Positions 1 through 57,236 of a DNA stretch of 57,236 nt are shown here, one piece after another. Both the position numbers and the translations under genes were made by a program. The notes beneath the pieces are model-generated. The model saw only the letters and a program-made list of their open reading frames with translations, did not search any database and was not told where the DNA came from. The stretch is from an uncultured Nitrososphaerota archaeon (GTDB lineage: Archaea; Asgardarchaeota; Njordarchaeia; Njordarchaeales; Panguiarchaeaceae). The DNA is taken from contig CAZWPQ010000005.1 in assembly GCA_964636085.1 (NCBI GenBank), forward strand, positions 32,730 through 89,965, read 5' to 3'. Within the stretch, counting starts at the first letter, position 1, and every line of letters begins with the position of its first letter.

Positions 1-3000
1 GAGTACCAGTAGGGAGACTGTGCCCAGACATCACGAGGAATAGCGATCCAGTACACATCATTCTCCTCGTCATAGGAGGCAGTCCAAGCATTCCACTCAC
101 CATCATTGAACCTCCACCAAATAGTCACATTGTCAACACCACTCTCATCATACACAGTCACATTGATATAGATACCGCCCAGATAATTGTCATAGATCAT
201 ACCAGTATCATTACCAGTAAACGACACACTGGTTATCTGCGGAGCATCATCGTCATCATCAACAATAACCGGGCCAGGATGCACACCAGTATCAGACATC
301 AACTGATCATTAGGCCTATCCATATCCGCGTCCCACACCACAATACGATAATATATCGTCAGATTGGTCGAGTACCAGTAGGGAGACTGTGCCCAGACAT
401 CACGAGGAATAGCGATCCAGTACAAATCTCCCTCATTATTGGGTGTCCATGCATTCCATTCGCCATCATTGAATCTCCAGTAGAAGGTTACGTTGTCTAT
501 TCCACTTTCATCTGTTATCGTAGCGTTTATGTATATTGCTCCCTGATAATAATCATATATCATTCCCGTATCATTTCCAGTGTATGTTATTTGTGATATT
601 GATGGGGCGTTTGTGTCATCATCATATATTATTGGGCCCTGCATCTCCCCCGTGTCTGTGTATAGTTGATCATCTAGCCTGTCGATATCAGCGTCCCATA
701 CTACTATCCTATAGTATATGGTTATTTGATATTGCTCCCACTCTTGGGCGGATGCCCAAAGGGATCTCTCGATAATTATGTAGTAGTTGTCTCCTTCGAC
801 GTACGGGTCCCATTGATACCAGCTACCATTGTTGAACCTCCAGTAGAATGTAACGTTCCATATGCCGCTCTCATCTGTTATTGTTGCATTTATATATATG
901 TCTCCCATATAGTTATCATATACAAAGCCTGTGTCATTTCCAGTGTATGATATACTTGTGATCTGTGGCGATGTTGTGTCGTCATCGAATATTTTTCCAG
1001 CATCTCCAATATTTGATACTAGTTTTGACCTGTCCATGTCTCCACGATCGTCATCATTGTCGTAGGCCACTACATAGTAGTATATCGTGATATAGTTTGA
1101 CCCTTCCCACGCACTAGTTGTTGACCATATCTCTTTGCTTATAGATATCCAGTATACATTGCCTTCAACATTCGGGCTTAGGGAGTAGAATGTATTATTA
1201 TCAAAGCTGTAGTATATCGTGGCATTATATATGCCAGAATCATCGATCAGTGTTATGTTTATGAAGAACGGCCCAGTGTAGTTATCATATATTACTCCGG
1301 TCGTCACGACATCTTCTATTGATGGTGGGTTTGGATCGTCATCATATATTTTCCCGGCCTCTGACATATCTGTAATTGTGGATAGTGAATCATCGTGTCT
1401 ATCATCATCTGCGTCTATAGCTATGACATAATAGTATATCGTAATATAATCTCCCTTGCCCCAGTACTCGCTTGAGGACCATATACTTCTATCTATGGCT
1501 ATATAGTATACATTCCCGTCTTGTTGTGCTTCCCAGCTGTACCATGTCATGTTGTTTATGCTCCATCTTATTGTGACATTGCTTAGGCCGCTCTCGTCGA
1601 TTATTGTTACGTTTATATAGAATGGACTCGTGGCATTATCATACATGATTCCTGAAGTAACCGTATTGTATATCTGGGGTGGTTCTGTATCGTCGTCATA
1701 TATGTTGCCAGCAATATCTATTGGAGAAATCGTAGATAATTCATCGCTTGGTCTGTCGAAATCATTATCCACCGCGATTATCTGGTAATATATCGTTATG
1801 AATGTAGCACCTTCCCACACATCTGATGCTGCCCATAGGCTTTTGCTTATGGCTATCCAATATACTCCGTTCGTGTAGTTGGCCCTCCAAGAGTGCCAGG
1901 TATTGTTGTCTATGCTCCATTTTATAGTCACATTGGATAGCCCGCTTTGGTCTATTATTGTAGCATTTATATAGAATGCATCAGTATAGTTATCATATAT
2001 GTTTCCTGTGGTGGTTACTGATTGTATTGATGGTTTCGTCGTATCATCATCATAGATTTTTCCTGCCTCACTAATACTTGTTTCTGTTGATAATTGATCA
2101 TGCGCCCTGTCCTGATCAGAGTCCCATGCAACTATGTAGTAGTAGATTGTTATATATGTTCTTCCTTCCCACGCACTTGTAGATCCCCATATGCTCTTGT
2201 CTATAGCTATATAATATATATCAGTGTTTTCCACTCTTGTGGGCGTCCATTCATTCCATTCTAGATCCTCAAATCTCCAATAGAATGTTACATTATATAG
2301 CCCACTTCTATCTGTGATTGTTGCATTTATATAGAAGACCCCCGTATGGTTATCATAGATTATACCAGAGGTTACGATATTGGAAATAGTTGGTGGGTCC
2401 GTATCGTCGTCATAGATTTTGCCAGCCTCTGCGATCTGCGTCGTTCTTGTCTTGGAGTCATATATCCTATCATTATCCGCATCAGTTGCAATTATCTGGT
2501 AGTATATAGATATGTATGTCCTATTCATCCATAGATCCTCCGAGGCCCACAGGCTTTTATCTATTTCTATCCAGTAGAAATTACCTGTATTGTTTGGAGT
2601 CCATTCATACCATAACTCTTGATCAAAGCTCCACCTGAATAATACATATATAAGTCCCGAATAATCGGTTATTGTGGCGTTTATGTAATAGGGACGAGAA
2701 GTATTATCATATATAATACCGCTAGTATATGGCGTTATGGAAGGCGGATTAGGGTCATCATCAGTTATTGTTCCAGCTATGCTAGGGTTTGTCTGCATTT
2801 GGGATTGGTCATATACTCTATCGTTATCATTGTCTATGGCCCAGATATAATAGTATATTGTTATTTCATCACTATATTGCCATTCTGGTGCATTTGACCA
2901 TTCGGATCTTGCAATAATTATGTACCACGCCTTAACGCCTAGCGTTGCATCTCTTTCATCCCAGCTGGAGTTATCATATGACCAGTATATTTTAACTGAT

Positions 3001-3485
3001 GCTACACCACTAGCATCCGATAGCACTACACTTATGTTAAAGCCTTCTGTATAGTTATCATAGATATTACCAGTCGTTATTATACTAACTACTGATGGCG
3101 GGTCTGGATCATCATCATATATTTTTCCGGCGTATATGGGGCTTGTCTTCGAACCATAGTTAGATGTCATGTCGTCATTGGGCCTATCATTGTCTCCATC
3201 AGTAGCAACTATATAGTAGTATATTCTAAGTTCTGTTCTTCCATTCCATAGTTCTGTTGTCTCCCAGTTCGACTTATCTATCGTTATCTCCCATATGTCC
3301 CCACCAATATTTGTGGCATCCCAATAGTTCCAAGAACCATCCTCGAATCTCCATACAATCTCTACGGAGGCTACCCCAGATGCATCAGTTACTTGGGCCC
3401 TTATATAATACTCTGTACTATTGTCATATATGTCTCCAGCCGTTTCTATGTTGGATATGCTGGGGCCTAATTTGTCGTCATCATC
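1..3485 (-). repeat. Intragenic tandem repeat array with a 353-369 bp period (118-123 aa), at least 10 copies, continuing past the left edge
   Basis: Acidic linker codons (plus-strand gtcatcatcat / gtcgtcatc, encoding DDD on the minus strand) recur near 250, 615, 975, 1335, 1690, 2045, 2400, 2755, 3108 and 3474. A translated copy reads DDDTTSPQITSISYTGNDTGFVYDNYMGDIYINATITDESGIWNVTFYWRFNNGSWYQWDP...ITIYYRIVVWDADIDRLDDQ. Confidence 0.85.
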
Positions 3486-5576
3486 TATAAATATCGAATA
3501 TGTCACTGTATATACAATGTTTCCAGCAACATCTTGAGCGTAGGATTCCCAATAAAGATGCTCTCCTATATGCTGCTTCCACTCAGTTACACTAATAGCA
3601 TAGGTATATGTATTCCCCGTATTAGAGGTTGGATCAAGCCAACTCGTATAGTCGACCCATCCCTCGTATTTGTATCTAAATTTAACCACGCTGATCCCGC
3701 CTCCCTCGTCAAACCAATTTATGGTTAGTACTATGTCATCCGTCTTATTATCATATATCGTACCTGTAGGGCCCGCATTTTGGTACCATGGATTCGACAC
3801 ATCGAGTTTGAATGGACCCTCTTGGAGGCTATCGGCTGTATTTCCAGCCCTGTCCTCCGCACGAATGATTATATCATAGTTCCCCGTAGGCAGATTTGTT
3901 ACATTGTATGTAGTTGATGTCCCCGCATTATAGGTGTTATAATATACCCCATCTTTGTATACTATTACTAAATATCTTCTTATTCCACTCATATCGTCGC
4001 TTGAAGCCGACCATGTTACCGTAATCCAGTTTTGGCTAACCCAGACATCGGTTGTTGGATTGTAACCTGTAATCGATGGTGCTGTTGGGGGCGACGTATC
4101 TATGTTTACCCCATGTTCCCAGTATATTTCCCATACCTTGGTGCCATTTACAGAGTACCTATTTTTGAGGCCATTCCAGAATTCATATATTGTCGTTGGG
4201 TTATCATTGTCAACAACCCCCCATATATAACTGAAAGGTATACTATAGTAATCCCCAACACCGTCGCCAGCTTGGTCATCATTTACAGTATCATACAGAT
4301 CCCATAATATCCCGGCCACAGCTCCACAGATATCTGCATCATTTACCGAATAATCAGAGTCGTACTGTGTCTCGAGATTATATGTGTTTGGATAATCATC
4401 ATATATGTATGGTGAAGTCATACCGGCATACTGCTTGACTGCTGATCCGAAGAAGGCTCCAAAACCCTCAACCCATGCTGTTTGCTGATTCTTATGGGCA
4501 CTCCAGTCGAATCCCATAGATGGTGATAATACAGAGTATTGCTTTAGTAGATATTTTGCATATTCCTTGAGCACCAATGACATGTCCTCCCAATCTTTAT
4601 AATCCTCAACGCCAGAAACATAGAGTATATTCGCATTATCATCATAATACATGGACTCATATTGATCACTAAACTCTACAGTTATTGGGTTTGGAGTTAT
4701 CCCTACGGTCGCCTGCATGAATTTTACTGCCTCTTGTATGTACCAAAGCACCAATGCTGCTCCCGCTGGGTTGGGATTTGATACATAATAATTGCCATTA
4801 GCATCGGTGTCGACATTTCTAACAACTAATGTCTCCTCCAATATATACCTTACACTCTTACCACTTGACGCAGACACATGATAGTATTCTTGATCAATGT
4901 CATATTGGCCAGCTTGGCCACCCTCATCAGAGAGATATATACTTACCGCTGTGTCATCGGGCACTTCAGAGTGATCATCGTACATTCTGACATAGTAGGT
5001 GGACCCAGACCTCTGAATTACCGCATAACTGGTGTCTAGATACATCCTTAGGAAAACATCCTGGTTGCCGTATGCACCCAACCATCCATCAGTATTGTCA
5101 AAAGATATCTCAAAGAACCCCGCGCTATCCGTCCTAGCGCTCCCTAGGGGATCCTCTGTACCATCTCCGTCTATATCCCATGCCTCAACAAGTATATCCT
5201 CAAGAGGATGAAAGCCATATGCGTCTTTGACACCAACGTACCCGTATACTTTGGCCCATCCCCCTGTGGGGTTTGATACACTCCTATCTAGTGGTACAAT
5301 TTCATAGCCTAGATATATCCTATCACTCGCTCCAGCCATGACTTCAAGTTTATTATTGTTTTTAGGTTCTTTTTTCAGTATTATTTGCCCGTAAGCTATT
5401 GTTTTGCCGTTAGACTGCTCTATTTTAACCTTATGTTTTATGACCTTTATTATAGCGTCAGCCAGGTCTTCTGCCTTTTTGTCTATCGATTTCGGCTTTA
5501 TTTCTCTAAACTTTATGTCTGCTAGGCCAGCCACTATTATGACTACTAATATTGTTATATTCTTCCAATTTCCCAT
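1..5576 (-). CDS. Giant secreted/surface protein, N-terminal 1858 codons only (C-terminus lies beyond the left window edge). Order of parts: signal/anchor, prealbumin-like domain, degenerate zincin-like domain, acidic Ca-binding-type loop, FN3/Ig-like modules, then at least 10 tandem ~120-aa repeats.
   Basis: Own minus-strand translation from ATG 5576-5574 gives MGNWKNITILVVIIVAGLADIKFREIKPKS... then ..VYGYVGVKDAYGFHPLEDILVEAWDIDGDG..SARTDSAGFFEISFDNTDGW... The codon phase at the left edge (..VYWIAIPRDVWAQSPYWYS) matches the phase of the ATG. The track lists no minus-strand ORF here, as expected for a frame that never reaches a stop inside the window, and shows only short plus-strand shadow ORFs. 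The protein is colinear with the N-terminal ~900 aa of the 14771..20011 product. I did not check every codon for stops. Confidence 0.8.
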   Translation of the reverse strand, partial: MGNWKNITILVVIIVAGLADIKFREIKPKSIDKKAEDLADAIIKVIKHKVKIEQSNGKTIAYGQIILKKEPKNNNKLEVMAGASDRIYLGYEIVPLDRSVSNPTGGWAKVYGYVGVKDAYGFHPLEDILVEAWDIDGDGTEDPLGSARTDSAGFFEISFDNTDGWLGAYGNQDVFLRMYLDTSYAVIQRSGSTYYVRMYDDHSEVPDDTAVSIYLSDEGGQAGQYDIDQEYYHVSASSGKSVRYILEETLVVRNVDTDANGNYYVSNPNPAGAALVLWYIQEAVKFMQATVGITPNPITVEFSDQYESMYYDDNANILYVSGVEDYKDWEDMSLVLKEYAKYLLKQYSVLSPSMGFDWSAHKNQQTAWVEGFGAFFGSAVKQYAGMTSPYIYDDYPNTYNLETQYDSDYSVNDADICGAVAGILWDLYDTVNDDQAGDGVGDYYSIPFSYIWGVVDNDNPTTIYEFWNGLKNRYSVNGTKVWEIYWEHGVNIDTSPPTAPSITGYNPTTDVWVSQNWITVTWSASSDDMSGIRRYLVIVYKDGVYYNTYNAGTSTTYNVTNLPTGNYDIIIRAEDRAGNTADSLQEGPFKLDVSNPWYQNAGPTGTIYDNKTDDIVLTINWFDEGGGISVVKFRYKYEGWVDYTSWLDPTSNTGNTYTYAISVTEWKQHIGEHLYWESYAQDVAGNIVYTVTYSIFIDDDDKLGPSISNIETAGDIYDNSTEYYIRAQVTDASGVASVEIVWRFEDGSWNYWDATNIGGDIWEITIDKSNWETTELWNGRTELRIYYYIVATDGDNDRPNDDMTSNYGSKTSPIYAGKIYDDDPDPPSVVSIITTGNIYDNYTEGFNISVVLSDASGVASVKIYWSYDNSSWDERDATLGVKAWYIIIARSEWSNAPEWQYSDEITIYYYIWAIDNDNDRVYDQSQMQTNPSIAGTITDDDPNPPSITPYTSGIIYDNTSRPYYINATITDYSGLIYVLFRWSFDQELWYEWTPNNTGNFYWIEIDKSLWASEDLWMNRTYISIYYQIIATDADNDRIYDSKTRTTQIAEAGKIYDDDTDPPTISNIVTSGIIYDNHTGVFYINATITDRSGLYNVTFYWRFEDLEWNEWTPTRVENTDIYYIAIDKSIWGSTSAWEGRTYITIYYYIVAWDSDQDRAHDQLSTETSISEAGKIYDDDTTKPSIQSVTTTGNIYDNYTDAFYINATIIDQSGLSNVTIKWSIDNNTWHSWRANYTNGVYWIAISKSLWAASDVWEGATFITIYYQIIAVDNDFDRPSDELSTISPIDIAGNIYDDDTEPPQIYNTVTSGIMYDNATSPFYINVTIIDESGLSNVTIRWSINNMTWYSWEAQQDGNVYYIAIDRSIWSSSEYWGKGDYITIYYYVIAIDADDDRHDDSLSTITDMSEAGKIYDDDPNPPSIEDVVTTGVIYDNYTGPFFINITLIDDSGIYNATIYYSFDNNTFYSLSPNVEGNVYWISISKEIWSTTSAWEGSNYITIYYYVVAYDNDDDRGDMDRSKLVSNIGDAGKIFDDDTTSPQITSISYTGNDTGFVYDNYMGDIYINATITDESGIWNVTFYWRFNNGSWYQWDPYVEGDNYYIIIERSLWASAQEWEQYQITIYYRIVVWDADIDRLDDQLYTDTGEMQGPIIYDDDTNAPSISQITYTGNDTGMIYDYYQGAIYINATITDESGIDNVTFYWRFNDGEWNAWTPNNEGDLYWIAIPRDVWAQSPYWYSTNLTIYYRIVVWDADMDRPNDQLMSDTGVHPGPVIVDDDDDAPQITSVSFTGNDTGMIYDNYLGGIYINVTVYDESGVDNVTIWWRFNDGEWNAWTASYDEENDVYWIAIPRDVWAQSPYWY

Positions 5577-5737
5577 ATAGTTACCCTTATCCTTTATTGA
5601 CAGAAAGTTGCGACTTGGAGATAATGATGTTAAAGTACTAGTAGAAAGTTGCCTTTACCCAAGGTAAAGCTAATGGAGAAAAACGTGGAAAAATGTGAGT
5701 GAATACTAAATAATGATGTATGTTCTAATAACATAAC

Positions 5738-5757
5738 AAAAAAATTATTTAAAAAAA
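5738..5757 (-). terminator. Oligo-T tract pair (T7...T7 on the minus strand) just downstream of the 2966-aa gene stop; archaeal-type terminator candidate
   Basis: Plus-strand A7 at 5738-5744 and A7 at 5751-5757, 11-30 nt beyond the stop codon at 5768-5770. Confidence 0.45.
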
Positions 5758-5767
5758 CCAAGATCTT

Positions 5768-8700
5768 TTATCTATGATAGTTTCCAGAGTAATCTGGCTC
5801 GCTTGTATCGATGGCTCCGTCACATGAGTCATAGAAGTATAGCCCAGATACGGATGTATTGACAGTATAATTCGCATTTGGATGTGGCTTTACTACTATT
5901 GTTCCATTGGTATCCCTCATAACAATAAATCTATGTACATGGTAATAATCATGGAGCTCCCAGTATACTGTGGTTGATAGCGTAATATTACCATTTATGA
6001 CATTGGGGTTATAATCCCCGGAAGTTATGTAGAACATTGGTGTGTAGTAGTATATCACCCACCAAAACATCAGGAACTCTACTTCATAGCTAAACATTAC
6101 CATAACCCACATGTCGCCATCCTCTATGCCCTCCCAATTCAAAAGGTAGTATGCGTCCCCATTCGCATTTTCTTGCTCCGCTTTGCCTTGCGCAGTGAAT
6201 GCTTCATCATTGTATTTCTGGTCGACATCTATGTTGCCAAAGTAGTCGTGGTGTCCGTCTGTCCATTCTATGTCCAATCTAGCGGATAGAGTGTATGATC
6301 CGCCAGTACCGAACCATACCGCATAATCTGGAAGGCTTGTCGGGGCATCAACCATTATTGGAGCGATCCAATAGTTGTTACTGCTATGTGCTAGGGGGTT
6401 TGATGCTGGATCCAATGCCTTGAATTCCTCGACCTCGCTATACTTATGTGTACCATTGTCCGAAAAACCTCCCGATGCTGGGGGATCATCTGGACATGTA
6501 TCCGTATCCTCAAAGAATATTGGGTCGTCGTCCCAAGTAATCAACATGTAATAATATGTTAACCATTCTGGGCTCATGGGCACCTCAATTTCAAAAGTAA
6601 CATCTGCATAAACACCTTCATTTAGATTCCAACCTACGCTCCAGCTCTTGAGTCCATTAAACTTAATAACATCAGATAATGATGATGGATCATATATTCC
6701 AGTGAAATTCAATACGTCGATGGTTATGTTCTCGATGTAGCATCCCCACATCTCCAGACTAAAGGTTACATTGAGAATACTGAAATTGTATTGATGAAGC
6801 TTAACCATGCTCCATAGCCAGTCCTTTAGTGCACTTTCTGGCATTCTAGGCCGCAACCTATTTACCCTCCATAATCTTACATATGCAAAGAATGTATTGT
6901 TTGAATCTTCTACAAGAGTTAGGTTATCTATGTATATCTCGCCTATAAAGTCTTCTTCATTCCCCGAGGCAATCGATCCATTCTCATAGATTCCCGTGAA
7001 TACCATTCTGGCCCTGAAGTTTATCAGGGATACATTAAACCCAAAGCCACCAGTTTGTTGGACATATTTAATGAGTGTCCAGTTGTAATCCCAGACGTTA
7101 ATGTATGCTGGGTCGCGCTCCCAGATTTTCTCTGCATAGGCAATAGAGTTCTCAACGCCGCCATAGAGCTCATCGTTTTTGTCAAACCAATTTCCATATC
7201 CAATTGGCTCTAAGTATACTACTTCGGCGTTCACACTGTTGACCTGTTCCTCAACCATCGAATCTAGTGCTCCCTGTATCGTGTCTAGGGTTATGATATA
7301 TGCAAACTTCGCCGAGAGGGCTTCTAGACCTGTTATATTTACTCCGAATATCTCCAAATTAATAATGGTATCCGCCCACACCGATATTTCCCAATTATGC
7401 AGAACATTATCAAGAAATTGTTGCAAATATTCATTCTTGAAGAAAACTATATCGATACTTATCTCTCCTGTATCATTGGCAGAAACCTCAAGATCACCCA
7501 CTAATCTTTGCAGCGCAAATACTGTTGATGCATTTAGTGGATCCATGAACAACCATGTCCTCATGAAGTATATCTTTAGGTTTAGAGCACTCCACAAAGT
7601 TTCATTTAACCTAAAAACGACATGAGTATCATTTTCTGAAACGACCGCCCAACTGACATTCTCAGCCGAGTAACTTATGATGTAATCCAAAAAGCTTGAT
7701 GTATCTATTTCGCCGCTCATTAATGAGTTATAGTAATCATCAACCGCATAGACGGTATCATTATATTTGAACGAGACATAAAGATTGAGATGCTCTGAGC
7801 CAAAAAGATTTATCGTAGTATTACCCCAAATGTCCATCACTACGTTCTTTTTCACTAATAGATCTGTAAGGAATCCCTGCAATGCAGTCTTATTGTTCTT
7901 ATATATTGTCAAATTGACTGTAAATGATGTGTCATTGTGTACGCTCAGCTCAATATATGGAACCACCACACTTGCAACTCTAGCATCTTGGTACATGAGA
8001 TCAGCGACCATGTCATACACATATACAGGAAGTCTCGCATTCTTTACAGTTATATTAAACTGAAGCCTTGCTGTGTTAGCGTCTTCACTAAGTACACATA
8101 TCTGCCCAATGAACATGTCAAACAATGATAATACGCTCGACTGTACCTCGGAGCCTTCTAATTGACTTGAGATGTTCCACCCAAATACTTCCGATAGCGA
8201 TATATTTGTAATATTGAGGCCAAATATACTGATCAAGTCTACATGTACATCCACATTTATTGAAATGATATAATTATTAAGGAGATCTTGAAGAAACGCC
8301 GCCGTCTCCACCTTATCATAAATCACTAAATTCACGCCAATAGACGTATTTGTACCCTTGCTTAGGGATATATTCGAAACGGTCCCAACAATTATTGTTT
8401 CATTACCTTTAGTAAGCGTAAAACTAAGGTTATAGAGCGCCAGGGACACATTCAAGTTATTGATAAATTCTGAGAGTATCTTAAGCTCATATGCATTACA
8501 TCCCTCCTCAAAGTCATAATATCCCCTGATATATTCCATATCCTTATACTGTATCATGGATCCAAAGTCCAGAGGTATTAGCGATCCATTCTCATCTTCA
8601 AGGCCATAAGTCATATTAACTATATCCACAGGTATATTGAACGATAAATATCGTGAGCTTCCGCCAAACAATTGTGCCTCTATTTCCCCATTAACATTTA

Positions 8701-11700
8701 TTGTTGTCGATGATTCTTTGATATACTCATTTATAAATGTTTCTAGAGCTGTTGTGCCACGGTAGACAATAATCCTTATTTCCATCTGGGATTGCTGAGA
8801 AGGCATAAGTTCAGCGGTTTCATTAACAATCAACCGGGCTATTTTGCCCTCCTTGTTCTCGATTAGTAGATCCATATCATATATCTTTATGTAGATTGGT
8901 ATGTCGTCTATATTGACTAACACAGACACATTTGCATATTTCCCATTCTCACCAATTACCTCTATTTTATCCACGGAATACTGCAGTATGTTACTCATCA
9001 CACTATCGGCAGCCTGCGAGATGCTTCCAACAGTATCAAATTCCTGATAAAACGAGAGATTTAGGAATAGCCTTTCAACTTGAGCCCCAAGGAGATATAG
9101 ATCCACATACCCAACAATGGACACATTTACATGGCCCGCAGAAAAGACGTTATCCAGTAGATTATGTGCACCTTTTGTGTCATATATCGTTAATAACATG
9201 TTAATAATCGTGTCATTATATGAATACAGACTATATGGTCCTCCAAATTGGACATGTAACGCTTCCTCCCCCTCTGAATATATTGTTATATCAGCGTTTC
9301 CTAAACGTATTAATGTGTCTAGTGGGCTCCTAGCAGTAACATTAACAGATAGGTTATATGAGTCTCCATCGAATGTTATTTGTCTGATCTCTTCTAGCAT
9401 GAATAATTGATCCATAGGCAATACTATAGAACCTACCCCCCCATTTTCGCCCTGGATATCCGACATCCCACCAGAAATTCTCAAGTCCAATGGTATATTT
9501 CTTATGTCAAACCCAAATATCACCAAGCTTGTAGTACCATTTATCCTTACATCGACAATGCCCCTCTCTACATAGTCCCTAATCAATGTAGCGAGAGCAT
9601 CGTTAGGATATTTGTCATAAAGACGTAGCGTCACATTAAATGTAGAATACTTATTGTAGCTGAGTTCAGCCTGATCGATAAGGATCTCTCCTATATCGCC
9701 ATACTCATTAGAGAATACTATATCAAGATCATAAATGCTTATTGATACTGGAGCATTATCTATTGTAAGGGTCACATTGATTTCTAGATAATCATCATAG
9801 CTCTTGGAGGATACTACTTCAGCACTTATAACCGATGGTAGAATATTTGACATAGCCGACTGATCACCCGTAATCTGGGTTGACAGGTCAATAATCACAT
9901 ATTCAGCAAATGGTATCTTCATGATCTCTAGGCCAAATATGGAGAAACTTGCATTACCACGTATCTCGCCTTCAAATGTCTTATTGATCAGGATGTTCTC
10001 TAGGAATTGTTTTGTGGCGTCGTTATCCTCGAAGATTATCTTGAATACACCCGTTGTATTTCCAAGCGGAGGAGCAACATAAAACTCGTCCATACCCCCA
10101 TATACAACTCTCTCGCCGTAGAAATAGATGGCAAAGTCAAATTCGCCGAATTTGATTGTTGTGTTAACGATATTATTGAATACAAAATATACCCATAGTT
10201 GCCTCTCATCCTTCTGTTCTATGCGCTGTATGCGTAATATCCTATCGATTCCTATCGGGATACCAACATCTCCTATTGTGGTTCCATCGGAGCTATATGC
10301 CACATTACTCATGTTTATGCTGAGTGTGAAATTCCATTCTAGGAAATAGAAACTAAGCTCTCCAATAATACTTACACCCGTTACTTTACTCATCACTAGT
10401 TCCTTTATCAAATCACGGGTGGCATTATTCTTGTAGAGCCTTACGTAGAATTCTAATGACACATTGTCTTCTGAGAGATCAATATCCTGTAGAAGCTCGC
10501 CCTCGAGGGTAATATTGTCATTTTTGTAGATCGATATGTTCATATACCGGACCTTCGCTGGTAACTTTAATATGTTTGATGTGTTTACATCTATAACAAG
10601 CTCAGCATATTCAGTGTTTTCATTAAGAACATCTATGCTTATATTGCATATCTCAAGTTGCCCAAGCGGTATGTCACTACTAGATCCTCCAGAGATAGCG
10701 TTTTTGATATACATCACTATCGGATATGTCATGTTTATGTCGAGTATCTCAATACCAAAGATCGTTATGTTTCCATAGCCATGGAAGGAGCAATTTATGA
10801 GTTCCTCTTCTATAAGATCCCTTAGGAAGTAATATGTATAATCGTTACTATAGAACCATATAGACATGTTTATTTGGGTATTGCTATACGGCTCTATCGT
10901 GAAATGATTCATGTATATCGACACAACTGTTACATTATCCCTCGTAATTTCTATATCGAAGGGGCCTATCTCAGCGCCTATGTCAAAGATATTTTCAAAA
11001 TCTAGACTTAGCTTAAACCTGTGCGTCTTATTACCATTTATATATTCTACACCCATATAACTGAAGTCAGCTATACTTATACTAACGTCGGGGAGGGTAG
11101 CAGTGGTTAATATCTGCGATGATGTTGCGGTAGCTGTGAAGTTCTCAAAATGGAATGGTAGGCTTAAGTTCACCCCAAAAATCTCCATAAAGACGTACCC
11201 ATCTATATCTATTGGATACAACCGACTCTCTAAGGCCCTCCTAAGAAATTCTCTTATGTATTCCATGTCGCTCTTGTAGATAATAAAGTCGAGGTCTATC
11301 TCTGCGGACGAGGAGGGCTCCAAATCAATGATATTATTTAGATGAAGACTTATAGCGGGATCTGGTCTGTTTATAAATGAAAAGTTTGTGGATAACTCAT
11401 ATACCTTAACTGGAAATCTAATCAATCCAGCATCCAATATCACATTGACTTCTGTGATATTTTCATTTTCATTGACTACTGATATACTCCTTATTGATGC
11501 ATTGAATAGACCACCAATATCGTAATATTCAGTAAATCCAGACTGATCGGCTAGATCCATGACTATATTACTAAAGAATTTATACCCGGGAAGCTCAATA
11601 CCGAATATCTTTATGTTTACTGTACCGTTTATCGTAGCATTGAATACATAGTCAACAAGTATTTCTTCTAAGAATTCTCCAAGCTCCTGTTTGCCCTTAA

Positions 11701-14668
11701 ATACGTATATCGTTACATTTAGCCCCCTTGAGGCATACGATGGTATGTCATATTGGCCGTCTATCATTATCTTGATAATTTTCTCACCGTTCTTTTCTAT
11801 ATATAACACAGAATCCCATATAGAGAAAGATATGCCTATTGTATTTTTGACATCTATAGATACACTAATTGCATATGACTCATATCCATCAACAATAGTC
11901 ATACCAATGTATCTAAAGTCAGCTATCTCGACCATACCATCAAACTTAAGAGCTGAAAATATACTTTCCTCACCACCTGTACTTTCTGTACTAATGACTA
12001 AATCGGAAAGCGTTATCCCATAAAACCTATGGCCAAATAGTTCTATGTCAATTGATACATCAACATATAGGGCCGAGAGGTCACCATAGACAAAACCTCT
12101 TACGAATGGTTCGAATTCATATGATAAATTGTTCAGAGTCAGCCTAATAGTGTTTACTGATGTTCCAGGCCCAATTATGGGTTCAACTATTTCTAGGTAT
12201 ACTGGAGGATCTATCGTTTCACTATTCATACTTGCATTTGCTTTTAGCGACATTATTTTCATGGGCAGCGGGATATCCTGAGTAAAGTTTACGTATATGT
12301 CTATCCTATCTGGGTACTCGGTGGCATTAATGATATCAACACAACTCCCATATAGTGCTGACTGCTGGCTGAACATGGATGATATTGAATCTATTAATGA
12401 AGCCGCAACAAGCATTCTGAAGTTATCAGTGGAAAAATTTAACCCCCCTAGATCCAGGCTTATGTTACCCGCAACCGAGACGTTTACAGTATATCCTCTC
12501 AGAGTATAGTTGAGGAATTCCAAAAGAGCACTATTGTCATATAACCTAATCTCTACATTGACTTCGCGAATATCAAGAGGCGGTATCTCCACATGGTTCC
12601 ATACTAGTAGTTCCGCAAAAGCTTCCTCAGTTTCATCCATATAAACCAATATGTCGAAATAGCCGATTTCGATGGGGACATTATACTTGTTCTTTATGGC
12701 TACAGTGGCCTCCATGGTGTACGCTCTTGTAGAACCTATTATCTCCTCACCTTTATAACTGACATTTTTGATTTCGAATAAATCTGACATATCGCTCAGT
12801 GACGATAATTGGTATATGTCGCCGCCAAGCATGTTTCCTCTTAGCCGTATTGGGACTTGAGAATAATACCTGCTAAGGAATTTTATATCGACAGAACCAA
12901 TGAATTCGATCTTGTTATACCATGTACTCGTCATAAAGTCATTGACAAAGTCATTCAAGACTGGTGTGGTTTTATCTATCCTGATCTCAACACGAGGAGA
13001 ACATTTTACAATATCTGAGATGCCATTACCAAACAGGTTTATATCGGAAATATATATGGATCCAACATAGTACCCTCTATAAATAATATCTCCATATATG
13101 TTGCTGAGGCGAATGGGCATTCTATCATAGGTTAAATTTACATGCGTAGTTATCACTATATGCCTACCATCGGGGTCAAGCGAGATATCATAATCCCCCA
13201 CGCGGAATTCACGAGCACTCATGTATGAGCCAAAGTCTCCTCCGATCGGCATAAATTGATCAAGCATCCCTGCCTGAGAGCCCTGGTCTCCTCCCATAAA
13301 GTTGTTAAAGGCGGACTTAATGTCTATATCTCTTATCCAGACACCAGCAAAGTAAATATCTATGCTTCCCGAGATATGTGAATTTAATTTTCCATAATAC
13401 AGTAGACTATAGAGGAAGCTGTCAAGATAGTCGTTATCATAGAATGTTATGTTTAAAGAGAAGTTTTCAGATTCTCCAGGGCTTACTAAAACATCACCTA
13501 CTTGGGTTACATGTAAAAATTCTGTTGTTTCAGACTCATTCTTACTCATCACTAGATCTATATTGCCCCATCCAAGTGTCCAATTGAGTGTATTATTGAT
13601 CGTTATGTCGATATAAAAATCATGACGGATTACATTCCCTATGAGTTTCTCACCGAGATATTTTGTCCTAACCCCACTTATTATGTCAGATAGTAAATTA
13701 GATACTGCCGAAAATATACTACCCGTTGTTTCTGATGTGGAGTTCCCACCGCTTAAAATGGTGGAGTATGGTTCTACGTCCCCCTCGAATTCAGCATAAT
13801 TTATCTCTATCCCAAAAATCTCAAGTGAGATTGTGCCACGAGCCTCACCATCGATTGTACCCTCCTTAAGTGCTTTTTCTAGAAAAACTTGGAGGGGCTC
13901 CCCTTTTATGAATCTAATAATTATGTCTGTTTCAAAGTTACCTTTCTGGGGGTCTAAGGTGTATGGCCCCATCTCGAAGTAAAGAACATGGCCAACATCA
14001 TTTATTATATCGAATGATGCCTTCTTTATCTTTACCTCCCCCACTTGTGCGAATTCCGATGGTACTACACCACTAACTCTTACTCTTGCTTCAGCATATT
14101 GTCCAGTTTCTCTTGTTAATGATATATTCTCCACAGAGATTCCTGGCATAAATTGCATTACTGGTGCATCTCCGGTCTGAAGAATACTCTCTAATGAAAT
14201 CGTTATTGGAAATCTCGCTATTGTAAATAAACCAAAGAATGTAAAAGGATACAGTGCCTTTATTTTCCCCTTGAATTTCTGTGTCCGTATGAACTCTTTG
14301 ATAAAATTGATGGTGGCCTCATTCTTGTATAGTTTTATCTGCATTTTGAGTATTCCAACCTGTCCTGGATCGAGTGTTATTGGGCCGATGGACCCCTTCC
14401 CACAAATCCCTCCTGTTTTTTCATCATATATTTCGAACAGTATCTTATCGACTTTTGCAGGTAACCAGAAATTATTTCTAACAAGAACTTTAATTCTGAG
14501 TACACTATATTGACTTGTTGACTCATTCTCCGCATACTCAAAACTAATTAGTTTGTAGTCTAGGCGGGCCAGAGGAACACTTAGAATAATGTTCACTCCA
14601 ATATTGGATATCGCAAACAGCAGGATTATTCCTATAATCTTTTTCTTAGTGAGTCTTATCTTACTCAT
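5768..14668 (-). CDS. Giant (2966 aa) membrane-anchored envelope protein: N-terminal TM/signal anchor, about 17-18 tandem LEA_2/WHy-like beta-sandwich modules, and a unique ~450-aa C-terminal region
   Basis: ATG at 14668-14666. The N-terminus is MSKIRLTKKKIIGIILLFAISNIGVNIILSV. The recurring module pattern is x-V-x-V-x-N-x-x-x-x-P-[IV]-x-[IV] ... Y/F-D-[IV] ... P-x-x-x-x-x-x-[IV]-x-[IV]-x-[IV/L]-Y ... F-L-x-x-L ... G-x-[IV]-x-[IV]-x-[IL]-F-G. Examples are LRIKVLVRNNFWLPAKVDKILFEIYDE...ITLDPGQVGILKMQIKLYKNEATINFIKEFI and VSIDVKNTIGISFSIWDSVLYIE...VNIKIFGIELPG. Confidence 0.9.
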   Translation of the reverse strand: MSKIRLTKKKIIGIILLFAISNIGVNIILSVPLARLDYKLISFEYAENESTSQYSVLRIKVLVRNNFWLPAKVDKILFEIYDEKTGGICGKGSIGPITLDPGQVGILKMQIKLYKNEATINFIKEFIRTQKFKGKIKALYPFTFFGLFTIARFPITISLESILQTGDAPVMQFMPGISVENISLTRETGQYAEARVRVSGVVPSEFAQVGEVKIKKASFDIINDVGHVLYFEMGPYTLDPQKGNFETDIIIRFIKGEPLQVFLEKALKEGTIDGEARGTISLEIFGIEINYAEFEGDVEPYSTILSGGNSTSETTGSIFSAVSNLLSDIISGVRTKYLGEKLIGNVIRHDFYIDITINNTLNWTLGWGNIDLVMSKNESETTEFLHVTQVGDVLVSPGESENFSLNITFYDNDYLDSFLYSLLYYGKLNSHISGSIDIYFAGVWIRDIDIKSAFNNFMGGDQGSQAGMLDQFMPIGGDFGSYMSAREFRVGDYDISLDPDGRHIVITTHVNLTYDRMPIRLSNIYGDIIYRGYYVGSIYISDINLFGNGISDIVKCSPRVEIRIDKTTPVLNDFVNDFMTSTWYNKIEFIGSVDIKFLSRYYSQVPIRLRGNMLGGDIYQLSSLSDMSDLFEIKNVSYKGEEIIGSTRAYTMEATVAIKNKYNVPIEIGYFDILVYMDETEEAFAELLVWNHVEIPPLDIREVNVEIRLYDNSALLEFLNYTLRGYTVNVSVAGNISLDLGGLNFSTDNFRMLVAASLIDSISSMFSQQSALYGSCVDIINATEYPDRIDIYVNFTQDIPLPMKIMSLKANASMNSETIDPPVYLEIVEPIIGPGTSVNTIRLTLNNLSYEFEPFVRGFVYGDLSALYVDVSIDIELFGHRFYGITLSDLVISTESTGGEESIFSALKFDGMVEIADFRYIGMTIVDGYESYAISVSIDVKNTIGISFSIWDSVLYIEKNGEKIIKIMIDGQYDIPSYASRGLNVTIYVFKGKQELGEFLEEILVDYVFNATINGTVNIKIFGIELPGYKFFSNIVMDLADQSGFTEYYDIGGLFNASIRSISVVNENENITEVNVILDAGLIRFPVKVYELSTNFSFINRPDPAISLHLNNIIDLEPSSSAEIDLDFIIYKSDMEYIREFLRRALESRLYPIDIDGYVFMEIFGVNLSLPFHFENFTATATSSQILTTATLPDVSISIADFSYMGVEYINGNKTHRFKLSLDFENIFDIGAEIGPFDIEITRDNVTVVSIYMNHFTIEPYSNTQINMSIWFYSNDYTYYFLRDLIEEELINCSFHGYGNITIFGIEILDINMTYPIVMYIKNAISGGSSSDIPLGQLEICNISIDVLNENTEYAELVIDVNTSNILKLPAKVRYMNISIYKNDNITLEGELLQDIDLSEDNVSLEFYVRLYKNNATRDLIKELVMSKVTGVSIIGELSFYFLEWNFTLSINMSNVAYSSDGTTIGDVGIPIGIDRILRIQRIEQKDERQLWVYFVFNNIVNTTIKFGEFDFAIYFYGERVVYGGMDEFYVAPPLGNTTGVFKIIFEDNDATKQFLENILINKTFEGEIRGNASFSIFGLEIMKIPFAEYVIIDLSTQITGDQSAMSNILPSVISAEVVSSKSYDDYLEINVTLTIDNAPVSISIYDLDIVFSNEYGDIGEILIDQAELSYNKYSTFNVTLRLYDKYPNDALATLIRDYVERGIVDVRINGTTSLVIFGFDIRNIPLDLRISGGMSDIQGENGGVGSIVLPMDQLFMLEEIRQITFDGDSYNLSVNVTARSPLDTLIRLGNADITIYSEGEEALHVQFGGPYSLYSYNDTIINMLLTIYDTKGAHNLLDNVFSAGHVNVSIVGYVDLYLLGAQVERLFLNLSFYQEFDTVGSISQAADSVMSNILQYSVDKIEVIGENGKYANVSVLVNIDDIPIYIKIYDMDLLIENKEGKIARLIVNETAELMPSQQSQMEIRIIVYRGTTALETFINEYIKESSTTINVNGEIEAQLFGGSSRYLSFNIPVDIVNMTYGLEDENGSLIPLDFGSMIQYKDMEYIRGYYDFEEGCNAYELKILSEFINNLNVSLALYNLSFTLTKGNETIIVGTVSNISLSKGTNTSIGVNLVIYDKVETAAFLQDLLNNYIISINVDVHVDLISIFGLNITNISLSEVFGWNISSQLEGSEVQSSVLSLFDMFIGQICVLSEDANTARLQFNITVKNARLPVYVYDMVADLMYQDARVASVVVPYIELSVHNDTSFTVNLTIYKNNKTALQGFLTDLLVKKNVVMDIWGNTTINLFGSEHLNLYVSFKYNDTVYAVDDYYNSLMSGEIDTSSFLDYIISYSAENVSWAVVSENDTHVVFRLNETLWSALNLKIYFMRTWLFMDPLNASTVFALQRLVGDLEVSANDTGEISIDIVFFKNEYLQQFLDNVLHNWEISVWADTIINLEIFGVNITGLEALSAKFAYIITLDTIQGALDSMVEEQVNSVNAEVVYLEPIGYGNWFDKNDELYGGVENSIAYAEKIWERDPAYINVWDYNWTLIKYVQQTGGFGFNVSLINFRARMVFTGIYENGSIASGNEEDFIGEIYIDNLTLVEDSNNTFFAYVRLWRVNRLRPRMPESALKDWLWSMVKLHQYNFSILNVTFSLEMWGCYIENITIDVLNFTGIYDPSSLSDVIKFNGLKSWSVGWNLNEGVYADVTFEIEVPMSPEWLTYYYMLITWDDDPIFFEDTDTCPDDPPASGGFSDNGTHKYSEVEEFKALDPASNPLAHSSNNYWIAPIMVDAPTSLPDYAVWFGTGGSYTLSARLDIEWTDGHHDYFGNIDVDQKYNDEAFTAQGKAEQENANGDAYYLLNWEGIEDGDMWVMVMFSYEVEFLMFWWVIYYYTPMFYITSGDYNPNVINGNITLSTTVYWELHDYYHVHRFIVMRDTNGTIVVKPHPNANYTVNTSVSGLYFYDSCDGAIDTSEPDYSGNYHR
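6870..14570 (-). repeat. Diverged intragenic array of ~140-aa (~420 bp) LEA_2-like modules, repeated at protein level only
   Basis: Module-end markers recur about every 135-150 aa: ISLEIFGIEINY, IDIYFAGVWI, ISLDLGGLNF, VSIDIELFGHRF, VNIKIFGIELPG, VFMEIFGVNLSL, NITIFGIEILD, ASFSIFGLEIMK, TSLVIFGFDIRN, VDLYLLGAQVE, IEAQLFGGSS, VDLISIFGLNIT, TTINLFGSEHL, INLEIFGVNITG. Confidence 0.7.
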
Positions 14669-14749
14669 GAGACATGCCTAATACACCCTATCATCAAAAC
14701 TCCAAAAATTTCACCAACGGACAAATAACGATAAATCAAATACCCAAAC

Positions 14750-14756
14750 AAAAAAA
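14750..14756 (-). terminator. T7 tract (minus strand) downstream of the 1746-aa gene stop
   Basis: Plus-strand A7 at 14750-14756, about 15 nt beyond the stop codon at 14771-14773. The same ~100-bp spacer must also hold the promoter of the 2966-aa gene. Confidence 0.4.
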
Positions 14757-14770
14757 CATTTATAAAGAAC

Positions 14771-17700
14771 CTACACATCCAATTCCTCGTCAATGGTTTC
14801 CTCAGACGCCTCTTCCACGATATCTTCTATCGTAGAGGACGACTTAAGTTTTTTACCCAATATCCTAAGCGATCCAAGAATGGATACCAGTAACAGAATT
14901 ATAAGCGGCATCATCCAGCTTCTAGCCACCTTTCTGGAGGCCTCAACATCCACCTCCAACGTTTGCTCCGTAGCGATATAGTAACTATTCTCACGTATCC
15001 GAACCCTCAATACATGCTTGCCGCCCGAATCTGGATACCAAGAGACTTCAAGATGCCCAATATATGTGGTATTGAGTAGCAACGAGTCATCCACATAAAC
15101 CTCTATAGGCACATTCACTACAGCATCTTCATCATCATCCATTATATCGATGGATATGATTACCTCCTCTCCAACTTTCGGCTTCTCCGATAATTCAATT
15201 TTTATTGAAACTTCCTCTCTATATACGACTAATCCTATATTTCTGGTGGTCTTTCCATACTCTATCGAACCAATAGCATTTATTTTAACCGTGTAATTCC
15301 CAGGAGGTATATCTATAGTGAATGAAATCAATACATATCCGGACTCATTAGTGTAACCATTATAAGCCACGATGGTTTCATTTGGGGTTGGTATTAGGAC
15401 TATTACCGAAACAAAACTCAGTGGGTCGCCATCCATAGTCAATACTCTAGCGATAAAGCTAACATTATCACCATACTCGACAGTTAAAACTGCCGCATCC
15501 ACCTCTAGCTCAAGCCCAAGAGTCTCTACTTTTAATGTAATAATAATATCTTCAGTCAATTCATAGTATCTACTATTTAATAGAACACGTATTGTATATA
15601 CACCTGGTAGTAAATCGAATGGAGGAGGCGGATAATTTATAGCCAATGTTGACGCAAGCGTTGTATTCATTATCAAGTTATCATCCAAATATACCTGAAT
15701 AAACCCAAGTGGGAGTACCCCGGAGCCATCATTATCCCTTACAGATAATATTAATGTATCAGACTCATTATATGTTACCTCCCATATCCATTCATTTCCT
15801 ATATTGGTTGACACCACCAGTTCCTCCCTGATTAAATACAGCCTCGTTAGTTTATATACACTACCCTCATACCAAATACTTGTGGCATTAACATACATAT
15901 TCAGTATCTGCACGGGACAAAGATCACTGAAGTTAAGACTGATTTCGGCATAGCCATTGGTAATGGGGATCATTAATTCCAAATATGGGGAACCATTCTC
16001 TAATAGTACCCGTATTGATACATTACCTATTGTTAGTGGTTCGCCATCATCATCATAGACCATCATTCTGATATCTAAAATGTCGCCCCACTCTATGAAG
16101 CTTGAGTTGACCGCAACTTCCAAGACGCCGATATCATCTCCAGCCACAATGAGTTCTGTACTAGTATTTGTCCCTATAAATCTTTCATCACCCGAAACAT
16201 ATATGTGCATTAGATATGTGCCAGGCACTAGATATGTTGGATACTCTATCCCCCCATAACTAGCGATTTTAAGTTCAAATACTCCATTAAAATCAGTAGT
16301 GTTAGATCCAAGAAATTCCTCAGAATCATTGACAACTAAGTATATGGAAACATTTACATTCTGTGCAGCATTCCCAAATGCATCCTGGATTAAGAGCCGA
16401 ATAATGCCGCCATCCGTGTATGTAAGCGTGATATTTTCGTTAATAATAACCAAAAGCTGTGTCCTCATTATCAAAACAACACTACTATTTTTTGAGGAAT
16501 ATAAATGCTCAAGTTCATCTCCCGAAAATATGGCCTCTAGGGTGTATGTGCCCGCATTAATGTTGACTAACCAGTAAAGAACCGCCCGGCCATTAGCGTC
16601 TGTGTAGTTTTCACCTATCTTTATTCTGGAGACATTTCCATCAGCATCATCCACTACGAAAAATACAACAAGCACCCCCTCGACTGGTTCTCCTGTACTA
16701 TCGTATACATATGCTGCCACGTTTATTCTCTCCCCATAGGACACATTAGAGGGAGAAGAAATATATGTCGCTGTATCCATCCAAACATGCATCCATAGCG
16801 TATAGTTTGATGCTGCAAAGTTCTCAGACCCCCCGAAGCTTATTACTAGGTCATATATCCCCCGGGATATATTAATCAAATACGGGGAAATGATAATGTA
16901 TGCAATAGCATTAGTTTCATTGTAACTATATGTTGTAGTGTTTAGAACACCCACTATTGTGCCCCCATACTTAACATATACATATATCGTCAGGTTATCT
17001 AGGGGCACTACCCCCCCATCGTTTCTCTTAATCTCGAAGCTTAGGTTGTAAGAGGAGGTATAGTTTACTTGAATCTCATCTAGGTCTATGATTATTTCAG
17101 TATTCTCTAGTACGACTTCTAAGTCGTCTAGGCTTACCTCCCTATACGTTTTGTCTCCAGGTTCGTCCGTATCATTATCCCATACCCTTATGCTTAAGGA
17201 CTCGCCCAGCAATATTGGACCAAACATTTCCGTTACTAGTCTATACGTGTAATTACTTTGATACTCTACACTCGCCAGAATAGTAAAGTTCTCTGAACCC
17301 AAAATTACCTGCACAAAACCATCCACCCCGCTTTTGTCATAAACTATAATCACCAAGTATATCCGTTCGTCCGTTTCTATCCTACCATCTCCACCTAACG
17401 GATCCTCGTATACCTCAATATTGAGAATTACTGGGGGGTCATTATCATCATCCATAACTTCACCTATTTCTCTCTTGTCTGAAAACTTGAGAGCTCTGTC
17501 ACCAATGCGATCAGTATCATTGTCCCACGCATATATTGTTATGTATACCTTACATCTTACATAATTCTTCCAGATGGATGGAGGTATCACAACATAAAAT
17601 ATGCTCCCATTCCTATAGATACTATCGTTGGTGAACAAAAACTCTGTATTTTCAAACCAGACAATAAATGTAACATTATATATGCCGCTTGGGTCATCCA

Positions 17701-19981
17701 TCTTTACCCATATAGTATAGTTATCCCACGTATTATCAAATACTAACAATGGTGAGCTTGGATATGTAACCACAGGAGGAGACGAATCATCATCGACAAG
17801 TATCACTTTATACATATTCGAATTTGCCCTATTCCCAGCAAAGTCTATACATTTAGACTCCCAATACAGGGTTATCCTAGTCTCATTACCCCAAACAGAC
17901 GGATCCTTCCAAGTAGCCGAATCTATAACAATATAGTAGAACCTCGTCCCGTCGTAACTGGCTTGAATCCAATCGCTCCATTGGCCCGTATCACCGAACT
18001 TATAGCGGATATATACATAATATACACCGCTTGGAGAATCGAACCAATCTATCTTGAGTACTATAGAGCCCGTAGAATTGTCGAATATCGTTGTACCGTC
18101 ATAGGGATATATCCGATAGAATGCAGGAAGCATGACGTCCAGCATGAATTTCCCTAGAATTGTTGCGTTTTCATTACCAGCGCGATCAAAAGATGTGATA
18201 TATAAGTACCAAACACCCGAGCCCAAACTTATATTCGCCTCATTCTGGGTGGTATTATAGATGAATATTTTCCTTGTGACATTGTTCTTATCCTTGACAT
18301 ATATTTTGTATCCCGCAAGGAGACTTTTCTGATCTTGGTCGTAGCATTGCGACCACTTAACCCATACCCAACTCTGATTCTTCCACAAGTTTATGTCTGG
18401 CAGATAATCAAGAACACTAGGCCTGGTAGGTGGGGCTTCATCTATATTTACCCCGTTCTCCCAACATAGCTCCCATACATCCGTAGAATTCACAGAATAT
18501 TCTTGTATGAATCCATCAACAAAGTCAAATATATCCCATGGCTTATAGTTCGTTATTACACTCCATATGTTACTAAAACTATAATCCAGATGATCTCCAA
18601 TACCATCACCATCCTGATCGTCGTCATTCCCATCTACTATGTCCCATAGGATCCCTGCCACGGCTCTTATTACATCGCTATCATTCTTAAACCCATCTTC
18701 ATCATATACGGGTTCGAGATCTATACGCTGAAAGCTTCCATAATATAGGTAATAGTTATTCCAGTAATCCTTAACCGTCTCAGCGAAAAATAAAGACCAG
18801 CCATTGACCCACGCTGTCGTTGTATTCTGATGTAACTCAAATGCATAATCTACATCAAAATTGGGTGGGCCTAGATCCGCATATGTATCCAGCAAGAATT
18901 GTCCATAAGCCATTAATAGTTCCGTGTAGTTAATAGTGTCCACATTTGGAACATATATCCTTCCATCATCGGGATTATAAAATGCATGATCGGCATCGGT
19001 GGGGTAGTATATAACAGCCGTAGGCGGGTCTACGGACGCCGTATTAAGCATAAAATCGTGAGCAAGCTTTATGACAACACATATATCCGCTAGAGGTCCT
19101 GAGAGAATGTAGGTAATTATTTTGTTATCATCATTTCTATATCTCCACTGATTCTCATCCAGTGTTCTGTCATTCGCATAAATGTCTGTATCTATAGGCG
19201 TACCGTTGACCCATATTGTTACGGCATCCCCGCTGGGAACATTGGGGACATCATCCCACATCCTATATTGATACACATATCCACTGGTATTCTCAATAAT
19301 ACAGACGCCCGAGATATTAGTGAAAAAATGGATGAAAACATCTTGCTTACCGTACCCACCCCACCAACCATCGGTGTTATTAAACTCTAACTCAAATATA
19401 CCCAACTGATTTGTTAATGTCCATCCAAGCCTATCCCAATCGGATGTCGGTCCCCCCATATCCGAGGGATTGATATATGGGAAGTCATAGGGTTGACTAC
19501 CATCAATGTCATAAGCGTTTAGAAAAAGCCCGCCTACAGGCCGATATTTATCACCAACAGCATACCTATCGTAGAATGTTACTCTTCCATACACTTTGCC
19601 ATTACTGGAAAGGGGATCACTTATTTGAGAGCCATTAAAATCCTGAATATAATAGTAAAGCCAGCTGCATCTCACAGCACTATTGCCATCATGTTCTTTA
19701 ATTTTTAGCACAATCCTACTATTCGAGTCTCCATTCGACCCATTTTTGATTCGGGGTCCATGTAAACTCCCGACGGCACTCAGTATAGTTTGGTATTCTT
19801 CATTCTTGCCGATTGGGGATTGAAAAATATTGATCTTTGAGGATCCATCGTTATCTACATTGTTTCTATTATCTAGTTTCCAGAGAAAATGAAGTGTTCC
19901 TATGAGTAACAATATTATAGTTATTACACCAAATACTCGTGTTTTTTTACCTATACTATACCTATTATTCCCAGTAGACAT
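14771..19981 (-). CDS. Giant surface protein (about 1736 aa from ATG 19981, or 1746 aa from TTG 20011), paralog of the gene at 1..5576. It has the same N-terminal architecture, two DDD-linker modules, many prealbumin/Ig-like repeats, and a C-terminal TM anchor with an acidic tail.
   Basis: N-terminus is MSTGNNRYSIGKKTRVFGVITIILLLIGTLHFLW. Shared blocks with gene 1 include VYGRVTFYD..LFLNAYDIDG..LGIFELEFNNTDGWWGGYGKQDVF, AGILWDIVDGNDDDQDGDGIGDH and CWENGVNIDEAPPTRPS. Repeats carry YTDANGRAVLYW, TTDFNGVFELKI and YTNESGYVLISF turns. The C-terminus is SWMMPLIILLLVSILGSLRILGKKLKSS followed by EDIVEEASEETIDEELDV. The track start at 20011 is TTG, and the TATA-like box position favours ATG 19981. Confidence 0.9.
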   Translation of the reverse strand: MSTGNNRYSIGKKTRVFGVITIILLLIGTLHFLWKLDNRNNVDNDGSSKINIFQSPIGKNEEYQTILSAVGSLHGPRIKNGSNGDSNSRIVLKIKEHDGNSAVRCSWLYYYIQDFNGSQISDPLSSNGKVYGRVTFYDRYAVGDKYRPVGGLFLNAYDIDGSQPYDFPYINPSDMGGPTSDWDRLGWTLTNQLGIFELEFNNTDGWWGGYGKQDVFIHFFTNISGVCIIENTSGYVYQYRMWDDVPNVPSGDAVTIWVNGTPIDTDIYANDRTLDENQWRYRNDDNKIITYILSGPLADICVVIKLAHDFMLNTASVDPPTAVIYYPTDADHAFYNPDDGRIYVPNVDTINYTELLMAYGQFLLDTYADLGPPNFDVDYAFELHQNTTTAWVNGWSLFFAETVKDYWNNYYLYYGSFQRIDLEPVYDEDGFKNDSDVIRAVAGILWDIVDGNDDDQDGDGIGDHLDYSFSNIWSVITNYKPWDIFDFVDGFIQEYSVNSTDVWELCWENGVNIDEAPPTRPSVLDYLPDINLWKNQSWVWVKWSQCYDQDQKSLLAGYKIYVKDKNNVTRKIFIYNTTQNEANISLGSGVWYLYITSFDRAGNENATILGKFMLDVMLPAFYRIYPYDGTTIFDNSTGSIVLKIDWFDSPSGVYYVYIRYKFGDTGQWSDWIQASYDGTRFYYIVIDSATWKDPSVWGNETRITLYWESKCIDFAGNRANSNMYKVILVDDDSSPPVVTYPSSPLLVFDNTWDNYTIWVKMDDPSGIYNVTFIVWFENTEFLFTNDSIYRNGSIFYVVIPPSIWKNYVRCKVYITIYAWDNDTDRIGDRALKFSDKREIGEVMDDDNDPPVILNIEVYEDPLGGDGRIETDERIYLVIIVYDKSGVDGFVQVILGSENFTILASVEYQSNYTYRLVTEMFGPILLGESLSIRVWDNDTDEPGDKTYREVSLDDLEVVLENTEIIIDLDEIQVNYTSSYNLSFEIKRNDGGVVPLDNLTIYVYVKYGGTIVGVLNTTTYSYNETNAIAYIIISPYLINISRGIYDLVISFGGSENFAASNYTLWMHVWMDTATYISSPSNVSYGERINVAAYVYDSTGEPVEGVLVVFFVVDDADGNVSRIKIGENYTDANGRAVLYWLVNINAGTYTLEAIFSGDELEHLYSSKNSSVVLIMRTQLLVIINENITLTYTDGGIIRLLIQDAFGNAAQNVNVSIYLVVNDSEEFLGSNTTDFNGVFELKIASYGGIEYPTYLVPGTYLMHIYVSGDERFIGTNTSTELIVAGDDIGVLEVAVNSSFIEWGDILDIRMMVYDDDGEPLTIGNVSIRVLLENGSPYLELMIPITNGYAEISLNFSDLCPVQILNMYVNATSIWYEGSVYKLTRLYLIREELVVSTNIGNEWIWEVTYNESDTLILSVRDNDGSGVLPLGFIQVYLDDNLIMNTTLASTLAINYPPPPFDLLPGVYTIRVLLNSRYYELTEDIIITLKVETLGLELEVDAAVLTVEYGDNVSFIARVLTMDGDPLSFVSVIVLIPTPNETIVAYNGYTNESGYVLISFTIDIPPGNYTVKINAIGSIEYGKTTRNIGLVVYREEVSIKIELSEKPKVGEEVIISIDIMDDDEDAVVNVPIEVYVDDSLLLNTTYIGHLEVSWYPDSGGKHVLRVRIRENSYYIATEQTLEVDVEASRKVARSWMMPLIILLLVSILGSLRILGKKLKSSSTIEDIVEEASEETIDEELDV

Positions 19982-20013
19982 GGATAGCACTGCAATGTTT
20001 ATAATTCGCAAAA

Positions 20014-20021
20014 ATTATAAA
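20014..20021 (-). promoter_or_regulatory. TATA-like box (TTTATAAT on the minus strand) for the 1746-aa gene
   Basis: Plus-strand attataaa at 20014-20021 lies 33-40 nt upstream of ATG 19981 but only 3-10 nt from the TTG at 20011. Confidence 0.45.
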
Positions 20022-20190
20022 GGTCATTCAAAACATTTCAACACACTAATACTGAATACGATAACTAAACTAGGCTATTATAATTATATGATATAAATAT
20101 TTAAATAGATAGCAAAGAATATTAAACATTCAACATCAGACCTACTCCATAAATTCAAAATATAACTTCCTTCTTGAGTCAGGGTATATA

Positions 20191-20964
20191 TTAGATTGAC
20201 GACTCATGTTCATAAATTTCTCCAAAGCCCTCCAATATGGTACTCATTATGGAGCCAGCCTCCCCCTGTAATACTTTATTGACCTCTCTAGGCGTATCTA
20301 TATCAAGCCAGGGCATCCCAGAGACATCTCCTATCCTAACCCTATAGCCTAGATCTATACAGTGGTTTATGAACGATGAGACGGTAAATTTTTCTTTGGT
20401 CTTGCTCAATCTCTTAAGTACGTCCAAAACACTTTTCTTCATGATAAAGACCCCCGTATCGACATAGTTGAACCTGTGGAGATTTTTTCCTATGTATCTC
20501 ACTATCCCCTTTACGGCCCATATCCTGGTGGCTTCCTCTATATCAATGTATTTTGGTCTAGAATCGGCAGCAATTACTATATCTGATTCATCTAGATAAC
20601 GGAGTAATCTCCTTGGGATTGATGGTGAGTATATATGATCCCCCATTGAGACATAGAACATGTCCCCCTGTACTTCCTTAACCCCTAGGTATAGGCTGTA
20701 CCCATTTTCTCTCTCTGGATTATCATTCACAATAATAAATGATTCAACATTAGCCAATTTCTTGGCTAACGCTTCGGCATACCTTTTTGTCTCTTTTCTT
20801 ACAACTATATAGAACCGCCTAACCCCACAACGATAAAGCGATATAAGAGGAAAATATAACAAACGAATCCTACCCAAAGGAGCAAATGGTTTCGGAATCC
20901 TGTAGTACATACGTAGCCGACTGCCCTCCCCTGCGGCCAGTATTATTCCCTCCCTAACGCGCAT
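20191..20964 (-). CDS. Nucleotidyltransferase (NTP_transferase/MobA-like fold); possibly a cytidylyltransferase of the LicC / inositol-1-phosphate cytidylyltransferase type
   Basis: GIILAAGEGSRL P-loop-like motif, NGYSL and MGDHIYS blocks, and VDTGVFIM..WLDIDTPRE near the C-terminus. Start placed at the internal ATG (MRVREGIILAAG). The track ORF extends to 21018. The substrate assignment is from memory of family motifs only. Confidence 0.7.
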   Translation of the reverse strand: MRVREGIILAAGEGSRLRMYYRIPKPFAPLGRIRLLYFPLISLYRCGVRRFYIVVRKETKRYAEALAKKLANVESFIIVNDNPERENGYSLYLGVKEVQGDMFYVSMGDHIYSPSIPRRLLRYLDESDIVIAADSRPKYIDIEEATRIWAVKGIVRYIGKNLHRFNYVDTGVFIMKKSVLDVLKRLSKTKEKFTVSSFINHCIDLGYRVRIGDVSGMPWLDIDTPREVNKVLQGEAGSIMSTILEGFGEIYEHESSI

Positions 20965-21183
20965 GTCACACACCCTTTGCTTTAGAACTGTTTGATAGTT
21001 TATTGAAGTTGGGAACAATAAGTGTAGGAGAGTCCTATGAAATATTGAAAAAATCTACACTATTTAAAGGTTATCTTTATGCAATCACAGAACATACTGA
21101 TTATATTAATCTCTGCGATGTTAGTTATAGATGCAACGCTTTTTCCTAGATCTCTGTGTGCTACTTGTCTTAATTTTTAAAAA

Positions 21184-21193
21184 ATATATTTAA
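21184..21193 (+). promoter_or_regulatory. TATA-like box upstream of the 21216 ORF, in the divergent intergenic region
   Basis: atatatttaa sits 23-32 nt upstream of ATG 21216, within the AT-rich run ttaatttttaaaaaatatatttaa. Confidence 0.4.
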
Positions 21194-21215
21194 TGATTAA
21201 TCAAGGTGTATAGCA

Positions 21216-21536
21216 ATGTCCACAGAACTGAATGTGGATCCCATTCTTGAGCAAATTAGACGCATACACCCTGGCGATCGAGCCAAATTATCTCCATTCA
21301 TCGACAAATTGCTAACAATGCTTGATTCATATTTAGAAGAAAACAAACCTCTCGATGAGGACAAAATGATAACCTTTGCCCAGCAATTAGAAAAAATAAA
21401 TGAAACATCCTATTACGTATATAATGAGCTTCGTGCAAGGACGAAATTCCCCAATGTTTTTGATAGGGCCTTGTCCCTACTTAGATGGCGAAGACTAAAT
21501 AAAAGATTGGGTGGAAGATTACCCAGGATGAAATAA
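21216..21536 (+). CDS. Hypothetical small helical protein (106 aa)
   Basis: ATG start preceded by a TATA-like box. Non-repetitive, charged, helical-looking sequence. The 3' end overlaps the convergent tatD-like gene by 18 nt. No family recognised. Confidence 0.5.
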   Translation: MSTELNVDPILEQIRRIHPGDRAKLSPFIDKLLTMLDSYLEENKPLDEDKMITFAQQLEKINETSYYVYNELRARTKFPNVFDRALSLLRWRRLNKRLGGRLPRMK

Positions 21537-22256
21537 CTCGCCCATAATCTTTTTTAGATTTTCATATATCGATTTCCTAACTCTTTTTCTTGAGACCCCC
21601 TTGGTCTTAGCTATAAAACCAACCAGACCTGGAATGTCTGCAGGAGTGAGAAATTTCCCCCTGTACTTATATGGCCCGTCGCTCTCCGTCAATATCATGG
21701 ATAAGGGAGCTCTCCTCAATACATTCATGTGTTTTTCTTGAAAAACCACGCAAGGATTTATCGTTATGTAGTACCCCTTAGACTCCATATCACTCAATAA
21801 TTCTGTAGGACCAGAATACCAATGGAATATAGCCTTCCTTATGTCATACTTAACAACAATCTCAAACACTTCCCTCCACGCCCCCCTAGCATGCAAGTTT
21901 ATCGGTACATCGTACTCGCTTGCAACCTCTAAAAATCTTTCCAGAAAATCAAGCTGTTTTTCCATACCGCCTATTTTACCATCAAGACCGACCTCACCAA
22001 AACCCTTAGCCTCCTTTACAAGTTCTACAATATCTTGGAGTTCCTTGTAGGATGTTTTCTTAACTAGCCAAGGATGTACACCAACCATAGGTATTACATT
22101 TGGGGCTTCTTTGCTCATCCTAATAACGATCTTTGATGTCTCAAGATCTTCCGATACACCAACTATGACCATTTGCCTACATATCTTCCTCAGTCTATCA
22201 ATACTGATATTATATACGTGACAATGAGCATCCACATAAGGTATCTTAAGTCGCAA
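21519..22256 (-). CDS. tatD: TatD-family metal-dependent hydrolase/DNase
   Basis: VDAHCHV N-terminal metal-ligand motif, ..INLHARGAW.., FHWYSG, ..TESDGP... 245 aa, TTG start. Confidence 0.85.
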   Translation of the reverse strand: MRLKIPYVDAHCHVYNISIDRLRKICRQMVIVGVSEDLETSKIVIRMSKEAPNVIPMVGVHPWLVKKTSYKELQDIVELVKEAKGFGEVGLDGKIGGMEKQLDFLERFLEVASEYDVPINLHARGAWREVFEIVVKYDIRKAIFHWYSGPTELLSDMESKGYYITINPCVVFQEKHMNVLRRAPLSMILTESDGPYKYRGKFLTPADIPGLVGFIAKTKGVSRKRVRKSIYENLKKIMGELFHPG

Positions 22257-22275
22257 CTCTCCACACTCTATACAT

Positions 22276-22587
22276 CTAAGAGATCCTCTCTAATACCGCC
22301 TTAACCTTATCGCTTGGAGACTCACGAATCTTATCGTGGCGTGCATCAATATTTACCTCAATAACAATCCTATCTAGCCCCTCATTCCTCAGCGCATTGT
22401 GAGATATTTTTATTGCCCTCAATACCTCATCAAGATTATCAGAATATATCACGGTAGACATTGGAGTAAGCTCATGATTTATCCTGTTTTCCTTTAGAGC
22501 CTTTATCACCAAAGCAACATACCTCGAGAGACTTGTGGATTTTGTCCCAATAGGAATCACGGTTAAGGAAGCTATATACTTAGCCAT
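22276..22587 (-). CDS. MTH1187/YkoF-like (DUF77) small thiamine-binding-fold protein
   Basis: About 100 aa. LTVIPIGTKSTSLSRYVA...L..HELTPMSTVI...LDEV is the typical pattern for this family. Confidence 0.7.
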   Translation of the reverse strand: MAKYIASLTVIPIGTKSTSLSRYVALVIKALKENRINHELTPMSTVIYSDNLDEVLRAIKISHNALRNEGLDRIVIEVNIDARHDKIRESPSDKVKAVLERIS

Positions 22588-22678
22588 ATCATCACCATCT
22601 CTTCTATTGTTTAAGCATAATTTTCAATAATTATAGTTGACCACAATAATTTTCACCAGAAATAATCCGATGTTATGA

Positions 22679-23953
22679 ATGTTCATAGAGGAACTCGCTG
22701 CAAAACACCTACGCAAATTCCTCAAAATAATGGATAGGATAGGTCTAAGAATATATACATATAGACTAAAACTCCGGACAAAGACAAAGAAGAGATTATC
22801 CAATATTTTGTTTAATGTAGTTACCTACCTAGATTTGATTGATTGGATCATCGAACAAATCGATGTTCGATGCGAGGTAGATAGGGACTTGCTTAGAGTT
22901 TTAACATATAGAACTGCTATAGAGAACAATTACGAAGTATTACAGAGATGGAAAACACTAGATACCATACCAATTGAACAGTTAAGATTAGAGTCTATAA
23001 ATGCCCTAAAGTACTTGGATCAACTACCGTTAATCAAAAGAATAGCACTTAAGTATTCCTATCCTGAGTTTTTTGTACGAAGACTCAGCAAATTCCTAGG
23101 GACCGAGGAATTGATAAAATTATTGGCTACCATGAACACTAGGCCTAAGTATACTTGGCTATGTGTAAATACTGCTAGATATGAGAGGGATGATGTTATT
23201 TCTATCCTTGAGTCAGAGGGATTCATGGTTAGGGAGGATGAGGATTTTGACGATGTGATTAGGGTGGAATCTAAACCGAAGCGCATTGAGAAAAGCATTG
23301 CTTATAAGAGGGGAATGTTCATAATTGCGGATAAGGCATCCGTTGCTTGTACACATGTGTTAAAACCACAGGATGGAGACACAATACTGGATATGTGTGC
23401 TGCCCCTGGCATAAAGCTTCTATGCACAGCATTTAAGATGAATCATGGTAGAATTATTGCTGTGGATATATCTAAAAGTAGGATGAAGCGACTATTAAAA
23501 ATCACTAGGAGATATAGCATCCCCAGGGAAATACGCATAGAGACTCATGTTATGGATTCCCGAAGGCTTAATAGAGACATTGTTAATAATGCAGATAAGA
23601 TAATAATCGATGCGGAGTGCTCTAGCACTGGGCTTATAGCGAAATCTCCAGACGTAAAATTGAGGATAAAAAGAGAAAGGATCAAAGAGTTGAGTACATT
23701 ACAATGCCAATTACTATTGAAGGGACTCTCTCTAGGAGAGGGACTTAATACAAAATATATTGTCTATTCTGTCTGTTCTCTGCTCCCCGAGGAGGGGGAA
23801 TTTGTGGTTTTGCATGCCAGAAATCATACTAGATATAGGGTCTCTAGACTCGACATAGCATCTCCAGCCTACCTAGATGGAACTGGAAGAAGATTCTTCC
23901 CCCATAAACATGGCACAATAGGGCTTTTCGTTGCACGTTTCGAGGATATATAG
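22679..23953 (+). CDS. RsmB/NOP2/Sun-family RNA (cytosine-C5)-methyltransferase
   Basis: SAM motif LDMCAAPGIK, catalytic Cys motifs IIDAECSSTG and VYSVCSLLPEEGE, and an N-terminal RNA-binding-type extension. Confidence 0.85.
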   Translation: MFIEELAAKHLRKFLKIMDRIGLRIYTYRLKLRTKTKKRLSNILFNVVTYLDLIDWIIEQIDVRCEVDRDLLRVLTYRTAIENNYEVLQRWKTLDTIPIEQLRLESINALKYLDQLPLIKRIALKYSYPEFFVRRLSKFLGTEELIKLLATMNTRPKYTWLCVNTARYERDDVISILESEGFMVREDEDFDDVIRVESKPKRIEKSIAYKRGMFIIADKASVACTHVLKPQDGDTILDMCAAPGIKLLCTAFKMNHGRIIAVDISKSRMKRLLKITRRYSIPREIRIETHVMDSRRLNRDIVNNADKIIIDAECSSTGLIAKSPDVKLRIKRERIKELSTLQCQLLLKGLSLGEGLNTKYIVYSVCSLLPEEGEFVVLHARNHTRYRVSRLDIASPAYLDGTGRRFFPHKHGTIGLFVARFEDI

Positions 23954-24153
23954 TAACATCTTCACATTTCGACAAGGTTATTACGAAAAAACGCAGCTTC
24001 TATTGTTATTCGTTATGGATAAGCATTTAGTTATGATTATAACATAGGGTCACAATAATACTAATGAACCTAAAATTAACATGCTCTTGGATTAAAATAT
24101 TAGAATGGATTTTAAAACTAAATTTTAAGAACTCTATTTCTGGGTGGTTTAAA

Positions 24154-24534
24154 ATGGGAAGCATACGCATCGCCGTTCCCTCCGACGGAGATAATTTCGA
24201 TGTTGCGAATGTATATGAACACTTCGGCAGAGCCCCATATTATTTATTGATCGACATCGAAAGCGGTAGGGTAAAACATGTAGAGCCAATCCGTAACCCC
24301 GCCATTGAGCACAGCCCTGGCACAATACCTGAGCTCCTAAAGAAATATGAAGTAAATATAGTCATATGCATGGGAATGGGGAGACGGGCCCGCATGTTCT
24401 TTGAGGAGTTTGGAATACAGATAATTACGGGAGCTCGTGGGAGAATAGCGGAAATAATCAATCAATTTTTGGAGGGAAAATTGGAGAGTGTTCCCTATAC
24501 CCCAAAGGAAAAATGGAGAGAAAAAATAAGGTAG
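24154..24534 (+). CDS. NifX/NifB-C-terminal-like (dinitrogenase Fe-Mo cofactor biosynthesis domain) small protein
   Basis: MGSIRIAVPSDGD...HFGRAPYYLLIDIE...GTIPELLKKYEVNIVICMGMGRRA...GIQII. Start placed at internal ATG 24154. The upstream part of the track ORF (from 24064) is AT-rich promoter-like sequence. Confidence 0.7.
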   Translation: MGSIRIAVPSDGDNFDVANVYEHFGRAPYYLLIDIESGRVKHVEPIRNPAIEHSPGTIPELLKKYEVNIVICMGMGRRARMFFEEFGIQIITGARGRIAEIINQFLEGKLESVPYTPKEKWREKIR

Positions 24535-24580
24535 ATAAAATCAATGAATCTCTACAGATTTTTCTCTATCAATTTTTTAC

Positions 24581-25936
24581 TTATCCTCCAAGCCCCACTA
24601 CTTGTAGGTTCCTAAATCTTATTGCCGGTAGGAGTATTGCCCCTATTTGCTCGCGTTTTTTCGCTATTCCAGTTATGTTGTTTAATGCTTTATATAGATT
24701 CCCGATTAGGAGAGCATGTTTTATTGGTTGTTTTTTCTCCCCCTCCTCTATCATGATTGCACTTCTGATTTCCATCCCAAAGTTTCCAGTTATAAAATCC
24801 ACATTCGGTATTGCAAACTTCTCTACTACGAGTCCCTTGTCCATCTCTGCCATCAATGTATCTAGATCCTTATTTCCAGGAGTAATCTCTATGTTTGATG
24901 GTGCTGTTCCTGCTGGAGCCTTATGAGTTCCCTCTATTGTCCTTGTTCCCCTCCTGAAGCCATTTCCTCTAGGCTCAACCTTTGCTATTCTTGCATTATA
25001 ATAGTCGAATAGATAATTCTTCAGTACCCCCTTCTCGATTATTGGTTTCCTAGTTGTTGGGACTCCTTCATCGTCGGCTAGTGCACTCTTTAGCCCATAC
25101 TTCATTCTACCGTCATCAATCATTGTGAAGCTCTCTTCTGCGACCTTCTCCCCAATTTTCCCGATCCAAGGGCTTCTATGTCTATTTATATTCTCCCCGT
25201 TTACTGCCACCAATATTGCTGTTAGCATCCCCGCTAGTTCCATGGGTTCAACAATTACATCCAGTGTCTCCATCCCCGTATATGGCTTTGCTCTCGACGC
25301 TAATATAGTTTTTTCATGTAGCTCTACACCAGCATTTTCCCAGTCAATCCCATTCAGCATTGTTGAGTATCTCTTTATTATTCCCTCCCCCATCTCCTTC
25401 TTTGCTAGAAAGTGGACAAATATGTTTGTTCCTTTATGGGTATAGTCAACCCCTAGCGAATTCATTACTTGGAATTCGAATATGTTTATTCTTATCAGCC
25501 CCTTCATGACTCTTACATCATCCTTCTCTGCGTTCTCTATGATCATATTTGCATAACTGGCTAAGCCTTCTGAATCGATATTTTCGGCCTCCTCATCATA
25601 TACCCCCTCTACATGACCAGTTATACTCTTCGGTTCTGGTAGCGACTCAAATTTTTCGTCCTCTGGAGCAATCCTCGCTATCCTTATCCCATCCCTTATA
25701 AGTTTCTTCAGATCCTCATCATTCCTATATATCCCCGAGATGAAGCCAACGCGTTTCCCAATTACCGACTTTATACCTACCCCTATCCACGTATTATATG
25801 TTACTATGCTTGGTTTCCCCGCCTCTACGTATAGATTTACCATCTTGCCATTAATCACGAAACCCTCTATCTGGTCGGCCCCCTCCTTCTCACCTATCTC
25901 AATTATTTTTCTGCACACCTCCCCAAGCATAACCAT
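24581..25936 (-). CDS. pmbA: PmbA/TldE-family metalloprotease subunit
   Basis: PmbA_TldD-family length and C-terminal ..AIRFRNLQVVGLGG. ATG 25936 lies directly after the tldD stop (TAG 25941-25939) and is preceded by the SD-like GGGGGTGGAT. The track ORF start at 26023 would overlap tldD by 85 nt. Confidence 0.85.
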   Translation of the reverse strand: MVMLGEVCRKIIEIGEKEGADQIEGFVINGKMVNLYVEAGKPSIVTYNTWIGVGIKSVIGKRVGFISGIYRNDEDLKKLIRDGIRIARIAPEDEKFESLPEPKSITGHVEGVYDEEAENIDSEGLASYANMIIENAEKDDVRVMKGLIRINIFEFQVMNSLGVDYTHKGTNIFVHFLAKKEMGEGIIKRYSTMLNGIDWENAGVELHEKTILASRAKPYTGMETLDVIVEPMELAGMLTAILVAVNGENINRHRSPWIGKIGEKVAEESFTMIDDGRMKYGLKSALADDEGVPTTRKPIIEKGVLKNYLFDYYNARIAKVEPRGNGFRRGTRTIEGTHKAPAGTAPSNIEITPGNKDLDTLMAEMDKGLVVEKFAIPNVDFITGNFGMEIRSAIMIEEGEKKQPIKHALLIGNLYKALNNITGIAKKREQIGAILLPAIRFRNLQVVGLGG

Positions 25937-25938
25937 TC

Positions 25939-27318
25939 CTATCCACCCCCAACCAAGATTTTGGCACGCATATATGGGCCTCCGACCCCCACATATACCA
26001 TGTCTTCTTCTCCCTTCCCACACTGTCCCCCATGAAGCCTAAACTCTTTGCTTGTAGCATTGACCGTTTTTAGTATCTCCAAGGCTTTCCCCGTCAATGT
26101 AAATCCCCTCACAATATGCTGCTTTTCTCCATTCTTTATTAGGTACCCTCTTAACACCCTACATTCAAATCCACCACCAACAGGATCCTCCATACCGCCC
26201 AGCATATCTAGGGCAAGGAGCCCCTCTTTGGTATCCTCGATTATTTCATCAAGCGACCATTCTCCAGGCTCAAAGAATGTATTGGTCATCCTCACAAATA
26301 CCCTCCTATTAAAGTCTTGGGCTCTTCCATTTCCCGTTGGTTTTTTATTCATAATCGCAGCAGTCTCTAAACTATGCATGTATCCCCTATATATCCCCTT
26401 CTCGATTATAACTGTTCTTGATGATGGAGTCCCCTCACTATCGAAAGGTATCATCCCATTCCCCCCATTTATGGTTCCATCATCAACCATGGTGACCAAT
26501 TCCGAACCAACCTCTTTGCCAACAACACCAGTTAAAAAGCTTCTAGCCTTGATTATCTCGTCCGCTTCCGAAGCATGACCCATGACTTCATGAGCCAATA
26601 CACCAGAGACACTTGGATCCATTATCACATCCATTAGCCCACTTGGGGGCTTTTTTGCGGATAACAATTCTATTGCCTTCATCGCTACATTTTTACCCTC
26701 TTCCTCCAAGTCCATGTTTTTGACTAATTCAAACCCATATGTACCATCCTTAATTGTGTATGCATACTGCATTTTTTCAGCCTTCCTCGCAACGGCATAC
26801 CCAACAATTCTCGTCCTTACCTCTTCCCATGATATGTCTCCACCCTGCGAGTTTACCAGATGAATACTCAGTATAGACTCAGAGTATAAAGAGTTGGAAT
26901 TGATGATTCTCTTGTCTGCATCCCTCTGGGCCCTATCTAGAACCATTACTGCATCTATCTTATCCTCAAGATCTACATCCATAGGGTTTATTCGGATTGG
27001 CGCCTTCATCTTCATACTCCTTGTTGTTGCATCTAGTTCCAGCTTTCCTTTTCCGTAGGCACTTAGTTTTTCTGTATTTTTGTATGCCCTTTCTGCGGCA
27101 GATTTGAGAGAATCCCAAGTTAGCTCAGTTGTGGATGCATATCCCCAAACACCATTTATCATCACTCTTATCGAGACACCCTCCGCCTTGTCTATGTTTA
27201 TATATCTCAGCTCTCCATTAACAACCCCAATCCCGCACCCATATCTCCGTTCGAGTCTAACATCACAGAAATCAACATTCTTACCTAATAGGTACTCGAC
27301 TATATCCTCGATTTTCAT
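25939..27318 (-). CDS. tldD: TldD-family Zn metalloprotease
   Basis: HExxxH motif in VLAHEVMGHASEAD, the GGMEDPVGGGF block, and the C-terminal MRAKILVGGG. Confidence 0.9.
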   Translation of the reverse strand: MKIEDIVEYLLGKNVDFCDVRLERRYGCGIGVVNGELRYINIDKAEGVSIRVMINGVWGYASTTELTWDSLKSAAERAYKNTEKLSAYGKGKLELDATTRSMKMKAPIRINPMDVDLEDKIDAVMVLDRAQRDADKRIINSNSLYSESILSIHLVNSQGGDISWEEVRTRIVGYAVARKAEKMQYAYTIKDGTYGFELVKNMDLEEEGKNVAMKAIELLSAKKPPSGLMDVIMDPSVSGVLAHEVMGHASEADEIIKARSFLTGVVGKEVGSELVTMVDDGTINGGNGMIPFDSEGTPSSRTVIIEKGIYRGYMHSLETAAIMNKKPTGNGRAQDFNRRVFVRMTNTFFEPGEWSLDEIIEDTKEGLLALDMLGGMEDPVGGGFECRVLRGYLIKNGEKQHIVRGFTLTGKALEILKTVNATSKEFRLHGGQCGKGEEDMVYVGVGGPYMRAKILVGGG

Positions 27319-27689
27319 GCAGACACCAATAAGTCATTTCTCATAAATAAGTTAAATATTATGTGAAGCCTCCACCACGGGGCTTTAGATATAACCTTCT
27401 ATCAATAGTATCTTGCTAGAACAGACTCAAGAATCCCTTGGAAATTATTTGTACTAATTAATACACTTTTCATCTTTCTCAGTTGTTGCTTAATAAATTG
27501 TTCATCACCGATACTCTCGAAAAATCTTTGACCTTCATTGAATCTGGACGGTAATAAGGGTCGTCTTCTATTACTATTTTATAGACAAATAAGCTGCATG
27601 CAATGTAATGAATAACAATATATAGGGTTCCCCAGATGATCAATTCAAATATAGAGAGGGAGCACAAAAGCAGAATGAGTGTCTTGTTG

Positions 27690-27933
27690 CTATTTTTTAT
27701 AGGCTTTTCTCCTATGTCCGATGTCTAAGACGACTAGTTCTTTTCTTTCTGGAATTATTGTATAAAAAACCCTATAGATTCCTATCCTGAGCCTCCAGTA
27801 GTTCCTGCCCATGATTAAAAGGTTTTTTAGCTATTATTTTTATGAAGTCTAAAATTCTCTTTGCATATTCCCTTGGAATCCTCTTTATTTTCTTAACCGC
27901 ATTCTTGTGGAAACTAATCCTCAGAACCGACAA
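27690..27933 (-). pseudogene. relE: RelE/ParE-family toxin interrupted by a single frameshift
   Basis: Own translation. Frame A reads ..LRISFHKNAVKKIKRIPREYAKRILDFIKIIAKKPFNHGQELL.. and stops after ..QDRNL. Frame B reads MGRNYWRLRIGIYRVFYTIIPERKELVVLDIGHRRKAYKK and stops at 27692-27690. Together they form a complete RelE/ParE core (..RLRIGxYRVxY..V..IxHRxxxY). The 5' end overlaps the stop of the upstream antitoxin ORF. Confidence 0.75.
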
Positions 27934-28126
27934 TTTTCTCAACTTCTTCTATGGGGATAAGGTCTTTCCCTTCCTTAGCATCCCTGTAGAGCTCGTCGAG
28001 AAATCTAAGATATTTCTTTGGTAGTTTAATCTCAAGTAGTATAGCCTCTATTCTGGATATCCTTCTTTCTATATCAACAAGCTTTTTATAGATGACTTCT
28101 AGCGAGACTCCAGACATACATAACAC
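27914..28126 (-). CDS. Putative antitoxin (small helical protein) of the RelE-like module
   Basis: 70-aa ORF (GVSLEVIYKKLVDIERRISRIEAILLEIKLPKKYLRFLDELYRDAKEGK...) directly upstream of the RelE-like remnant and overlapping it. A TATA-like ATTTTATATT (minus strand, 28152-28161) lies 26-35 nt upstream of the GTG at 28126. The call rests mainly on position. Confidence 0.55.
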   Translation of the reverse strand: MLCMSGVSLEVIYKKLVDIERRISRIEAILLEIKLPKKYLRFLDELYRDAKEGKDLIPIEEVEKIVGSED

Positions 28127-28291
28127 CGAATATAAACGATATACTTAAAGTAATATAAAATACACAATTTGCTTTTACGGTGCCCCAACACAAGATTTGC
28201 AGGGCAATTCATATTGAAAAAATTTTTGTGGAGAAAATCCCCGTTTTGTCTGAGTGAACATTTTAAAAATTGGAAAGATGATACTAATCCT

Positions 28292-28852
28292 CTATCCGAA
28301 GTCGAGATGTATTTTGCTAGGTGTTGGACCCCTCTGCCCGATATATTTGCTGGATCTTCTTTTATTGTATGGCGTCTCAGATGGTTTGTCCTGCATGAAG
28401 AATGCTAGCTGCGCTATCTTCATTCTTGGGTATAGTTTTACTGGGACGATGTTTATGTTGCTCATTTCAAGTGTTAGTTGGCCCTCGAATCCGGCATCTA
28501 TAAAGCCTCCTGTGGAATGGACTATTACTCCAAGTCTTGCTATGGATGATCTCCCCTCTATTCTTCCGCTGATGTAAGGCGGTAATTTTATATATTCTAG
28601 TGTCGTCGCTATCACGAACTGTCCTGGATGGAGAATTAGTGCTTGTCCATCCTCTATTCTCACTCTTTCTACATAACCGTCAATAGGTTTCGTTGGATCT
28701 ATTGCCTCAATCCTCATTCTATCAAAAAATAGGAATTCATGCCCCAGCCTAATATCTAGTGATGATGGTCCCACAAGATCCTCGTCAAAAGGCCTAACTA
28801 CGAGCTCGCCCCTCTTAATCAGCTCTTTTATCGTCTTATCCGAGAGCAACAT
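28292..28852 (-). CDS. dcd: dCTP deaminase (possibly the bifunctional dCTP deaminase/dUTPase type seen in archaea)
   Basis: MLLSDKTIKELI...PSSLDIRLG...GFIDAGFEGQLTLEMSN, 186 aa. Its ATG overlaps the nrdD stop (TAATG). Confidence 0.9.
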   Translation of the reverse strand: MLLSDKTIKELIKRGELVVRPFDEDLVGPSSLDIRLGHEFLFFDRMRIEAIDPTKPIDGYVERVRIEDGQALILHPGQFVIATTLEYIKLPPYISGRIEGRSSIARLGVIVHSTGGFIDAGFEGQLTLEMSNINIVPVKLYPRMKIAQLAFFMQDKPSETPYNKRRSSKYIGQRGPTPSKIHLDFG

Positions 28853-30768
28853 TATTTATCTATCCCCTTGTAATGTATCCTTCCTTTAAACTCGGCGATT
28901 CTACCTATGTGCCAAGAGCTAACAGGTCTATAATATCCCACAATACGGCTCCATATCTCAGTTTCAGCACCACAGTTTGGACAGTTCCACAACACGCCAA
29001 TACTACTCCATCCACATTTCTTACATATTGTTATCGCAGGAGTTATGCTAAAGTAAACTATTTTCGTATTCTCCACGAAGCTTCTTATAAGCTTCTTTAG
29101 AGCCTTTGGATCCATGGCCTCGCCCATAAACAAATGAGCCATTACCCCGCCCGTAAATTCCTGCTGAACCATGCCCTCATACCTCACCCTGTCTATTAGA
29201 GATACTGGTGCATAGTATGGTATCACACTATTGCTATATATTGGTTCTCCATCAAAGACCGGGATAAACACCTCTCCTCTTTCAACCTCATCTTTGAATT
29301 TTATATAGTCCTGTAGAGCAAGTCTATATGCAGCACTCTCACCTGGGACTTCCTCCACATTGTACAATACTCCATCTATACTTTCCCATTCCTCTGTAAT
29401 TTTACGTATTTCGCTCACTATTTTACTCATCAAATTCACTGCTTCAAGTATTCTCGATGATACCCATAGATCTGGTTCGCCGATGATATTTACTGCTGCC
29501 TCTGGTAACCCAATAATACCAATTGTGCTGAAGTGATTCGCAAAGCTTGATAGATACACGCTAGATATGGGCATTAACCCGCCTGTCAATGATTTTTCAT
29601 ATCTGGACCGCCATATGGATAATATTTTTCGGGCCACAATCATTCTGTCAAGAAGCATATCATAGAATAAGCCATCATCTCTCTTCGACAAAATCGCCAT
29701 GCGGGGCAGGTTTAGTGTCACAACCCCGATGCTACCCGTTGCGTCTGGTGCAGCCCATACTCCCCGAGGGCCCTTGGTTTTTTTGAGTGTCTCAAACACA
29801 TCCTCCGACTCTTCCTTTGCTATTTTGAACATTGAATTCTTTATTTTGTTTGTGTTTATTGTTAATCTGCAGCACATGGCATATATTCCTTCTATATCTG
29901 TGGCGTAGCCATTTAGGACATATAGGGATCCCCTGTACGCCAATACTTCAAATATTAGATCACTGAGATCGCCCCATCTTTTGCCATCCCAATCGAATTT
30001 GGGTGTAAGCATAAGTGTTATTATTGGAAATGTGAATGGCCTACCCATAGCATCGCCTTCTAAATATAGTTTTAGTAATTCCTTGTCTACCATTAATGCC
30101 TCATCAAGGTAGTCCCTTGCAATACCAACCGTCTTTCCAGATACGAAAACATTACTATTTAGATAATCATCTATTAGATCCATAACAATTGTTATGTTTG
30201 TGAATGGGCTCTGAAAGCCTATTCTCGAGGGGTAATTAAGCTCGAAAACTAGTCTCTGTAGAGCTTGCTTTATTTCCCTGGGATTCAAACTATCCTTACG
30301 GACAAATGGCGCTAGCATTATATCAAAACCGCTCGTCGCTTGGGCACCACTCCACTCATTCGCCACCAAGAAAAAGAAGTTTACGAGATGAGAGACAGCA
30401 GTATCAAGGTGCTTGGCGGGATTTGAATATATTGTCGGGGTAATTAGGCCCTTCTTTAGGAGGTTAGGCAATGACCAGCCAGCGCAGTATGGTATATATA
30501 GGGACAATGGGAGCTTATGCATGTGTACATCCCCCGATCTATGAAGCATTATTGCGTCTTCTGGCAGATACTTGGATAGTACAATTGGATCCTTTAGGGC
30601 CTTGCCTAGGATATAGCCAACAAAAGCACCAAAGGAAATATTCGTGTTTGCATTTTCTCTGCTTTCCCAGTCTATCCTCTTAAGATATATCTCCTCCCAC
30701 TTATCTATTTCGTTCAACAACCTGTCGTAGGGACAGTCATACTTCTCCATACGGAGTTTCGCCCTCAT
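28852..30768 (-). CDS. nrdD: Anaerobic (class III) ribonucleoside-triphosphate reductase
   Basis: Active-site YAMCCRLTIN, C-terminal Zn ribbon CKKCGW...CPNCG, and the glycyl-radical motif SRIVGYYRPV. Confidence 0.9.
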   Translation of the reverse strand: MRAKLRMEKYDCPYDRLLNEIDKWEEIYLKRIDWESRENANTNISFGAFVGYILGKALKDPIVLSKYLPEDAIMLHRSGDVHMHKLPLSLYIPYCAGWSLPNLLKKGLITPTIYSNPAKHLDTAVSHLVNFFFLVANEWSGAQATSGFDIMLAPFVRKDSLNPREIKQALQRLVFELNYPSRIGFQSPFTNITIVMDLIDDYLNSNVFVSGKTVGIARDYLDEALMVDKELLKLYLEGDAMGRPFTFPIITLMLTPKFDWDGKRWGDLSDLIFEVLAYRGSLYVLNGYATDIEGIYAMCCRLTINTNKIKNSMFKIAKEESEDVFETLKKTKGPRGVWAAPDATGSIGVVTLNLPRMAILSKRDDGLFYDMLLDRMIVARKILSIWRSRYEKSLTGGLMPISSVYLSSFANHFSTIGIIGLPEAAVNIIGEPDLWVSSRILEAVNLMSKIVSEIRKITEEWESIDGVLYNVEEVPGESAAYRLALQDYIKFKDEVERGEVFIPVFDGEPIYSNSVIPYYAPVSLIDRVRYEGMVQQEFTGGVMAHLFMGEAMDPKALKKLIRSFVENTKIVYFSITPAITICKKCGWSSIGVLWNCPNCGAETEIWSRIVGYYRPVSSWHIGRIAEFKGRIHYKGIDK

Positions 30769-31306
30769 CTAGGTCATCTCTCTAATTCTTTAAGTAACTT
30801 TAGAGTACTAATAAAGTGTTTCAATAGAGCAAAATTTTGGCAAAATAACATAACTTTAAGTATGAATTTTATTGGATGAAAATACGCACAATGTAGTACT
30901 CGTGATTGACGGAATAATTTACGTATGAGGATCCCATAGAACAAGATTAGGTCTTCTAGAAATATAAACCAATAGAATTAGCAAATAAATACCTAAAACA
31001 TTCAACAGATGAAAACACAAAATGCATACACTTTGGCCACAAGTCGTATCTTTTTTCAGTAAAGAATCCCACCTACAGCAGGGGGCTCAGCTTGTTGAAG
31101 CAAAATGGTAATAAGAGCTCTTCAATGGATTTTATCTAATGAGGTTTACACATGGCCATACTATGAAAATAGATATAATAACACCAACGACTTAGCTATT
31201 ATCGAATAGTTCTTATCTTACTGCAGTATTATAAGTCTATGTAGAGACACAATAGCTCAAATAATGAAAAACATTCATGGAAACACCACACCGTATACCA
31301 CTAGGG

Positions 31307-31675
31307 CTAGTACATTGCCATATACTGGGCTTTTCTCAACTTTTTATTTATTGGATCAGCCTCCAGTCCTAACGCTTCTAGTGCGTGAGAACCTAGGAGA
31401 ATCAGGTTCGGATCCTCACCAAAGACAACAGAGGATATCCCCTCAATAATTTCACCATTGATACTTATCCTGAATAATGCATCACCTACCTCCACTACTT
31501 TCATGCAACAGACTCCCCTTACGGTTATCCTTCTTGATTTTTTTATCCCTAGTTTTTCCAGAATCTTCTTGGGAATTATAGAGTATGTTGCTCCAGTATC
31601 GACATATCCTTCGAGTTCAACCTGATTTTTTCCCTCTATATCCGCGACCCAAAACCTTACTTTAAAAGTTCCCAA
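31307..31675 (-). CDS. Retropepsin-like (clan AA) single-domain aspartic protease
   Basis: YVDTGATYSIIP contains the D-T-G-A catalytic motif, with ..LLGSHALEAL.. downstream. 122 aa, TTG start. Confidence 0.7.
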   Translation of the reverse strand: MGTFKVRFWVADIEGKNQVELEGYVDTGATYSIIPKKILEKLGIKKSRRITVRGVCCMKVVEVGDALFRISINGEIIEGISSVVFGEDPNLILLGSHALEALGLEADPINKKLRKAQYMAMY

Positions 31676-31810
31676 TCGTAGTCACCATTAAGACTAGAAT
31701 TCACGTTGCTACTTAAATATGGAATTATATACAGAAGAATATGATCGAGAAATCTAGTACTCCATAAAAATCATAAAACGCAAAAAGTAATTGGTGTTGA
31801 AATGAATTTA

Positions 31811-32581
31811 CTACCATAGGCGACCTGCAATATACTTGGCTGTTAGGTCTTTCTTTGGTTTTTCAAAGATTTCTGATGCAGGCCCATACTCTATCAGTTG
31901 CCCCATAAATAGAAACGCAACATAATCCGCTACTCTCCTCGCTTGTGCTATATTATGCGTAACCATTACTATCGTAACATCTTTCTTCAGGTCTACTATT
32001 ACTTTCTCAAGTTTTGCTGTTGATATAGGATCGAGAAACGCTGCTGGCTCGTCTAGGAGTAGGACTTCTGGCGTGACGGCTAGTGCACGTGCTATACATA
32101 ATCGCTGTTGTTGGCCACCACTGAGCTCGTATGCGTTTTCGAATAGTCTGTCCTTGACTTCATCCCATAGTCCTGCCTTTATTAATGCTTTTCTCACAGT
32201 GTTCATTAGGACTTTTTTGTTTTTTATTCCATGGATTCTTGGGCCGAACGCCACGTTGTCGAAGATACTCATGGGGAAGGGCGCAGGTTTTTGGAGGACC
32301 ATAACTATCTTTCTTCTTAGTTCGTATATGTCGATTTGTTCATCATAAATGTTTATTCCGTCGATAAGAACCCTACCTGTCATTTTGAAACCATCAATAT
32401 AATCATTCAACCTATTTATGCTCCTAAGTAGTGTAGACTTGCCGCAGCCAGATGGGCCTATTATGACCGTAATCTTGTTCTTTTTTATTGGAAAAGAAAC
32501 GTTATATAGTACCTGCTTGTCCCAGTACCATGCACTGAGATTGTCTACTATTATTTTGTCCTCATTTTGGCCCATAACCAT
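31811..32581 (-). CDS. pstB: Phosphate ABC transporter ATP-binding protein PstB
   Basis: Walker A GPSGCGKST, PstB-typical QKPAPFPMSIFDNVAFG, signature LSGGQQQRLCIARA, Walker B LLLDEP, and C-terminal TAKYIAGRLW. Confidence 0.9.
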   Translation of the reverse strand: MVMGQNEDKIIVDNLSAWYWDKQVLYNVSFPIKKNKITVIIGPSGCGKSTLLRSINRLNDYIDGFKMTGRVLIDGINIYDEQIDIYELRRKIVMVLQKPAPFPMSIFDNVAFGPRIHGIKNKKVLMNTVRKALIKAGLWDEVKDRLFENAYELSGGQQQRLCIARALAVTPEVLLLDEPAAFLDPISTAKLEKVIVDLKKDVTIVMVTHNIAQARRVADYVAFLFMGQLIEYGPASEIFEKPKKDLTAKYIAGRLW

Positions 32582-32759
32582 ACTCTCTTATAACACAACC
32601 CTCCTAGACCTAATTAGGAAATAACAATTTTATTCATGGCGTATATGTGAGATATGTCGACAATCGAGATAGACACACTACAATAGACCACATTGGTAGA
32701 ACATACATAGAGTTGTACCTCTTAGGATAAAAATTCTAAAAACAAAGATAATTGGGGAT

Positions 32760-32767
32760 AAAAAAAA
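32760..32767 (-). terminator. T8 tract (minus strand) after the bPH-domain gene
   Basis: Plus-strand A8 at 32760-32767, about 20 nt beyond the stop codon at 32787-32789. Confidence 0.4.
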
Positions 32768-32786
32768 GCAATTGGAGAAAAAGAAG

Positions 32787-33650
32787 CTACTCCCCTTTCT
32801 TTTTTTCCTCCACTAGTTCCTCCAGTAGCTCCACCTGCCTCTGTAGATACTGAGCTGATTCCCTCTTCTGAACTTGCTCAAAGATCATATCCCTTATCCT
32901 TTCAGGATCTGGAACACCATAAAGCACAAACCATGAGCGGCCTCGGGGCACCACAACACCTCTCCCCCCACCAACACTGACCCCAGCACCTACTCCAGCC
33001 CCCTCTTTACCAACACCAACTCCTGCACCAACTGCTATTTGTGCCGTATCTGCCCCCGTACCTAAGCCACTTGGTGTAGTCGGTATTATTGTCCCAAAAT
33101 TGAGTAGTTTGCCTAGGAAGCCTTGGTTTAGTACTACATCTACAATGTTTGAGTAGAGTAGTTCTCTCTCTTTTGTTCCGAAGATCCCCATATAAACTCC
33201 CATTACTAGCCTTTTGTTTGTTATGATGAATTTATGGGCACGCCTATCGAACTCTGTTAAGATGAACCCCAGGATACCCACACTAAGCGAGATAATCCAG
33301 ATATGTTTGGGGTCGATAATCACTCCTTTTATTAGCCCTACTGTTCCAGCGACCGCTATTAGTGCAAACATTATGAGCCATTTCGCTGTTATCTCTATAA
33401 GGAAGAATATTACTGAGGGTGCTATCATTACTATCCACCATATGGCTACAATCAGTATGGTCGCGATGAAATCGCTACCTGTTTCGGACTGTATTGTGTT
33501 GTAGATACTTTCATACCACCAACTATAGAAGCATATACTGACTACTATGTAGTATAGGAAGAAAAGGTAATGTGGCCAAAAGCTTATTGGATGAGGCGAT
33601 ACTACTTCAAGAATTTTTTCGTCCTTCATTAATTTTATCAAGGAGAGCAC
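32787..33650 (-). CDS. Membrane protein with a bacterial-PH (bPH_2/YdbS-YdbT-like) domain and a Gly/Val/Ala-rich low-complexity segment
   Basis: Several TM helices, then ..HKFIITNKRLVMGVYMGIFGTKERELLYSNIVDVVLNQGFLGKLLNFGTI.. (bPH_2-like), then GAGVGVGKEGAGVGAGVSVGGGRG. The track start is GTG, and ATG at 33629 is an alternative. Confidence 0.65.
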   Translation of the reverse strand: MLSLIKLMKDEKILEVVSPHPISFWPHYLFFLYYIVVSICFYSWWYESIYNTIQSETGSDFIATILIVAIWWIVMIAPSVIFFLIEITAKWLIMFALIAVAGTVGLIKGVIIDPKHIWIISLSVGILGFILTEFDRRAHKFIITNKRLVMGVYMGIFGTKERELLYSNIVDVVLNQGFLGKLLNFGTIIPTTPSGLGTGADTAQIAVGAGVGVGKEGAGVGAGVSVGGGRGVVVPRGRSWFVLYGVPDPERIRDMIFEQVQKRESAQYLQRQVELLEELVEEKKKGE

Positions 33651-33818
33651 CTTAGTTTTACTAATTTATTATTTCTTTAATCTTACTTTTTAAAGATAAC
33701 CGTAAGAAGAGGTCTCTGGAATAAATCCCCTCTCGTTTAGAGTAATACATCCAGAAGCTTTTCTGACTAGAAAAATTGAAGGATTGTCTTGTTTATGTCT
33801 CCAAAAAAATAGTGCATG

Positions 33819-35018
33819 CTATCTAGCCCTGAAGGCCTCCATTGGTGGTATTTTCAGTACACGTTTGCTTATAATGACTAGACCTATCAGTATTGATATT
33901 ATTACTATAAACAATGGAGCTAAAAAGCTGAGTTTTGTTATGGGCATTCTATAGGATATTAGGGTGGTTCCCTCTATGATCACGCCGATTATAAAGCCTA
34001 GTATCATGGATAGACTAAATTCTCCTATTGCTAACATCCTTATGTGTTTGGAACTCCACCCAATGGCTCTCAGTGTTGCTATGTCGAATCTCCTGAAAAC
34101 AACCATGAAGTATGCATATATCGCCCCAATCAACATTATGAGCAAAAGGGATACCCCTGCTATTAGCACCGAGGATTTATAATCTCGACCCGACTTCGTT
34201 GGTCTCTTAATATCAAATTCGCTACTATCAACATTCTTTATCACATTTTCCACATATTCTTTATTCTTCTCTATATCATCTATACTAAATGGATTCAATG
34301 CACTACCACCAGCCACTGTTATTACCACCCGTGCAACATAAGTGTTGTCTGCCTTGATAACATCATCCCTTAGTTTTTCTATGGCTTTCGAAGTCGTAAA
34401 TATCGCCGCCGAGCCTATCTGGCTCGGCACCGTGAAGTCTTCAAATGACATTGAGGACCTGCCTACAATATCTATAGATATTTCAGCACTCTTAGTAACA
34501 AAGTAAAATTTGCCAGAATCCATAGAGATTTCAATGCTTTGATCATCACTGCTAAAAACAACATTAAAATCCTTACCAACAACGCCCTCACGAGCATTAA
34601 AGTCTAGAGTTCTTCCCCGTGCAATTTTAGTTGGCTTGATCTCAGTTACTATCCAAGGCATTTCACTCTCATATACTTTTCCTTCATATGGGGTATCCAT
34701 CCATAGCAAGCCTAGATGCGTCCCCTGTCCCAGTTCTATATCCGCTACATATATGACATAGATCCCCCTTACATATGGAGATAAAGAGTCAAACAACTGG
34801 CCTAGGCTTGTACTCATTAATTCATCACGAAGGATCTGAATTTTTGGCTTGAATACATAGGCACGCAAATCTATTATATCATCTGTATCATAATTGTATA
34901 TCTGGTTAACATTAAAAACAGACAACATTGTAAGTGAAACAAATATAGCGATAAGCACATAGGTTCTTTTCGTTCTCGTCGCCATTAACACGCCTCTTTT
35001 CAAAGCTCGGAAACTCAT
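33819..35018 (-). CDS. FtsX/MacB-type ABC transporter permease: N-terminal TM, large extracytoplasmic domain, three C-terminal TMs
   Basis: MSFRALKRGVLMATRTKRTYVLIAIFVSL start, and the C-terminal FtsX-like block ..DIATLRAIGWSSKHIRMLAIGEF...ISKRVLKIPPMEAFRAR. Start placed at ATG 35018 (the track start at 35033 is TTG). Confidence 0.75.
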   Translation of the reverse strand: MSFRALKRGVLMATRTKRTYVLIAIFVSLTMLSVFNVNQIYNYDTDDIIDLRAYVFKPKIQILRDELMSTSLGQLFDSLSPYVRGIYVIYVADIELGQGTHLGLLWMDTPYEGKVYESEMPWIVTEIKPTKIARGRTLDFNAREGVVGKDFNVVFSSDDQSIEISMDSGKFYFVTKSAEISIDIVGRSSMSFEDFTVPSQIGSAAIFTTSKAIEKLRDDVIKADNTYVARVVITVAGGSALNPFSIDDIEKNKEYVENVIKNVDSSEFDIKRPTKSGRDYKSSVLIAGVSLLLIMLIGAIYAYFMVVFRRFDIATLRAIGWSSKHIRMLAIGEFSLSMILGFIIGVIIEGTTLISYRMPITKLSFLAPLFIVIISILIGLVIISKRVLKIPPMEAFRAR

Positions 35019-35320
35019 GGAACAACACCCCAATATAGAACCAAATTTTTAATTTTATACAAAAACTCGATTCAAATAAAAAAATTCGTACTCAACCTCA
35101 ACATTAGCTAGGGAACTAATAAACACTAACAAGACAGAAGAACCTAAACAAGGCTATACCTATGAATAGACCACATGATTCCGCTCCATATAGGGGATTA
35201 TTCGCCACCAAACATGAATTTCTAGATTTTCTACTCAAGTGTTCTTCTGACGTATCCCAGAAATTCTTTAATGTCAAGTTTCTCTAGGGGGACAGGATCC
35301 TTCCCCTGACACCAAAAAAC

Positions 35321-35827
35321 TCAATCGCTCTCCTTTGTTCCATTAATATTCACGCCCCTACTTTTTATGTATTCTTTGAGCACTTCTATTAGTCTCTCCA
35401 CCCTCTTTCTATAGTACGCAAAGTTTTCCTTCCTTATGAAGTTGTGATAGAAGTTGGCATGAAGTCTCTCTGCGACCCCATACATATCTATTATCTCACC
35501 TCCAATCTCAACAGCAACGAGTTCTATTATATCCCAATAACCACTATGCTTGTAATGAGGCATGTTTCTTAACTCACCAATAATGTTGAGTAAGCTTGCT
35601 ATAGCCCCCCAGTACTTCTCAGAGGCCTGCACGGTATCTCCTTTATCCACATAATCCCGAGCCTCACTCAAAAATTTTTTGAAGAGACTAACATAAACCT
35701 TAATTTTATCTCTCGGATCCATATCCCGTGTAAGTTTATCCGCAAGTAGCGCTTCTGGGGGGACACCAACTCTCCTAGCCTCCTCTATTATCACCGTGGC
35801 TAGGGGGTCGGGCACAACTAGGGACAT
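35321..35827 (-). CDS. PaREP1-family protein
   Basis: ..YVSLFKKFLSEARDYVDKGDTVQASEKYWGAIASLLN...AERLHANFYHNF.. matches the PaREP1 family as I recall it from Thermoproteales/Sulfolobales genomes. ATG at 35827 (the track start at 35839 is TTG). Confidence 0.7.
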   Translation of the reverse strand: MSLVVPDPLATVIIEEARRVGVPPEALLADKLTRDMDPRDKIKVYVSLFKKFLSEARDYVDKGDTVQASEKYWGAIASLLNIIGELRNMPHYKHSGYWDIIELVAVEIGGEIIDMYGVAERLHANFYHNFIRKENFAYYRKRVERLIEVLKEYIKSRGVNINGTKESD

Positions 35828-36066
35828 CAATATCCCCAATGATAAACTTATTTATATAGAACAAATAGATGCCTTAAAAAAAGAGACAAAATAGAGTAAA
35901 AATACCGATAAAAGTCTAACCAATAGCAATAAAAATTTCTACGTAAGAATACCACAAAAATCACAATATCGGGCTGAACATTTAGGCTTTCATCCCACTT
36001 AACACTGGGCGAGATCAAAAACGAGATAAGATGCTCCAACACCAAGAAGGAATCCCGTGGGGAACA

Positions 36067-36879
36067 TCATGTCCTAAATTTTTCTCTTACAACCCCAATT
36101 AGCTTTTTCACTTTCTCTAGGTCTACAGGCGCTCCTACTTCACTTTTCTTTTTAAAGAACGTCCCCACGATTGCCCCATCGGCATATTCTAGTAATTCTA
36201 TGTTATCGACTCTTAGCCCACTACCAATTAATATGGGGCCTATGTTTAGTTGCTTCAGACATTGGAGAACTTCGATATTAGGGGGTGTACCAGTCCTTCT
36301 ACCAGTCACCACTATTGCTGAGGCTAAGCCGCGGGTAAATGCATCATATGCTATGTCCTCAATGTTTGCTCTATATAGCGACGATGCATGTTTAACCGCT
36401 ATATCTGCAAGTATTCCTAATTCAGAGTTTAGCCATCTCATATATCTAAGGAGTCTTGGTGCTATGGGCTGTATTATTCCAGAGTCTGTAGCTATGGGTT
36501 CTATATATGCATTTACTCTGATGAATTTCCCCCCGACTATATGTGCTATTGCTGCGGCTTCTATGGCCGCGTTTCTCAAGACATTTATCCCAACTGGAAT
36601 AGATATGTTTTTGATGACCTCTTTAGCTATTAATGTTAGTGCTGATATTGTCTCTGGGGCTATCTTATCTGGTAGGAATGGCTTGTCTCCCATATTTTCC
36701 ACTATTATTCCATCGACTCCCCCTGCTTCGAGTGTTTTTGCATCCCTAATAGCTCTCTCCATGACGAGATCTAGATCTCCTGAGTATAGTGGTGATCCAG
36801 GTAGTGGTTGGAGGTGGACTACTCCTATAATTATTTTTCCTTTTGCATAGAATATCTCGTCTAGTGGTAGTATTCTCAT
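36067..36879 (-). CDS. BtpA/SgcQ-family TIM-barrel protein
   Basis: IIGVVHLQPLPGSPLY.., ..GVDGIIVENMGD.., ..NVLRN.., ..GSGL... 270 aa, 12 nt downstream of the carbamate kinase stop. Confidence 0.8.
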   Translation of the reverse strand: MRILPLDEIFYAKGKIIIGVVHLQPLPGSPLYSGDLDLVMERAIRDAKTLEAGGVDGIIVENMGDKPFLPDKIAPETISALTLIAKEVIKNISIPVGINVLRNAAIEAAAIAHIVGGKFIRVNAYIEPIATDSGIIQPIAPRLLRYMRWLNSELGILADIAVKHASSLYRANIEDIAYDAFTRGLASAIVVTGRRTGTPPNIEVLQCLKQLNIGPILIGSGLRVDNIELLEYADGAIVGTFFKKKSEVGAPVDLEKVKKLIGVVREKFRT

Positions 36880-36891
36880 TGTCTATGTTCC

Positions 36892-37830
36892 CTATTCTCT
36901 CGTTATCCATGTACCCGATTTGCCTTCTAGTACATCCCTTGCCTTTTCGAGGTGGCCTATTGCCGCAATCTTTCCTCCCGATCTCAGAAATTTTATTGCC
37001 CCTAGTACTTTGGGTCCCATGCTACCAGGGGGGAAGTGGCCTTCATTATAGTATTTCTCTGCCTCTTGAAGCGAGATCTTTTTCAGGGGTTTTGCATCTG
37101 GTTTGCCAAAGTTTAGATATACATATTCTACATCCGTCAATATCAACAACATATCTGCCTGTACAATCTTAGCTACTAGAGATGATGCTAGGTCTTTGTC
37201 TATTACTGCCTCCACACCCTTATATATCCCATTTTCCCTTATTACGGGTATGCCTCCCCCACCAACAGTTATACATACTACCCCTTGTTCGAGTAGTTTT
37301 ACTATTACCTCCTTCTCCACGATATCTATGGGTTCAGGGGATGGAACAACTCTTCTCCAGCCCCCCCTCGGATCCCTTTTTATTACCCACCCCTTTTCCT
37401 TTAATCTCTTTACTTCATTCTCATCATAGTAGTAGGGGCCAATGAATTTTGTTGGGTTGTTAAAGGCTGGATCATCCTTATTCACAACTACTTGTGTTAC
37501 CAATGATACCACTGTTCTTGCTATCCCTCTTGATCGGAGCTCATTTATTAATGATTGTTGTAACATATAGCCTATCTGTGCTTGAGTCTCCGCATTGATT
37601 ACGTCGAGAGGCATTGGAGGCACAACATCTTTTGCTATCTCGTTCTGAAGTGCTATGTTGCCAGCCTGAGGACCATTTCCATGTGTTATTATAAGTTCGT
37701 AGCCCTTTTCTATGATATCTGCTAAAAATTTTGCTGTCCTTCGGGCATTTCCAAACTGCTCATTATATGTACCCTTCTCACCCTTCTGAAGCAAAGCATT
37801 ACCTCCCAATGCAACAACAATCCTCAACAA
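36892..37830 (-). CDS. arcC: Carbamate kinase
   Basis: RIVVALGGNALL, ITHGNGPQAG, ..GGGGIPV.., ..ILTDVE... 312 aa, TTG start with no in-frame ATG nearby. Confidence 0.9.
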   Translation of the reverse strand: MLRIVVALGGNALLQKGEKGTYNEQFGNARRTAKFLADIIEKGYELIITHGNGPQAGNIALQNEIAKDVVPPMPLDVINAETQAQIGYMLQQSLINELRSRGIARTVVSLVTQVVVNKDDPAFNNPTKFIGPYYYDENEVKRLKEKGWVIKRDPRGGWRRVVPSPEPIDIVEKEVIVKLLEQGVVCITVGGGGIPVIRENGIYKGVEAVIDKDLASSLVAKIVQADMLLILTDVEYVYLNFGKPDAKPLKKISLQEAEKYYNEGHFPPGSMGPKVLGAIKFLRSGGKIAAIGHLEKARDVLEGKSGTWITRE

Positions 37831-37898
37831 TCATCACCTATGGAGACATATTAGTTAGTCTTTATCCTTATTATATAGCTAAAACAAATATCGTATAG

Positions 37899-39179
37899 CT
37901 ATGTGGATTTCGTTTTTGCTTTCTCGATTATTCTAAGCAACTTTATCAACATGCCAAGTAGGACTATACATCTTGCAGTGGCAAAGATCTGTGGTATGCT
38001 AAATGGATCAAGAAACCCATGCTTAACACTTATCCCGAGGAGTTCATATATATCCTCATATTTGAACCATGTTAGGATTATCATCGCGTTAAGGCTATCA
38101 AAAATAATGACCAATACATAGTCTATGGGGGTTAATGCTACCAACGGTAGCAACATCAGGCTCATCTGGGGAGTAAACACATAGGTAGAGAAAAGATACC
38201 CCGCCATGAGTGCGGCGGAGCCGTAAACCACTCTCTCCTCCCTACTCATCTCGAACATCATTAGGTAAGAGACCACATACGTTATAAGTATAATTACTAG
38301 GCTTACGCCTATGCTCTTAGCTACTGTGCTGAATGGGGTTAGCTCGATCCAGACCAACCAACTGCACTCAATATACCATTTAGCGTGATGCTGTATAAGA
38401 CCGCTATACCATCCTTTTGGACTAATTAATATAAAGGGTAGGTTCCATAGCACAAATACAATTATTGTTATTGCCAGATATGAGAGCGCATATAAAAGAG
38501 CCTTTGCCTCTGTTATAGTCGTTATTTTAATGTTCTTTTTCTTGCATTCATCCAATCTGTCCATATATATCTGCGCCATTGCCGCCAGCGCTACGATTGC
38601 TGGGATTATCTTTCCCGCAGCCGCAAAACCGAAAAGAATGAAACTTGTTACTTTTTTACCCCTCAGGAATAGGTAGAGCCCTAATAGTGCATAGAAAATA
38701 CCCACGAGATCCCAGTTATAGTTCGTGTATATGAGAAAGGAAGGCGTCATGACGAAGTATAACAATATGTGGAAATTTTTTCTTCGAACGTATCCACATA
38801 GTTTACATAGAACATATATGATGCCAATTGCATGTATGTAGAGCAATATAGACATCACAGTGTATCCGATAATAAGTCTTAACCAGACGCTTTCATTAGG
38901 GATAGTCAACAATACTATGTTCACAATTATGAACATGTAAGCAACAATTGGTGGATATTCAAATTCGTAGTCTCGATACGGAATCAATAAACTATCTGAG
39001 GTCAGCATCCCAGATCTAATTATTATACTGCAGACATCCGAGTATATAGTGGCTGGGTTGTTAGGGGTGGGCAAATGTAGAAAATATGATATTAGCCATA
39101 GGAGAGTAGCAGCTATAAGTATATCTTCAAGACCCATAAACTCTCCAAGTCCTGCCCCGTTGCTCCCATTTTCTTCCAA
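37899..39179 (-). CDS. Polytopic membrane protein, probable GT-C-fold glycosyltransferase (DUF2029/GT87-like)
   Basis: More than 10 hydrophobic segments and an early-loop YEFEYPPIVAY motif typical of DUF2029-type GT-C enzymes. The track start is TTG, and ATG at 39137 (MGLEDILIAATLL) is an alternative. Confidence 0.55.
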   Translation of the reverse strand: MEENGSNGAGLGEFMGLEDILIAATLLWLISYFLHLPTPNNPATIYSDVCSIIIRSGMLTSDSLLIPYRDYEFEYPPIVAYMFIIVNIVLLTIPNESVWLRLIIGYTVMSILLYIHAIGIIYVLCKLCGYVRRKNFHILLYFVMTPSFLIYTNYNWDLVGIFYALLGLYLFLRGKKVTSFILFGFAAAGKIIPAIVALAAMAQIYMDRLDECKKKNIKITTITEAKALLYALSYLAITIIVFVLWNLPFILISPKGWYSGLIQHHAKWYIECSWLVWIELTPFSTVAKSIGVSLVIILITYVVSYLMMFEMSREERVVYGSAALMAGYLFSTYVFTPQMSLMLLPLVALTPIDYVLVIIFDSLNAMIILTWFKYEDIYELLGISVKHGFLDPFSIPQIFATARCIVLLGMLIKLLRIIEKAKTKST

Positions 39180-39239
39180 GTCTAATCCCCCAATAAATGC
39201 ACTAATTTTTCTTTTTTACAATTACTCTAGGTGGAAACC

Positions 39240-39815
39240 ATGTCTGCTCACGAGGAAATCCCCAAAGCCATTGTTAAAACCTGTAGAAAACTTGTGGAGT
39301 ATAAACTAACATATGCATCATTGGGAAATGTAAGTGCTAGGTGTGGCGAGTATATCTACATAACGCCTAGTGGGGTAAGATTTGATGAATTGTCACCAGA
39401 GCAAATTGTTAGGGTTACTATGGAGGGCAAAGTTATTGGTGATGGAACCCCATCGGTAGAGTTACCAATGCATTTAGCGATATACAAGAATATTACCGAG
39501 GCAAAAGCCGTTATACATGCACACACCATTTTCTCAACAATGCTTGGTTCTCTTAAAGGAAAAATAATTTCAATTCACGAAGAAGCCAAGGTTTTCGGGG
39601 TTCAATTTATTCCCATCTGCAGATCTGCAATGCATGGAACTGACGAACTTGCCAAAAATGTTGTAGCATCACTCAAAGAGAGTAGAGCTACTGTGATACC
39701 CTTCCATGGTGTTGTCGCATATGGAGATAGCCTCGACACGGCCCTCCAAACCTTAGAAGTCGTAGAAAACATATCCAAGATGAAAATTCTGGAGCTACTG
39801 TTGCATATGTTCTAG
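39240..39815 (+). CDS. Class II aldolase/adducin-domain protein (fuculose-phosphate aldolase / MTRu-1-P dehydratase-like)
   Basis: GNVSAR, PSVELPMHLAIY, VIHAHT and ..HGVVAYG.. motifs. ATG at 39240 (the track ORF begins at GTG 39231). Confidence 0.8.
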   Translation: MSAHEEIPKAIVKTCRKLVEYKLTYASLGNVSARCGEYIYITPSGVRFDELSPEQIVRVTMEGKVIGDGTPSVELPMHLAIYKNITEAKAVIHAHTIFSTMLGSLKGKIISIHEEAKVFGVQFIPICRSAMHGTDELAKNVVASLKESRATVIPFHGVVAYGDSLDTALQTLEVVENISKMKILELLLHMF

Positions 39816-39874
39816 AAGGAAAGAAAGACCCCCCTAAATAATAGAAAAAGCTAGCCAAAAATGCTGAGAGGCTA

Positions 39875-40300
39875 TCACTCCTCCACTATTTCTATTTTCA
39901 CATCCTCCTTTTTGAGGCCAAATGTATGATAGTCTTTTGTCAATTCTATCGCTTTTGTTGGGCAATATATCCGGCACAAACCACAGAATATACACTTATA
40001 ATGGATAAACCTAGGGGCTTTCTTTGTTCTAAACCTCTCATCCGGAACCATCTCTATGGCATTTGCTGGGCACACCCTCGCACAGAGCCCACACCCAGTA
40101 CATTTTTTAGCGTTCCACCTTATTCGGCCTCTATAGCCCTCAGCCGCCTCAATAGATTCAAATGGATAGTGGATAGTATATGGTTTCGTAAAGACCTTCT
40201 TAACTACCTCCCCAATAGCACGGGGTATAAAGCGCCCCAAATCCCTCACCACTAAAAAATGGGAAAAACAGGAAAAATTACTTAAAATATATACAATCAA
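39875..40300 (-). CDS. 2x[4Fe-4S] ferredoxin of the NuoI/EchF/MbhN type
   Basis: CTGCGLCARVCPANAIE and CIFCGLCRIYCPTKAIE, preceded by the NuoI-like KPYTIHYPFE. Start uncertain: the track start is TTG at 40300, and GTG at 40252 is plausible. Confidence 0.8.
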   Translation of the reverse strand: MIVYILSNFSCFSHFLVVRDLGRFIPRAIGEVVKKVFTKPYTIHYPFESIEAAEGYRGRIRWNAKKCTGCGLCARVCPANAIEMVPDERFRTKKAPRFIHYKCIFCGLCRIYCPTKAIELTKDYHTFGLKKEDVKIEIVEE

Positions 40301-40309
40301 GCACAGCGA

Positions 40310-43300
40310 CTATTCCTTTGTAAACATACCAATCATGGACTGAACTATATAGGGGCCAATTATCAACAATGCTATTGGTATCGCCACTATGACGAATGCT
40401 ATGTCTTGGAATATGGGTATCGTTGTAAAAGCACTGAGTCCTAGTAAACCAAGGAAGACCAGAGTTCTTATTCTAATGCTACCCGATATACGTCTCAGTT
40501 GATCTCTTACCTCTTTGTCAATAATGCTTTGTGGAACATCATTTTTTTCGTAAATCAGAAGTTTTTTATGAACATAATATATGTCCTTATACGAATTAAC
40601 GATTATTACCGAGAATACTGACACATACGCCGTCAAAAAGCTTATTACTATCGCAGGAGCAACTATCGGGCCAAGCGAGGCCACAACCTCGACCACATAT
40701 TCTTGTGTCCATTCTATCTCATTGCATAAACCAACAATAAACATTAGAATTATTACTGGAAGTATGAATAGCCAGATATTCATCACTGCCCTCATTTTGC
40801 TTATTTTTCTCAGCCTCAACGCCTTTACCGCATCGATGTATATCCTTAATCCATACAACATTACTGACAAAACTAGGCATGCTATAAGTATTAGTAGCGA
40901 TATACCTGTGTCGAATATATATAGGCCATGCATGAGAGGAAGGAAACCCGCTAGTAACACCATTACTATTAGTAGCCCTGACAAACAATAGTATATCTTG
41001 CTTAGCATCCCAACTCCTTGTTCCACATTCATCCTTACTTTTCTTGTAATGATAAAGTGGGTGATCGATACTACTAAGGAAAACACTATAACTGATATTG
41101 CTAATAGGATATAATCCATGTGTCCAAGGCTGAGAGAGGGAACGGATGAATGAACGCGAAGTTTAAACTCTCCTATTGATTCCTTGGCGCCAGAGACATC
41201 CATAATTAGTTTCACAGTATATGTACCATGTTTTAACCCGTCGGTATCTATGATAATTTCATAAGTTCCTGGACTGACTTCTTGAGCCTTATAGACACCA
41301 TACTCTTCGCTCTTGTTTGTTATTACGGCATATATGTCTGCTCCCGTCACCGCTTTTCCTTCTGAATCATAGAGGTATATTCTGACAGTTGAATTTTCTC
41401 CCACCACCACTTCTTTTGTGCTTATAGCAATCTCAACGGATATCTCACCTAGTCTCGTTGGTATACGGATAATCTCAGGAGTTTCACTAGATACTAGAAA
41501 TGGAGCGTCAGTATAGTTAAGTGGGATCCTTGACCCTCCATATGAAACATATATTGTTAGCAGGTATTCTCCGTATTCCAGAAGACCGAGATCAGCAATT
41601 CCAGACGCATTTGTCGTTTTCTCTAGTGTCGCTAAGCCCGTTTTTAGTAAGATAGTAGCATTGTGGATAGGCATATTCTCCTCATCAACAAGTTCTAGGG
41701 AAACATAAACAGCGGGCATCTGTATTGTTATGCTAATACCACCTAAGGGTATATCTACATCCATATATTCTGAAGAAATTTCCTCTATCTCTCCCCCTAT
41801 TTTTCCCCTCACCTTTATCGCTACATCCAAAGGCAAATGGTAGAACGTAACGATCCCGCTCTCGTTTGTCTGCTTATATATCGTAGTTGTACCGATCATT
41901 AGTTCTATTGTCGCGTTGGGTAATATTTCATTTCTACCATCAACAACGACTATTGATAGATCTGCTATATTGAGCAATACATCGTACTCCTGTAATGTAT
42001 CATTGAAAACGACTTCAACAACTGCATATACTGGCAATCCATAGGGTGTGACATATTCACAATATATCTTTAGCTTATAGCCGACTGGCACATTCTCTAG
42101 CATTAAGTAGCTAGAATTTCTCAACTCCACATCAAATATCGGTGGCCCGCCTAGACTTGGTACGATTGATATATATCCATCCTCTACAACTACATTCCTG
42201 TATGCCCCAAATGTTTGGTAGATAAATGAAAAGTTAACTGCTCCTAGCGGTAGGAAGATATAGTTGCATCCCGTACAATTCAACTCTGTTGTTGATTCAA
42301 CCACTAATTCACCAAGCTTATACTGGGCTATTGCCCATATCTTCTCTACCTTCAAAATGGTCCCATTGTATATGAAATATGCCCCCAGCGTAGGGAAATC
42401 CCTCAATATATATGTCCCATTCTCACTCATAAGAATTATATCGAAATCATAGTAGATGGATCTAGACTCTATTAGTACTTTTATATTAGAACCTATTGTT
42501 AGGTTCTTCAACAGGTTTAATGTTCTCATGATTATTATCCCAACACTCACAACATAGTTCACCGTTTCGTTCACATCTACAACATTCATACCCACATAGT
42601 CAATAACCAATATACCCCACTCCGTATAGTGCTTAAGAACAATTGTATACTCGCCAAATGGTACTAGATCCACTACACCACTACCATTTTCAAGATAAAC
42701 AGACGCAATAGTTGTTTGTGATTCGTTATGGATTATCTCGAGCAGAACACCTACTGGATCACCATCCTTGCTTCTTACATTAAATGTTATCTCCGATAAA
42801 GACTGCGGCACCCCTATGTTATAAATGTTTGCGGGCCAGTCCAGTACCGTTACATATTCGGTAGCTATACTTATATCCCTTACATTTCCCACAGATGTTA
42901 TATTAAATGATGTCCAGCCATACAAAATCGGCGCTGGGAACACCTCTATTACGACGAAGCCGAGCTTTCCTGCGCTGAATTTTCCTACATACGTACCGTT
43001 CACAGTGACGTTGAAGGTAAAGAATGGCAATCGTATGGATTCATTATATTCTGGATATGCATAAAGTACCACATCAACAAAATAGAATAGAGTTATATTT
43101 ACCTCGTCTCTGGTAATATTGACCAAGGTACTATTTAATATCGGTAGGTTATATGCCCTTGCTGATGCCGATATCTCCCATATATGGTTCAGTGGCAAAT
43201 AGTACACTTCCAATGTTCCACTTTTGGAAAACGACGCTACTGAACTGCCCGTCGTGTTCAACTTTAAAACTATGTATATATCGGGCATCTTGAATTGTAA

Positions 43301-46249
43301 TCCCATATAGCTACCAAATACGTTTACCTTTGCCAAATAGACGATCCCCAAATCGACATAAACAACATCGTTGCTCACAAGACCGCTTATAGTTCGGGAT
43401 TCTGAGACGACGACCCCCCACTTTCGGCAGAGATATGATACATTGAATTCTATGCTTGGGAGAAATGTTACATTTGGAACCATCTTTATTGTCTTGTATG
43501 TTGAATCTACAAACGTGGTAAACCATGTATCATCTGCTGCCCGTATCCTTAAAGTCCAATTAGACAAACTTTGTCCATCAGCCGTCTTGGGCCTGATCTC
43601 TAGATCATGTAAACCAAGAACCACAACTATATTAGTTATTACCAACGAGGATTGATTATACATCTTGCTATTAAATGCATAGACCTTGAATATCTCCGAG
43701 TAATAAAGAACCGACACATTGCACAGTTTGTTAGACCTATTAGCCAGCGGTATTCCAACAATTTCTACTAGTCCATTTAGGCCCGTGGTATAATTTTGGG
43801 TAGAATACTGCCCTAGTTTTACACAGACCTGTGCTCCAAGGACATTGCGATCATTTTTATCCTTAACATTTACAATGACTTTTCCTAAATCCGCGTATAT
43901 AATTGTATCTAGGTCTGTGTCGTAGTCATATTCGTCATGGAGTGACTCACTGATATTGACCCCTAATACTGGTGGTATATTTGCTTCTACGGTATAATTG
44001 CCGAAGGGCATATCACCGAATTCTGCTATACCCGTAAATGTAGTTTGTGTAACATGGGCACCAGCCACACTCATGTAGCTAGATGAGATTAATGTGAGTT
44101 TAACATTGATGGGGGCATCGATGGTGTCATTGCTAACCTGCGGGTGATACCTAATAACAACTTTGATGTCACAGATGGGCATTACTGGCTTTATCTCCAC
44201 ATAGTCCAGATCTAAGAGGAAGTATGTATACTCCTTCTCTACGTCACCAATAGTGGTATTGGATTTTGCATAAACACTATAAAATCCCGGTAGTAGGGGC
44301 TTGAAGTAATACGTCGTATATAACACGGATCCATTCATAGAGTAGTTAAACCAGTATAGCGTTAATGGCCATGAATAATTATAGATTACCCGAATAGTGG
44401 CGTTTATGTTGGGGGGTTCACGTGGATCTGTGACCCTTTTAACCGCATATACCACCATCTCATTATAGTTTGACTGTATATTTCCAACTGTGCTAGTATT
44501 TGGGTTAACCCATGGGGGATTTGCCATTATATCGGCCACAATCCTAGATATTGCATATATGTCGGCCCACTTTGCTACATCGACTCCTATGACGCAATCA
44601 AGCCTAATTGTATCGTTTGGATATATCTCCACCCGGCCAAATTGAAGACCGAATGTGGAGAATAGCCCATCATATTCCCAGGATTCACCATATGTGCTGT
44701 TCAGATATACGAAATAGGAGCCCTGCTTCGAGTATGGATATAGATCCACAGAACTATTCTTCGGGCTTACAAAATATATTATCCTATCTACCATATATGT
44801 GTCTCCTGTGCTTCCTGGCCCCCATATCCCATAGCTGTAGAGTACATCTGATCTGTTACCATACGCCATTTCTCTTGGGAGACCATATGTATTTCCCTTT
44901 GATTCTCCAGATATATTGAGCTCATTCAGAACCTCCCCCGAGGGGAATGCGGGATCGTCATACCAAGCAAAAACTTGGAAGCCCGATCCATACTCGCTAG
45001 GCGATATGTTAAACCTATTATATCCACCGTATGTGTCATGTGTAAGGGACCTACCACCATTATCGTCATCGATCTTTATGAGTTCACTCCTATTATTAAT
45101 CATCACGATAGATCTGTTGAACCATCTCTGGTATGAGTAGAATGTATAATTTAGGGATAAGTATACATCTAATAGGGGATCATATGTTCCCTCGGAATAA
45201 TATGGATATAGGGGGGCTTGCCTAAATATTAGCTTGGCATACACGGGACCCATAAGAATCTCTTTCTCAACAGCGGCATCAAGAAGGGGGGCATAGACAC
45301 CTAGCAAATCGTCACTCCTCGTATAGAAGTAAAATGCAAGAGTTTCTAGCCTATATGGACCATTTATGGAGTCTTCCTGATCATGATATGCAGATACGCC
45401 TCTCTTAACAACTAAGTCTACATCAAATAATACATCCCTCGTTTGAGCATCAACTATCCTTGTGAGCCCCATTTTTGTGGCCCAAGTGGGTGTGTCTATG
45501 GTTGGTGTTGGTATTTGATTCATTTCTGTTATAAGTATTTCATACTCTAAGTATTCAGTGGTCACTGTTATGAATTTTAGGGGGTTATCAGCGATCGTAT
45601 TATTTGTGTGTATAGACACATTAAGCATTACTCCATCAATCCAGTATGATACATTATCATCACCTATCATGTACCTCTTGGTATAAATTGGTTGGGGCAG
45701 TAAATCGGATAAATTCATGCTCTCGTTGGAATAATAGAAGAAATATACAGAATAGCTCTTAGGCTCGGCCGACGCAAAGAACCACAAGTCAAAATTTTTG
45801 AGATAATCTACTACGGGTGTATTATTGCAGATTTGGAAGACAACAGTATTATTGTCTTTGTCCACGAGGATAAATGATTGGTTATAGGGCTTTGGTATAT
45901 TGGAGGCAGTAAAATTTAGATGCACTCTAATAGGCCAGTCCTCCATGGGATATGATGCATTATTATATACTAGTATGGGTATGCGAAATGGTAAATTTTG
46001 GAAATGCCATGAACTAAGGAGATCTGTGTCCTCCATAATCCTTATTTTTTTGTGTATAATGGGTTTCCCGTCCGATATCATTATCATATATCCATCCTCC
46101 CCCTGTGTACCTGCTATCTTCATAATTTTGGATTCATTTTCTGTCTCATGCGTTGCGTGTTTTGCTTGTTTCACGATACCCGACACAACATAGACAGTAC
46201 TATTAATTACCAGAATTAGGAGAAACATGCAGAGTATCTTGTCCCTCAT
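40310..46249 (-). CDS. Giant envelope protein (about 1980 aa): signal peptide, unique ~700-aa N-terminal region, many prealbumin/Ig-like repeats, and a C-terminal module of 7 hydrophobic segments
   Basis: MRDKILCMFLLILVINSTVYVVSG is signal-like. Repeats carry TTGLNGLVEIVGIP, TNESGIVTFYHLP, TNASGIADLGLLEYGEY and DSEGKAVTGADIY turns. The last 273 aa contain seven hydrophobic stretches. Start placed at ATG 46249 because a TATA-like box lies 25-34 nt upstream. The track ORF extends to ATG 46390. Confidence 0.85.
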   Translation of the reverse strand: MRDKILCMFLLILVINSTVYVVSGIVKQAKHATHETENESKIMKIAGTQGEDGYMIMISDGKPIIHKKIRIMEDTDLLSSWHFQNLPFRIPILVYNNASYPMEDWPIRVHLNFTASNIPKPYNQSFILVDKDNNTVVFQICNNTPVVDYLKNFDLWFFASAEPKSYSVYFFYYSNESMNLSDLLPQPIYTKRYMIGDDNVSYWIDGVMLNVSIHTNNTIADNPLKFITVTTEYLEYEILITEMNQIPTPTIDTPTWATKMGLTRIVDAQTRDVLFDVDLVVKRGVSAYHDQEDSINGPYRLETLAFYFYTRSDDLLGVYAPLLDAAVEKEILMGPVYAKLIFRQAPLYPYYSEGTYDPLLDVYLSLNYTFYSYQRWFNRSIVMINNRSELIKIDDDNGGRSLTHDTYGGYNRFNISPSEYGSGFQVFAWYDDPAFPSGEVLNELNISGESKGNTYGLPREMAYGNRSDVLYSYGIWGPGSTGDTYMVDRIIYFVSPKNSSVDLYPYSKQGSYFVYLNSTYGESWEYDGLFSTFGLQFGRVEIYPNDTIRLDCVIGVDVAKWADIYAISRIVADIMANPPWVNPNTSTVGNIQSNYNEMVVYAVKRVTDPREPPNINATIRVIYNYSWPLTLYWFNYSMNGSVLYTTYYFKPLLPGFYSVYAKSNTTIGDVEKEYTYFLLDLDYVEIKPVMPICDIKVVIRYHPQVSNDTIDAPINVKLTLISSSYMSVAGAHVTQTTFTGIAEFGDMPFGNYTVEANIPPVLGVNISESLHDEYDYDTDLDTIIYADLGKVIVNVKDKNDRNVLGAQVCVKLGQYSTQNYTTGLNGLVEIVGIPLANRSNKLCNVSVLYYSEIFKVYAFNSKMYNQSSLVITNIVVVLGLHDLEIRPKTADGQSLSNWTLRIRAADDTWFTTFVDSTYKTIKMVPNVTFLPSIEFNVSYLCRKWGVVVSESRTISGLVSNDVVYVDLGIVYLAKVNVFGSYMGLQFKMPDIYIVLKLNTTGSSVASFSKSGTLEVYYLPLNHIWEISASARAYNLPILNSTLVNITRDEVNITLFYFVDVVLYAYPEYNESIRLPFFTFNVTVNGTYVGKFSAGKLGFVVIEVFPAPILYGWTSFNITSVGNVRDISIATEYVTVLDWPANIYNIGVPQSLSEITFNVRSKDGDPVGVLLEIIHNESQTTIASVYLENGSGVVDLVPFGEYTIVLKHYTEWGILVIDYVGMNVVDVNETVNYVVSVGIIIMRTLNLLKNLTIGSNIKVLIESRSIYYDFDIILMSENGTYILRDFPTLGAYFIYNGTILKVEKIWAIAQYKLGELVVESTTELNCTGCNYIFLPLGAVNFSFIYQTFGAYRNVVVEDGYISIVPSLGGPPIFDVELRNSSYLMLENVPVGYKLKIYCEYVTPYGLPVYAVVEVVFNDTLQEYDVLLNIADLSIVVVDGRNEILPNATIELMIGTTTIYKQTNESGIVTFYHLPLDVAIKVRGKIGGEIEEISSEYMDVDIPLGGISITIQMPAVYVSLELVDEENMPIHNATILLKTGLATLEKTTNASGIADLGLLEYGEYLLTIYVSYGGSRIPLNYTDAPFLVSSETPEIIRIPTRLGEISVEIAISTKEVVVGENSTVRIYLYDSEGKAVTGADIYAVITNKSEEYGVYKAQEVSPGTYEIIIDTDGLKHGTYTVKLIMDVSGAKESIGEFKLRVHSSVPSLSLGHMDYILLAISVIVFSLVVSITHFIITRKVRMNVEQGVGMLSKIYYCLSGLLIVMVLLAGFLPLMHGLYIFDTGISLLILIACLVLSVMLYGLRIYIDAVKALRLRKISKMRAVMNIWLFILPVIILMFIVGLCNEIEWTQEYVVEVVASLGPIVAPAIVISFLTAYVSVFSVIIVNSYKDIYYVHKKLLIYEKNDVPQSIIDKEVRDQLRRISGSIRIRTLVFLGLLGLSAFTTIPIFQDIAFVIVAIPIALLIIGPYIVQSMIGMFTKE

Positions 46250-46273
46250 AAAAAGACACCACATTAAGTAACG

Positions 46274-46283
46274 ATTATTAAAA
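46274..46283 (-). promoter_or_regulatory. TATA-like box (TTTTAATAAT on the minus strand) for the giant gene
   Basis: Plus-strand attattaaaa at 46274-46283 lies 25-34 nt upstream of ATG 46249. Confidence 0.4.
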
Positions 46284-46413
46284 CAAGCGAACACATAATA
46301 AAAATTTTTCATGATAAGTTTGCTAAAAACACTAGGCGTGTTAAGAAAACTTCTATTTGATCTAGTTTGGATCACTCGGCAAGGATGCATAGGAGAAAAT
46401 AGACGTATATGGG

Positions 46414-47556
46414 CTACTTTCGGATCACGAATTCATCAATTATCTTCCCTCCAAAATCCTTATACTGAAAAACAAGTTCATTATCCCTTACTTCCATTAT
46501 TGCGTATCCATATCCAAACGCATAACACTCAACTAAGGAATCATCATAGATGGCAAAATTCGGTATGCCGCCCGTCGGGCCAAGAATAACATATTGTGTT
46601 CCATTAATATATAGTCTGGCATATGCATGATCATGGCCCATTAATACGAGGTCTGGCTTATACATGTTTAAAAGGGGGAGTATTGTTTTGGGTATGTCAG
46701 GATGCGTATGATGTGGGATTATGTCAAATGGAGGTATGTGTAGTAGGACTATTTTCCATAGGTTATTCGATTCTGCATACTCCATTGCCTCCATAAACAT
46801 GCTTTTTTCCTCTTCTGGGAACACAAAGTTTTCATAATCCGCTACATATAACGCAACAAACATCACGTTAGAATACGTAAAATAGTACCAATACTCACGG
46901 CCCGGGAGTGCCATATATTTCCTATAGTTTTCTTTTTCTCCACGCATTACTTCATGATTGCCAGCAATTGCCATTAATGGATGACAGCTAGCAATTTTCA
47001 TTTCCCCAGTTAGAAAGGCCGCCCAATTCATTTCATGCCCCATATCCACCATATCGCCACAATGTATTATAAAATCATATTCTTCCTGCTTTGCTACACT
47101 TATGAACCTCCTAAAAGCACCATAGCTTGGGGCGTGGGTATCCGCATGAATAAGCACCCTAAAAGCACCACCAATGGGAGGAGCCGTTCTAAATCTATAA
47201 ATCTTTGACCAATTATACATCTGCCCATTTTCGTAGTAGCCTATCACATAGTTATATTTGGAGTTGGAAGCGAGCCCGGTTATCATTACATGGAACAATT
47301 TTGATTTGTTTTCTATATCTATAATCCTCCTAAATGTCGCGTTCCATATTATTATGTATCCACTCCTATTTTCTCCCCAGTGCCAACTTATCGTAATTGT
47401 TGTCTCAGGGTCAGAACTCCAAGACAACCATATTGCGTTCCAATTCCTATCGAGGTAATATCTTATGTATCCATATATCATCGGGGCTAATGTAATTATG
47501 AGTAGTATTGATAGAGAGATCGTTTTTTTGACAACAACTATTATCTTATGGTTCAT
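46414..47556 (-). CDS. Membrane-anchored calcineurin-like metallophosphoesterase with a purple-acid-phosphatase-type N-terminal domain
   Basis: N-terminal TM ISLSILLIITLAPMIYGY, FN3-like IWLSWSSDPETTITISWHW..YNYVIGY, and the motifs IHADTH, CGDMVDMG, AGNHE, LLHIPP and MGHDHAY. Confidence 0.8.
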   Translation of the reverse strand: MNHKIIVVVKKTISLSILLIITLAPMIYGYIRYYLDRNWNAIWLSWSSDPETTITISWHWGENRSGYIIIWNATFRRIIDIENKSKLFHVMITGLASNSKYNYVIGYYENGQMYNWSKIYRFRTAPPIGGAFRVLIHADTHAPSYGAFRRFISVAKQEEYDFIIHCGDMVDMGHEMNWAAFLTGEMKIASCHPLMAIAGNHEVMRGEKENYRKYMALPGREYWYYFTYSNVMFVALYVADYENFVFPEEEKSMFMEAMEYAESNNLWKIVLLHIPPFDIIPHHTHPDIPKTILPLLNMYKPDLVLMGHDHAYARLYINGTQYVILGPTGGIPNFAIYDDSLVECYAFGYGYAIMEVRDNELVFQYKDFGGKIIDEFVIRK

Positions 47557-48412
47557 TATCTCGCGCCCCTCTAATTGGATATATCCCTATCTCCTCGACA
47601 TTTGCATATTTTAGTAGAATGTTCTCTAACAATTCTAGGGCTTTATCAAAAAAGTATCGTCCAACAAGCAGTAGACTAATCATATATCCAATAGTCATTG
47701 CCAATGAGGGCATATAACCTAGCAGGATCGCATAAATAAAAAGTTTTAGAGCGAGAGATCTATCATGAAATATTGACAACAATTCATAATACATAGGCAC
47801 TAAAGTTGCTATTGACCCCATCCCAACAATAAAAATTAGTATGAATTGAAGAAATCTGCTCGGATAGCTCAGCGTTAAGTTATCCTTGAAATGTCGTATG
47901 CTAGACATGTCACGAATCATGAATGCGGAAACCAAAATTATGAGTATTAGAGGCATAAACTTCCTCATGTAATCAACCGCAATGATGTAGTAGATTATCA
48001 TCTCCATCGATCCTACTGTTGTCAGCATCTTGGTTAGTATTACTACTGGACCGAACAGTATGTATCCATATAAAAAAATCGCAATATATGAAAATTTCGG
48101 CTTTTTGTCCAACTTCACTGGCCTCGCAACACGCAGTTTCTTCTCTAGAAAAATCTCAAGCCCCAGCAGAGGAGATACTATCGTTATAATAATCGGAATA
48201 GCAATAATCCCTAGGAGTATACCCAACATCATTTGGGTTAGGGATAGCCATGCTATCAGTATATCTAGAGCCACAAATACATCTGATTGACGAAATATTA
48301 GCGATTCTACATAGCGCCAAAGGAATGATAGAAGTTCGTATCCTATGAATGATATGGCCGCAACTATCATACATTTGATGGCCTCATTTTCAGGTATATT
48401 TACTTTTTTCAT
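47546..48412 (-). CDS. Polytopic membrane protein, unknown family
   Basis: 288 aa with about 7-8 hydrophobic segments and an ATG start. The stop overlaps the start of the phosphoesterase gene by 11 nt, suggesting translational coupling. Confidence 0.6.
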   Translation of the reverse strand: MKKVNIPENEAIKCMIVAAISFIGYELLSFLWRYVESLIFRQSDVFVALDILIAWLSLTQMMLGILLGIIAIPIIITIVSPLLGLEIFLEKKLRVARPVKLDKKPKFSYIAIFLYGYILFGPVVILTKMLTTVGSMEMIIYYIIAVDYMRKFMPLILIILVSAFMIRDMSSIRHFKDNLTLSYPSRFLQFILIFIVGMGSIATLVPMYYELLSIFHDRSLALKLFIYAILLGYMPSLAMTIGYMISLLLVGRYFFDKALELLENILLKYANVEEIGIYPIRGARDNEP

Positions 48413-48455
48413 CGACTCCGCATCCCCCTGATTATAAACATATATGAAAAAATAA

Positions 48456-48866
48456 TTATTTTTCTTTCATAAGCAGGGGTTCCCTTTCAATTATTAAAAA
48501 CCGGCCCCTAACATCGACAACATATGCATAGTCGCCCCGCTTAAAATTGCTCTTCACAGAGAAAGCCCTCCATAGTTCTCCCCTAAAACGCACATATCCA
48601 TCCTTTGTAGGTGTTATTTCGTCTAGAACTGTACAGATGCCACCAATCATGGGGTATGGAGACTCAGTTCTATCCGCTACTTGGACTGGCCTAATTCTTT
48701 GTGATAGCCTTATTATCATGTACAGCAATACTGATGTGATAATCAGCGACGTGCATGCAAAAATAATTGAGGCGAATGTAGCGTGGCTTGTCATTAGCAT
48801 CATTATTATCAAAAACATGAAAAACATCAGAAAGTAGAATAGCGAAACAACATCCATAGCATCCAT
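48456..48866 (-). CDS. nfeD: NfeD-family membrane protein (short form with a C-terminal OB-fold)
   Basis: Two N-terminal TMs, then GGICTVLDEITPTKDGYVRFRGELWRAFS...GDYAYVVDVRGRFLIIE. It lies directly downstream of the stomatin gene, the classic pairing. Confidence 0.8.
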   Translation of the reverse strand: MDAMDVVSLFYFLMFFMFLIIMMLMTSHATFASIIFACTSLIITSVLLYMIIRLSQRIRPVQVADRTESPYPMIGGICTVLDEITPTKDGYVRFRGELWRAFSVKSNFKRGDYAYVVDVRGRFLIIEREPLLMKEK

Positions 48867-48872
48867 TCACCA

Positions 48873-49760
48873 CTACTTCTTCTTTTTGGCGGAACTCACC
48901 GCCAACGTAGCCGCGAGAGCGCTCTCCAAATTACCAAAAGTTGTTGGATATAGAAGTATTGTATTCTTTTCCTTCGCTACTTCAACCAGCGTAGTCAGTT
49001 CCCGCAATCGAAGGGCAACTGGATTTTTCTCGTAATATTCAGCAGCCTCCGCCATTATCTTTGCAGCCTGCCTTTCACCTTCAGCACTTATTATCTTTGC
49101 CCTTCTCTCCCTCTCCGCCTCAGCTTGCATGGCCATCGCTCTTATCATGCTTTCTGGAAGATATACTTGCTGAAGCGCTACTGATATTATTTTTATTCCC
49201 CACTCCCCAACTACACTATCTACTTCGTCCTGTATCAGCTTTGCCATTTCCTCACGTTTTTGAAGAATCTCATCAAGCTCATGAATACCCAAAACTTCTC
49301 TCAAATTGGCTTGACCATATTGAAATAGAAGCCTTGGAATATTTTTAACAGTTATAAATGCCTTCCCTGGATCCATTATGCGGTATATTATTACTGCATC
49401 TACCTTTATATTTATATTGTCTTTTGTGAGTATTTCTTGTGCTGGAATATCTATTGTTTGGACTCGAAGGTCAAACCTATAAGCCTTATCCAGTATTGGG
49501 TCTATGAATATTACTCCAGGGCCTTTCATACCGACATATCGTCCCAGTCTGAGCACTGCTGCACGTTCATATTCTGGGATTACCTTAACGCCAGCGGCTA
49601 ATAGAGGAAGACCAAAAATTAAGAGCATTACAGCTAGGAGTGTCAATACATCAGCTATAGTAACCGTGGTTGTCACCATCATTGATGATACTGCAATCGC
49701 CCATAATATTAACGGAATGAGAAATGGAGTTATTGGTTTGGAGGCCAAGCACGACACCAC
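48873..49760 (-). CDS. SPFH/band-7 stomatin-like protein
   Basis: VIPEYERAAVLRLGRYVGMKGPG.., ..TKDNINIKVDAVIIYRI.., and a coiled Ala/Glu-rich tail MQAEAERERRAKIISAEGERQAA. GTG start. Confidence 0.9.
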   Translation of the reverse strand: MVSCLASKPITPFLIPLILWAIAVSSMMVTTTVTIADVLTLLAVMLLIFGLPLLAAGVKVIPEYERAAVLRLGRYVGMKGPGVIFIDPILDKAYRFDLRVQTIDIPAQEILTKDNINIKVDAVIIYRIMDPGKAFITVKNIPRLLFQYGQANLREVLGIHELDEILQKREEMAKLIQDEVDSVVGEWGIKIISVALQQVYLPESMIRAMAMQAEAERERRAKIISAEGERQAAKIMAEAAEYYEKNPVALRLRELTTLVEVAKEKNTILLYPTTFGNLESALAATLAVSSAKKKK

Positions 49761-49863
49761 ATTTTACTAATATCTAAAAGACACTTATTCATATAAAATC
49801 GAATGAAAATTAACAATAATTGATTATACAAAACCCTTCTGTCGCTATTTTATATTGGCCATA

Positions 49864-50286
49864 CTAGCAACATGTTCGGACATCAGCAGGAACGAACTTT
49901 ACCATTTCGACACCAACAACGTTCTCCATTTGACTTATAAGCGATATTATTTTTTGAGAGGATCCACGGAGTAACACCACTTCTAGGCACTTGTCGTAGG
50001 AAACATGAAAATGTAGAGTAGATATTATTTCCTCCAAGAACTCGTGCTGAATATCCAACAATTTTTTTACAGTATCCCCTCTCTTCTCGTTATATATCAC
50101 CACAGTGACGCCAATAACATATTCACATTTCTCGGCCCAAGATCTATCAAGTATAAAACTTCTCACAGCCTCCGATAGGAGACGCGAACGACTTTTAATC
50201 CCATATTTCTCCATGTATTCGTCTATAAGCCCCAATATCTCCCTTGGAATCGTTACTCCAGTCTTAATGGTCTTTGACCCAGCCAA
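49864..50286 (-). CDS. nikR: NikR-family (ribbon-helix-helix plus ACT-like metal-binding domain) transcriptional regulator
   Basis: N-terminal RHH GVTIPREILGLIDEYMEKYGIKSRSRLLSEAV, and C-terminal ..VIYNEKRGD...IQHEF...TLHFHVSYDKCLEVVLLRG. TTG start. Confidence 0.75.
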   Translation of the reverse strand: MAGSKTIKTGVTIPREILGLIDEYMEKYGIKSRSRLLSEAVRSFILDRSWAEKCEYVIGVTVVIYNEKRGDTVKKLLDIQHEFLEEIISTLHFHVSYDKCLEVVLLRGSSQKIISLISQMENVVGVEMVKFVPADVRTCC

Positions 50287-50338
50287 ATCACATCACCACA
50301 TATATATTATTTTACAAACGACTTAACAATATAATATC

Positions 50339-50346
50339 GGAGGGGG
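50339..50346 (+). promoter_or_regulatory. Shine-Dalgarno-like GGAGGGGG upstream of the HAD gene
   Basis: GGAGG at 50339-50343, 6 nt before ATG 50350. An AT-rich catatatattatttta lies upstream in the divergent nikR/HAD spacer. Confidence 0.5.
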
Positions 50347-50349
50347 ACA

Positions 50350-51075
50350 ATGAAAATAGTCATTGCTACCGATATAGATGGTACACTAACTGGAGAGAAT
50401 AATCTCATTGACTTCGAAACCATATCTACTCTGCGTAGAATTCAGCAATTAGGGGGCATAGTAATTCTCGTTTCGAGCCATGCATATGCCGCGGTTAGTA
50501 CATTAGGGGAGTATCTAGGATTCAGATACGTCATCGGGGAAACTGGAGGATGCGGAGGCTATCCTTGGAGACCTCTATTTATAGATGCTATACCAAATAG
50601 AGACATCATCGTGGATATTATCCGGAGCTCAGGATTTCAAACAACACCCTCTAATAATTTTAGACTCGCCGATATATCTATCTGGCCTCCCAATGGGAAC
50701 ATAAATGAGGCTCTTTGTAGATTGCTATCAATACTTAAAGATTTTAAAGTAAACATCTTCTATTCGGGTGTAGCGATCCATATAGTTAGAAGTGGCGTGG
50801 ATAAGGGAAAGGCACTGTTGAAGCTTCTCGAAGTTCTGGGTGTAGATGGTAGAATAATAGCGCTAGGTGATGGGGATAATGATATACCCCTTTTTAATGT
50901 TGCAGACCTCTCAATTGCTCCTAAGAACGCATCTCAAGGCCTTAAAAATGTTTCTTCGGTAGTGCTCCCTATGCGAACCCCCATGGCAACATTATTCGCA
51001 TTGAAAAATATAGAGAAACTTTTTAAATTAAGAAAAATAGATTTAGACATATTGAAGAAAATGTTACAAAAGTGA
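50350..51075 (+). CDS. HAD-superfamily (subfamily IIB, Cof / phosphoglycolate-phosphatase-like) hydrolase
   Basis: Motif I IATDIDGTLT, motif II VSSH, and motif IV GDGDNDIPLF. 241 aa. Confidence 0.8.
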   Translation: MKIVIATDIDGTLTGENNLIDFETISTLRRIQQLGGIVILVSSHAYAAVSTLGEYLGFRYVIGETGGCGGYPWRPLFIDAIPNRDIIVDIIRSSGFQTTPSNNFRLADISIWPPNGNINEALCRLLSILKDFKVNIFYSGVAIHIVRSGVDKGKALLKLLEVLGVDGRIIALGDGDNDIPLFNVADLSIAPKNASQGLKNVSSVVLPMRTPMATLFALKNIEKLFKLRKIDLDILKKMLQK

Positions 51076-51093
51076 AAGCAAGTGTCTAGAGCA

Positions 51094-51576
51094 ATGGAGA
51101 TAATACTCACATACTTGCTCAATAAGCAGGGTGGAAAAGCCACTTTTGGCGACTTCTATTCCCTCACAAAAATCCCCAAGAGAACCCTAAAGAAATTTCT
51201 CTGGTATTGTCAACGTAGAAAATTGATGAAAAGGGAAATAGGAACATATTACATAACTGATCTTGGGCGCGACTACATAAAGAATGTACCCATAATCACT
51301 ATTGGAAACAAAATCTTCATTACTGTTACCGATGAACGAGTCCATATGATAACCCTTGGCAGGAAAATGAGGATAAGAGAATTCGAAAACGACTTTCTTA
51401 AGAAACTTATACTAAAGAAATGCATAAAGCGCGACGAGATAAGATCATCAAATGATAGACGCATGCTTATGAGCGCGATCAGGCTCTTCAGACTACTAAA
51501 AATGGTGAGACTTAGAGGAGACTCAATCTGCATTGAGCCAAATAGTGAGATATTAAGAACACTTGGGATCTTCTAA
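51094..51576 (+). CDS. Putative winged-helix DNA-binding protein
   Basis: MEIILTYLLNKQGGKATFGDFYSLTKIPKRTLKKFLWYCQRRKLMKREIGTYYITDLGRDYI resembles an archaeal wHTH. ATG at 51094 (the track starts at GTG 51082). Family not recognised. Confidence 0.5.
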   Translation: MEIILTYLLNKQGGKATFGDFYSLTKIPKRTLKKFLWYCQRRKLMKREIGTYYITDLGRDYIKNVPIITIGNKIFITVTDERVHMITLGRKMRIREFENDFLKKLILKKCIKRDEIRSSNDRRMLMSAIRLFRLLKMVRLRGDSICIEPNSEILRTLGIF

Positions 51577-52388
51577 ATTCCTTCCAAAATTACTATCTTT
51601 TCCCCTTGTCTTATATTCAGCAGCTGCTTGGCGGATCCCTTGTTAACCGCTATTTCGACATAGCCATGTGATGTCTGCCTCAGCAATAATAGCGAGCCTT
51701 CTGGGGCTTCTCCATAGGTATTGACAACTCGCGCCGTGTATGTCTTATTTCTCACTAGAATCCGTACCTTCTCTCCATATTTAAAATCTGCTTCGCTAGT
51801 GGGCATGTTAAGAATTATGTTTCCAAACCCATCACATACAATCATCTCCAATATATAGCTCCCCTCCTTCTTCACAGGTTGAGGAAACTCCATCCTAGTA
51901 ATAGATTCCTTCGAAATTTCTTTCCCCAAAGATACGATATCTATACCCCTCGAAATGTGTGCAGCGGCGGGAGCAAATATATCCCTCCCATGAAAAGTTG
52001 TACTTACTTTATCCAACATATATGACCTGTTTGTTATCTCTATAATCTTCTGAATACCATCTTTTTCTGCAGCCCATACTAGACATCCATTATCAGGGCC
52101 AACAAAATAATAGTTATCGGTTTTTATTGCTATTGGTTTCCTCTTTGTCCCAACCCCAGGGTCGACGACACAACAAAATACAGTGTTTTTGGGGAAATAC
52201 CTGTATGTTATGAGAAGATAAAACGCGGCTGCTCTAATATTATATTTTGGGAGATTATGCGCTAGATCAACAATTCTCGCTTGTGGATTGATCCCGAGTA
52301 TTACCCCCTTCACGACTCCTACATACGGATCTGACGCACTAAAGTCTGTCAGGAGTGCTATTATTCGTGCCTCCATAGGGATCCACAT
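51573..52388 (-). CDS. SAM hydroxide adenosyltransferase / SAM hydrolase family protein (DUF62)
   Basis: IALLTDFSASDPYVGVVKGVILGI, VDLAHNLP, FCCVVDPGVGTKRKP and VGPDNGCL. The start overlaps the 3' end of the ThiF-like gene, by 28 nt from ATG 52388 or 16 nt from ATG 52376. Confidence 0.85.
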   Translation of the reverse strand: MWIPMEARIIALLTDFSASDPYVGVVKGVILGINPQARIVDLAHNLPKYNIRAAAFYLLITYRYFPKNTVFCCVVDPGVGTKRKPIAIKTDNYYFVGPDNGCLVWAAEKDGIQKIIEITNRSYMLDKVSTTFHGRDIFAPAAAHISRGIDIVSLGKEISKESITRMEFPQPVKKEGSYILEMIVCDGFGNIILNMPTSEADFKYGEKVRILVRNKTYTARVVNTYGEAPEGSLLLLRQTSHGYVEIAVNKGSAKQLLNIRQGEKIVILEGI

Positions 52389-53098
52389 ACCTCACAGTTT
52401 GGACTCCTAAGCACTTCTAGGTGCTCGAACTCCATGCTATATCCATCATAATATATAATCTTGCCTATAGCTGGCTTGCCTATTCCTGTTATCAATTTTA
52501 TTGTCTCTGTTGCTTGGATAGATCCAATAATACTTGCAGTGGTACCTAGAACTGCTATACCTTCCTCATCTCTGACTCCGCGTATTATACAGTTTAGACA
52601 TGCTGTCTTTCCTGGAATTATGACCATTACTTGGCCCGATAACCCCTGGATACCCCCATGAACCAATATTTTCTGGTGTTTGACACAGGCCTTATTTAGA
52701 ATCAAACGCGTGGCCCAATTATCTAAGCAATCCACTACTATATCGACCCCATCTATGAGCCCATCCACATTTTCCTCCGTTATGGATACATCCAACGGCT
52801 CTATCTCCACATTGGGATTCATCCTCATCAATTTCTCCGCTGCACGATATACCTTCTTATGCCCCAGATCATCCATGTTATATAGTATTTGTCTATTAAG
52901 ATCAGGAAGGGAAACTATATCCCTATCCACTAATCTTATATGGCCTACGCCTACTGCAGCAAGGTATAGTGATACAACAGAGCCAAGCCCCCCTACACCC
53001 ATGATGCTAACGCTGGCTTTTTTAAGATTTTCTTGGCCCTCCACACCAAAAAGCGATAACTGTCTACTATATCTAGACTTTTCCTCATCAGTCAGCAT
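52361..53098 (-). CDS. ThiF/MoeB/UbaA-type E1-like adenylyltransferase (no rhodanese domain)
   Basis: YSRQLSLFGVEGQENL, nucleotide loop IMGVGGLGS, LVDRD..SLPDLNRQ, and two CxxC pairs (CLNC and CEVC). 245 aa. Confidence 0.85.
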   Translation of the reverse strand: MLTDEEKSRYSRQLSLFGVEGQENLKKASVSIMGVGGLGSVVSLYLAAVGVGHIRLVDRDIVSLPDLNRQILYNMDDLGHKKVYRAAEKLMRMNPNVEIEPLDVSITEENVDGLIDGVDIVVDCLDNWATRLILNKACVKHQKILVHGGIQGLSGQVMVIIPGKTACLNCIIRGVRDEEGIAVLGTTASIIGSIQATETIKLITGIGKPAIGKIIYYDGYSMEFEHLEVLRSPNCEVCGSLWRHE

Positions 53099-53101
53099 GT
53101 C

Positions 53102-54724
53102 CTACCTCCTTCTCCTAGATCCAACAACGTGATCTATAACCTTTCTAAAGCATTCCTTATCTAGGCACTCCCTAATACCCATCTCATCCGCAATATCTGC
53201 CATTATGTCATAGACTATTCTTCTCTGCACATTTTCTGATACCTCTGCACACACGATGTGGAATAAATCGCGGCCATGAAATTTTGTTGTGTATGTTCTC
53301 AGAATAAGCTTTGCGTCATGTATCTTTGCTTCTGTAACTGTTCTACTTATGCTCGATAATGTTACCGCGATCGATGGATCATTAAATAGTAGGTATGCGA
53401 ACTTTGTATGCCTTAGTGAGCACTGAGGAGTTGGCCCCATTCGGGGGTCGAATATGATTAAGTACATATTCTTAATGCCAATATAGCCGAGGAAATCATT
53501 TATTTTTTCACTAAGTTCTATGCGGGGTATGTCGAGAATTTTTTTAAGGCTTCTACTTACTTCGCCAAATCCTAATATGTACTTTTTCGCTCTCTCAATG
53601 TTCAGTACATATAGTTTGCCACCTATATTGTCAAGTATGCCTGAACCGTAGAGCGCAGCAACAATATCTGGAGAAATACCTGCTTCCTTAGCCTCTCTAA
53701 TATCAAATGCACCCATCTCTATTACCTTATTCAGAACTCCAGGTTCAATTGTCTTAAATTTCGCCCTTTTTTCCTTCAATGCAAGTTCACGCATTTTCTC
53801 CTTCAAGTATTTCCATTGCCTTATCATAAACTCAAGAATAGCACCAAGGAACATGCCAAATATTGCACCAATGGTCGCTCCAACATAACCGACAATATCC
53901 TTTCCGACTTTCTGGGTACCTATGACTACCCAATATGGCATAATATTCCTCACATATCCATACCAGCCCAATATCGAAAACAGGGTTCCCAATGCCGTAC
54001 TACCAAGGCCTCCTAGCCATCCATAGAAGACACCTATCACAGTGGCCTTGACATAGGGACTTAGGCTACTAATAAACATAGCCAGCTTGCTTGGGGAGTT
54101 AAGACCACATATAGCACCAACAAATATGGACAATAATGCTCCCATTGTGGATAATAATAGACCCATTATTATAAACTTCGCCACATTTTTTACTACCTCA
54201 TGTATGTACTTTAATTTTTCGGATATCGATACCTTTTGTATAAGCATGTTTGCATAGGTTATTAAGGAGTGGACTATAATTGCGATCGGTATACCTATAA
54301 GGCCGACCACGCCCCCAACAAATATCCCATCAAAAAATCCTACAAGCACACACATAATCCTGTTTATAAATTCCCTAGCTTCTTCCCTTCTAAATAGTGT
54401 GCTCCTGGGCAAATATATCTCGATGGATGCTACATGAAAACCTATAAGAATCCCTAGAATGAAAGATGGATATGAATCTTCTGGAAAAATGTTTGATCTG
54501 ACAAGGGATAGCCATTCTAGAAATAATTTTATATACCATCCCTCCGTCGGGAAAGTTATGCTATTGGATGCATAGATAATCAATAGGGATATCGACATAG
54601 AGAGATACCATGATGGCACCAATACCAACAAAAAAAGTATGTCTCGTATGCTCTTAACCTTTATTCTCTCGATCCCAATTATTATGAGGATTGATAGTGT
54701 GAGTATAATAATGGCATCGATCAT
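53102..54724 (-). CDS. Polytopic membrane protein (about 8 TM) with a ~220-aa cytoplasmic C-terminal region, possibly a Roadblock/longin-like alpha-beta domain
   Basis: The N-terminal 300 aa are hydrophobic and Gly-rich (GVVGLIGIPIAIIV, GWLGGLGSTALGTLFSILGW). A charged helix KEKMRELALKEKRAKF follows. The tail ..LSEKINDFLGYIGIKNMYLIIFDPRMGP..IAVTLSSISRTVTEAKI..AKLILRTYT..DLFHIVCAEV..VQRRIVYDIMADIADEM has an alpha-beta-beta-alpha-beta-beta-alpha-looking pattern. Confidence 0.6.
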   Translation of the reverse strand: MIDAIIILTLSILIIIGIERIKVKSIRDILFLLVLVPSWYLSMSISLLIIYASNSITFPTEGWYIKLFLEWLSLVRSNIFPEDSYPSFILGILIGFHVASIEIYLPRSTLFRREEAREFINRIMCVLVGFFDGIFVGGVVGLIGIPIAIIVHSLITYANMLIQKVSISEKLKYIHEVVKNVAKFIIMGLLLSTMGALLSIFVGAICGLNSPSKLAMFISSLSPYVKATVIGVFYGWLGGLGSTALGTLFSILGWYGYVRNIMPYWVVIGTQKVGKDIVGYVGATIGAIFGMFLGAILEFMIRQWKYLKEKMRELALKEKRAKFKTIEPGVLNKVIEMGAFDIREAKEAGISPDIVAALYGSGILDNIGGKLYVLNIERAKKYILGFGEVSRSLKKILDIPRIELSEKINDFLGYIGIKNMYLIIFDPRMGPTPQCSLRHTKFAYLLFNDPSIAVTLSSISRTVTEAKIHDAKLILRTYTTKFHGRDLFHIVCAEVSENVQRRIVYDIMADIADEMGIRECLDKECFRKVIDHVVGSRRRR

Positions 54725-54749
54725 TATATTATACCCGTAGGGTCAAGCA

Positions 54750-55604
54750 TTATACTTTGCCCCATCTCTTCCTCGCTTCGTCCATATACTTTATGAGGGC
54801 CTTATTACAATAGTTTATTGCATCGCCTAGTTGTGATTTATAATCATAAACACCCGCCACCACAAAATCACTATTAACGCGCCTCGCAATCGCCAAGAAT
54901 CTTATGTTCTCGAATTTTATCGCCATATACTCTAGTGATCCTCTTTTGTATATCGGATAGAATACCTCCTCCATGAACTTTAAGGCCTCCTTATTACCGA
55001 CAACACTTATTGGGAGCATATGACTATCAATCAAAAACGCGGCTCTAGCATTTGTATTCACTCGAAGGACATCCACAATAGCATCTATCCCGACCTTCTT
55101 TATATCTCCATAGAACATTCTCAAAAGCTCATACATGCTAAATACGTCCAAGACACTTGTATTTATCATCCTTATCCTGTATTTCTTGATGTCGTCCTTT
55201 GGGAATATATTATATATTATAGTCTCAGCTCGCTTAGCCGTTTTTTTGTCTTGCTTATGAGCCACAAAAATGACCTCCATATCCTTTCTCGCATACTTCT
55301 TTATCATCTTCTTGAGATACTCCCAATATTGCCTAGCCTCTGGAAATCTCGTGGGATCTCCAGCATCAACTACATAACCCAATCTATCAGCTAAGGGAAA
55401 ATACTGCTCATAGAAAACCTCTATGTTCCTAAAGCGGGCCTGTCCCGGTACAACATAAATCGAGAGGTAATGCTTCTTATACGTCTCAATGTTATTCGAC
55501 GCAATATATGGCTTCATGGCCTCGCTCTTATCCATATTCTCGAGAAAAACCTTGATGGAGGTCTTTCCAGCCTCATCTAGACCACATAGAACAACATTCG
55601 GCAA
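54750..55604 (-). CDS. MglA/Arf-like small GTPase fused to a C-terminal Roadblock/LC7 (MglB-like) domain
   Basis: G1 is GLDEAGKTS, G3 is VVPGQ (the MglA-type xVPGQ with the usual Asp missing), and G4-like is AHKQD. The C-terminal ~110 aa ..NARAAFLIDSHMLPISVVGNKEALKFMEEVF...EYMAIKFENIRFLAIARRVNSDFVVAGVYDYKSQLGDAINYCNKAL looks like Roadblock. TTG start. Confidence 0.7.
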   Translation of the reverse strand: MPNVVLCGLDEAGKTSIKVFLENMDKSEAMKPYIASNNIETYKKHYLSIYVVPGQARFRNIEVFYEQYFPLADRLGYVVDAGDPTRFPEARQYWEYLKKMIKKYARKDMEVIFVAHKQDKKTAKRAETIIYNIFPKDDIKKYRIRMINTSVLDVFSMYELLRMFYGDIKKVGIDAIVDVLRVNTNARAAFLIDSHMLPISVVGNKEALKFMEEVFYPIYKRGSLEYMAIKFENIRFLAIARRVNSDFVVAGVYDYKSQLGDAINYCNKALIKYMDEARKRWGKV

Positions 55605-55910
55605 ATCCTACACCCATACCCCACTATTAAATATATCAAAAAGTTATCCTATATTTGATACACCACCCCAACCAATCAGATTCCCCATTCATCCCTATTC
55701 TAAAAGCATCGATACACATATCCCCAATGCTTTCTGTAAATATTATCAATTATCAAAATATATGCATAATGTCGCAACATGACAACTGTCGGGCTAAATG
55801 TCGAGTCTATTAGAATATTAATGATGCTTTCTCTTCACTAAGAACACAGGCGCTTCATGCGAACTCTATCACTACCCCATGTTTTATCCCTATCCTATAT
55901 TCGCTCTCCT

Positions 55911-56222
55911 TTAGTACGACAAGGGGTCTATTTGAAATCCCGCCATAATCTCATCAAATTTCTCTGCAAAGGCCCTTGTTATCTTGCGCCAGTCTCGTTT
56001 TTTAGCGAGGATAACCACCCTTTGAACAACATAATCATATTCCTTAGAGACATGTGCTATGAAGTCCTTGTCCGCGGTAATTATTATCGCATCCTCCACA
56101 GACGCCATAGATATTATTTCAGAATTGCTCATGCTTAGTGGTGGGCGGATAACTTGATGACCCTTTTTCTTCAGAATCCTCTCAATCGAGCGGGGAATCA
56201 TCTCATCCAAAAGAAAACGCAA
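55911..56222 (-). CDS. DUF5615 (PIN-like, Mut7-C-related) putative toxin
   Basis: MRFLLDEMIPRSIERILKKKGHQVI...ISMASVEDAIIITADKDF. It lies 6 nt downstream of the DUF433 gene. TTG start. Confidence 0.75.
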   Translation of the reverse strand: MRFLLDEMIPRSIERILKKKGHQVIRPPLSMSNSEIISMASVEDAIIITADKDFIAHVSKEYDYVVQRVVILAKKRDWRKITRAFAEKFDEIMAGFQIDPLSY

Positions 56223-56228
56223 TACGGA

Positions 56229-56666
56229 TCACTTCTGGAATGCTATTTTATGCTCAACCGAGCGTGCTAGTGGCTCGATAATATCCCTATATTCTATGAG
56301 GCTCTCTACTGTGTCATATGTTAAGAATGGATACTCCTCCAAGATCTCTGTGATCGAGTAGCCAGAGTCCAGCATATCATATATGTGGAGTACTGGAAGA
56401 CGCGTACCAGCAACAACAACCATACCACAGACCTTATTTGGATCTATCTCATAATACTTTGAGGCCTCTATGTATCTCTCAATAGACTCGCGATTCTCCA
56501 CAACATATTTTAGGATCCTGTCGGACAGAAATGGATACTCGTCAATTATTTCTTCGATACCGTATCCTGAGTCAATCATCTCTAGGATTATTGCGACCTC
56601 TAATCGGGTCCCCACAATGACTGGTCTGCCACCACAAACCTCTGGACGTAACTCAATATACCTCAT
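56229..56666 (-). CDS. DUF433 antitoxin-like protein containing two tandem DUF433 domains
   Basis: Copy 1 is RPEVCGGRPVIVGTRLEVAIILEMIDSGYGIEEIIDEYPFLSDRILKYVVEN. Copy 2 is DPNKVCGMVVVAGTRLPVLHIYDMLDSGYSITEILEEYPFLTYDTVESLIEY. Confidence 0.8.
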   Translation of the reverse strand: MRYIELRPEVCGGRPVIVGTRLEVAIILEMIDSGYGIEEIIDEYPFLSDRILKYVVENRESIERYIEASKYYEIDPNKVCGMVVVAGTRLPVLHIYDMLDSGYSITEILEEYPFLTYDTVESLIEYRDIIEPLARSVEHKIAFQK

Positions 56667-57236
56667 CGCACACTACACCCTTTCACATCACAAACATAAA
56701 CTCGCATTAAAACATAATGCTTCTAACTATAAGAAGAATAACAAAAAAATACATGTAACCACGGTGGTAATAATATGAGTAACTCTAGTGCTACTAAAGA
56801 TTCCCTAATTAAGGCACGGAGCAGTACATTTTTTTGCCACCATTAAAATAGCATTAACTAATAAAACAATATACATAGAACAAAATATAAAACAAACAAA
56901 TTTCCATACCAAACAATGAACAAAGAAAGCACGCATATAGACCAAAAACCCAAACACACAATATTGCTGTCTCTACTTGATAAAACATGAAAAGTTGTGG
57001 GACATCTATTGGACACCCGCATTGCCTTTCGACGCCACCGTTTATAGACACTAGACCACATGCAACATAACTAATTATGGTGATTGTTTTATGCCTGTCC
57101 CATATGGGACACACACACGAAGCCTCGGGTGGAAAGTGTTTCGGATATATGACATAATTTTTGTTGTTTGGGGGTTAGGTTGGATAGGGACACTATCTTC
57201 GATACGTCTGCTTTTAATCATATGCTATGTTTAATG

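Follow-up and report, generated by a model that had tools for sequence, protein, structure and literature searches.

Three giant genes (g1, g2 and g3) lie consecutively on the minus strand at 3..5576, 5768..14668 and 14771..20011 of the window, the whole 57,236-nucleotide stretch of DNA that was analysed (GCA_964636085.1, CAZWPQ010000005.1:32730-89965). All three open reading frames are intact, which agrees with the arrangement described in an initial annotation of this DNA, and on the plus strand beneath the block no open reading frame of at least 150 aa was found. g1 (1..5576) is truncated by the end of the window; its frame, read from base 3, comprises 1858 codons without a single stop or frameshift, the features that the annotation had named as signs of a pseudogene. 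The spacers had been described as about 190 and 100 bp long with oligo-T tracts, and they measure 191 nt (g2-g1, 5577..5767), with two T7 tracts (5751-5757 and 5738-5744) right past the g2 stop codon, and 102 nt (g3-g2, 14669..14770), where the g3 stop is followed by CTTTATAAAT at 14758-14767 and T7 at 14750-14756. Oligo-T tracts are an established archaeal terminator signal. The tracts in both spacers are putative terminators, and g1, g2 and g3 may therefore be separate transcription units here. The region upstream of g3 (20012..20190) is AT-rich with TATA-like elements and is, from its sequence, a putative promoter; a candidate CTTTATAA element lies about 40 nt ahead of the ATG at 19981. This ATG (1736 aa, with a typical signal-like N-terminus) is more likely to be the start of g3 than the TTG at 20011 (1746 aa).

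Domain architecture and topology

All features below are on the minus strand. The product of g1, a type-A pseudo-zincin giant, starts with a signal-peptide-like segment (5520..5576; MGNWKNITILVVIIVAGLA), read from the translation, of which the hydrophobic stretch is too short to reach the 19-residue threshold for a transmembrane (TM) helix. This is followed by a transthyretin/prealbumin-like beta-sandwich (4977..5324, ~aa 85-200), assigned by an AF2 model and Foldseek, and by a pseudo-zincin domain (4092..4784, ~aa 265-495), assigned by Foldseek, motif positions and family alignments. The latter contains KEYAK at the HExxH position (4554-4568), the Glu helix WVEGFG (4458-4475), the DxDxDG-type loop NDDQAGDGVGD (4251-4283) and YWEHGVNID (4098-4124). 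After a PPT(A/R)PS linker comes an FN3/Ig-like module (3801..4091, aa 496-592) with weak Pfam matches to Big_13 and DUF4625; almost all of the best 150 of 31171 library matches align best in this FN3/Ig-like part (profile positions 415-640). The remainder of g1 in the window consists of an ancestral WFD...RYKY module (3486..3800, aa 593-697; module HMM i-E 4.6e-8) and an array of DDD-linked modules of ~118-121 aa (3..3485; i-E 1e-45 to 1e-55).

The C-terminus of g1, for which leftward extension of the contig had been proposed, is supplied by contig L001, which is 100% identical to window 45..6930 and carries the full-length gene (P0005, 2699 aa) and then ribosomal protein L13e. Past the window, Ig-like repeats, a TM anchor and an acidic tail follow, colinear with g3, and full-length g1 matches Pfam Big_3_5 (38.0 bits, cut-off 35.5). 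The earlier view that g1 and g3 diverge after about 900 aa was an artefact of the truncation, as full-length g1 is colinear with g3 to the C-terminus. Window bases 1-44 conflict with L001, which probably reflects an assembly break within the repeat array.

In g3, a type-B pseudo-zincin giant, the head (18434..19669) was delimited by alignment with g1 and the family, and comprises a transthyretin-like domain (19307-19669) and a pseudo-zincin domain (18434-19129) with MAYGQ at the HExxH position (18899-18913), WVNGWS, in which the Glu is lost (18794-18811), DDDQDGDGIGD (18593-18625) and CWENGVNID (18440-18466). The head is followed by an FN3-like module (18140-18433), a WFD module (17795-18139), one solid DDD module (17459-17794, aa 740-851) and one degenerate copy (17135-17452, aa 854-959); module HMM i-E values within 17135..18433 are 2.1e-13, 1.8e-16 and, for the degenerate copy, 0.008. 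The two module copies placed earlier at about 17132-17800 are thus one solid and one degenerate copy at 17135-17794. A membrane-proximal stalk of Ig-like and carboxypeptidase-regulatory-like repeats (14942..17134), colinear with P0005 aa 1790-2686, exceeds the Pfam cut-offs (in brackets) for Big_1 at 48.4 bits (34.9), CarboxypepD_reg at 38.5 (32.3) and Big_3_5 at 38.3 (35.5). The C-terminal anchor region (14774..14929) consists of a TM segment (14852-14929), a basic cluster and an acidic, predicted cytoplasmic tail ending in ...DEELDV. The proposal that g3 ends in Ig repeats and a TM anchor is supported by these Pfam matches and by hydropathy, respectively.

The TM segment, basic cluster and acidic tail are common to all eight full-length pseudo-zincin members. 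The tail is 20-35 aa long in 8/8 C-termini and ends in E-E-L-x-[LVI] in six of them; the PGF motif of archaeosortase substrates (PGF-CTERM) was found in none of the eight.

The second gene, g2 (5768..14668), encodes 2966 aa from an ATG start and is a predicted type II membrane protein with tandem LEA-2/DUF3712 repeats. The whole protein matches Pfam DUF3712 (PF12505) at 55.9 bits (cut-off 24.1) and LEA_2 (PF03168) at 35.5 bits (25.4), and each single repeat falls below the Pfam threshold. Its sole TM segment, a putative signal anchor, is N-terminal (14567..14641, aa 10-34), as it is in three of three homologs (P0153-P0155, 36-43% identical); in the hydropathy scan of g2 no C-terminal TM was present, and a lipobox Cys is absent. 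An iterated repeat HMM resolved a LEA-2-like array of 17 repeats (7337..14503, aa 56-2444) with a period of ~140-150 aa, of which one copy (aa 505-598) is degenerate; the repeats are very divergent among themselves (13-21% identity), and the homologs have 17, 17 and 20 copies. The C-terminal region (5771..7336, aa 2445-2966) consists of a possible degenerate 18th repeat and a highly conserved ~300-aa terminal domain, which has many invariant columns in a four-way alignment, including the motifs ITWDDDPIFF, DIEWTD..HDY.GN, MFWWVIYYYTP and EPD..GNY. Searches of this region against Pfam, PDB and NCBIfam gave no matches, and the AF2 model of the tip domain has a pLDDT of 33.

With one C-terminal TM each in g1 and g3 and one N-terminal TM in g2, the topology signals of the three proteins point to the cell surface. 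N-x-S/T sequons occur at 23-31 per 1000 aa in the giants versus 2.9 in 12 pooled cytoplasmic neighbours; the counts of g1 and g2 are not above expectation from their Asn/Ser/Thr-rich composition, and only g3 and an unrelated giant at 40310-46390 lie about 3-fold above it. The initial annotation had proposed an envelope or adhesion locus. The envelope part is supported by the signal/anchor segments, TM segments, sequons and Ig-like domains, and a role in adhesion may be suggested.

The pseudo-zincin head

The AF2 model of the g1 head (pLDDT 69.5, pTM 0.79) is of moderate confidence and was built on a 5-sequence alignment. Using Foldseek, the transthyretin-like domain was matched to many transthyretin chains (E ~1e-4 to 1e-3), which supports the earlier 'prealbumin-like' call at the fold level. 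The pseudo-zincin domain was matched to vibriolysin MCP-02 (3nqx, 3nqz and 3nqy; E 7e-6 to 2.6e-4, target-normalised TM 0.54-0.58) and also to the M1 aminopeptidase 3cia. The model thereby supports a head composed of a transthyretin-like domain and an M4/thermolysin-like two-lobed fold.

The earlier 'zincin-like' call stands for the fold but not for the catalytic motif. None of the 13 aligned members has HExxH, which gives way to KEYA[KR] in type A and [MY]A[YF][GSA]Q in type B (MAYGQ, MAYSQ, YAYGQ, MAFAQ or MAYAQ), and neither zinc-binding His is present in any family member. It is this replacement, by KEYAK or MAYGQ, that makes the head a pseudo-zincin. The Glu of the following helix, equated with the third zinc ligand from helix order and not by residue-level superposition, is kept in type A only (AW[VI]EG[FL]) and is Asn or Val in type B (AWV[NV]GW). 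A PDB sequence search gave no matches at E <= 1. The acidic loop reads DQDGDG in g3 and in 6/11 sequences of alignment A3, and the remaining five carry one motif substitution each, as in g1 (DQAGDG), where the middle Asp has become Ala. From its DxDxDG-type motif, this loop probably binds Ca2+. Because the catalytic motif has been lost, the head is most likely a binding module and not an enzyme.

Paralogy, module amplification and a conserved gene pair

The paralogy proposed earlier for the N-terminal regions of g1 and g3 has been confirmed by pairwise alignment: BLASTP aligned g1 99-832 with g3 129-865 at 31% identity over 777 columns (E 3e-80), and at the sequence level the two are true paralogs. 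The shared blocks named at that time were all recovered (NDDQAGDGVGD/DDDQDGDGIGD, YWEHGVNID/CWENGVNID and WFD...RYK), as was KEYAK/MAYGQ. The real difference between them is the number of ~118-aa DDD-linked modules, 11 in g1 vs 1-2 in g3. Inside the window, g1 has one ancestral WFD module, 33% identical to its g3 counterpart, and 10 DDD-linked modules, starting at aa 698, 821, 939, 1056, 1176, 1294, 1412, 1531, 1652 and 1773, the last of which is cut by the window end; the full-length gene has 11 and one degenerate copy, consistent with the at least 10 copies of ~120 aa previously counted. The DDD modules are 34-74% identical in pairs. Copy numbers vary among homologs, with 11 in g1, 10 in its ortholog at locus L018, three in P0017 and 1-2 in type B. 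The amplification is old, since modules 1-5 of g1 correspond by position to orthologous modules in P0010 and no DNA-level tandem repeat was found in the g1 array by TRF.

The family falls into two clades, type A (KEYAK) and type B (MAYGQ-like), with 33-37% core identity, which coexist in other genomes, and by sequence this split is ancient. Local duplication as the origin of g1 and g3 was therefore rejected. Of the earlier idea that the locus evolves by duplication and module amplification, the amplification is supported by the copy numbers, and the local duplication is contradicted by the age of the two clades.

The family has been found only in Njordarchaeia. Synteny comparison, which had been proposed as a check, supports a pair and not the three-gene block, as the block is seen in this organism only. 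Both in the window and at six other loci (L003, L004/5, L012, L013, L014 and L021), the gene immediately downstream of a pseudo-zincin giant is a LEA-2 giant, in lineages with orthologs just 31-43% identical and in at least three neighbourhoods (Rhomboid/DUF2070, NTP_transferase and TatD). The pair recurred in every related genome that allowed a check. One such locus belongs to Panguiarchaeum symposium, a proposed symbiont with a reduced genome, and sits in its proposed type genome. In L003, L004/5, L012 and L021, the two genes of the pair overlap by up to 4 nt or are at most 25 nt apart, with GGTGA ahead of the start at the junction in L003 and L004, and co-transcription of the pair appears plausible. 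The core of g3 is 77% identical to P0026, and in L003 and L004 the genes that precede the LEA-2 giants share 31-33% identity with g3 over ~1660 aa.

Wherever the downstream gene of a short pseudo-zincin member (~1700-1900 aa) is visible, it is a LEA-2 giant, which suggests that the two proteins may be made together and work as partners. The pairing is not obligatory, since the long type-A genes are not followed by a LEA-2 giant (g1 is followed by L13e, and the ortholog in L018, which adjoins TatD and has no LEA-2 partner, by an aminotransferase-like gene), and the LEA-2 giant P0153 stands alone in L006. From gene order, the conserved unit is the two-gene pair, a pseudo-zincin giant and then a LEA-2 giant, and the three-gene block looks like a juxtaposition of two loci.

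A putative surface apparatus and its relatives

Taken as a whole, the three genes are read as encoding giant membrane-anchored, probably N-glycosylated surface proteins of Njordarchaeia (Asgard) that form a non-catalytic coat or adhesion apparatus, with a probability of about 0.7. g1 and g3 would have type I membrane topology, from a signal peptide through a C-terminal TM helix to an acidic tail in the cytoplasm, and would display at the far end of a beta-sandwich stalk an N-terminal head made of the transthyretin-like domain, the dead thermolysin-like domain with its acidic DxDxDG-type loop, and the FN3-like module. The DDD module copy number (11 vs 1-2) would set how far the head projects, and at ~4 nm per domain g1 would reach ~40-50 nm beyond g3. 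g2 would have the opposite topology, with an N-terminal TM, a rod of 17 gapless LEA-2 domains and the conserved C-terminal tip domain.

A first alternative is that the LEA-2 giant is a lipid-handling device, in which 17-20 groove-bearing domains, chained together and anchored in the membrane, bind lipids or other hydrophobic molecules or conduct them to a partner cell or vesicle and the pseudo-zincin giants are tethers that fix the distance to the partner. LEA-2 domains have been proposed to be lipid-binding or lipid-transfer modules from the hydrophobic groove of archaeal 3BUT, and type II topology with gapless multi-LEA-2 arrays is known from fungal DUF3712 proteins and Tag1 (bioRxiv 10.1101/2021.03.12.435176). 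g2 shares this topology and gapless array and has DUF3712 as its best Pfam match, and the pair persists in Panguiarchaeum, a putative symbiont with a reduced genome. However, the lipid-transfer role of LEA-2 is itself a prediction, plant LEA-2 NMR structures have no groove (bioRxiv 10.1101/2021.03.12.435176), and the g2 repeat profile matched 3BUT, a seven-stranded sandwich with one capping helix, weakly (E 0.27, whole domain, positions 24-115). This reading is considered unlikely. Slightly less probable is that g1, g2 and g3 are functionally independent large envelope proteins and neighbours by chance, as the unique three-gene arrangement, the unpaired genes of L018 and L006 and the oligo-T tracts after each gene might suggest; the order, strand and tight junction of the pair are nevertheless kept in the window and six loci, across such divergent orthologs and different neighbourhoods.

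Enzymatic activity of g1 and/or g3 at the surface, as proteases or other hydrolases with a non-canonical active site, is considered improbable. The thermolysin-like fold would allow it, in type A the Glu of the motif (KEYAK) and the Glu helix after it (WVEGFG) are retained, and close by are several acidic residues and one His (g1 H361) that are invariant. Against this, no member has kept either of the zinc-binding His residues, type B lacks the catalytic and third-ligand Glu while the rest of the domain is equally well conserved, and no peptidase family was matched by the family in Pfam and NCBIfam at E <= 0.01. A g1 pseudogene or repeat-array assembly artefact, to which the window end inside the array and the 44 differing bases might point, is hardly credible given 1858 codons without stop or frameshift, an unbroken 2699-aa frame with the expected anchor on an independent contig, and type-A orthologs of 2590-2700 aa with 10-11 modules in other samples.

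For the proposed non-catalytic surface apparatus, partial parallels exist in several known systems. ADAM22, ADAM23 and ADAM11 are catalytically dead, membrane-anchored metalloprotease-like receptors. The head resembles M4 peptidases and gluzincins in its two lobes and in the order of 'active-site' helix and 'Glu' helix, and dead ADAMs in having lost HExxH on a type I membrane protein; unlike both, it comes from an archaeon and tops a stalk of 1700-2700 aa without disintegrin or EGF context. Bacterial RTX/Bap-type adhesins carry ligand-binding domains at the distal end of Ig-like extender arrays stiffened by Ca2+, and g1 and g3 are similar in their anchor, amplified beta-sandwich extenders with acidic linkers, distal head and extender copies that vary among homologs (1, 3, 10, 11). 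They differ in having a C-terminal TM in a single archaeal membrane instead of type I secretion or an outer-membrane plug, and in lacking RTX repeats and any detectable Pfam or PDB relative of the extender module (profile A6, no PDB matches at E <= 10). Cadherins carry Ca2+-binding motifs, and the ~118-aa modules are cadherin-like at the motif level, with Asp-rich linkers followed by Pro (DDDxxPP) and an internal A-x-D-x-D-x-D-R; however, no cadherin or cadherin-like profile or structure was matched by the module at E <= 10, and no cadherin family is among its Pfam matches at this threshold.

Sulfolobales slaA-slaB is a two-gene archaeal S-layer system. As in slaA-slaB, the genes of the pair are adjacent and co-oriented and encode large, here putatively glycosylated, envelope proteins with at least one C-terminal TM anchor; unlike it, both partners are membrane-anchored with opposite topologies, and no sequence similarity to slaA-slaB was detected. 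g2 belongs to the LEA-2 superfamily and has tandem LEA-2 domains, like fungal DUF3712 proteins, yeast Tag1 and archaeal Af_0446 (PDB 3BUT). Typical archaeal LEA-2 proteins are ~311 aa long, with two domains and a lipoprotein-type signal (bioRxiv 10.1101/2021.03.12.435176), whereas g2-type proteins have 17-20 domains, a unique conserved ~300-aa C-terminal domain and no lipobox Cys, and are genetically paired with a pseudo-zincin giant. The pseudo-zincin/LEA-2 set is a new family set of a general kind that is already known. The DDD array is a clear example of how old module amplification alters the reach of a surface protein, and repeat arrays of the g1 type show how metagenome assemblies get broken.

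Eukaryotic LEA-2 relatives such as Tag1, Vac7 and TMEM106B are predicted lipid handlers. A bolder and unlikely reading is that the pair is a cell-to-cell contact apparatus of Njordarchaeia, kept even in Panguiarchaeum as a putatively obligate symbiont with a reduced genome. If true, the 17-20-domain LEA-2 rod would be a long-range bridge for lipids or hydrophobic molecules with an architecture akin to eukaryotic Tag1/DUF3712-type proteins, the type I partners would use their conserved acidic tail to link the surface apparatus with the Asgard cytoskeleton or trafficking inside the cell, and a molecular handle would be gained on how an Asgard lineage grips and exchanges material with a partner. 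That ~14 kb of coding sequence is kept for the pair in the genome-reduced Panguiarchaeum symposium argues for its importance, possibly in partner attachment. Cultured Asgard (Loki) cells have no ordered S-layer but 'complex surface proteins' instead, for which a role in cell-cell contacts of relevance to eukaryogenesis has been proposed (PMC9834061). For the class Njordarchaeia, the locus offers named candidates for such proteins, namely a lineage-restricted family with a dead-protease head and a stalk that can be adjusted in length, and a genetically linked giant of 17-20 LEA-2 domains.

The giant-gene block and the completed type-A gene

Three consecutive giant genes are present on the minus strand: g1 (type A; 3..5576), which runs for 1858 codons without a stop and is open at the window edge, g2 (LEA-2 giant; 5768..14668; 2966 aa) and g3 (type B; 14771..20011). 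The g3 frame gives 1746 aa from a TTG and 1736 aa from the ATG at 19981, which leads to a normal signal-like N-terminus. This arrangement, as proposed in the initial annotation, was recovered in full: no stop or frameshift interrupts the g1 frame, and the spacers are 191 nt (g2-g1) and 102 nt (g3-g2). Both start with T7 tracts, at 5751-5757 and 5738-5744 just past the g2 stop codon and at 14750-14756 just past the g3 stop codon. An ORF scan of the plus strand opposite 1-20011 gave no frame of at least 150 aa, and neither Rfam nor ARAGORN detected RNA genes in the window. The sequence CTTTATAA occurs at 14758-14767 (minus strand), immediately past the g3 stop and some 85 nt before the g2 start codon (ATG), and again at about 20014-20021 (minus strand), some 40 nt before the ATG of g3. 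Both copies are possible archaeal TATA boxes; if so, g2 would own a separate promoter. In this genome, where a T7 tract and CTTTATAA follow the g3 stop, g3 and g2 may be co-transcribed or may form separate transcription units.

The suggested paralogy of g1 and g3 was borne out by pairwise alignment, with 31% identity over 777 columns (BLASTP, E 3e-80), and every motif named for them was located at its expected position. The missing part of g1 was obtained from a search of 1.84 billion representative proteins, in which a 2699-aa protein (P0005) was found whose N-terminus is g1. The contig that encodes it, L001, matches window positions 45..6930 at 100% identity and adds about 3.6 kb leftward, where the gene for ribosomal protein L13e directly follows g1. 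Window positions 1-44 do not match L001 6887-6930, though the rest of the overlap is identical. This end of the window is probably a repeat-induced assembly break, because adjacent g1 modules share about 78% DNA identity. The full-length protein contains 11 DDD modules (repeats of about 118 aa joined by an Asp-rich linker) and one degenerate copy, followed by Ig-like repeats (Big_3_5, over the Pfam cut-off), a transmembrane (TM) helix spanning aa 2642-2663 and lastly an acidic tail. Its C-terminal part aligns with g3 aa 638-1744 at 25-28% identity (E 4e-51 and 4e-16). The divergence of the two proteins beyond their N-terminal regions, as first described, was thus an effect of truncation; g1 and g3 share one architecture from end to end, with module copy number as the only large difference.

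The pseudo-zincin head and the module array

The first approximately 500 residues of g1 matched nothing in Pfam, NCBIfam (sub-threshold noise only) or PDB sequence searches, the latter including phmmer at E <= 1. An AF2 model of aa 85-500 (pLDDT 69.5, pTM 0.79) matched transthyretins in its first part, and in its second part the M4 vibriolysin MCP-02 (E 7e-6 to 2.6e-4; target-normalised TM 0.54-0.58) and also an M1 aminopeptidase. The labels "prealbumin-like" and "zincin-like" were therefore right at the fold level. The HExxH helix is altered in 13 of the 13 aligned members: type A reads KEYA[KR], and type B reads MAYGQ, MAYSQ, YAYGQ, MAFAQ or MAYAQ. In the next helix, a Glu is present in type A (AWVEGFG) and absent in type B (AWVNGWS). 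On the basis of these residues the head is read here as a pseudo-zincin, a protease fold that may have been retained for binding or scaffolding. Downstream lies a near-invariant AVAGILWDLYD..NDDQDGDGIGD block with a DxDxDG-type acidic loop, in which the middle Asp is Ala in g1, followed by a WE..WEHGVNID block and then by an FN3/Ig-like module of a very widespread kind. When the 1.84 billion representatives were first searched with a profile, this ubiquitous FN3/Ig part swamped the result (31171 matches), and only matches that spanned profile positions 7-667 in a single stretch belonged to the family.

In the portion of g1 inside the window, a module HMM identified one ancestral WFD...RYK module and 10 DDD-linked modules, each 118-121 aa long, in agreement with the amplification to at least 10 copies noted earlier. 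In g3, where two DDD copies had been proposed, the coordinates match; g3 has a single WFD module and two DDD copies, the one solid and the other degenerate. Across the family, the copy number is 1 (type B and P0053), 3 (P0017), 10 (the g1 ortholog on contig L018) or 11 (g1). The DDD modules within g1 are 34-74% identical to one another. A recent amplification was rejected, as TRF detected no DNA-level tandem array. In addition, g1 modules 1-5 each match best the same-numbered module of P0010, a homolog from another MAG (57-62% on the diagonal against 38-55% off it), indicating that most of the array is older than the split of the two proteins. The last three or four g1 modules, which are 57-74% identical, look younger than the rest. 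A cadherin assignment of the DDD module was dropped as unsupported in Pfam and PDB, in which no relatives of this extender module are detectable.

Surface exposure was assessed from sequon content and the C-termini. Per 1000 aa, N-x-S/T sequons number 23 in g1 and 30 in both g2 and g3, compared with 2.9 in 12 pooled cytoplasmic proteins of the window. For g1 and g2 this is the rate expected from their Asn/Ser/Thr-rich composition; g3 alone of the three is about 3-fold over expectation. All eight full-length pseudo-zincin giants end in a TM helix, a basic cluster and a strongly acidic cytoplasmic tail of 20-35 aa, and all eight lack a PGF-CTERM motif. The tail terminates in E-E-L-x-[LVI]-COOH in six of them, the others being g1 (...LEDLE) and P0150 (...EEFGEL). 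The tail region of g3 is at window 14774-14851 and that of g1 on L001. Since the tail is kept in both clades despite an overall identity of about 30-35%, its conservation suggests binding to an intracellular partner or a role as a sorting signal.

The LEA-2 giant and its conserved pairing

The g2 protein, to which P0152 of the protein collection is identical, contains only one TM helix (aa 10-34) and lacks a lipobox Cys. Scored as a whole, it reaches 55.9 bits for DUF3712 against a Pfam cut-off of 24.1, and 35.5 bits for LEA_2 against one of 25.4; phmmer matched it to no PDB sequence at E <= 1. Between aa 56 and 2444, 17 copies of a core of about 93 aa recur with a period of about 145 aa (iterated repeat HMM with partly circular final E-values; its single-seed first pass already detected 11 copies). 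One copy is degenerate and a very weak 18th is possible. The repeats are mutually 13-21% identical, and BLASTP of g2 against itself gave no internal matches at E 1e-3. As a rule, LEA-2 proteins have type II membrane topology; those of archaea usually comprise two domains in about 311 aa, DUF3712 proteins of fungi can contain 15 gapless domains, and lipid binding by the LEA-2 groove is a prediction only (bioRxiv 10.1101/2021.03.12.435176). The g2 protein is thus an archaeal counterpart of the long DUF3712/Tag1-type architecture. The best-conserved part across its four homologs is the C-terminal approximately 300 aa (window 5771-6700, minus strand), with the motifs ITWDDDPIFFEDTD, DIEWTD..HDY.GN, MFWWVIYYYTP and EPD..GNY. 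This region has no homolog detectable in Pfam, PDB or NCBIfam, and an AF2 model of the C-terminal 522 aa (4-sequence alignment; pLDDT 33) was unusable for a fold search. A solitary LEA-2 giant of 3400 aa with 20 repeats and no pseudo-zincin partner lies on contig L006 (6079-16281), flanked by ribosomal aS21 and GATase/SIS genes; it comes from ERZ27248328, the metagenome sample that also yielded the window-identical contig.

Wherever the downstream gene is visible, a g2 homolog directly follows a short (1686-1919 aa) pseudo-zincin giant. Type B precedes the LEA-2 giant in the window (102-nt gap), in L003 from Panguiarchaeum and L004/L005 (10-nt gaps with GGTGA), in L012 (P0150; 25-nt gap) and in L021 (4-nt overlap). 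Type A does so in L013 (P0053; 100-nt gap), with NTP_transferase upstream as in the window, and in L014 (P0017; 69-nt gap). Co-transcription is likely in the relatives with junctions from the 4-nt overlap to the 25-nt gap.

The initial annotation regarded the locus as evolving by duplication and module amplification. The amplification stands, mostly as an old event; a local g1/g3 duplication does not, as a neighbour-joining tree of the head domain separates type A (g1, P0010, P0001, P0017, P0053) from type B (g3, P0026, P0120, P0150 and the L003 and L004 genes). Identity between the clades is 28-40% and both types co-occur in two MAGs, so that g1 and g3 are ancient paralogs. In L015, L017 and L018, the g1 ortholog adjoins RsmB-TatD, the neighbours on the right of the window block; that of L018 is followed by an aminotransferase-like gene and not by a LEA-2 giant. 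The three-gene block therefore looks like the conserved g3-g2 pair juxtaposed with a long type-A gene of the TatD neighbourhood. The block was not seen in other contigs, which giant repeat genes usually end.

The order NrdD, dCTP deaminase, RsmB, TatD, giant recurs in the window (20191-23953), L002, L013 and L015-L018. The giant nearest TatD on that side belongs to type A in L002, L015, L017 and L018, and to type B in L016 and, past the NTP_transferase gene, in the window. This neighbourhood appears to be a rearrangement hot spot for giant genes.

A fourth giant of the window (40310-46390, minus strand; 2026 aa) was rejected as kin of g1-g3, to which it is unrelated. It carries CarboxypepD_reg/SpaA-like repeats, 31 sequons per 1000 aa and several C-terminal hydrophobic segments, multi-pass by appearance; the gene after it on this strand is Metallophos/purple-acid-phosphatase-like (46414-47556). 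A pair of adjacent genes for TldD/PmbA-family metallopeptidases lies at 24581-27318 (minus strand); their called ORFs (24581-26023 and 25939-27318) overlap by 85 nt, and the downstream one may have been called too long at its GVT start. Pfam gave no match at E <= 0.001 for the minus-strand ORFs at 37899-39179, 47546-48412 and 53102-54724 (426, 288 and 540 aa).

Taxonomic range and proposed role

Among 185,579 species-representative genomes, the head domain was found in three MAGs only: Njordarchaeota B13_G17, "Nitrososphaerota" SRP141552_co1_93 and "Crenarchaeota" JZ-1.bin_83. JZ-1.bin_83 (GCA_024720975.1) has been proposed as type material for Panguiarchaeum symposium, a genome-reduced and putatively symbiotic member of the class Njordarchaeia (bioRxiv 10.1101/2025.02.13.637844). 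A JGI metagenome scan added seven loci, all within the pseudo-zincin family, and a word-indexed search with the core-only profile A3 gave no relatives outside it. The closest named relative of g1 is in a "Candidatus Njordarchaeota" MAG, whose RsmB is 54.5% identical to that of the window. As judged from these matches, the relatives place the window in Njordarchaeia. A 284-aa Arf-family protein (54750-55604, minus strand; E 6.5e-17), which also matches Gtr1/RagA small GTPases, is a eukaryotic-signature protein and fits an Asgard origin for the window.

Beyond the demonstrated architecture, catalytic-residue loss, topology signals and conserved gene pairing, the trio is read, with a probability of roughly 0.7, as a non-catalytic surface coat or adhesion system. 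The type I giants would present the pseudo-zincin head at the far end of a stalk whose reach may be tuned by the number of DDD modules, 10 extra modules at about 4 nm each giving about 40 nm. The acidic linkers and the DxDxDG loop may bind Ca2+. The LEA-2 rod, a type II protein whose 17 domains would span tens of nm and whose tip carries a conserved domain, would partner the head protein. The system may serve in envelope structure, in attachment to surfaces or partner cells, or in the handling of lipids by the LEA-2 rod.

As a general kind, giant anchored surface proteins that are rich in repeats and have amplified extender modules are already known. The genes described here are unmentioned among the papers found on Njordarchaeales, Asgard surface proteins and LEA-2 in archaea. 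What is new is a lineage-restricted pseudo-zincin head family without curated annotation, an extender module without detectable relative, an archaeal LEA-2 giant of 17-20 domains, and the pairing of both giants, which is conserved across Njordarchaeia, the putative symbiont included.

Follow-up and report, generated by a model that had tools for sequence, protein, structure and literature searches.

A predicted anchored array of 18 LEA_2-type modules with an orphan C-terminal domain in an uncultured archaeon of the Njordarchaeales

The window, meaning the whole analysed stretch of 57,236 nucleotides from an uncultured archaeon of the Njordarchaeales, contains a gene for a protein of 2966 residues that consists of an anchor, 17 clear LEA_2 modules, a divergent 18th one and a C-terminal domain of 315 residues (Table 1). 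Its neighbours encode an Ig-like surface protein on the upstream side and a paralogue of the latter on the downstream side, the window thus holding a cluster of genes for giant surface proteins. No tRNA gene was found in the window and a search of NCBIfam yielded nothing useful.

Table 1 Features of the locus (window positions; residues refer to the LEA_2-array protein)
Feature	Position	Strand	Basis
Downstream paralogue of the Ig-like partner, at least 1858 aa, running off the window	3..5576	(-)	sequence identity
Whole gene of the LEA_2-array surface protein, 2966 aa, ATG start	5768..14668	(-)	ORF list and translation
Orphan C-terminal domain, ~315 aa, residues 2651-2966	5771..6718	(-)	alignments of orthologues
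Divergent 18th LEA_2-like module, about residues 2480-2663	6680..7231	(-)	weak HMM match, AF2, Foldseek
17 LEA_2 modules in tandem, ~125 aa each, residues 33-2463	7280..14572	(-)	HMM coordinates, Pfam, PDB profile, hhalign, AF2
K/R-rich cytoplasmic tail and single ~21-residue hydrophobic segment, residues 1-34	14567..14668	(-)	hydropathy scan
Ig-like surface protein, 1746 aa, upstream partner	14771..20011	(-)	Pfam Big_1, CarboxypepD_reg, Big_3_5

The hydropathy scan revealed the segment at residues 10-34, preceded by the K/R-rich tail, as the sole hydrophobic one in the entire protein, in agreement with the single N-terminal anchor named in a preliminary description of this DNA. The N-terminus is conserved among the orthologues and has no lipobox Cys; residues 1-34 are read, from their sequence, as a type II signal-anchor. 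The protein is acidic (pI 4.35) and contains 90 N-X-S/T sequons, compared with 28.5 +/- 4.6 in shuffled versions, 29 of the sequon positions being common to three orthologues, so that it probably carries N-glycans and may be described as sugar-coated. The anchor and the sequons support the envelope or extracytoplasmic location proposed previously, and they suggest exposure on the cell surface.

With the in-register HMM, modules 1-6 were located at residues 33-168, 172-306, 325-463, 483-620, 626-763 and 767-900, modules 7-12 at 909-1044, 1052-1185, 1192-1326, 1335-1464, 1473-1600 and 1606-1740, and modules 13-17 at 1751-1882, 1892-2022, 2034-2171, 2180-2310 and 2329-2463. On average the modules are spaced ~143 aa apart, and the short linkers, rich in G, S, T and D, leave gaps of about 3-19 aa between the module envelopes. 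Each of the 17 modules scores 50-90 bits with an HMM from which all sequences of the window had been excluded; 21 shuffled or reversed sequences, taken as a chance control, reach at most 6.6 bits with the same model. The 18th module gives a weak match, covering just half a module (residues 2527-2663) with only 7.2 bits, and its first strand is followed by about 40 inserted residues. It has been accepted not for its own score, but because of the stronger matches of homologues, such as 20.5 bits for the counterpart in homologue P0005, and because of structure: the order of strands and helix predicted by AF2 fits LEA_2, and the model of the C-terminal part including this module retrieved 3BUT (prob 1.00, TMt 0.44) and TMEM106B 8B7D (prob 0.91) in Foldseek. 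The estimate of about 17-18 tandem copies given in the preliminary description thus resolves, by HMM, into 17 strong modules and a divergent 18th. Since the paralogous modules within the array are only 3-31% identical, and neither TRF nor a repeat finder detected a DNA-level repeat array in the gene, the array has to be considered old and no assembly artefact, as had also been claimed from the divergence of the copies. None of the neighbouring giants in the window is matched by the module HMM, and they therefore represent a different repeat family.

As far as the identity of the modules is concerned, the whole protein scores 35.5 bits with the Pfam LEA_2 model (PF03168; cut-off 25.4). Taken singly, only five of 71 modules reach E<=0.01, so that they should be regarded as divergent members of LEA_2. 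The best Pfam match of the protein is DUF3712 (PF12505; 55.9 bits, cut-off 24.1), which is also matched by 11 of the 71 single modules when their flanks are included. The DUF3712 model begins at strand 4 of a LEA-2 domain and ends at strand 3 of the following one (Levine, bioRxiv 10.1101/2021.03.12.435176), and a match to it therefore reports tandem arrays. The two best matches of the module profile in the PDB are 3BUT (E 1.3e-4, residues 3-116 of 136) and LEA14, 1XO8 (E 3.5e-3); the former, the C-terminal domain of AF_0446, is the solved structure closest to the modules at the sequence-profile level, and it is matched over its full length, with hhalign giving a probability of 90.4% (E 1.4e-6). 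The LEA_2 fold is a seven-stranded beta-sandwich in which one helix precedes the last two strands. The AF2 model of three modules (residues 910-1329; pLDDT 83.5, pTM 0.70) exhibits in each of them 5-6 strands, a helix and then 2-3 strands, the linkers of 11-14 aa being of low confidence, and both the profile alignment and hhalign place the helix on the helix region of 3BUT, ahead of its last two strands. Foldseek with this model found solely generic multi-Ig chains (TM 0.15-0.23), which neither confirms nor contradicts the LEA_2 nature of the canonical modules. No Ig-like, cadherin or CARDB family of Pfam matched the repeat region at E<=1, and such Ig-type families would have been detected, because the neighbouring giants do match Big_1, Big_3_5 and CarboxypepD_reg. 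The Pfam and structure-profile matches thus support, at the level of sequence and model, the assignment of the modules as LEA_2 beta-sandwich domains, i.e. the LEA_2/WHy type recognized in the preliminary description, and the Ig, cadherin or CARDB identity considered there as the alternative has not been found.

The C-terminal domain is acidic, aromatic-rich and the most conserved part of the protein, with the invariant motifs LNFTG, WDDDP, DDPP, DAP, MFWW, SGD and DGxxDxxEPDxxGN. Neither Pfam, nor sequence profiles of the PDB, nor a profile run against 5.8 billion proteins revealed any relatives beyond its own family, and its AF2 model, of low confidence, retrieved nothing outside that family in Foldseek; an UnbV_ASPIC match (E 0.06) stayed below the threshold and was rejected. 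From the unique C-terminal region of ~450 aa reported previously, the part without a known family is consequently confined to ~315 aa, the remainder being the divergent 18th module with its insertion. The domain possibly binds Ca2+, and it may be guessed from its conservation and acidic motifs that it serves as a binding head.

Full-length orthologues are 36-43% identical to the window protein. A scan of contigs with the whole protein gave no match, further members having been found by a profile of the conserved C-terminus run against genome contigs. The homologues with this Njordarchaeota-type head are few and come from one lineage. Their family has 18-21 modules, which provides the copy-number variation that the preliminary description had proposed to look for, in strict positional orthology, all 17 modules of the window protein being positionally matched. 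The three extra modules of one lineage correspond to a block duplication of modules 12-14. Compared with the orthologues, mid-array modules are 27-43% identical and modules 16-17 are 50-58% identical, and the identity reaches 55-71% in the C-terminal region. It is this rise, together with the tolerance of three extra modules in one lineage, that indicates a spacer-plus-head pattern. The strict positional orthology could, on the other hand, mean that each of the 17 modules has its own role, which would speak against an interchangeable spacer.

Based on these features, an even chance is given to the protein forming a heavily N-glycosylated stalk, anchored as a type II protein, which keeps a binding head well away from the membrane and serves adhesion or the architecture of the envelope. 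The short cytoplasmic tail and the one transmembrane helix would hold the 18 LEA_2 domains, arranged as beads on short linkers, with the conserved acidic head of ~315 aa, possibly Ca2+-binding, at the far end. The array, presumably of an extended shape, would then mainly serve as a long extender that resists proteases and heat and measures tens of nanometres if extended, and would place the head outside the envelope, where its target could be a ligand, a partner cell or some other component of the envelope, the protein probably acting jointly with the Ig-like protein of ~1700 aa encoded directly upstream. Bacterial giant repeat adhesins (SiiE and the LapA/MpIBP type) have an anchored end, diverged beta-sandwich extenders and acidic Ca-type motifs, and they bind their ligand through a distal region. 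By analogy, the LEA_2 array may follow a similar logic, but the repeats of these adhesins are BIg and not LEA_2, their secretion and anchoring machinery is different, and Pfam reveals no sequence relationship.

The upstream partner has an N-terminal signal or transmembrane segment, a C-terminal transmembrane anchor and 53 sequons, and it is acidic and sequon-rich like the LEA_2-array protein. Over 1714 aa it is 32% identical to the product of the gene directly upstream of the L001 orthologue. A Big_1-type giant precedes the LEA_2 array directly in three of four lineages, with the same arrangement in L001 and L002/L003 and a gap of 10 nt between the two genes in L001 and L002. The downstream paralogue (31% identity to the partner over 777 aa) is absent beside the orthologues in L001, L002 and L004. 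The conserved pair of genes, whose products are anchored at opposite ends and share acidity and richness in sequons, would also suit a purely structural role in which both giants form a surface layer or glycocalyx and set the thickness of the envelope with no external ligand; the clustering of giant surface-protein genes in the window fits this role as well. It is nevertheless considered doubtful, since the gene pair is missing from the P0002 lineage and a row of 18 domains by far exceeds the typical spacers of the archaeal pseudo-periplasm, while the restriction of the few homologues to one lineage is compatible with an S-layer protein without being diagnostic. The anchor, the sequons and the acidity are indirect features with regard to such a protein. 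The SlaA/SlaB pair of canopy and stalk would offer a loose comparison.

At E<=1e-3, the module profile matched 559 proteins. Many of them have 5-13 modules, and some stem from MAGs of Hodarchaeales, Helarchaeota, Asgardarchaeia, Hermodarchaeota, Korarchaeota and Thermoplasmata. With the Pfam LEA_2 model, scores of 59-133 bits were obtained for distant multi-module relatives, and several relatives from Asgard archaea have already been auto-named 'DUF3712 domain-containing protein' at NCBI. P0020 and P0033 (11 and 26 matched stretches, respectively; megabase contigs; a Calx-beta-like start by eye) match the first half of the profile only and were rejected as LEA_2 arrays. Eight archaeal arrays (P0010, P0013, P0014, P0019, P0022, P0015, P0018 and P0030), originating from Thermoplasmata, hermod-, hod- and helarchaeal and Korarchaeota MAGs, share the same module and an N-terminal anchor and are likewise sequon-rich, but they are shorter (700-1900 aa, 5-13 modules). 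The first five of them (alignment A7) end in another conserved C-terminus, …DEYNxDxDL…GEITL.VG, and the Njordarchaeota-type head is present in none of the eight. A relative of 297 aa carries the source name 'LEA14-like dessication related protein'. This name, the membership in the LEA family and the plant literature on LEA_2 and stress tolerance would be in line with a classical LEA/WHy-type protectant that guards against desiccation, heat or oxidative damage at the cell surface. Nothing in the sequence favours such a role, however; the relatives come from MAGs of sediment and vent-type metagenomes, where desiccation seems unlikely, and a distal head, a partner gene and a fixed order of modules would not be expected of a bulk protectant, which makes it highly improbable.

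Fungal DUF3712 proteins may exceed 4000 aa, Ustilago maydis UM15053 having 15 gapless LEA-2 domains, and they are likewise of type II, with the domains following head-to-tail, from the three of yeast Tag1 to the 15 of UM15053 (Levine, bioRxiv 10.1101/2021.03.12.435176). The archaeal module profile matches fungal giants too, e.g. a Blastocladiella protein of 3776 aa, and the first self-trained archaeal HMM settled from mid-module to mid-module, i.e. in the DUF3712 register of Levine's account. A special affinity to the fungal proteins was nonetheless rejected, as they score ~13 bits per module against ~30 for small two-domain prokaryotic LEA_2 proteins. The present protein differs from the fungal ones in its archaeal host, in a presumably outward-facing array rather than one in the vacuole lumen, in its 18-21 modules, in an unrelated C-terminal head and in the conserved Ig-like partner gene. 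The usual tandem LEA-2 proteins of archaea, with ~300 aa and with 3BUT of AF_0446 as their solved structure, likewise have a hydrophobic segment directly before the first domain, but they possess two domains instead of 18 and are predicted to be lipoproteins, their Cys lying near position 20 (Levine, bioRxiv 10.1101/2021.03.12.435176), in place of the long anchor seen here. In the light of the fungal 15-domain proteins and the archaeal arrays of 5-13 modules, the initial view of a polymer of about 20 LEA_2 copies as a new architecture was right only in part. No account of very long extracellular LEA_2 arrays in archaea was found in the literature. The architecture is real, yet precedented, and what is specific to the family is the number of 18-21 modules, the positional orthology, the orphan head and the Ig-like partner.

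It may also be considered that the modules keep a hydrophobic groove and that the near-gapless array binds, stores or passes lipids or other hydrophobic molecules along the outer membrane surface. In 3BUT, a conserved hydrophobic groove of 27 Å holds an unmodelled lipid-like ligand, and LEA-2 proteins have been predicted as lipid transfer proteins (Levine, bioRxiv 10.1101/2021.03.12.435176), although this is itself a mere prediction. The type II topology is that of TMEM106B, Vac7 and Tag1, and the outer face of the membrane is topologically equal to the lumen of the lysosome or vacuole, where their LEA-2 domains reside. The narrow gaps between the modules are in favour of such a chain and the pTM of the three-domain model suggests a defined relative arrangement, but the linkers are of low confidence in the same model, the dense sequons point to a glycan coat on the modules, no acceptor membrane is known in the Njordarchaeota-like lineage, and conservation is greatest in the non-LEA head. 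The protein gave no Pfam match to bridge-like lipid transfer families of the VPS13/AsmA/TamB type, which are marked by a continuous hydrophobic groove of repeated beta-groove units. Lipid handling as the role of the array is thus rated unlikely.

LEA_2 domains are widespread and without an agreed molecular function, human TMEM106B being linked to disease. The results overturn nothing, multi-LEA_2 polymers having been published for fungi and auto-annotated in Asgard MAGs; they indicate, however, that archaea, including several Asgard lineages, encode very long and presumably extracellular LEA_2 arrays. It is conceivable, albeit with a quite low probability, that long type II-anchored LEA_2/DUF3712 arrays constitute an unrecognised class of archaeal envelope proteins, in Asgard and other lineages, which handle hydrophobic molecules on the outside of the membrane and could share an evolutionary continuity with the LEA-2 proteins of the eukaryotic endolysosomal system (Tag1/DUF3712, Vac7, TMEM106B), the lumen of which corresponds topologically to that side. 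The Njordarchaeota 18-21-mer would then stand at the extreme of this class, as a fibre that passes on lipids or ligands and docks with its head to partner cells or surfaces. The positional conservation, the novel head and the partner gene offer tractable constructs for deciding between lipid binding and a scaffold function of LEA_2, and the locus provides candidate surface structures of the uncultured Njordarchaeota.

The open reading frame at 5768..14668 (-) encodes, according to the ORF listing and its translation, a protein of 2966 aa, for which the hydropathy scan revealed a sole hydrophobic segment (residues 10–34) preceded by a K/R-rich N-terminus, i.e. one N-terminal anchor. A self-trained HMM recognized 17 repeats with a period of ~140 aa, their register being out of phase; the modules were re-cut in register before the final profile count, which yielded 17 strong modules (residues 33–2463; 67–103 bits apiece) and an 18th as a weak, partial match (residues 2527–2663). 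With a control profile made of the three orthologues alone—the window sequence being left out—each of the 17 modules scored 50–90 bits, and 20 shuffles as well as the reversed sequence gave at most 6.6 bits; module 18, at 7.2 bits, is borderline by sequence alone. The paralogous modules share just 3–31% identity, and no DNA-level repeat array was found in the window by TRF and a repeat finder. The profile count, the controls, the low paralogue identity and the lack of a DNA-level array thus bear out the preliminary description of ~17–18 diverged ~140-aa units.

The LEA_2 identity proposed there is also supported. The whole protein exceeds the thresholds of Pfam DUF3712 (55.9 bits; threshold 24.1) and LEA_2 (35.5 bits; threshold 25.4), with no Pfam match to the Ig, cadherin or CARDB families. 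When a profile of 71 modules out of four proteins was run against all PDB sequences, the top two matches were 3BUT (AF_0446; E 1.3e-4, full-length alignment) and 1XO8 (Arabidopsis LEA14; E 3.5e-3), both of them LEA_2 proteins of solved structure, with TMEM106B as a weak match lower in the list; hhalign of the profile with the 3BUT sequence gave 90% probability (E 1.4e-6). The AF2 model of residues 910–1329 (21-row alignment; pLDDT 83.5, pTM 0.70) contains three ~125-aa domains joined by low-confidence linkers of 11–14 aa, each with 5–6 strands, one helix and 2–3 strands, an order that, as modelled, matches LEA_2. Used in Foldseek, it retrieved generic multi-Ig chains alone (TM 0.15–0.23); the C-terminal model, which includes module 18, retrieved 3BUT (probability 1.00) and the luminal domain of TMEM106B (0.91). 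Distant multi-module relatives found by profile reach 59–133 bits on Pfam LEA_2, and a 297-aa two-module relative is annotated at source as 'LEA14-like dessication related protein'. From the Pfam, PDB-profile, hhalign, element-order, C-terminal Foldseek and distant-relative evidence, the modules are concluded to be divergent LEA_2 domains. That the array would be a classical stress protectant is highly improbable; a lipid-handling chain working through the LEA_2 groove put forward by Levine (bioRxiv 10.1101/2021.03.12.435176) is considered quite unlikely.

It should be pointed out that Pfam DUF3712 is a LEA-2 model out of register, that DUF3712 proteins of fungi can exceed 4000 aa, that 15 gapless LEA-2 domains occur in a Ustilago protein and that archaeal LEA-2 proteins typically have two domains in ~311 aa (Levine, bioRxiv 10.1101/2021.03.12.435176), compared with 18 domains in 2966 aa here. 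An exhaustive module-profile search gave 559 proteins at E<=1e-3 (122 of them <=1e-10), many with 5–13 modules matched; among the named examples are entries called 'DUF3712 domain-containing protein' in MAGs of Hodarchaeales, Asgardarchaeia and Helarchaeota, one protein of Korarchaeota and a giant of Blastocladiella; array loci also occur in Thermoplasmata and Hermodarchaeota MAGs. Given the published fungal proteins and these matches, the near-20-copy polymer does not stand as a new architecture in general; a literature search turned up no description of LEA_2 arrays in archaea. Particular to the present family are its 18–21 modules—the longest clear archaeal array among those examined—its orphan head and its partner gene. 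A second archaeal array family (P0010, P0013, P0014, P0019 and P0022; 7–13 modules), from Thermoplasmata, Hermodarchaeota and unclassified archaeal MAGs, has its own conserved C-terminus (…RLNDEYNxDxDL…GEITLxVGxFE…), P0010 and P0013 bearing long acidic cytoplasmic N-tails.

Concerning the C-terminus, described as ~450 unique residues, its first part proved to be LEA_2-like module 18, and the remainder is indeed orphan, with no match outside its own family in Pfam, PDB-sequence profiles or a profile scan over 5.8 billion proteins (see the table). The AF2 model of the region is of low confidence, with a pLDDT of 62.6 overall (mostly 35–75 in the last 250 residues). Conservation peaks at this distal head, the C-terminal region sharing 55–71% identity among orthologues vs 36–43% for the whole protein, with the invariant motifs LNFTG, WDDDP, DDPP, DAP, MFWW, SGD and terminal DGxxDxxEPDxxGN. 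The domain is acidic (D+E 15.5%, K+R 3.5%) and rich in aromatics, and its D-rich motifs look, by eye, like Ca2+-binding loops. P0008, a 672-aa fragment from a JGI contig, is a distant homologue of the region with an additional ~100-aa insertion within module 18 (~residues 150–290), which by eye may resemble a pre-peptidase C-terminal (PPC) domain.

Features of the array protein (residues) and of its neighbourhood (window positions)
Feature	Position	Strand	Remarks
LEA_2-like module 18, insertion after first strand	~res 2480-2663		profile, AF2, Foldseek
Orphan C-terminal domain, ~315 aa	res 2651-2966		Pfam, PDB, protein-set searches
Ig-like partner, 1746 aa	14771-20011	(-)	directly upstream of LEA_2 gene; Big_1 + CarboxypepD_reg matches
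Partner paralogue	3-5576	(-)	downstream of LEA_2 gene; 31% identity over 777 aa
Fourth giant ORF, 2026 aa	40310-46390	(-)	CarboxypepD_reg/SpaA-like matches
Two adjacent PmbA/TldD-family genes	24581-26023 and 25939-27318	(-)	overlap 85 nt as listed

Just three full-length homologues were found among the 5.8 billion proteins: P0002 (3400 aa), P0003 (2973 aa) and P0004 (2962 aa). Positional orthology of the modules is strict (31–58% identity on the diagonal vs 3–27% off it in the module-by-module comparison), and identity climbs from 27–43% in the middle modules to 50–58% in modules 16–17 and further in the C-terminal region. P0002 (L004 6079-16281) has 20+1 modules, i.e. a length tolerance of three modules; its modules 15–17 are an old block duplicate of modules 12–14, at 28–38% identity. 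Loci found by the C-terminal profile come only from three Njordarchaeota MAGs and two MAGs labelled Crenarchaeota and Nitrososphaerota, the window NrdD shares 70% identity with its counterpart in a Njordarchaeota MAG, and the downstream gene order of the relatives' loci L001 and L002 is common to the Njordarchaeota contig L011; the source of the window is thus a Njordarchaeota-like (Asgard) archaeon. Family members (L001, L005–L011; P0009, P0011) carry the MAG labels Crenarchaeota, Nitrososphaerota, Altiarchaeales, Korarchaeota and Njordarchaeota; judging by synteny and identity, most of these genomes are probably of the Njordarchaeota type, their taxonomic labelling being inconsistent.

The upstream Ig-like protein, which carries 53 sequons, has a signal or TM segment at its N-terminus and a TM anchor at its C-terminus. 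Its gene is conserved: the L001 orthologue (32% identity over 1714 aa) lies upstream of the LEA_2 gene at a distance of 10 nt, with the same arrangement in L002/L003; it is absent from L004, and the downstream paralogue is present in the window only. Both flanking giants, Ig-like surface proteins, contain acidic DxDxDGxGD-type motifs and ~240-aa repeated units, their N-terminal ~450 aa having no PDB or family match; the fourth giant has 63 sequons and at least 8 C-terminal hydrophobic segments. The remaining window is ordinary chromosome (TatD, RsmB, PmbA/TldD, NrdD), where the GTG start of the downstream PmbA/TldD-family gene may be miscalled; ARAGORN found no tRNA genes over 1-57236, and GC skew is negative nearly throughout, consistent with the minus-strand location of most genes. 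That the LEA_2 protein and its partner would form a structural surface-layer pair seems unlikely.

The array protein has an acidic pI and 90 N-X-S/T sequons vs 28.5 +/- 4.6 in shuffles—a threefold enrichment—29 positions being common to three orthologues. The array may represent an N-glycosylated stalk with a type II anchor which, at a length of tens of nanometres, would present a putative binding head beyond the envelope, probably acting jointly with the upstream Ig-like protein; this stalk and head, a reading held at roughly even confidence, would serve adhesion or envelope architecture.

Follow-up and report, generated by a model that had tools for sequence, protein, structure and literature searches.

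Organization of the locus

An ORF scan of the window (the whole stretch of DNA analysed, 57,236 nt) placed four ORFs, all on the minus strand, at 51573-55604, with the following features.

55611-55640, minus strand: sequence signals upstream of the GTPase gene, including a putative promoter
54750-55604, minus strand: GTPase gene, 284 aa, TTG start; small GTPase domain (aa 1-165) and a C-terminal alpha/beta domain of ~120 aa (aa 166-284), a Rag-like architecture
53102-54724, minus strand: membrane-protein gene, 540 aa
53822-54724, minus strand: membrane domain of this protein (aa 1-301), at least six hydrophobic helices plus Gly-rich helices in a hydropathy scan
53105-53743, minus strand: cytosolic module of the same protein, comprising a predicted winged helix (aa 328-373), a long helix and a C-terminal domain, C-dom (aa 399-540)
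53105-53109, minus strand: GGAGG Shine-Dalgarno sequence of the ThiF gene, within the terminal Arg codons of the membrane-protein gene
52361-53098, minus strand: ThiF gene, 245 aa; E1-like ThiF/MoeB-type adenylyltransferase with GVGGLGS, NRQ, DCLDN and two CxxC motifs
51573-52388, minus strand: DUF62 gene, 271 aa (267 aa with start 52376 according to the gene caller, P0018); predicted SAM hydroxide adenosyltransferase / (R)-SAM hydrolase with SAM_HAT_N and SAM_HAT_C

The GTPase and membrane-protein genes are separated by 25 nt and the membrane-protein and ThiF genes by 3 nt, while ThiF and DUF62 overlap by 28 nt, or by 16 nt with the start at 52376, which is the likely one (267 aa); these junctions agree exactly with an earlier sequence-only reading of the DNA. 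The operon-like anatomy described there was likewise borne out by the short spacers, by the GGAGG sequence inside the membrane-protein gene and by the same tight gene order in two related loci (L001 and L004). The GGAGG lies 6 nt before the ThiF ATG (53098) within the last codons of the membrane-protein gene, the C-terminal RRR(R) of the encoded protein is kept across homologues, and the spacer to ThiF measures 5 nt in L001 and 4 nt in L004. By our own count, about 12 of the roughly 27 same-strand neighbour pairs in the window (about 45%) are no more than 30 nt apart, including a functionally unrelated run of ferredoxin, giant surface protein, metallophosphoesterase, NfeD and Band_7 genes. Since tight packing is common in the window and extends to unrelated genes, the spacing is an argument for co-transcription and not for shared function, and the four-gene block is probably co-transcribed.

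Upstream of the GTPase gene we found a TATA-like AT-rich stretch, TTTGATATATTTAATA, at 55640-55625 and an SD-like GGGTG at 55615-55611, 6 nt from the TTG start. In an alignment, the window and four orthologous GTPase upstream regions all shared a start codon other than ATG with a Pro codon after it, GGTG at 6-9 nt upstream and an AT-rich block at 35-55 nt upstream; we infer a promoter here. T7 and T6 runs inside the membrane-protein gene could be candidate archaeal pause or termination sites. Rfam searches over the whole window returned no RNA families, and a tRNA scan of the window found zero tRNAs.

An Arf/Rag-like GTPase with a C-terminal alpha/beta domain

The earlier assignment of three of the products to GTPase, ThiF and DUF62 families was confirmed by Pfam (Arf and Gtr1_RagA, PF00899, and SAM_HAT_N/C, respectively). 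The GTPase matched Arf PF00025 with 62 bits (cut-off 22.3, E = 6.5e-17, aa 4-162) and Gtr1_RagA with 29 bits (cut-off 22, E = 8.8e-07), the latter over the G domain only. Its motifs, G1 GLDEAGKTS, G3 VVPGQ (Asp missing, Gln kept) and G4 HKQD, are unchanged or nearly so throughout a 12-sequence alignment, and the G4 is of the HKxD type, as in Rag. The G3 motif reads V/I-V/I-P-G-Q with near-invariant P53, G54 and Q55, and the Asp is missing in all 11 of the 11 homologues spanning this region, which do not show the Arf-type DxxGQ (WDVGGQ). The protein begins with MPNVVLCGLDEAGKTS, with beta1 and the P-loop from residue 3, and has neither an Arf-type amphipathic (myristoylated) N-terminal helix before beta1 nor a CaaX motif; N-terminal extensions of two homologues (P0006 and P0007) are not conserved.

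In the AF2 model the G domain was predicted with pLDDT 80-94 and the C-terminus with pLDDT <45. Foldseek matches included Arf/Arl, Asgard ArfR, Gtr1-Gtr2 and LokiRagO, and Arf/Arl gave the best matches in both Foldseek and PDB searches. The Foldseek alignments to 4arz (Gtr1/Gtr2) and 8yl2 (LokiRagO) covered 255-259 columns, of which the C-terminal part comes from the region with pLDDT <45, and the profile match to 8yl2 also extended beyond the G domain. The predicted order of secondary structure in the C-terminal domain (alpha-beta-beta-alpha...alpha, at the same low pLDDT) fits a Roadblock fold; Pfam, however, gave no Robl_LC7 match even at E ≤ 10, no PDB sequence matched the domain, and hhalign comparisons with DYNLRB1, LAMTOR2 and MglB (each verified as Robl_LC7) were not significant. 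The original label "GTPase-Roadblock" therefore stands for its GTPase half and was not recovered by sequence for its Roadblock half, which is plausible. Neither the window nor any related locus yielded a second GTPase-RB paralogue. The family is small: a search of 5.8 billion proteins gave just 12 close homologues (none of them from the L007/L008 assemblies), and the GTDB species genomes contained 2 loci.

A polytopic membrane protein carrying a previously unannotated domain

The 540-aa membrane protein, previously described only as such, is polytopic by hydropathy and belongs to no known family, with no Pfam or NCBIfam matches; a soluble tail of 240 aa follows the hydrophobic part, for which AF2 predicted an all-helical secondary structure. 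Only 3 full or partial homologues turned up among 5.8 billion proteins and 2 N-terminal fragments among 1.84 billion representatives, and in these searches the membrane domain (aa 1-301) is unique to the clade. The C-dom is an alpha/beta domain of ~140 aa with a conserved IKN...FDxxxGP hairpin motif. With 20 representatives at E ≤ 1e-3, mostly stand-alone or single-TM forms, and neither Pfam nor PDB sequence matches, it is by profile comparison a member of a small, previously unannotated family.

A domain homologous to the C-dom forms the C-terminus of a 389-aa P-loop GTPase-like protein encoded in the relatives' loci (hhalign 95.8-96.1%, E = 3-7e-9; negative controls ≤0.4%). This fusion to a P-loop GTPase-like domain provides a Rosetta-stone link between the C-dom and GTPases and supports a putative link of the GTPase to a membrane platform. 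The C-dom and the GTPase's own C-terminal domain have no detectable mutual similarity, and no GTPase neighbours were found for distant C-dom family members, which adjoin Ig-repeat surface proteins.

Several other identities for this protein were considered. Roadblock identity of the C-dom received no significant score from Pfam (E ≤ 10), PDB profiles or hhalign against DYNLRB1, LAMTOR2 and MglB (0.7% against Roadblock). The AF2 model of the whole protein had pLDDT 42, with a poor C-terminal domain (30-45), and yielded nothing in Foldseek at E ≤ 1e-3; the poor C-dom model gave only matches at E ≥ 0.02, partly to PAS/Cache and partly to longin domains (Lst4, Nprl, FNIP2). Longin domains of the C9orf72/FLCN type are similar to the FDxxxGP motif; hhalign against the N-terminal longin domain of C9orf72 was not significant (1.1%, P = 0.049). 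Initial hints at a DUF62-like domain (SAM_HAT_N E = 0.008; BLASTP 1e-4 on 'TKFHGRDLF'; hhalign 78% with a Njord-only profile) were judged a local motif coincidence and rejected: hhalign against DUF62 gave 5.7% with a 17-member family profile and 1.7% without the Njord members, and SAM_HAT_N matched just 1 of the 17 family members.

ThiF and DUF62 enzymes

ThiF matched PF00899 over a full-length adenylation domain (243 bits, E = 2.8e-72). The best NCBIfam matches all fell below their equivalog cut-offs (MoeB 238 vs 449, PRK08328 228 vs 339, UbaA 189 vs 450), and none of the specific equivalogs (MoeB, ThiF, UbaA) could be assigned. The crossover-loop Cys, a rhodanese domain and an E2 domain are all absent from the protein; because the crossover-loop Cys is missing, the enzyme would be expected to stop at adenylation and is unlikely to carry a thioester or persulfide itself. 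In the sister lineage L007, ThiF no longer has either CxxC motif. We found no plausible small ORF for a Ubl or sulfur carrier (beta-grasp, GG end) in the 57-kb window, and no JAB or E2 gene near ThiF; genes for sulfur carriers and for Met or Cys biosynthesis were likewise absent from the window. Membership in a defence system was rejected, PADLOC giving no match save the generic E1 part of CBASS E1-E2 (ThiF, 63 bits).

DUF62 matched SAM_HAT_N (1.9e-58) and SAM_HAT_C (2e-19), and its TDF, DPGVG..R and TFHGRDIF motifs are kept, being invariant in the alignment. The NCBIfam (R)-SAM hydrolase models scored 197-204 bits, below their cut-offs (204 vs 350).

Gene neighbourhoods in related genomes

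The names of homologues assign the host to Njordarchaeota. The quartet, with the same order and tight junctions, is also present in L001 and L004/L011, and the GTPase-membrane pair in L002 and L010; the GTPase and membrane-protein genes always occur together (5 loci) and are absent together. Two sister lineages (L007/L008 and L097/L098) carry a TrmB-like gene, ThiF and DUF62 in this order, with junctions of 15-16 nt and -8 nt and without the GTPase and membrane-protein genes; their identities to the window are 58% for ThiF and 53-57% for DUF62, compared with 54% and 55% in L001. The quartet is limited to the window, L001 and L004-type lineages, is split in these sister lineages and is absent elsewhere: ThiF does not adjoin DUF62 in another Njordarchaeales genome or in a Desulfurococcaceae genome, and none of 80 metagenomic DUF62 loci has an adjacent ThiF, with at least 800 nt of upstream flank available in 59 of them. 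The sequence-only reading had looked to gene neighbourhoods for conservation of the set, which was found in the close relatives L001 and L004 and not outside such near relatives with broad synteny. Since synteny between the window and L001 also takes in many unrelated genes further downstream, conservation of the quartet inside the clade carries little functional weight.

In every locus that has the membrane-protein gene and reaches past its 3' end (window, L001, L004), ThiF(-DUF62) follows directly, and the GTPase-membrane cassette was never met by itself in the loci examined. Upstream of the block in the window, a DUF5615/DUF433 pair replaces the TrmB-like gene; downstream of ThiF-DUF62, the next gene varies by lineage (reverse gyrase vs orf164/HAD). 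At least five lineages retain the overlap between the ThiF and DUF62 frames (-4 to -31 nt), with identities of 50-58%. A viral or mobile origin was rejected; IMG/VR contained no relatives.

A proposed composite of two modules in one probable transcription unit

Since ThiF-DUF62 occurs without the GTPase and membrane-protein genes in sister lineages, the quartet is, on the evidence of gene distribution, two evolutionarily separable modules, and one four-enzyme pathway is not supported. With moderate confidence we propose a composite transcription unit, in which a clade-restricted GTPase/membrane cassette fronts an older ThiF-DUF62 bicistron and the parts would work as follows. Module A (54750-55604 and 53102-54724), confined to a narrow Njordarchaeia subclade, combines an Arf/Rag-like GTPase bearing a C-terminal alpha/beta domain, possibly Roadblock-like, with a polytopic membrane protein bearing the predicted winged-helix and C-dom tail. 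Because the GTPase lacks an amphipathic N-helix or lipidation motif, we predict that it binds its neighbour and is recruited to the membrane by the cytosolic C-dom, the contact being made by the nucleotide-dependent G domain of the GTPase, by its C-terminal domain or by both; the outcome would be a membrane-tethered GTP/GDP switch with a logic like that of the Rag-Ragulator or MglA-MglB systems. Module B (52361-53098 and 51573-52388) is an older, still clade-limited bicistron of two housekeeping-type enzymes, a MoeB/ThiF-type adenylyltransferase whose substrate would be a ubiquitin-like sulfur carrier encoded elsewhere and activated at its C-terminal glycine, and a DUF62 hydrolase that would clear heat-generated (R)-SAM to adenosine and methionine. 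Insertion of module A in front of module B, rather than loss, would be the simplest route. All four genes would probably be expressed from one promoter upstream of the GTPase gene, with ThiF translation coupled to the membrane-protein gene; their co-expression is likely, and a common biochemical pathway is not. Going further, it is conceivable, if less likely than not, that the GTPase-membrane pair is an archaeal membrane-anchored GTPase platform with a Ragulator or GEF/GAP role, built on the unrecognised C-dom family.

The sequence-only reading had instead suggested that all four proteins could form one membrane-associated signalling or modification module, for example with a GTPase gating adenylation or thiocarboxylation; in such a module the switch would act on ThiF and on SAM cleavage by DUF62. 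This reading could draw on the contiguity and coupled junctions of the four genes wherever a membrane-gene locus passes its 3' end, on the ThiF Shine-Dalgarno sequence embedded in the membrane-protein gene and on the survival of the block through the upstream rearrangement in the window (DUF5615/DUF433 for the TrmB-like gene), and the constant position of the cassette before ThiF may reflect a functional tie. Against this proposal stand two sister lineages of similar divergence in which ThiF-DUF62 occurs without the other two genes, and the lack of co-occurrence outside the clade (0/80 loci); window-L001 synteny is equal for unrelated downstream genes, a Ubl substrate gene is absent nearby and the DUF62-like motif of the membrane protein is spurious. 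We regard a single module as quite improbable.

An intermediate view, in which ThiF and DUF62 (perhaps with the TrmB-like gene in relatives) form a true clade-specific functional pair and the GTPase cassette is an unrelated insertion, seems unlikely, if less so; one speculative example would be sulfur-carrier-dependent homocysteine/methionine synthesis with methionine recovery from damaged SAM. The overlap retained despite rearranged and differing neighbours may indicate more than neutral neighbours, but ThiF lies upstream of DUF62 in 0 of the 59 informative loci elsewhere, other archaea couple DUF62 with NMNAT, and the missing sulfur-carrier, Met and Cys biosynthesis genes and the L007 ThiF devoid of CxxC motifs also speak against it. 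At the other extreme, neutral adjacency in a compact genome, with independent transcription or unrelated functions extending even to the GTPase and membrane protein, would fit both the close packing of about 45% of same-strand neighbours whatever their function and the distant C-dom relatives that have no GTPase beside them. Given the co-occurrence and co-absence of the two genes and the fusion of the C-dom to a GTPase-like domain in the relatives' neighbouring gene, we consider it very improbable.

Relation to known systems

To our knowledge, Asgard archaea encode many eukaryote-like small GTPases whose partners are almost unknown. A GTPase constantly beside one membrane protein whose C-dom is also found fused to a GTPase-like domain offers a concrete pair for biochemistry and, if the platform reading were true, would be the first genomically defined GTPase/membrane-partner pair from an Asgard archaeon. 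The set of GTPase, E1-like enzyme and SAM hydrolase resembles a new modification pathway and is best read as a cassette before a housekeeping bicistron; annotation of the four-gene block as a single system would be unwarranted.

MglA has an xVPGQ G3 motif. Rag-Ragulator and MglA-MglB may share with module A the logic of a GTPase that lacks a lipid anchor of its own and is positioned by a membrane-bound or polar platform, a small alpha/beta domain. Ragulator, however, uses a lipid anchor through LAMTOR1 and Roadblock dimers, whereas the predicted anchor here is a polytopic protein, and comparisons of its C-dom with Roadblock and with the C-terminal domain of the GTPase detected no similarity. 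Like the Asgard Rag-like "GTPase-RB" fusions (Tran et al. 2024, PMC10933270; LokiRagO, PDB 8yl2), the window's GTPase comes from an Asgard host and has a G domain followed by a ~120-aa alpha/beta domain; it differs from them in a G domain matching Arf best, a VVPGQ G3 without Asp, a C-terminus not recognisable as Roadblock by sequence, the lack of an adjacent paralogous partner GTPase of the kind with which Rag/Gtr proteins form obligate dimers, and a gene linked to a membrane protein. For MK-D1, Tran et al. report that operons do not in general combine GTPase genes with regulators.

The window's ThiF shares the ATP-binding Gly motif, NRQ, DCLDN and two zinc CxxC motifs with MoeB/ThiF/UbaA, and departs from them in scoring under all NCBIfam equivalog cut-offs and in lacking a crossover-loop Cys, a rhodanese domain and nearby Ubl, JAB or E2 genes. 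In Sulfolobus, DUF62 has been verified as an (R)-SAM hydrolase and shares a conserved operon with a TTM enzyme and an NMN adenylyltransferase (bioRxiv 10.1101/2025.08.29.672840). The window's DUF62 has its Pfam domains and Asp/Arg/His motifs in common with Saci_0719, HVO_0781 and PH0463 (10.1101/2025.08.29.672840), but differs from Saci_0719-type enzymes in a score under the equivalog cut-off and in an operon partner that is ThiF and not TTM/NMNAT. Reverse gyrase in the relatives' loci points to thermophily, which is consistent with a need for (R)-SAM removal, and the host is probably thermophilic.

Organization and domain content of the four genes

ORF calls and the sequence itself agreed with the sequence-only reading on the coordinates and junctions of four minus-strand ORFs, and Pfam and NCBIfam upheld three of its four labels (GTPase, ThiF and DUF62); the 540-aa membrane protein matched no family in either database.

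54750-55604, minus strand: GTPase, 284 aa, TTG start, 25-nt spacer to the membrane-protein gene
53102-54724, minus strand: membrane protein, 540 aa, 3-nt spacer to ThiF
52361-53098, minus strand: ThiF (E1-like), 245 aa, 28-nt overlap with DUF62 (16 nt counting from the ATG at 52376)
51573-52388, minus strand: DUF62 (SAM hydrolase), 271 aa; the public gene call (P0018) starts at 52376 and gives a 267-aa product

A GGAGG motif (53109-53105) is embedded in the last Arg codons of the membrane gene, 6 nt 5' of the ThiF ATG, and the gap between these two genes is 3 nt in the window, 5 nt in locus L001 and 4 nt in locus L004 of relatives. ThiF and DUF62 overlap (-4 to -31 nt) in every lineage that has both. 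At five orthologous loci, the GTPase gene starts at a codon other than ATG, has a Pro codon in second place and is preceded by GGTG at 6-9 nt and by an AT-rich, TATA-like block at 35-55 nt, a pattern that fits a putative promoter. Sense-strand T runs of at least 6 occur only inside the membrane gene, a T7 run at 54636-54630 among them. By our own count, roughly 12 of 27 same-strand neighbour pairs in the window are at most 30 nt apart, including a run of clearly unrelated genes (39875-49760); since tight spacing is so common, it supports co-transcription and tells little about shared function.

The GTPase matched Arf (6.5e-17) and Gtr1_RagA (8.8e-07), each over aa 4-162, with GLDEAGKTS as G1, V-V-P-G-Q as G3 (Asp absent, catalytic Gln retained) and HKQD as G4, in which the His is typical of Rag/Gtr proteins. 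The GTPase half of the earlier "GTPase-Roadblock" label thus held, whereas the Roadblock half found no counterpart in sequence searches: the C-terminus (aa 166-284) gave no Robl_LC7 match even at E<=10, no match in a domain-profile search of PDB sequences, and no significant hhalign score against three bona fide Roadblock proteins. The AF2 model was confident in the G domain only, and the order predicted for the low-confidence C-terminus (helix-strand-strand-helix...helix) would be compatible with Roadblock. Equally compatible are Foldseek alignments of 255-259 columns, obtained with Gtr1/Gtr2 (4arz) and with 8yl2, a RagA-like protein of Lokiarchaeal origin. GTPase-RB architectures are already known in Asgard archaea (PMC10933270; PDB 8yl2). 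Only 12 close homologues (63-74% identity) were found among 5.8 billion proteins, and 185,579 species genomes, when scanned, yielded two loci. The organisms named for homologues assign the locus to Candidatus Njordarchaeota, a lineage of Asgard archaea. The sequence carries neither an N-terminal amphipathic helix nor a lipidation motif at its C-terminus; a partner would therefore have to mediate any association with the membrane.

ThiF and DUF62 are well-known families. ThiF (Pfam 2.8e-72) retains the motifs for ATP binding and a pair of CxxC zinc motifs and falls below every NCBIfam equivalog threshold; because the loop from the first CxxC to the IGS(I/L)QA helix is free of Cys in all ThiF orthologs, it looks like an adenylyltransferase only. 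No Ubl-type ORF lies in the window, PADLOC returned nothing beyond a generic E1 match, and our searches found no viral relatives. The ortholog in the sister lineage of loci L007 and L008 (L007:7274-8008, plus strand) has lost both zinc motifs (CLRR) and ends in ...YFCWGECHE, with its nucleotide-binding motifs retained. DUF62 matched SAM_HAT_N (1.9e-58) and SAM_HAT_C (2e-19), and the alignment showed all invariant family motifs.

Conservation of the quartet in relatives

The order GTPase, membrane protein, ThiF, DUF62 recurs in L001 (19.8 kb) and L004/L011, and at two further loci (L002 and L010) the contig stops after the GTPase and membrane genes. L001 and the window also share the downstream orf164, HAD phosphatase, NikR-like, Band_7, NfeD and metallophosphoesterase genes, so that synteny in the clade is long-range rather than specific to the quartet. 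In the sister lineages (L007/L008, two NCBI MAGs; L097/L098, from Logan), a TrmB-like gene (388 aa) is followed directly by ThiF (15-16-nt spacer), DUF62 at -8 nt from ThiF, and reverse gyrase on the opposite strand, with neither a GTPase nor a membrane gene in these loci. Their proteins (ThiF 58%, DUF62 53-57% identity) are as close to those of the window as are those of L001 (54% and 55%). The TrmB-like gene was located at the following positions.

L001:7399-8565, plus strand: TrmB-like gene (388-391 aa across the four loci)
L004:837-2012, plus strand: TrmB-like gene
L007:6092-7258, plus strand: TrmB-like gene
L098:1108-2274, plus strand: TrmB-like gene

This gene lies just upstream of the GTPase gene in L001, L003 and L004 and of ThiF in the sister lineages, and the GTPase-membrane pair therefore occupies a slot between the TrmB-like gene and ThiF. 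The TrmB-like protein combines an N-terminal TrmB/MarR-like winged helix with a long coiled-coil-like region (weak apolipoprotein-type matches); in relatives its gene is always directly 5' of either the GTPase gene or ThiF, and may have headed the ThiF-DUF62 unit ancestrally.

Further out, DUF62 stands without ThiF in L005/L006 (Njordarchaeales; 50% identical) and L009 (Desulfurococcaceae), and none of 80 metagenomic DUF62 loci had a ThiF homologue within its flanks (398 kb in total; 59 of 80 with at least 800 nt upstream). The Sulfolobus acidocaldarius DUF62 is a verified (R)-SAM hydrolase whose conserved operon partners are a triphosphate tunnel metalloenzyme and an NMN adenylyltransferase (bioRxiv 10.1101/2025.08.29.672840), the latter neighbour being seen also in L009. 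What had been described as one operon is hence intact in close relatives, split in the sister lineages and without its ThiF-DUF62 link elsewhere: the quartet is two modules, one of GTPase and membrane genes whose gain or loss is joint, and one of ThiF-DUF62, itself clade-limited, which exists without them.

A shared C-terminal domain may link the membrane protein to GTPases

Residues 1-301 of the membrane protein contain six or more strongly hydrophobic segments and are followed by a 240-aa charged tail. Only three homologues were found among 5.8 billion proteins, and exhaustive HMMER over 1.84 billion representatives gave 20 relatives at E<=1e-3, of which the non-Njord ones match only the C-terminal ~220 residues. 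In a typical relative of this cytosolic module, a single TM helix at the N-terminus is combined with a predicted winged-helix and the ~140-aa C-terminal domain (C-dom; aa 399-540 here), and some are stand-alone C-doms of 150-160 aa. Several distant relatives are encoded immediately 3' of Ig-repeat surface proteins bearing a C-terminal anchor, and none adjoins a GTPase gene in the loci examined. C-dom had no relatives in Pfam or PDB sequence searches; the family is new and unannotated.

An apparent DUF62-like domain in the membrane protein (SAM_HAT_N E 0.008, BLASTP E 1e-4, hhalign 78%) was rejected as motif coincidence rather than homology. The Njord proteins carry 'FDPRxGP' and 'TKFHGRDLF', which mimic DUF62 motifs; with the full family profile hhalign fell to 5.7%, and to 1.7% with Njord members removed, and only 1 of 17 family members matched SAM_HAT_N.

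C-dom recurs in a gene of relatives (362-389 aa) oriented divergently from the TrmB-like gene and absent from the 57,236 nt of the window.

L001:6119-7288, minus strand: 389-aa gene, with orthologues in L003, L010 and L098
L007:4912-6000, minus strand: 362-aa orthologue, present also in L008
L004:1-741, minus strand: partial orthologue

In its product, a small P-loop domain (GPPGSGKST; weak Pfam matches to Arf, MMR_HSR1, DO-GTPase2 and SRPRB) is joined by a Pro-rich linker to a C-terminal domain whose homology to C-dom spans the full length (hhalign 95.8%, E 7e-9 against the family; 96.1%, E 3e-9 when only its non-Njord subset is used), with controls (GTPase C-terminus, Roadblock, DUF62) at 0.4% or below. 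One protein thus joins C-dom to a GTPase-like domain, and another, whose gene directly follows that of a GTPase, joins it to a membrane anchor. Of the evidence at hand, this Rosetta-stone pattern speaks most strongly for C-dom working with GTPases. In L007 the P-loop is degenerate (GPEKSSNF), which suggests a pseudo-NTPase there.

Interpretation of the gene cluster

On balance, we favour a clade-specific GTPase/membrane-partner cassette, probably inserted rather than lost in the sister lineages, before an older ThiF-DUF62 bicistron, with all four genes probably co-transcribed. The cytosolic domain of the partner would probably tether the GTPase to the membrane or regulate it there; ThiF would probably perform its usual housekeeping reaction, activation of a sulfur-carrier Ubl, and DUF62 its usual separate one, removal of (R)-SAM formed by heat. 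The reverse gyrase gene at loci of relatives suggests a thermophilic lifestyle. New here are the constant pairing of this Rag-like GTPase with a polytopic membrane protein and the additional fusion of C-dom to a GTPase-like domain.

That ThiF and DUF62 form a genuine functional pair is doubtful, their persistent overlap standing beside a linkage confined to the clade, and would be compatible with the two-module interpretation. A single pathway joining GTPase, E1-like enzyme and SAM hydrolase, as the sequence-only reading had proposed, survives solely because the GTPase-membrane cassette was never seen away from ThiF; separation into two modules in the sister lineages speaks against it, and we consider it improbable and the proposed new pathway not supported. 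Least likely by our estimate is pure neutral adjacency: the window's frequent tight spacing would fit it, and the joint gain or loss of the GTPase and membrane genes speaks against it.

Surroundings of the quartet

Elsewhere the window is plain chromosomal sequence (NrdD, dCTP deaminase, PmbA/TldD, RsmB-like methyltransferase, BtpA, ABC ATPase, Band_7/NfeD), with no tRNAs in a tRNA scan and no Rfam RNAs; its last ~570 nt (56667-57236) are AT-rich with CA-rich patches and hold no convincing ORF. Other features are as follows.

3-5654, minus strand: giant ORF, at least 1884 aa, cut off by the start of the window
5768-14668, minus strand: giant ORF, 2966 aa
14771-20011, minus strand: giant ORF, 1746 aa
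31307-31675, minus strand: retropepsin-like aspartyl protease ORF, 122 aa (gag-asp_proteas 2.2e-08)
40310-46390, minus strand: giant ORF, 2026 aa
51082-51576, plus strand: 164-aa ORF converging on DUF62, 3' ends overlapping by 4 nt
55911-56222, minus strand: DUF5615 (PIN/Mut7-C-like) gene of a toxin-antitoxin-like pair
56229-56666, minus strand: tandem-DUF433 gene, 6 nt from the DUF5615 gene

The four giant proteins gave only patchy matches (Ig-like, CarboxypepD_reg, DUF3712, LEA_2) and are probably surface-exposed; distant relatives of the cytosolic module are typically encoded just 3' of such proteins (L092, L093, L095, L096). The DUF5615/DUF433 pair sits where relatives have the TrmB-like gene, indicating that the quartet's upstream flank is rearranged in this genome. 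The 164-aa ORF, probably encoding a small winged-helix protein, has a counterpart in L001 (67% identity) and another in L007 moved beside the HAD gene (40%; weak HTH_45). The retropepsin-like ORF adjoins an ABC ATPase and a bacterial-PH-domain protein, in archaeal chromosome context.

Follow-up and report, generated by a model that had tools for sequence, protein, structure and literature searches.

Fusions of a small GTPase to a roadblock or a longin domain have already been described in Asgard archaea (bioRxiv 10.1101/2020.10.19.343400; PMC10933270). The GTPase-RB class is present in 'Ca. P. syntrophicum' MKD1 (Tran et al., 2024, PMC10933270), and crystal structures of the Lokiarchaeal Rag-like GTPases LokiRagO and LokiRagM were released in 2025 (PDB 8YL2 and 8ZLA). 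The role of Asgard Rag-like GTPases was stated as unknown (PMC10933270). The Njordarchaeaceae were described as poor in eukaryotic signature proteins (ESPs), with inferred loss of a Roadblock/LC7 protein (PMC12411855). The protein studied here is encoded in the window (the whole stretch of 57,236 nucleotides that was analysed). The original prediction had described such fusions as discussed for some archaeal lineages but functionally uncharacterised, a framing of novelty outdated by the published Asgard fusions and the two Lokiarchaeal structures. What is new is a putative membrane partner, which makes a testable point.

The Njord protein resembles LokiRagO in its GTPase-then-roadblock order, in structure and in the G1 (GLDxxGKTS), G4 (HKxD) and G5 (T[ST]IxD) motifs, and Loki Rag-like proteins are likewise often annotated as Arf-like. 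However, the identity to LokiRagO is only ~20%, and LokiRagO carries WDLGGQ where the Njord family carries VVPGQ. Unlike in LokiRagO and LokiRagM, the roadblock half of the Njord family is undetectable by sequence. The Njord family also has a conserved membrane-protein neighbour, whereas a report of one was not found for the Loki proteins. With RagA-D and Gtr1-Gtr2, the Njord protein shares the domain order, the fold, the G4 His, the G5 TSIxD pattern and a Pfam Gtr1_RagA match above cut-off. On the other hand, identity to them is 12-16%, the roadblock halves are without sequence similarity, and the Njord G3 is without Asp. Moreover, the Njord protein has no Ragulator/LAMTOR, GATOR or TOR context, and an obligate heterodimer is unsupported.

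The gene is a single unbroken ORF (Table 1), and the three motifs quoted in the original prediction (GLDEAGKTS, VVPGQ and AHKQD) were read directly from its translation. A longer N-terminus is impossible because an in-frame TAG lies 6 nt 5′ of the TTG start. All motifs are kept in 12 orthologues with 63-74% identity. The host of the gene is a Njordarchaeales (Asgard) archaeon. A TATA-like A/T-rich stretch, tttgatatatttaatag, lies 20-36 nt 5′ of the start codon and is a possible archaeal promoter.

Table 1. Positions of the GTPase-roadblock gene, its domains and motifs, and the adjoining genes in the window
Feature	Position	Strand	Evidence or remark
GTPase-roadblock gene	54750..55604	-	complete; TTG start at 55604, stop TAA 54752-54750; 284 aa (ORF list)
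Small-GTPase domain, residues 1-165	55110..55604	-	Pfam Arf and Gtr1_RagA; RagGtr HMM; AF2 pLDDT 73-97
G1/P-loop GLDEAGKTS, residues 8-16	55557..55583	-	sequence; alignment with Arf1, LokiRagO and Hel RagGtr
G3/switch II VVPGQ, residues 51-55	55440..55454	-	sequence and family alignment
G4 AHKQD, residues 115-119	55248..55262	-	invariant in alignment A4
G5 TSVLD, residues 149-153	55146..55160	-	alignments with RagA and LokiRagO
Predicted roadblock-fold domain, residues ~170-284	54753..55097	-	AF2 topology and full-length Foldseek
Basic-aromatic tail ARKRW, residues 277-281	54762..54776	-	conserved; alignments
TATA-like A/T-rich stretch	55624..55640	-	
Putative partner gene	53102..54724	-	540 aa; 25 nt after the GTPase stop, same strand
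ThiF-family E1-like gene	52361-53098	-	Pfam ThiF 2.8e-72
SAM hydroxide adenosyltransferase gene	51573-52388	-	Pfam SAM_HAT_N 1.9e-58

The GTPase domain and its G3 variant

The GTPase domain was compared with Pfam families and with labelled GTPase classes. The best Pfam match was Arf (62 bits against a cut-off of 22.3 bits, E 6.5e-17), followed at a lower score by Gtr1_RagA (29 bits against a cut-off of 22 bits, E 8.8e-7). These scores, like the motif conservation in the 12 orthologues, exceed what chance would give, and residues 1-165 form a genuine small GTPase. The G1 form GLDxxGKT is common to Arf and Asgard RagGtr proteins. In G4, Asn is replaced by His, a substitution shared with RagA (HKMD) and LokiRagO (HKFD). 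The G5 motif TSVLD, which is TSIFD or TSIYD in paralogues, resembles RagA TSIWD and LokiRagO TTIYD. The protein thus shows the RagGtr/LokiRagO signatures GLDxxGKTS, HKxD and T[ST]xxD. The conserved Ser36 of switch I was aligned to RagA T42. A RagGtr HMM was made in house from 12 Helarchaeales RagGtr GTPase domains (Vargova et al., Table S3, bioRxiv 10.1101/2024.02.28.582541). The window protein scored 69 bits with it, compared with 16.7 bits for ArfL and 5.4 bits for MglA, a class call that rests on HMM scores against a small labelled set. The scores indicate that the protein is therefore Rag-type and not MglA-type. Besides the score and the motif signatures, the RagGtr class of Vargova et al. 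offers a parallel in the ~130-aa C-terminal extension of many of its members. In contrast, all of its 12 references carry [DE]xGGQ, and the ~285-aa proteins of the Njord family cluster tightly and on their own.

The G3 motif was the main departure from these references. The canonical DxxGQ is absent; in VVPGQ, Val replaces the Walker-B Asp and Pro replaces Gly, while the catalytic Gln55 is retained. The original prediction was right that the canonical Asp is missing from G3, a trait shared with MglA (TVPGQ). The xxPGQ form was found in 15 of 15 aligned family members, a 330-aa paralogue (L013) included, whereas LokiRagO and 12 of 12 Hel RagGtr proteins have [DE]xGGQ. Because G3 is a general GTPase motif and does not define a family, xxPGQ was treated as a variant feature, and judging from the motifs it is only this Asp-less G3 that resembles MglA. 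The occurrence of xxPGQ inside an otherwise Rag-type GTPase offers a natural experiment on dispensing with the Walker-B Asp. It is also relevant to how MglA-like and Rag/Arf-like GTPases have been proposed to be related.

The loss of the G3 Asp also raises the question of whether nucleotide cycling persists. The protein might be a nucleotide-insensitive pseudo-GTPase or scaffold in which this loss, together with that of the switch-I Thr in the window clade, ended Mg2+-dependent cycling, so that it would act only as an adaptor, in a structural role, for the putative membrane partner. This would fit xxPGQ across the 15 aligned members and Tyr33, which stands opposite the Arf1 switch-I Thr (T48) in the window clade. 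However, G1 (GxxxxGKT/S), Ser36, Gln55, HKQD and TSx show little or no variation among paralogues that share just 29-38% identity, indicating selection on nucleotide binding, and MglA, which lacks the same Asp, is an active GTPase (PMC9481161). We therefore regard a pseudo-GTPase as improbable. In a Rag-type reading, the GTPase half would bind and hydrolyse GTP, as suggested by the conserved G1, Ser36, G3 Gln, G4 and G5.

The C-terminal half and the whole-chain fold

The C-terminal half had been predicted to show the Roadblock/MglB pattern. By sequence, this was not borne out. Among nine members searched with E up to 10, no Pfam match to Robl_LC7 was obtained, so the profile comparison upheld the GTPase half of the original prediction (Arf and Gtr1_RagA above cut-offs) and not the roadblock half. 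A C-terminal profile retrieved nothing from the PDB, and hhalign of the C-terminal half against the RagA C-terminal domain gave a probability of 0.4%. The mean column identity was 81% in the C-terminal alignment (A2, 9 sequences) and 75% in the full-length alignment (A1, 12 sequences). A homologue search with the C-terminal profile returned one protein, which was already known.

At the level of fold, the roadblock assignment held. An AF2 model of the whole protein from a 16-sequence alignment reached pLDDT 85.2 and pTM 0.79. The C-terminal half had stayed below pLDDT 50 when 12 close orthologues were aligned; it became confident once four distant paralogues were added to give the 16 sequences. 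The predicted elements (H173-183, E188-192, E198-203, H205-221, E226-231, E234-243, E246-253 and H259-281; pLDDT mostly 76-95) follow the order alpha-beta-beta-alpha-beta-beta-beta-alpha, which is the roadblock topology, over residues 173-281. In a Foldseek search with this model, the best match was Lokiarchaeal LokiRagO (8YL2; E 4.7e-17, TM 0.69, 301 columns), followed by human RagA/RagC (6S6A, TM 0.73) and yeast Gtr1/Gtr2 (4ARZ, TM 0.73). Alignments to Rag/Gtr (including 3R7W) and LokiRagO chains were full-length, with ~290-315 columns and TM 0.65-0.73, and placed the C-terminal half onto the C-terminal domains of the Rag/Gtr chains. Among the best 50 matches there was no MglA chain. These results confirm at fold level, on the basis of one predicted structure, that residues ~170-284 form a roadblock domain beyond the reach of sequence profiles. 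They also bear out the covalent fusion of a small GTPase to a C-terminal Roadblock in the Rag/Gtr domain order, and the structural comparison suggested with the original prediction thus placed the model closest to LokiRagO, then to RagA/RagC and Gtr1/Gtr2.

The label 'MglA-type', on the other hand, could not be kept. Taken literally, it would mean an MglA-family GTPase fused to an MglB-like roadblock GAP independently of Rag/Gtr, with the roadblock acting as GAP in cis or in trans. The MglA-MglB pair of Myxococcus and Thermus is indeed similar in its Asp-less G3 (T/V-V-P-G-Q) and in a GTPase that works with a roadblock-fold protein. The basic residue K43 (R in orthologues) aligns with the intrinsic Arg53 of MglA, and the N- and C-terminal helices of the predicted roadblock recall full-length roadblock proteins (PMC10933270). 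However, the basic residue lies at 43 or 44 in orthologues (K or R) and is not invariant, and MglA and MglB are two separate genes. The G1, G4 and G5 motifs are of RagGtr type and unlike those of MglA (GPGLCGKTT, NKRD), and profile similarity to MglA is weak (5-21 bits). By hhalign, the family profile matched MglA at 87.7% (E 3e-6) compared with 98.6% for Arf1 (E 9e-16). With the HMM scores and whole-chain Rag/Gtr matches given above, an independent MglA-MglB fusion appears very improbable.

The high Arf scores were considered in the same way. According to the public annotation 'ADP-ribosylation factor-like protein', the protein would be a GTPase of the Arf family (ArfR/ArfL) whose C-terminal extension is unrelated and specific to the lineage. 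The GTPase domain does score highest by sequence against the Arf/Arl/ArfR group, with which it shares GLDxAGKT and xKQD; Arf/Arl chains lead the PDB sequence searches, and one orthologue is named Arf-like by NCBI. But Arf proteins are single-domain (~180 aa) with an N-terminal amphipathic helix, whereas the Njord protein has 284 aa and two domains, and the helix is absent, the P-loop beginning at residue 8 and a stop lying just upstream of the start. The ArfL HMM score is low, and G3, G4 (His) and G5 (TSxxD) differ from Arf, the latter two being Rag-type. The C-terminal half is predicted to be roadblock-folded, with the whole chain matching Rag/Gtr, and an Arf annotation is routine for Loki Rag-like proteins (Tran et al., PMC10933270). 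We give an Arf protein with an unrelated extension scarcely any credence. The protein is probably a divergent Njord subfamily member of the Asgard RagGtr class, with its GTPase fused to a profile-invisible roadblock and an xxPGQ G3.

The C-terminal domain was found to be carried by only five clusters of ~285-aa proteins among 1.84 billion representatives. Seven genome loci were located, all from four MAGs, of which two are labelled Njordarchaeota (three loci), one Nitrososphaerota and one Crenarchaeota; one MAG holds three paralogues and another two. The family thus occurs in Njordarchaeota-labelled or mislabelled MAGs and on unassigned metagenome contigs. If the predicted structure is correct, this lineage has kept roadblock domains inside Rag-like GTPases, and such domains can go undercounted when ESPs are tallied with Pfam or arCOG, because profile searches miss them.

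The adjoining membrane-protein gene

The gene directly downstream encodes a 540-aa protein with about seven hydrophobic segments followed by a basic soluble region of ~240 aa (crude Kyte-Doolittle scan). It matched no Pfam family, and its profile gave no meaningful match in the PDB. Orthologues of this putative partner adjoin the GTPase gene at four loci (L001, L002, L007 and L008). At five others (L003, L004, L009, L010 and L012) a paralogous GTPase is followed by a homologous single-TM protein of ~250 aa, and the partner gene is missing beside three paralogues (L005, L006 and L011). The pairwise identity matrices of GTPase and partner were congruent (Pearson r = 0.95) with the same clades. 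The partner, adjoining most paralogues, thus appears from sequence to have diverged in step with the GTPases, and it is a concrete interaction candidate for Asgard Rag-like GTPases. Searches with PADLOC anti-phage models gave zero matches for the GTPase or the partners.

Based on this arrangement, a working model can be proposed. The Rag-type switch would act on the cytoplasmic side of the membrane with the putatively co-transcribed membrane protein, whose soluble domain may be the GTPase's receptor, regulator or effector. The roadblock domain would be a platform for dimerisation or docking, by analogy with Rag/Gtr dimers and the LokiRagO tetramer. The ARKRW tail might bind the membrane or the partner; most paralogues show the pattern R-[KR]-R-x(0,1)-W, with the variants R-G-E-L-W and V-K-R-W in L010/L012 and P0022. 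Taken further, the GTPase-roadblock and membrane-protein genes could form a two-gene module that was duplicated as a unit in Njordarchaeales, each GTPase having its own receptor. Such a module would represent, in minimal archaeal form, what Rag does with Ragulator/Ego or SLC38A9 in membrane-tethered signalling. The multi-pass partner would sense or transmit a membrane or solute signal to the Rag-like switch, on which the Asp-less G3 would confer MglA-like nucleotide chemistry. This wider scheme is offered tentatively, and we hold it to be rather unlikely in its entirety.

Several identities were tried for the partner domain, and none was upheld by sequence. As a roadblock, it reached an hhalign probability of 0.2-0.3%. 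As a GAP longin of the FLCN/NPRL2 type with a GP motif, an idea taken from PMC12290439, it reached 1.2% against NPRL2, and the GP motif and candidate Arg were unconserved in the partners of L010 and L012, so that this identity was rejected. A degenerate SAM_HAT_N domain was considered as well, given a shared FHGRD[IL]F (blastp 4e-4, Pfam 0.0086), but the signal was lost in a broad alignment (0.4%) and the likeness is regarded as chance or clade-local resemblance.

As context, the ThiF and SAM_HAT genes (51573..53098) are tightly packed 3′ of the partner gene. Both are absent from the paralogue loci; after the partner gene, ThiF is present in L001 and L008, and SAM_HAT in L001.

The GTPase gene

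The GTPase reading frame begins 6 nt 3′ of an in-frame TAG, so a longer N-terminus is impossible. The protein matched Pfam Arf (62 bits, E 6.5e-17), and the Gtr1_RagA and SRPRB profiles were likewise above cut-off. The motifs quoted in the original prediction were present in the translation, namely GLDEAGKTS (residues 8-16), VVPGQ (51-55) and AHKQD (115-119), and all motifs were kept in 12 orthologues with 63-74% identity. Mean column identity was 81% in the C-terminal alignment (nine sequences) versus 75% in the full-length alignment (twelve sequences). The Pfam matches, the motif-keeping orthologues and the conserved columns show that this is a real gene. The ATG reading frame lying antisense and wholly within it is probably a spurious, chance frame.

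Coordinates of the GTPase gene, its partner and other features (window positions unless a locus is named; L numbers denote other contigs with orthologous or paralogous GTPase genes)
Feature	Position	Strand	Size	Remarks
GTPase ORF	54750-55604	-	284 codons	uninterrupted, TTG start
TATA-like A/T-rich stretch	20-36 nt upstream of GTPase start			
Antisense ORF	55020-55394	+	124 aa	
Partner ORF	53102-54724	-	540 aa	25 nt after GTPase gene; no Pfam family
Partner segment similar to SAM_HAT	53225-53485			partner residues 414-500
SAM_HAT segment	51939-52199			SAM_HAT residues 64-150
Third conserved gene	L004:7638-8171; L009:5589-6113		~175 aa	hydrophobic ends; no Pfam family
Tandem-DUF433 and DUF5615/PIN-like genes	55911-56666	-	145 and 103 aa	directly upstream of GTPase gene
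Band_7/SPFH and NfeD gene pair	48456-49760	-		
Same pair, orthologous locus	L001:13854-15121			
Two TldD/PmbA-family metallopeptidase genes	24581-27318	-	480 and 459 aa	adjacent, overlapping
Giant ORF	5768-14668	-	2966 aa	
Giant ORF	14771-20011	-	1746 aa	
Giant ORF	40310-46390	-	2026 aa	
Rag-like GTPase gene and following gene, Njordarchaeota B13_G17	L013:3977-5690 (contig JAHKKZ010000004.1)		330 and 244 aa	

Fold and class of the GTPase

The protein had been described as an MglA-type GTPase fused to a domain with a Roadblock sequence pattern. No such pattern was detected: neither Robl_LC7 nor any other Pfam family matched residues ~165-284 in nine members at E up to 10, a PDB profile search with the C-terminal half gave no match, and hhalign put the probability of a match to the RagA C-terminal domain at 0.4%. 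When 1.84 billion representative proteins were searched exhaustively with a profile, the domain turned up in just five clusters, whose members are all 281-287 aa long and share the Arf-like N-terminus. With 12 close orthologues, AlphaFold2 modeled the C-terminal half at pLDDT below 50; after four distant paralogues were added, the whole model reached pLDDT 85.2 and pTM 0.79. The predicted elements (H173-183, E188-192, E198-203, H205-221, E226-231, E234-243, E246-253, H259-281) give the modeled half the alpha-beta-beta-alpha-beta-beta-beta-alpha roadblock topology, and it was by structure prediction that the fold was settled. In a Foldseek search of the PDB, the alignments spanned the full chain (about 290-315 columns). 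The best match was 8YL2 (E 4.7e-17, TM 0.69), entitled 'RagA-like small GTPase from Asgard Lokiarchaeota (LokiRagO)', followed by human RagA/RagC 6S6A (TM 0.73), yeast Gtr1/Gtr2 3R7W and 4ARZ (TM up to 0.73) and the second Lokiarchaeal protein, LokiRagM 8ZLA. Single-domain Arl and Arf chains ranked below the Rag/Gtr and Loki chains, and no MglA chain was among the top 50 matches. The fusion is thus upheld as a predicted fold, but not as a sequence pattern.

By plain sequence comparison, the GTPase domain was closest to Arf. In hhalign, the family profile matched Arf1 at 98.6% (E 9e-16), Myxococcus xanthus MglA at 87.7% (E 3e-6) and RagA at 65% (E 6e-5); the references were checked against the PDB, and the RagA sequence used differs at one residue. 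Because Lokiarchaeal Rag-like GTPase-roadblock proteins have likewise been annotated as Arf-like (Tran et al., PMC10933270), class HMMs were built from labelled Asgard sequences (Table S3 of Vargova et al., bioRxiv 10.1101/2024.02.28.582541). The window GTPase scored 69.0 bits with RagGtr (12 sequences), 16.7 with ArfL and 5.4 with MglA (two Asgard MglA1 plus M. xanthus MglA). In the reverse direction, scores with the family HMM were 37-66 bits for the RagGtr references, 57 for Arf1, 23 for RagA, 21 for MglA and 7-11 for MglA1.

The motif signatures agree with the RagGtr assignment. G1 of the family, GLDxxGKTS, is matched by LokiRagO (GLDNSGKTS) and by many of the Hel RagGtr sequences, the G4 His (AHKQD) is shared with RagA (HKMD) and LokiRagO (HKFD), G5 TSVLD (TSIFD in paralogues) is the counterpart of RagA TSIWD and LokiRagO TTIYD, and Ser36 aligns with RagA T42. 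The single departure is G3, which is xxPGQ in the 15 aligned family members, including a 330-aa paralogue (Pfam Gtr1_RagA 4e-17), whereas LokiRagO, RagA and 12/12 Hel RagGtr references have [DE]xGGQ. On the RagGtr HMM score and these signatures, with G3 as the sole exception, we conclude that the GTPase is not MglA-type; the MglA likeness is real at G3 alone.

The 330-aa protein, a more canonical Rag-like GTPase, has its gene end overlapped by that of a 244-aa protein without Pfam, PDB-sequence or PADLOC match. The N-terminus of the latter, 'ILCFVGFAEFDEVEGPVVSKIVPE', is similar to the GP motif described in FLCN/NPRL2/SMCR8 GAP longins and their Asgard look-alikes (PMC12290439). Should the 244-aa protein prove to be a GAP longin, the two genes would be an archaeal Rag-GAP pair.

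The partner gene and a possible membrane module

A crude Kyte-Doolittle scan of the partner showed about seven hydrophobic segments followed by a basic, ~240-aa soluble region. Its gene adjoins the GTPase gene in every orthologous locus (L001, L002, L007, L008), followed by a ThiF gene in L001, L008 and the window and then, in L001 and the window, by a SAM hydroxide adenosyltransferase gene. Directly behind each of the GTPase paralogues (34-38% identity) of L003, L004, L009, L010 and L012 lies a gene for a ~250-aa protein that has one N-terminal TM helix and a soluble portion alignable to the last 240 aa of the window partner; beside those of L005, L006 and L011 the partner gene was absent. 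The pairwise identity matrices of GTPase and partner gave the same clades (r = 0.95), as would be expected if both had duplicated and diverged as a unit. The third conserved gene behind the pair in L004 and L009 may extend the module in one paralogue clade.

Neither GTPases nor partners matched PADLOC defence-system models, and tests of partner likeness to roadblock, GP-motif GAP longin and SAM_HAT_N were negative or unstable. In the window clade, the C-terminal domain of the partner has a gapless similarity of 87 residues, including 'FHGRD[LI]F', to the SAM hydroxide adenosyltransferase (SAM_HAT) encoded two genes downstream (blastp 4e-4, Pfam SAM_HAT_N 0.0086). The signal disappeared once distant partner paralogues were added, and the similarity is probably due to chance.

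The GTPase domain is of Rag type, and its G1, G2 (Ser), G3 Gln, G4 and G5 are conserved; it is joined to a roadblock fold, and the gene is tightly linked to that of a membrane-anchored protein. The GTPase would cycle guanine nucleotide; MglA, whose G3 also lacks Asp, shows that activity is possible without it. Roadblock domains serve as dimerisation or docking platforms in Rag/Gtr dimers and the LokiRagO tetramer, and by analogy the domain here may do the same. The GTPase would act at the membrane through the cytoplasmic domain of the partner. The C-terminal tail R-[KR]-R-x(0,1)-W is conserved, and a contribution to membrane or partner binding is speculation. The locus yields a testable hypothesis, a membrane-tethered Rag-like module; no description of a co-diverging membrane partner of such a GTPase was found in the accessible literature.

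Distribution and neighboring genes

The GTPase-roadblock architecture is not new, because Asgard GTPases of the Rag family with a fused longin or roadblock domain have been described as abundant (bioRxiv 10.1101/2020.10.19.343400), such fusions have been analyzed structurally in MKD1 (PMC10933270), and two Lokiarchaeota Rag-like GTPases have been crystallised (PDB 8YL2, 8ZLA). The Asgard proteins form a RagGtr clade to which the eukaryotic Rag/Gtr proteins also belong (bioRxiv 10.1101/2024.02.28.582541). Specific to this locus are a subfamily in Njordarchaeota-labelled or mislabelled MAGs with a predicted roadblock domain beyond profile detection, the xxPGQ G3 within an otherwise Rag-type GTPase, and the co-diverging membrane partner. 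Such a profile-invisible domain matters in view of the reported loss of a Roadblock/LC7 protein in Njordarchaeaceae, which are also reported to have few eukaryotic signature proteins (PMC12411855).

The best-named orthologue was from 'Candidatus Njordarchaeota'. Seven loci emerged when one genome per GTDB species was scanned: three lie in MAGs labelled Njordarchaeota (GB_136, B13_G17) and the rest in two further MAGs, one labelled Nitrososphaerota (CAZVPA01) and one Crenarchaeota (JZ-1.bin_83); CAZVPA01 has three paralogues and B13_G17 two. The closest species representative was 69% identical, so the window belongs to a relative that has not been sampled. Reverse gyrase is encoded on one orthologous contig, in keeping with the hyperthermophily reported in Njordarchaeales (PMC10307638).

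The DUF433 and DUF5615/PIN-like genes look like a toxin-antitoxin pair and were absent from L001. The Band_7/SPFH-NfeD pair, together with NikR_C, HAD-hydrolase and metallophosphatase genes, is syntenic in the window and L001. The three giant ORFs, with scattered domain matches only (DUF3712/LEA_2, Big_1/Big_3_5, CarboxypepD_reg/SpaA), presumably encode huge surface proteins.
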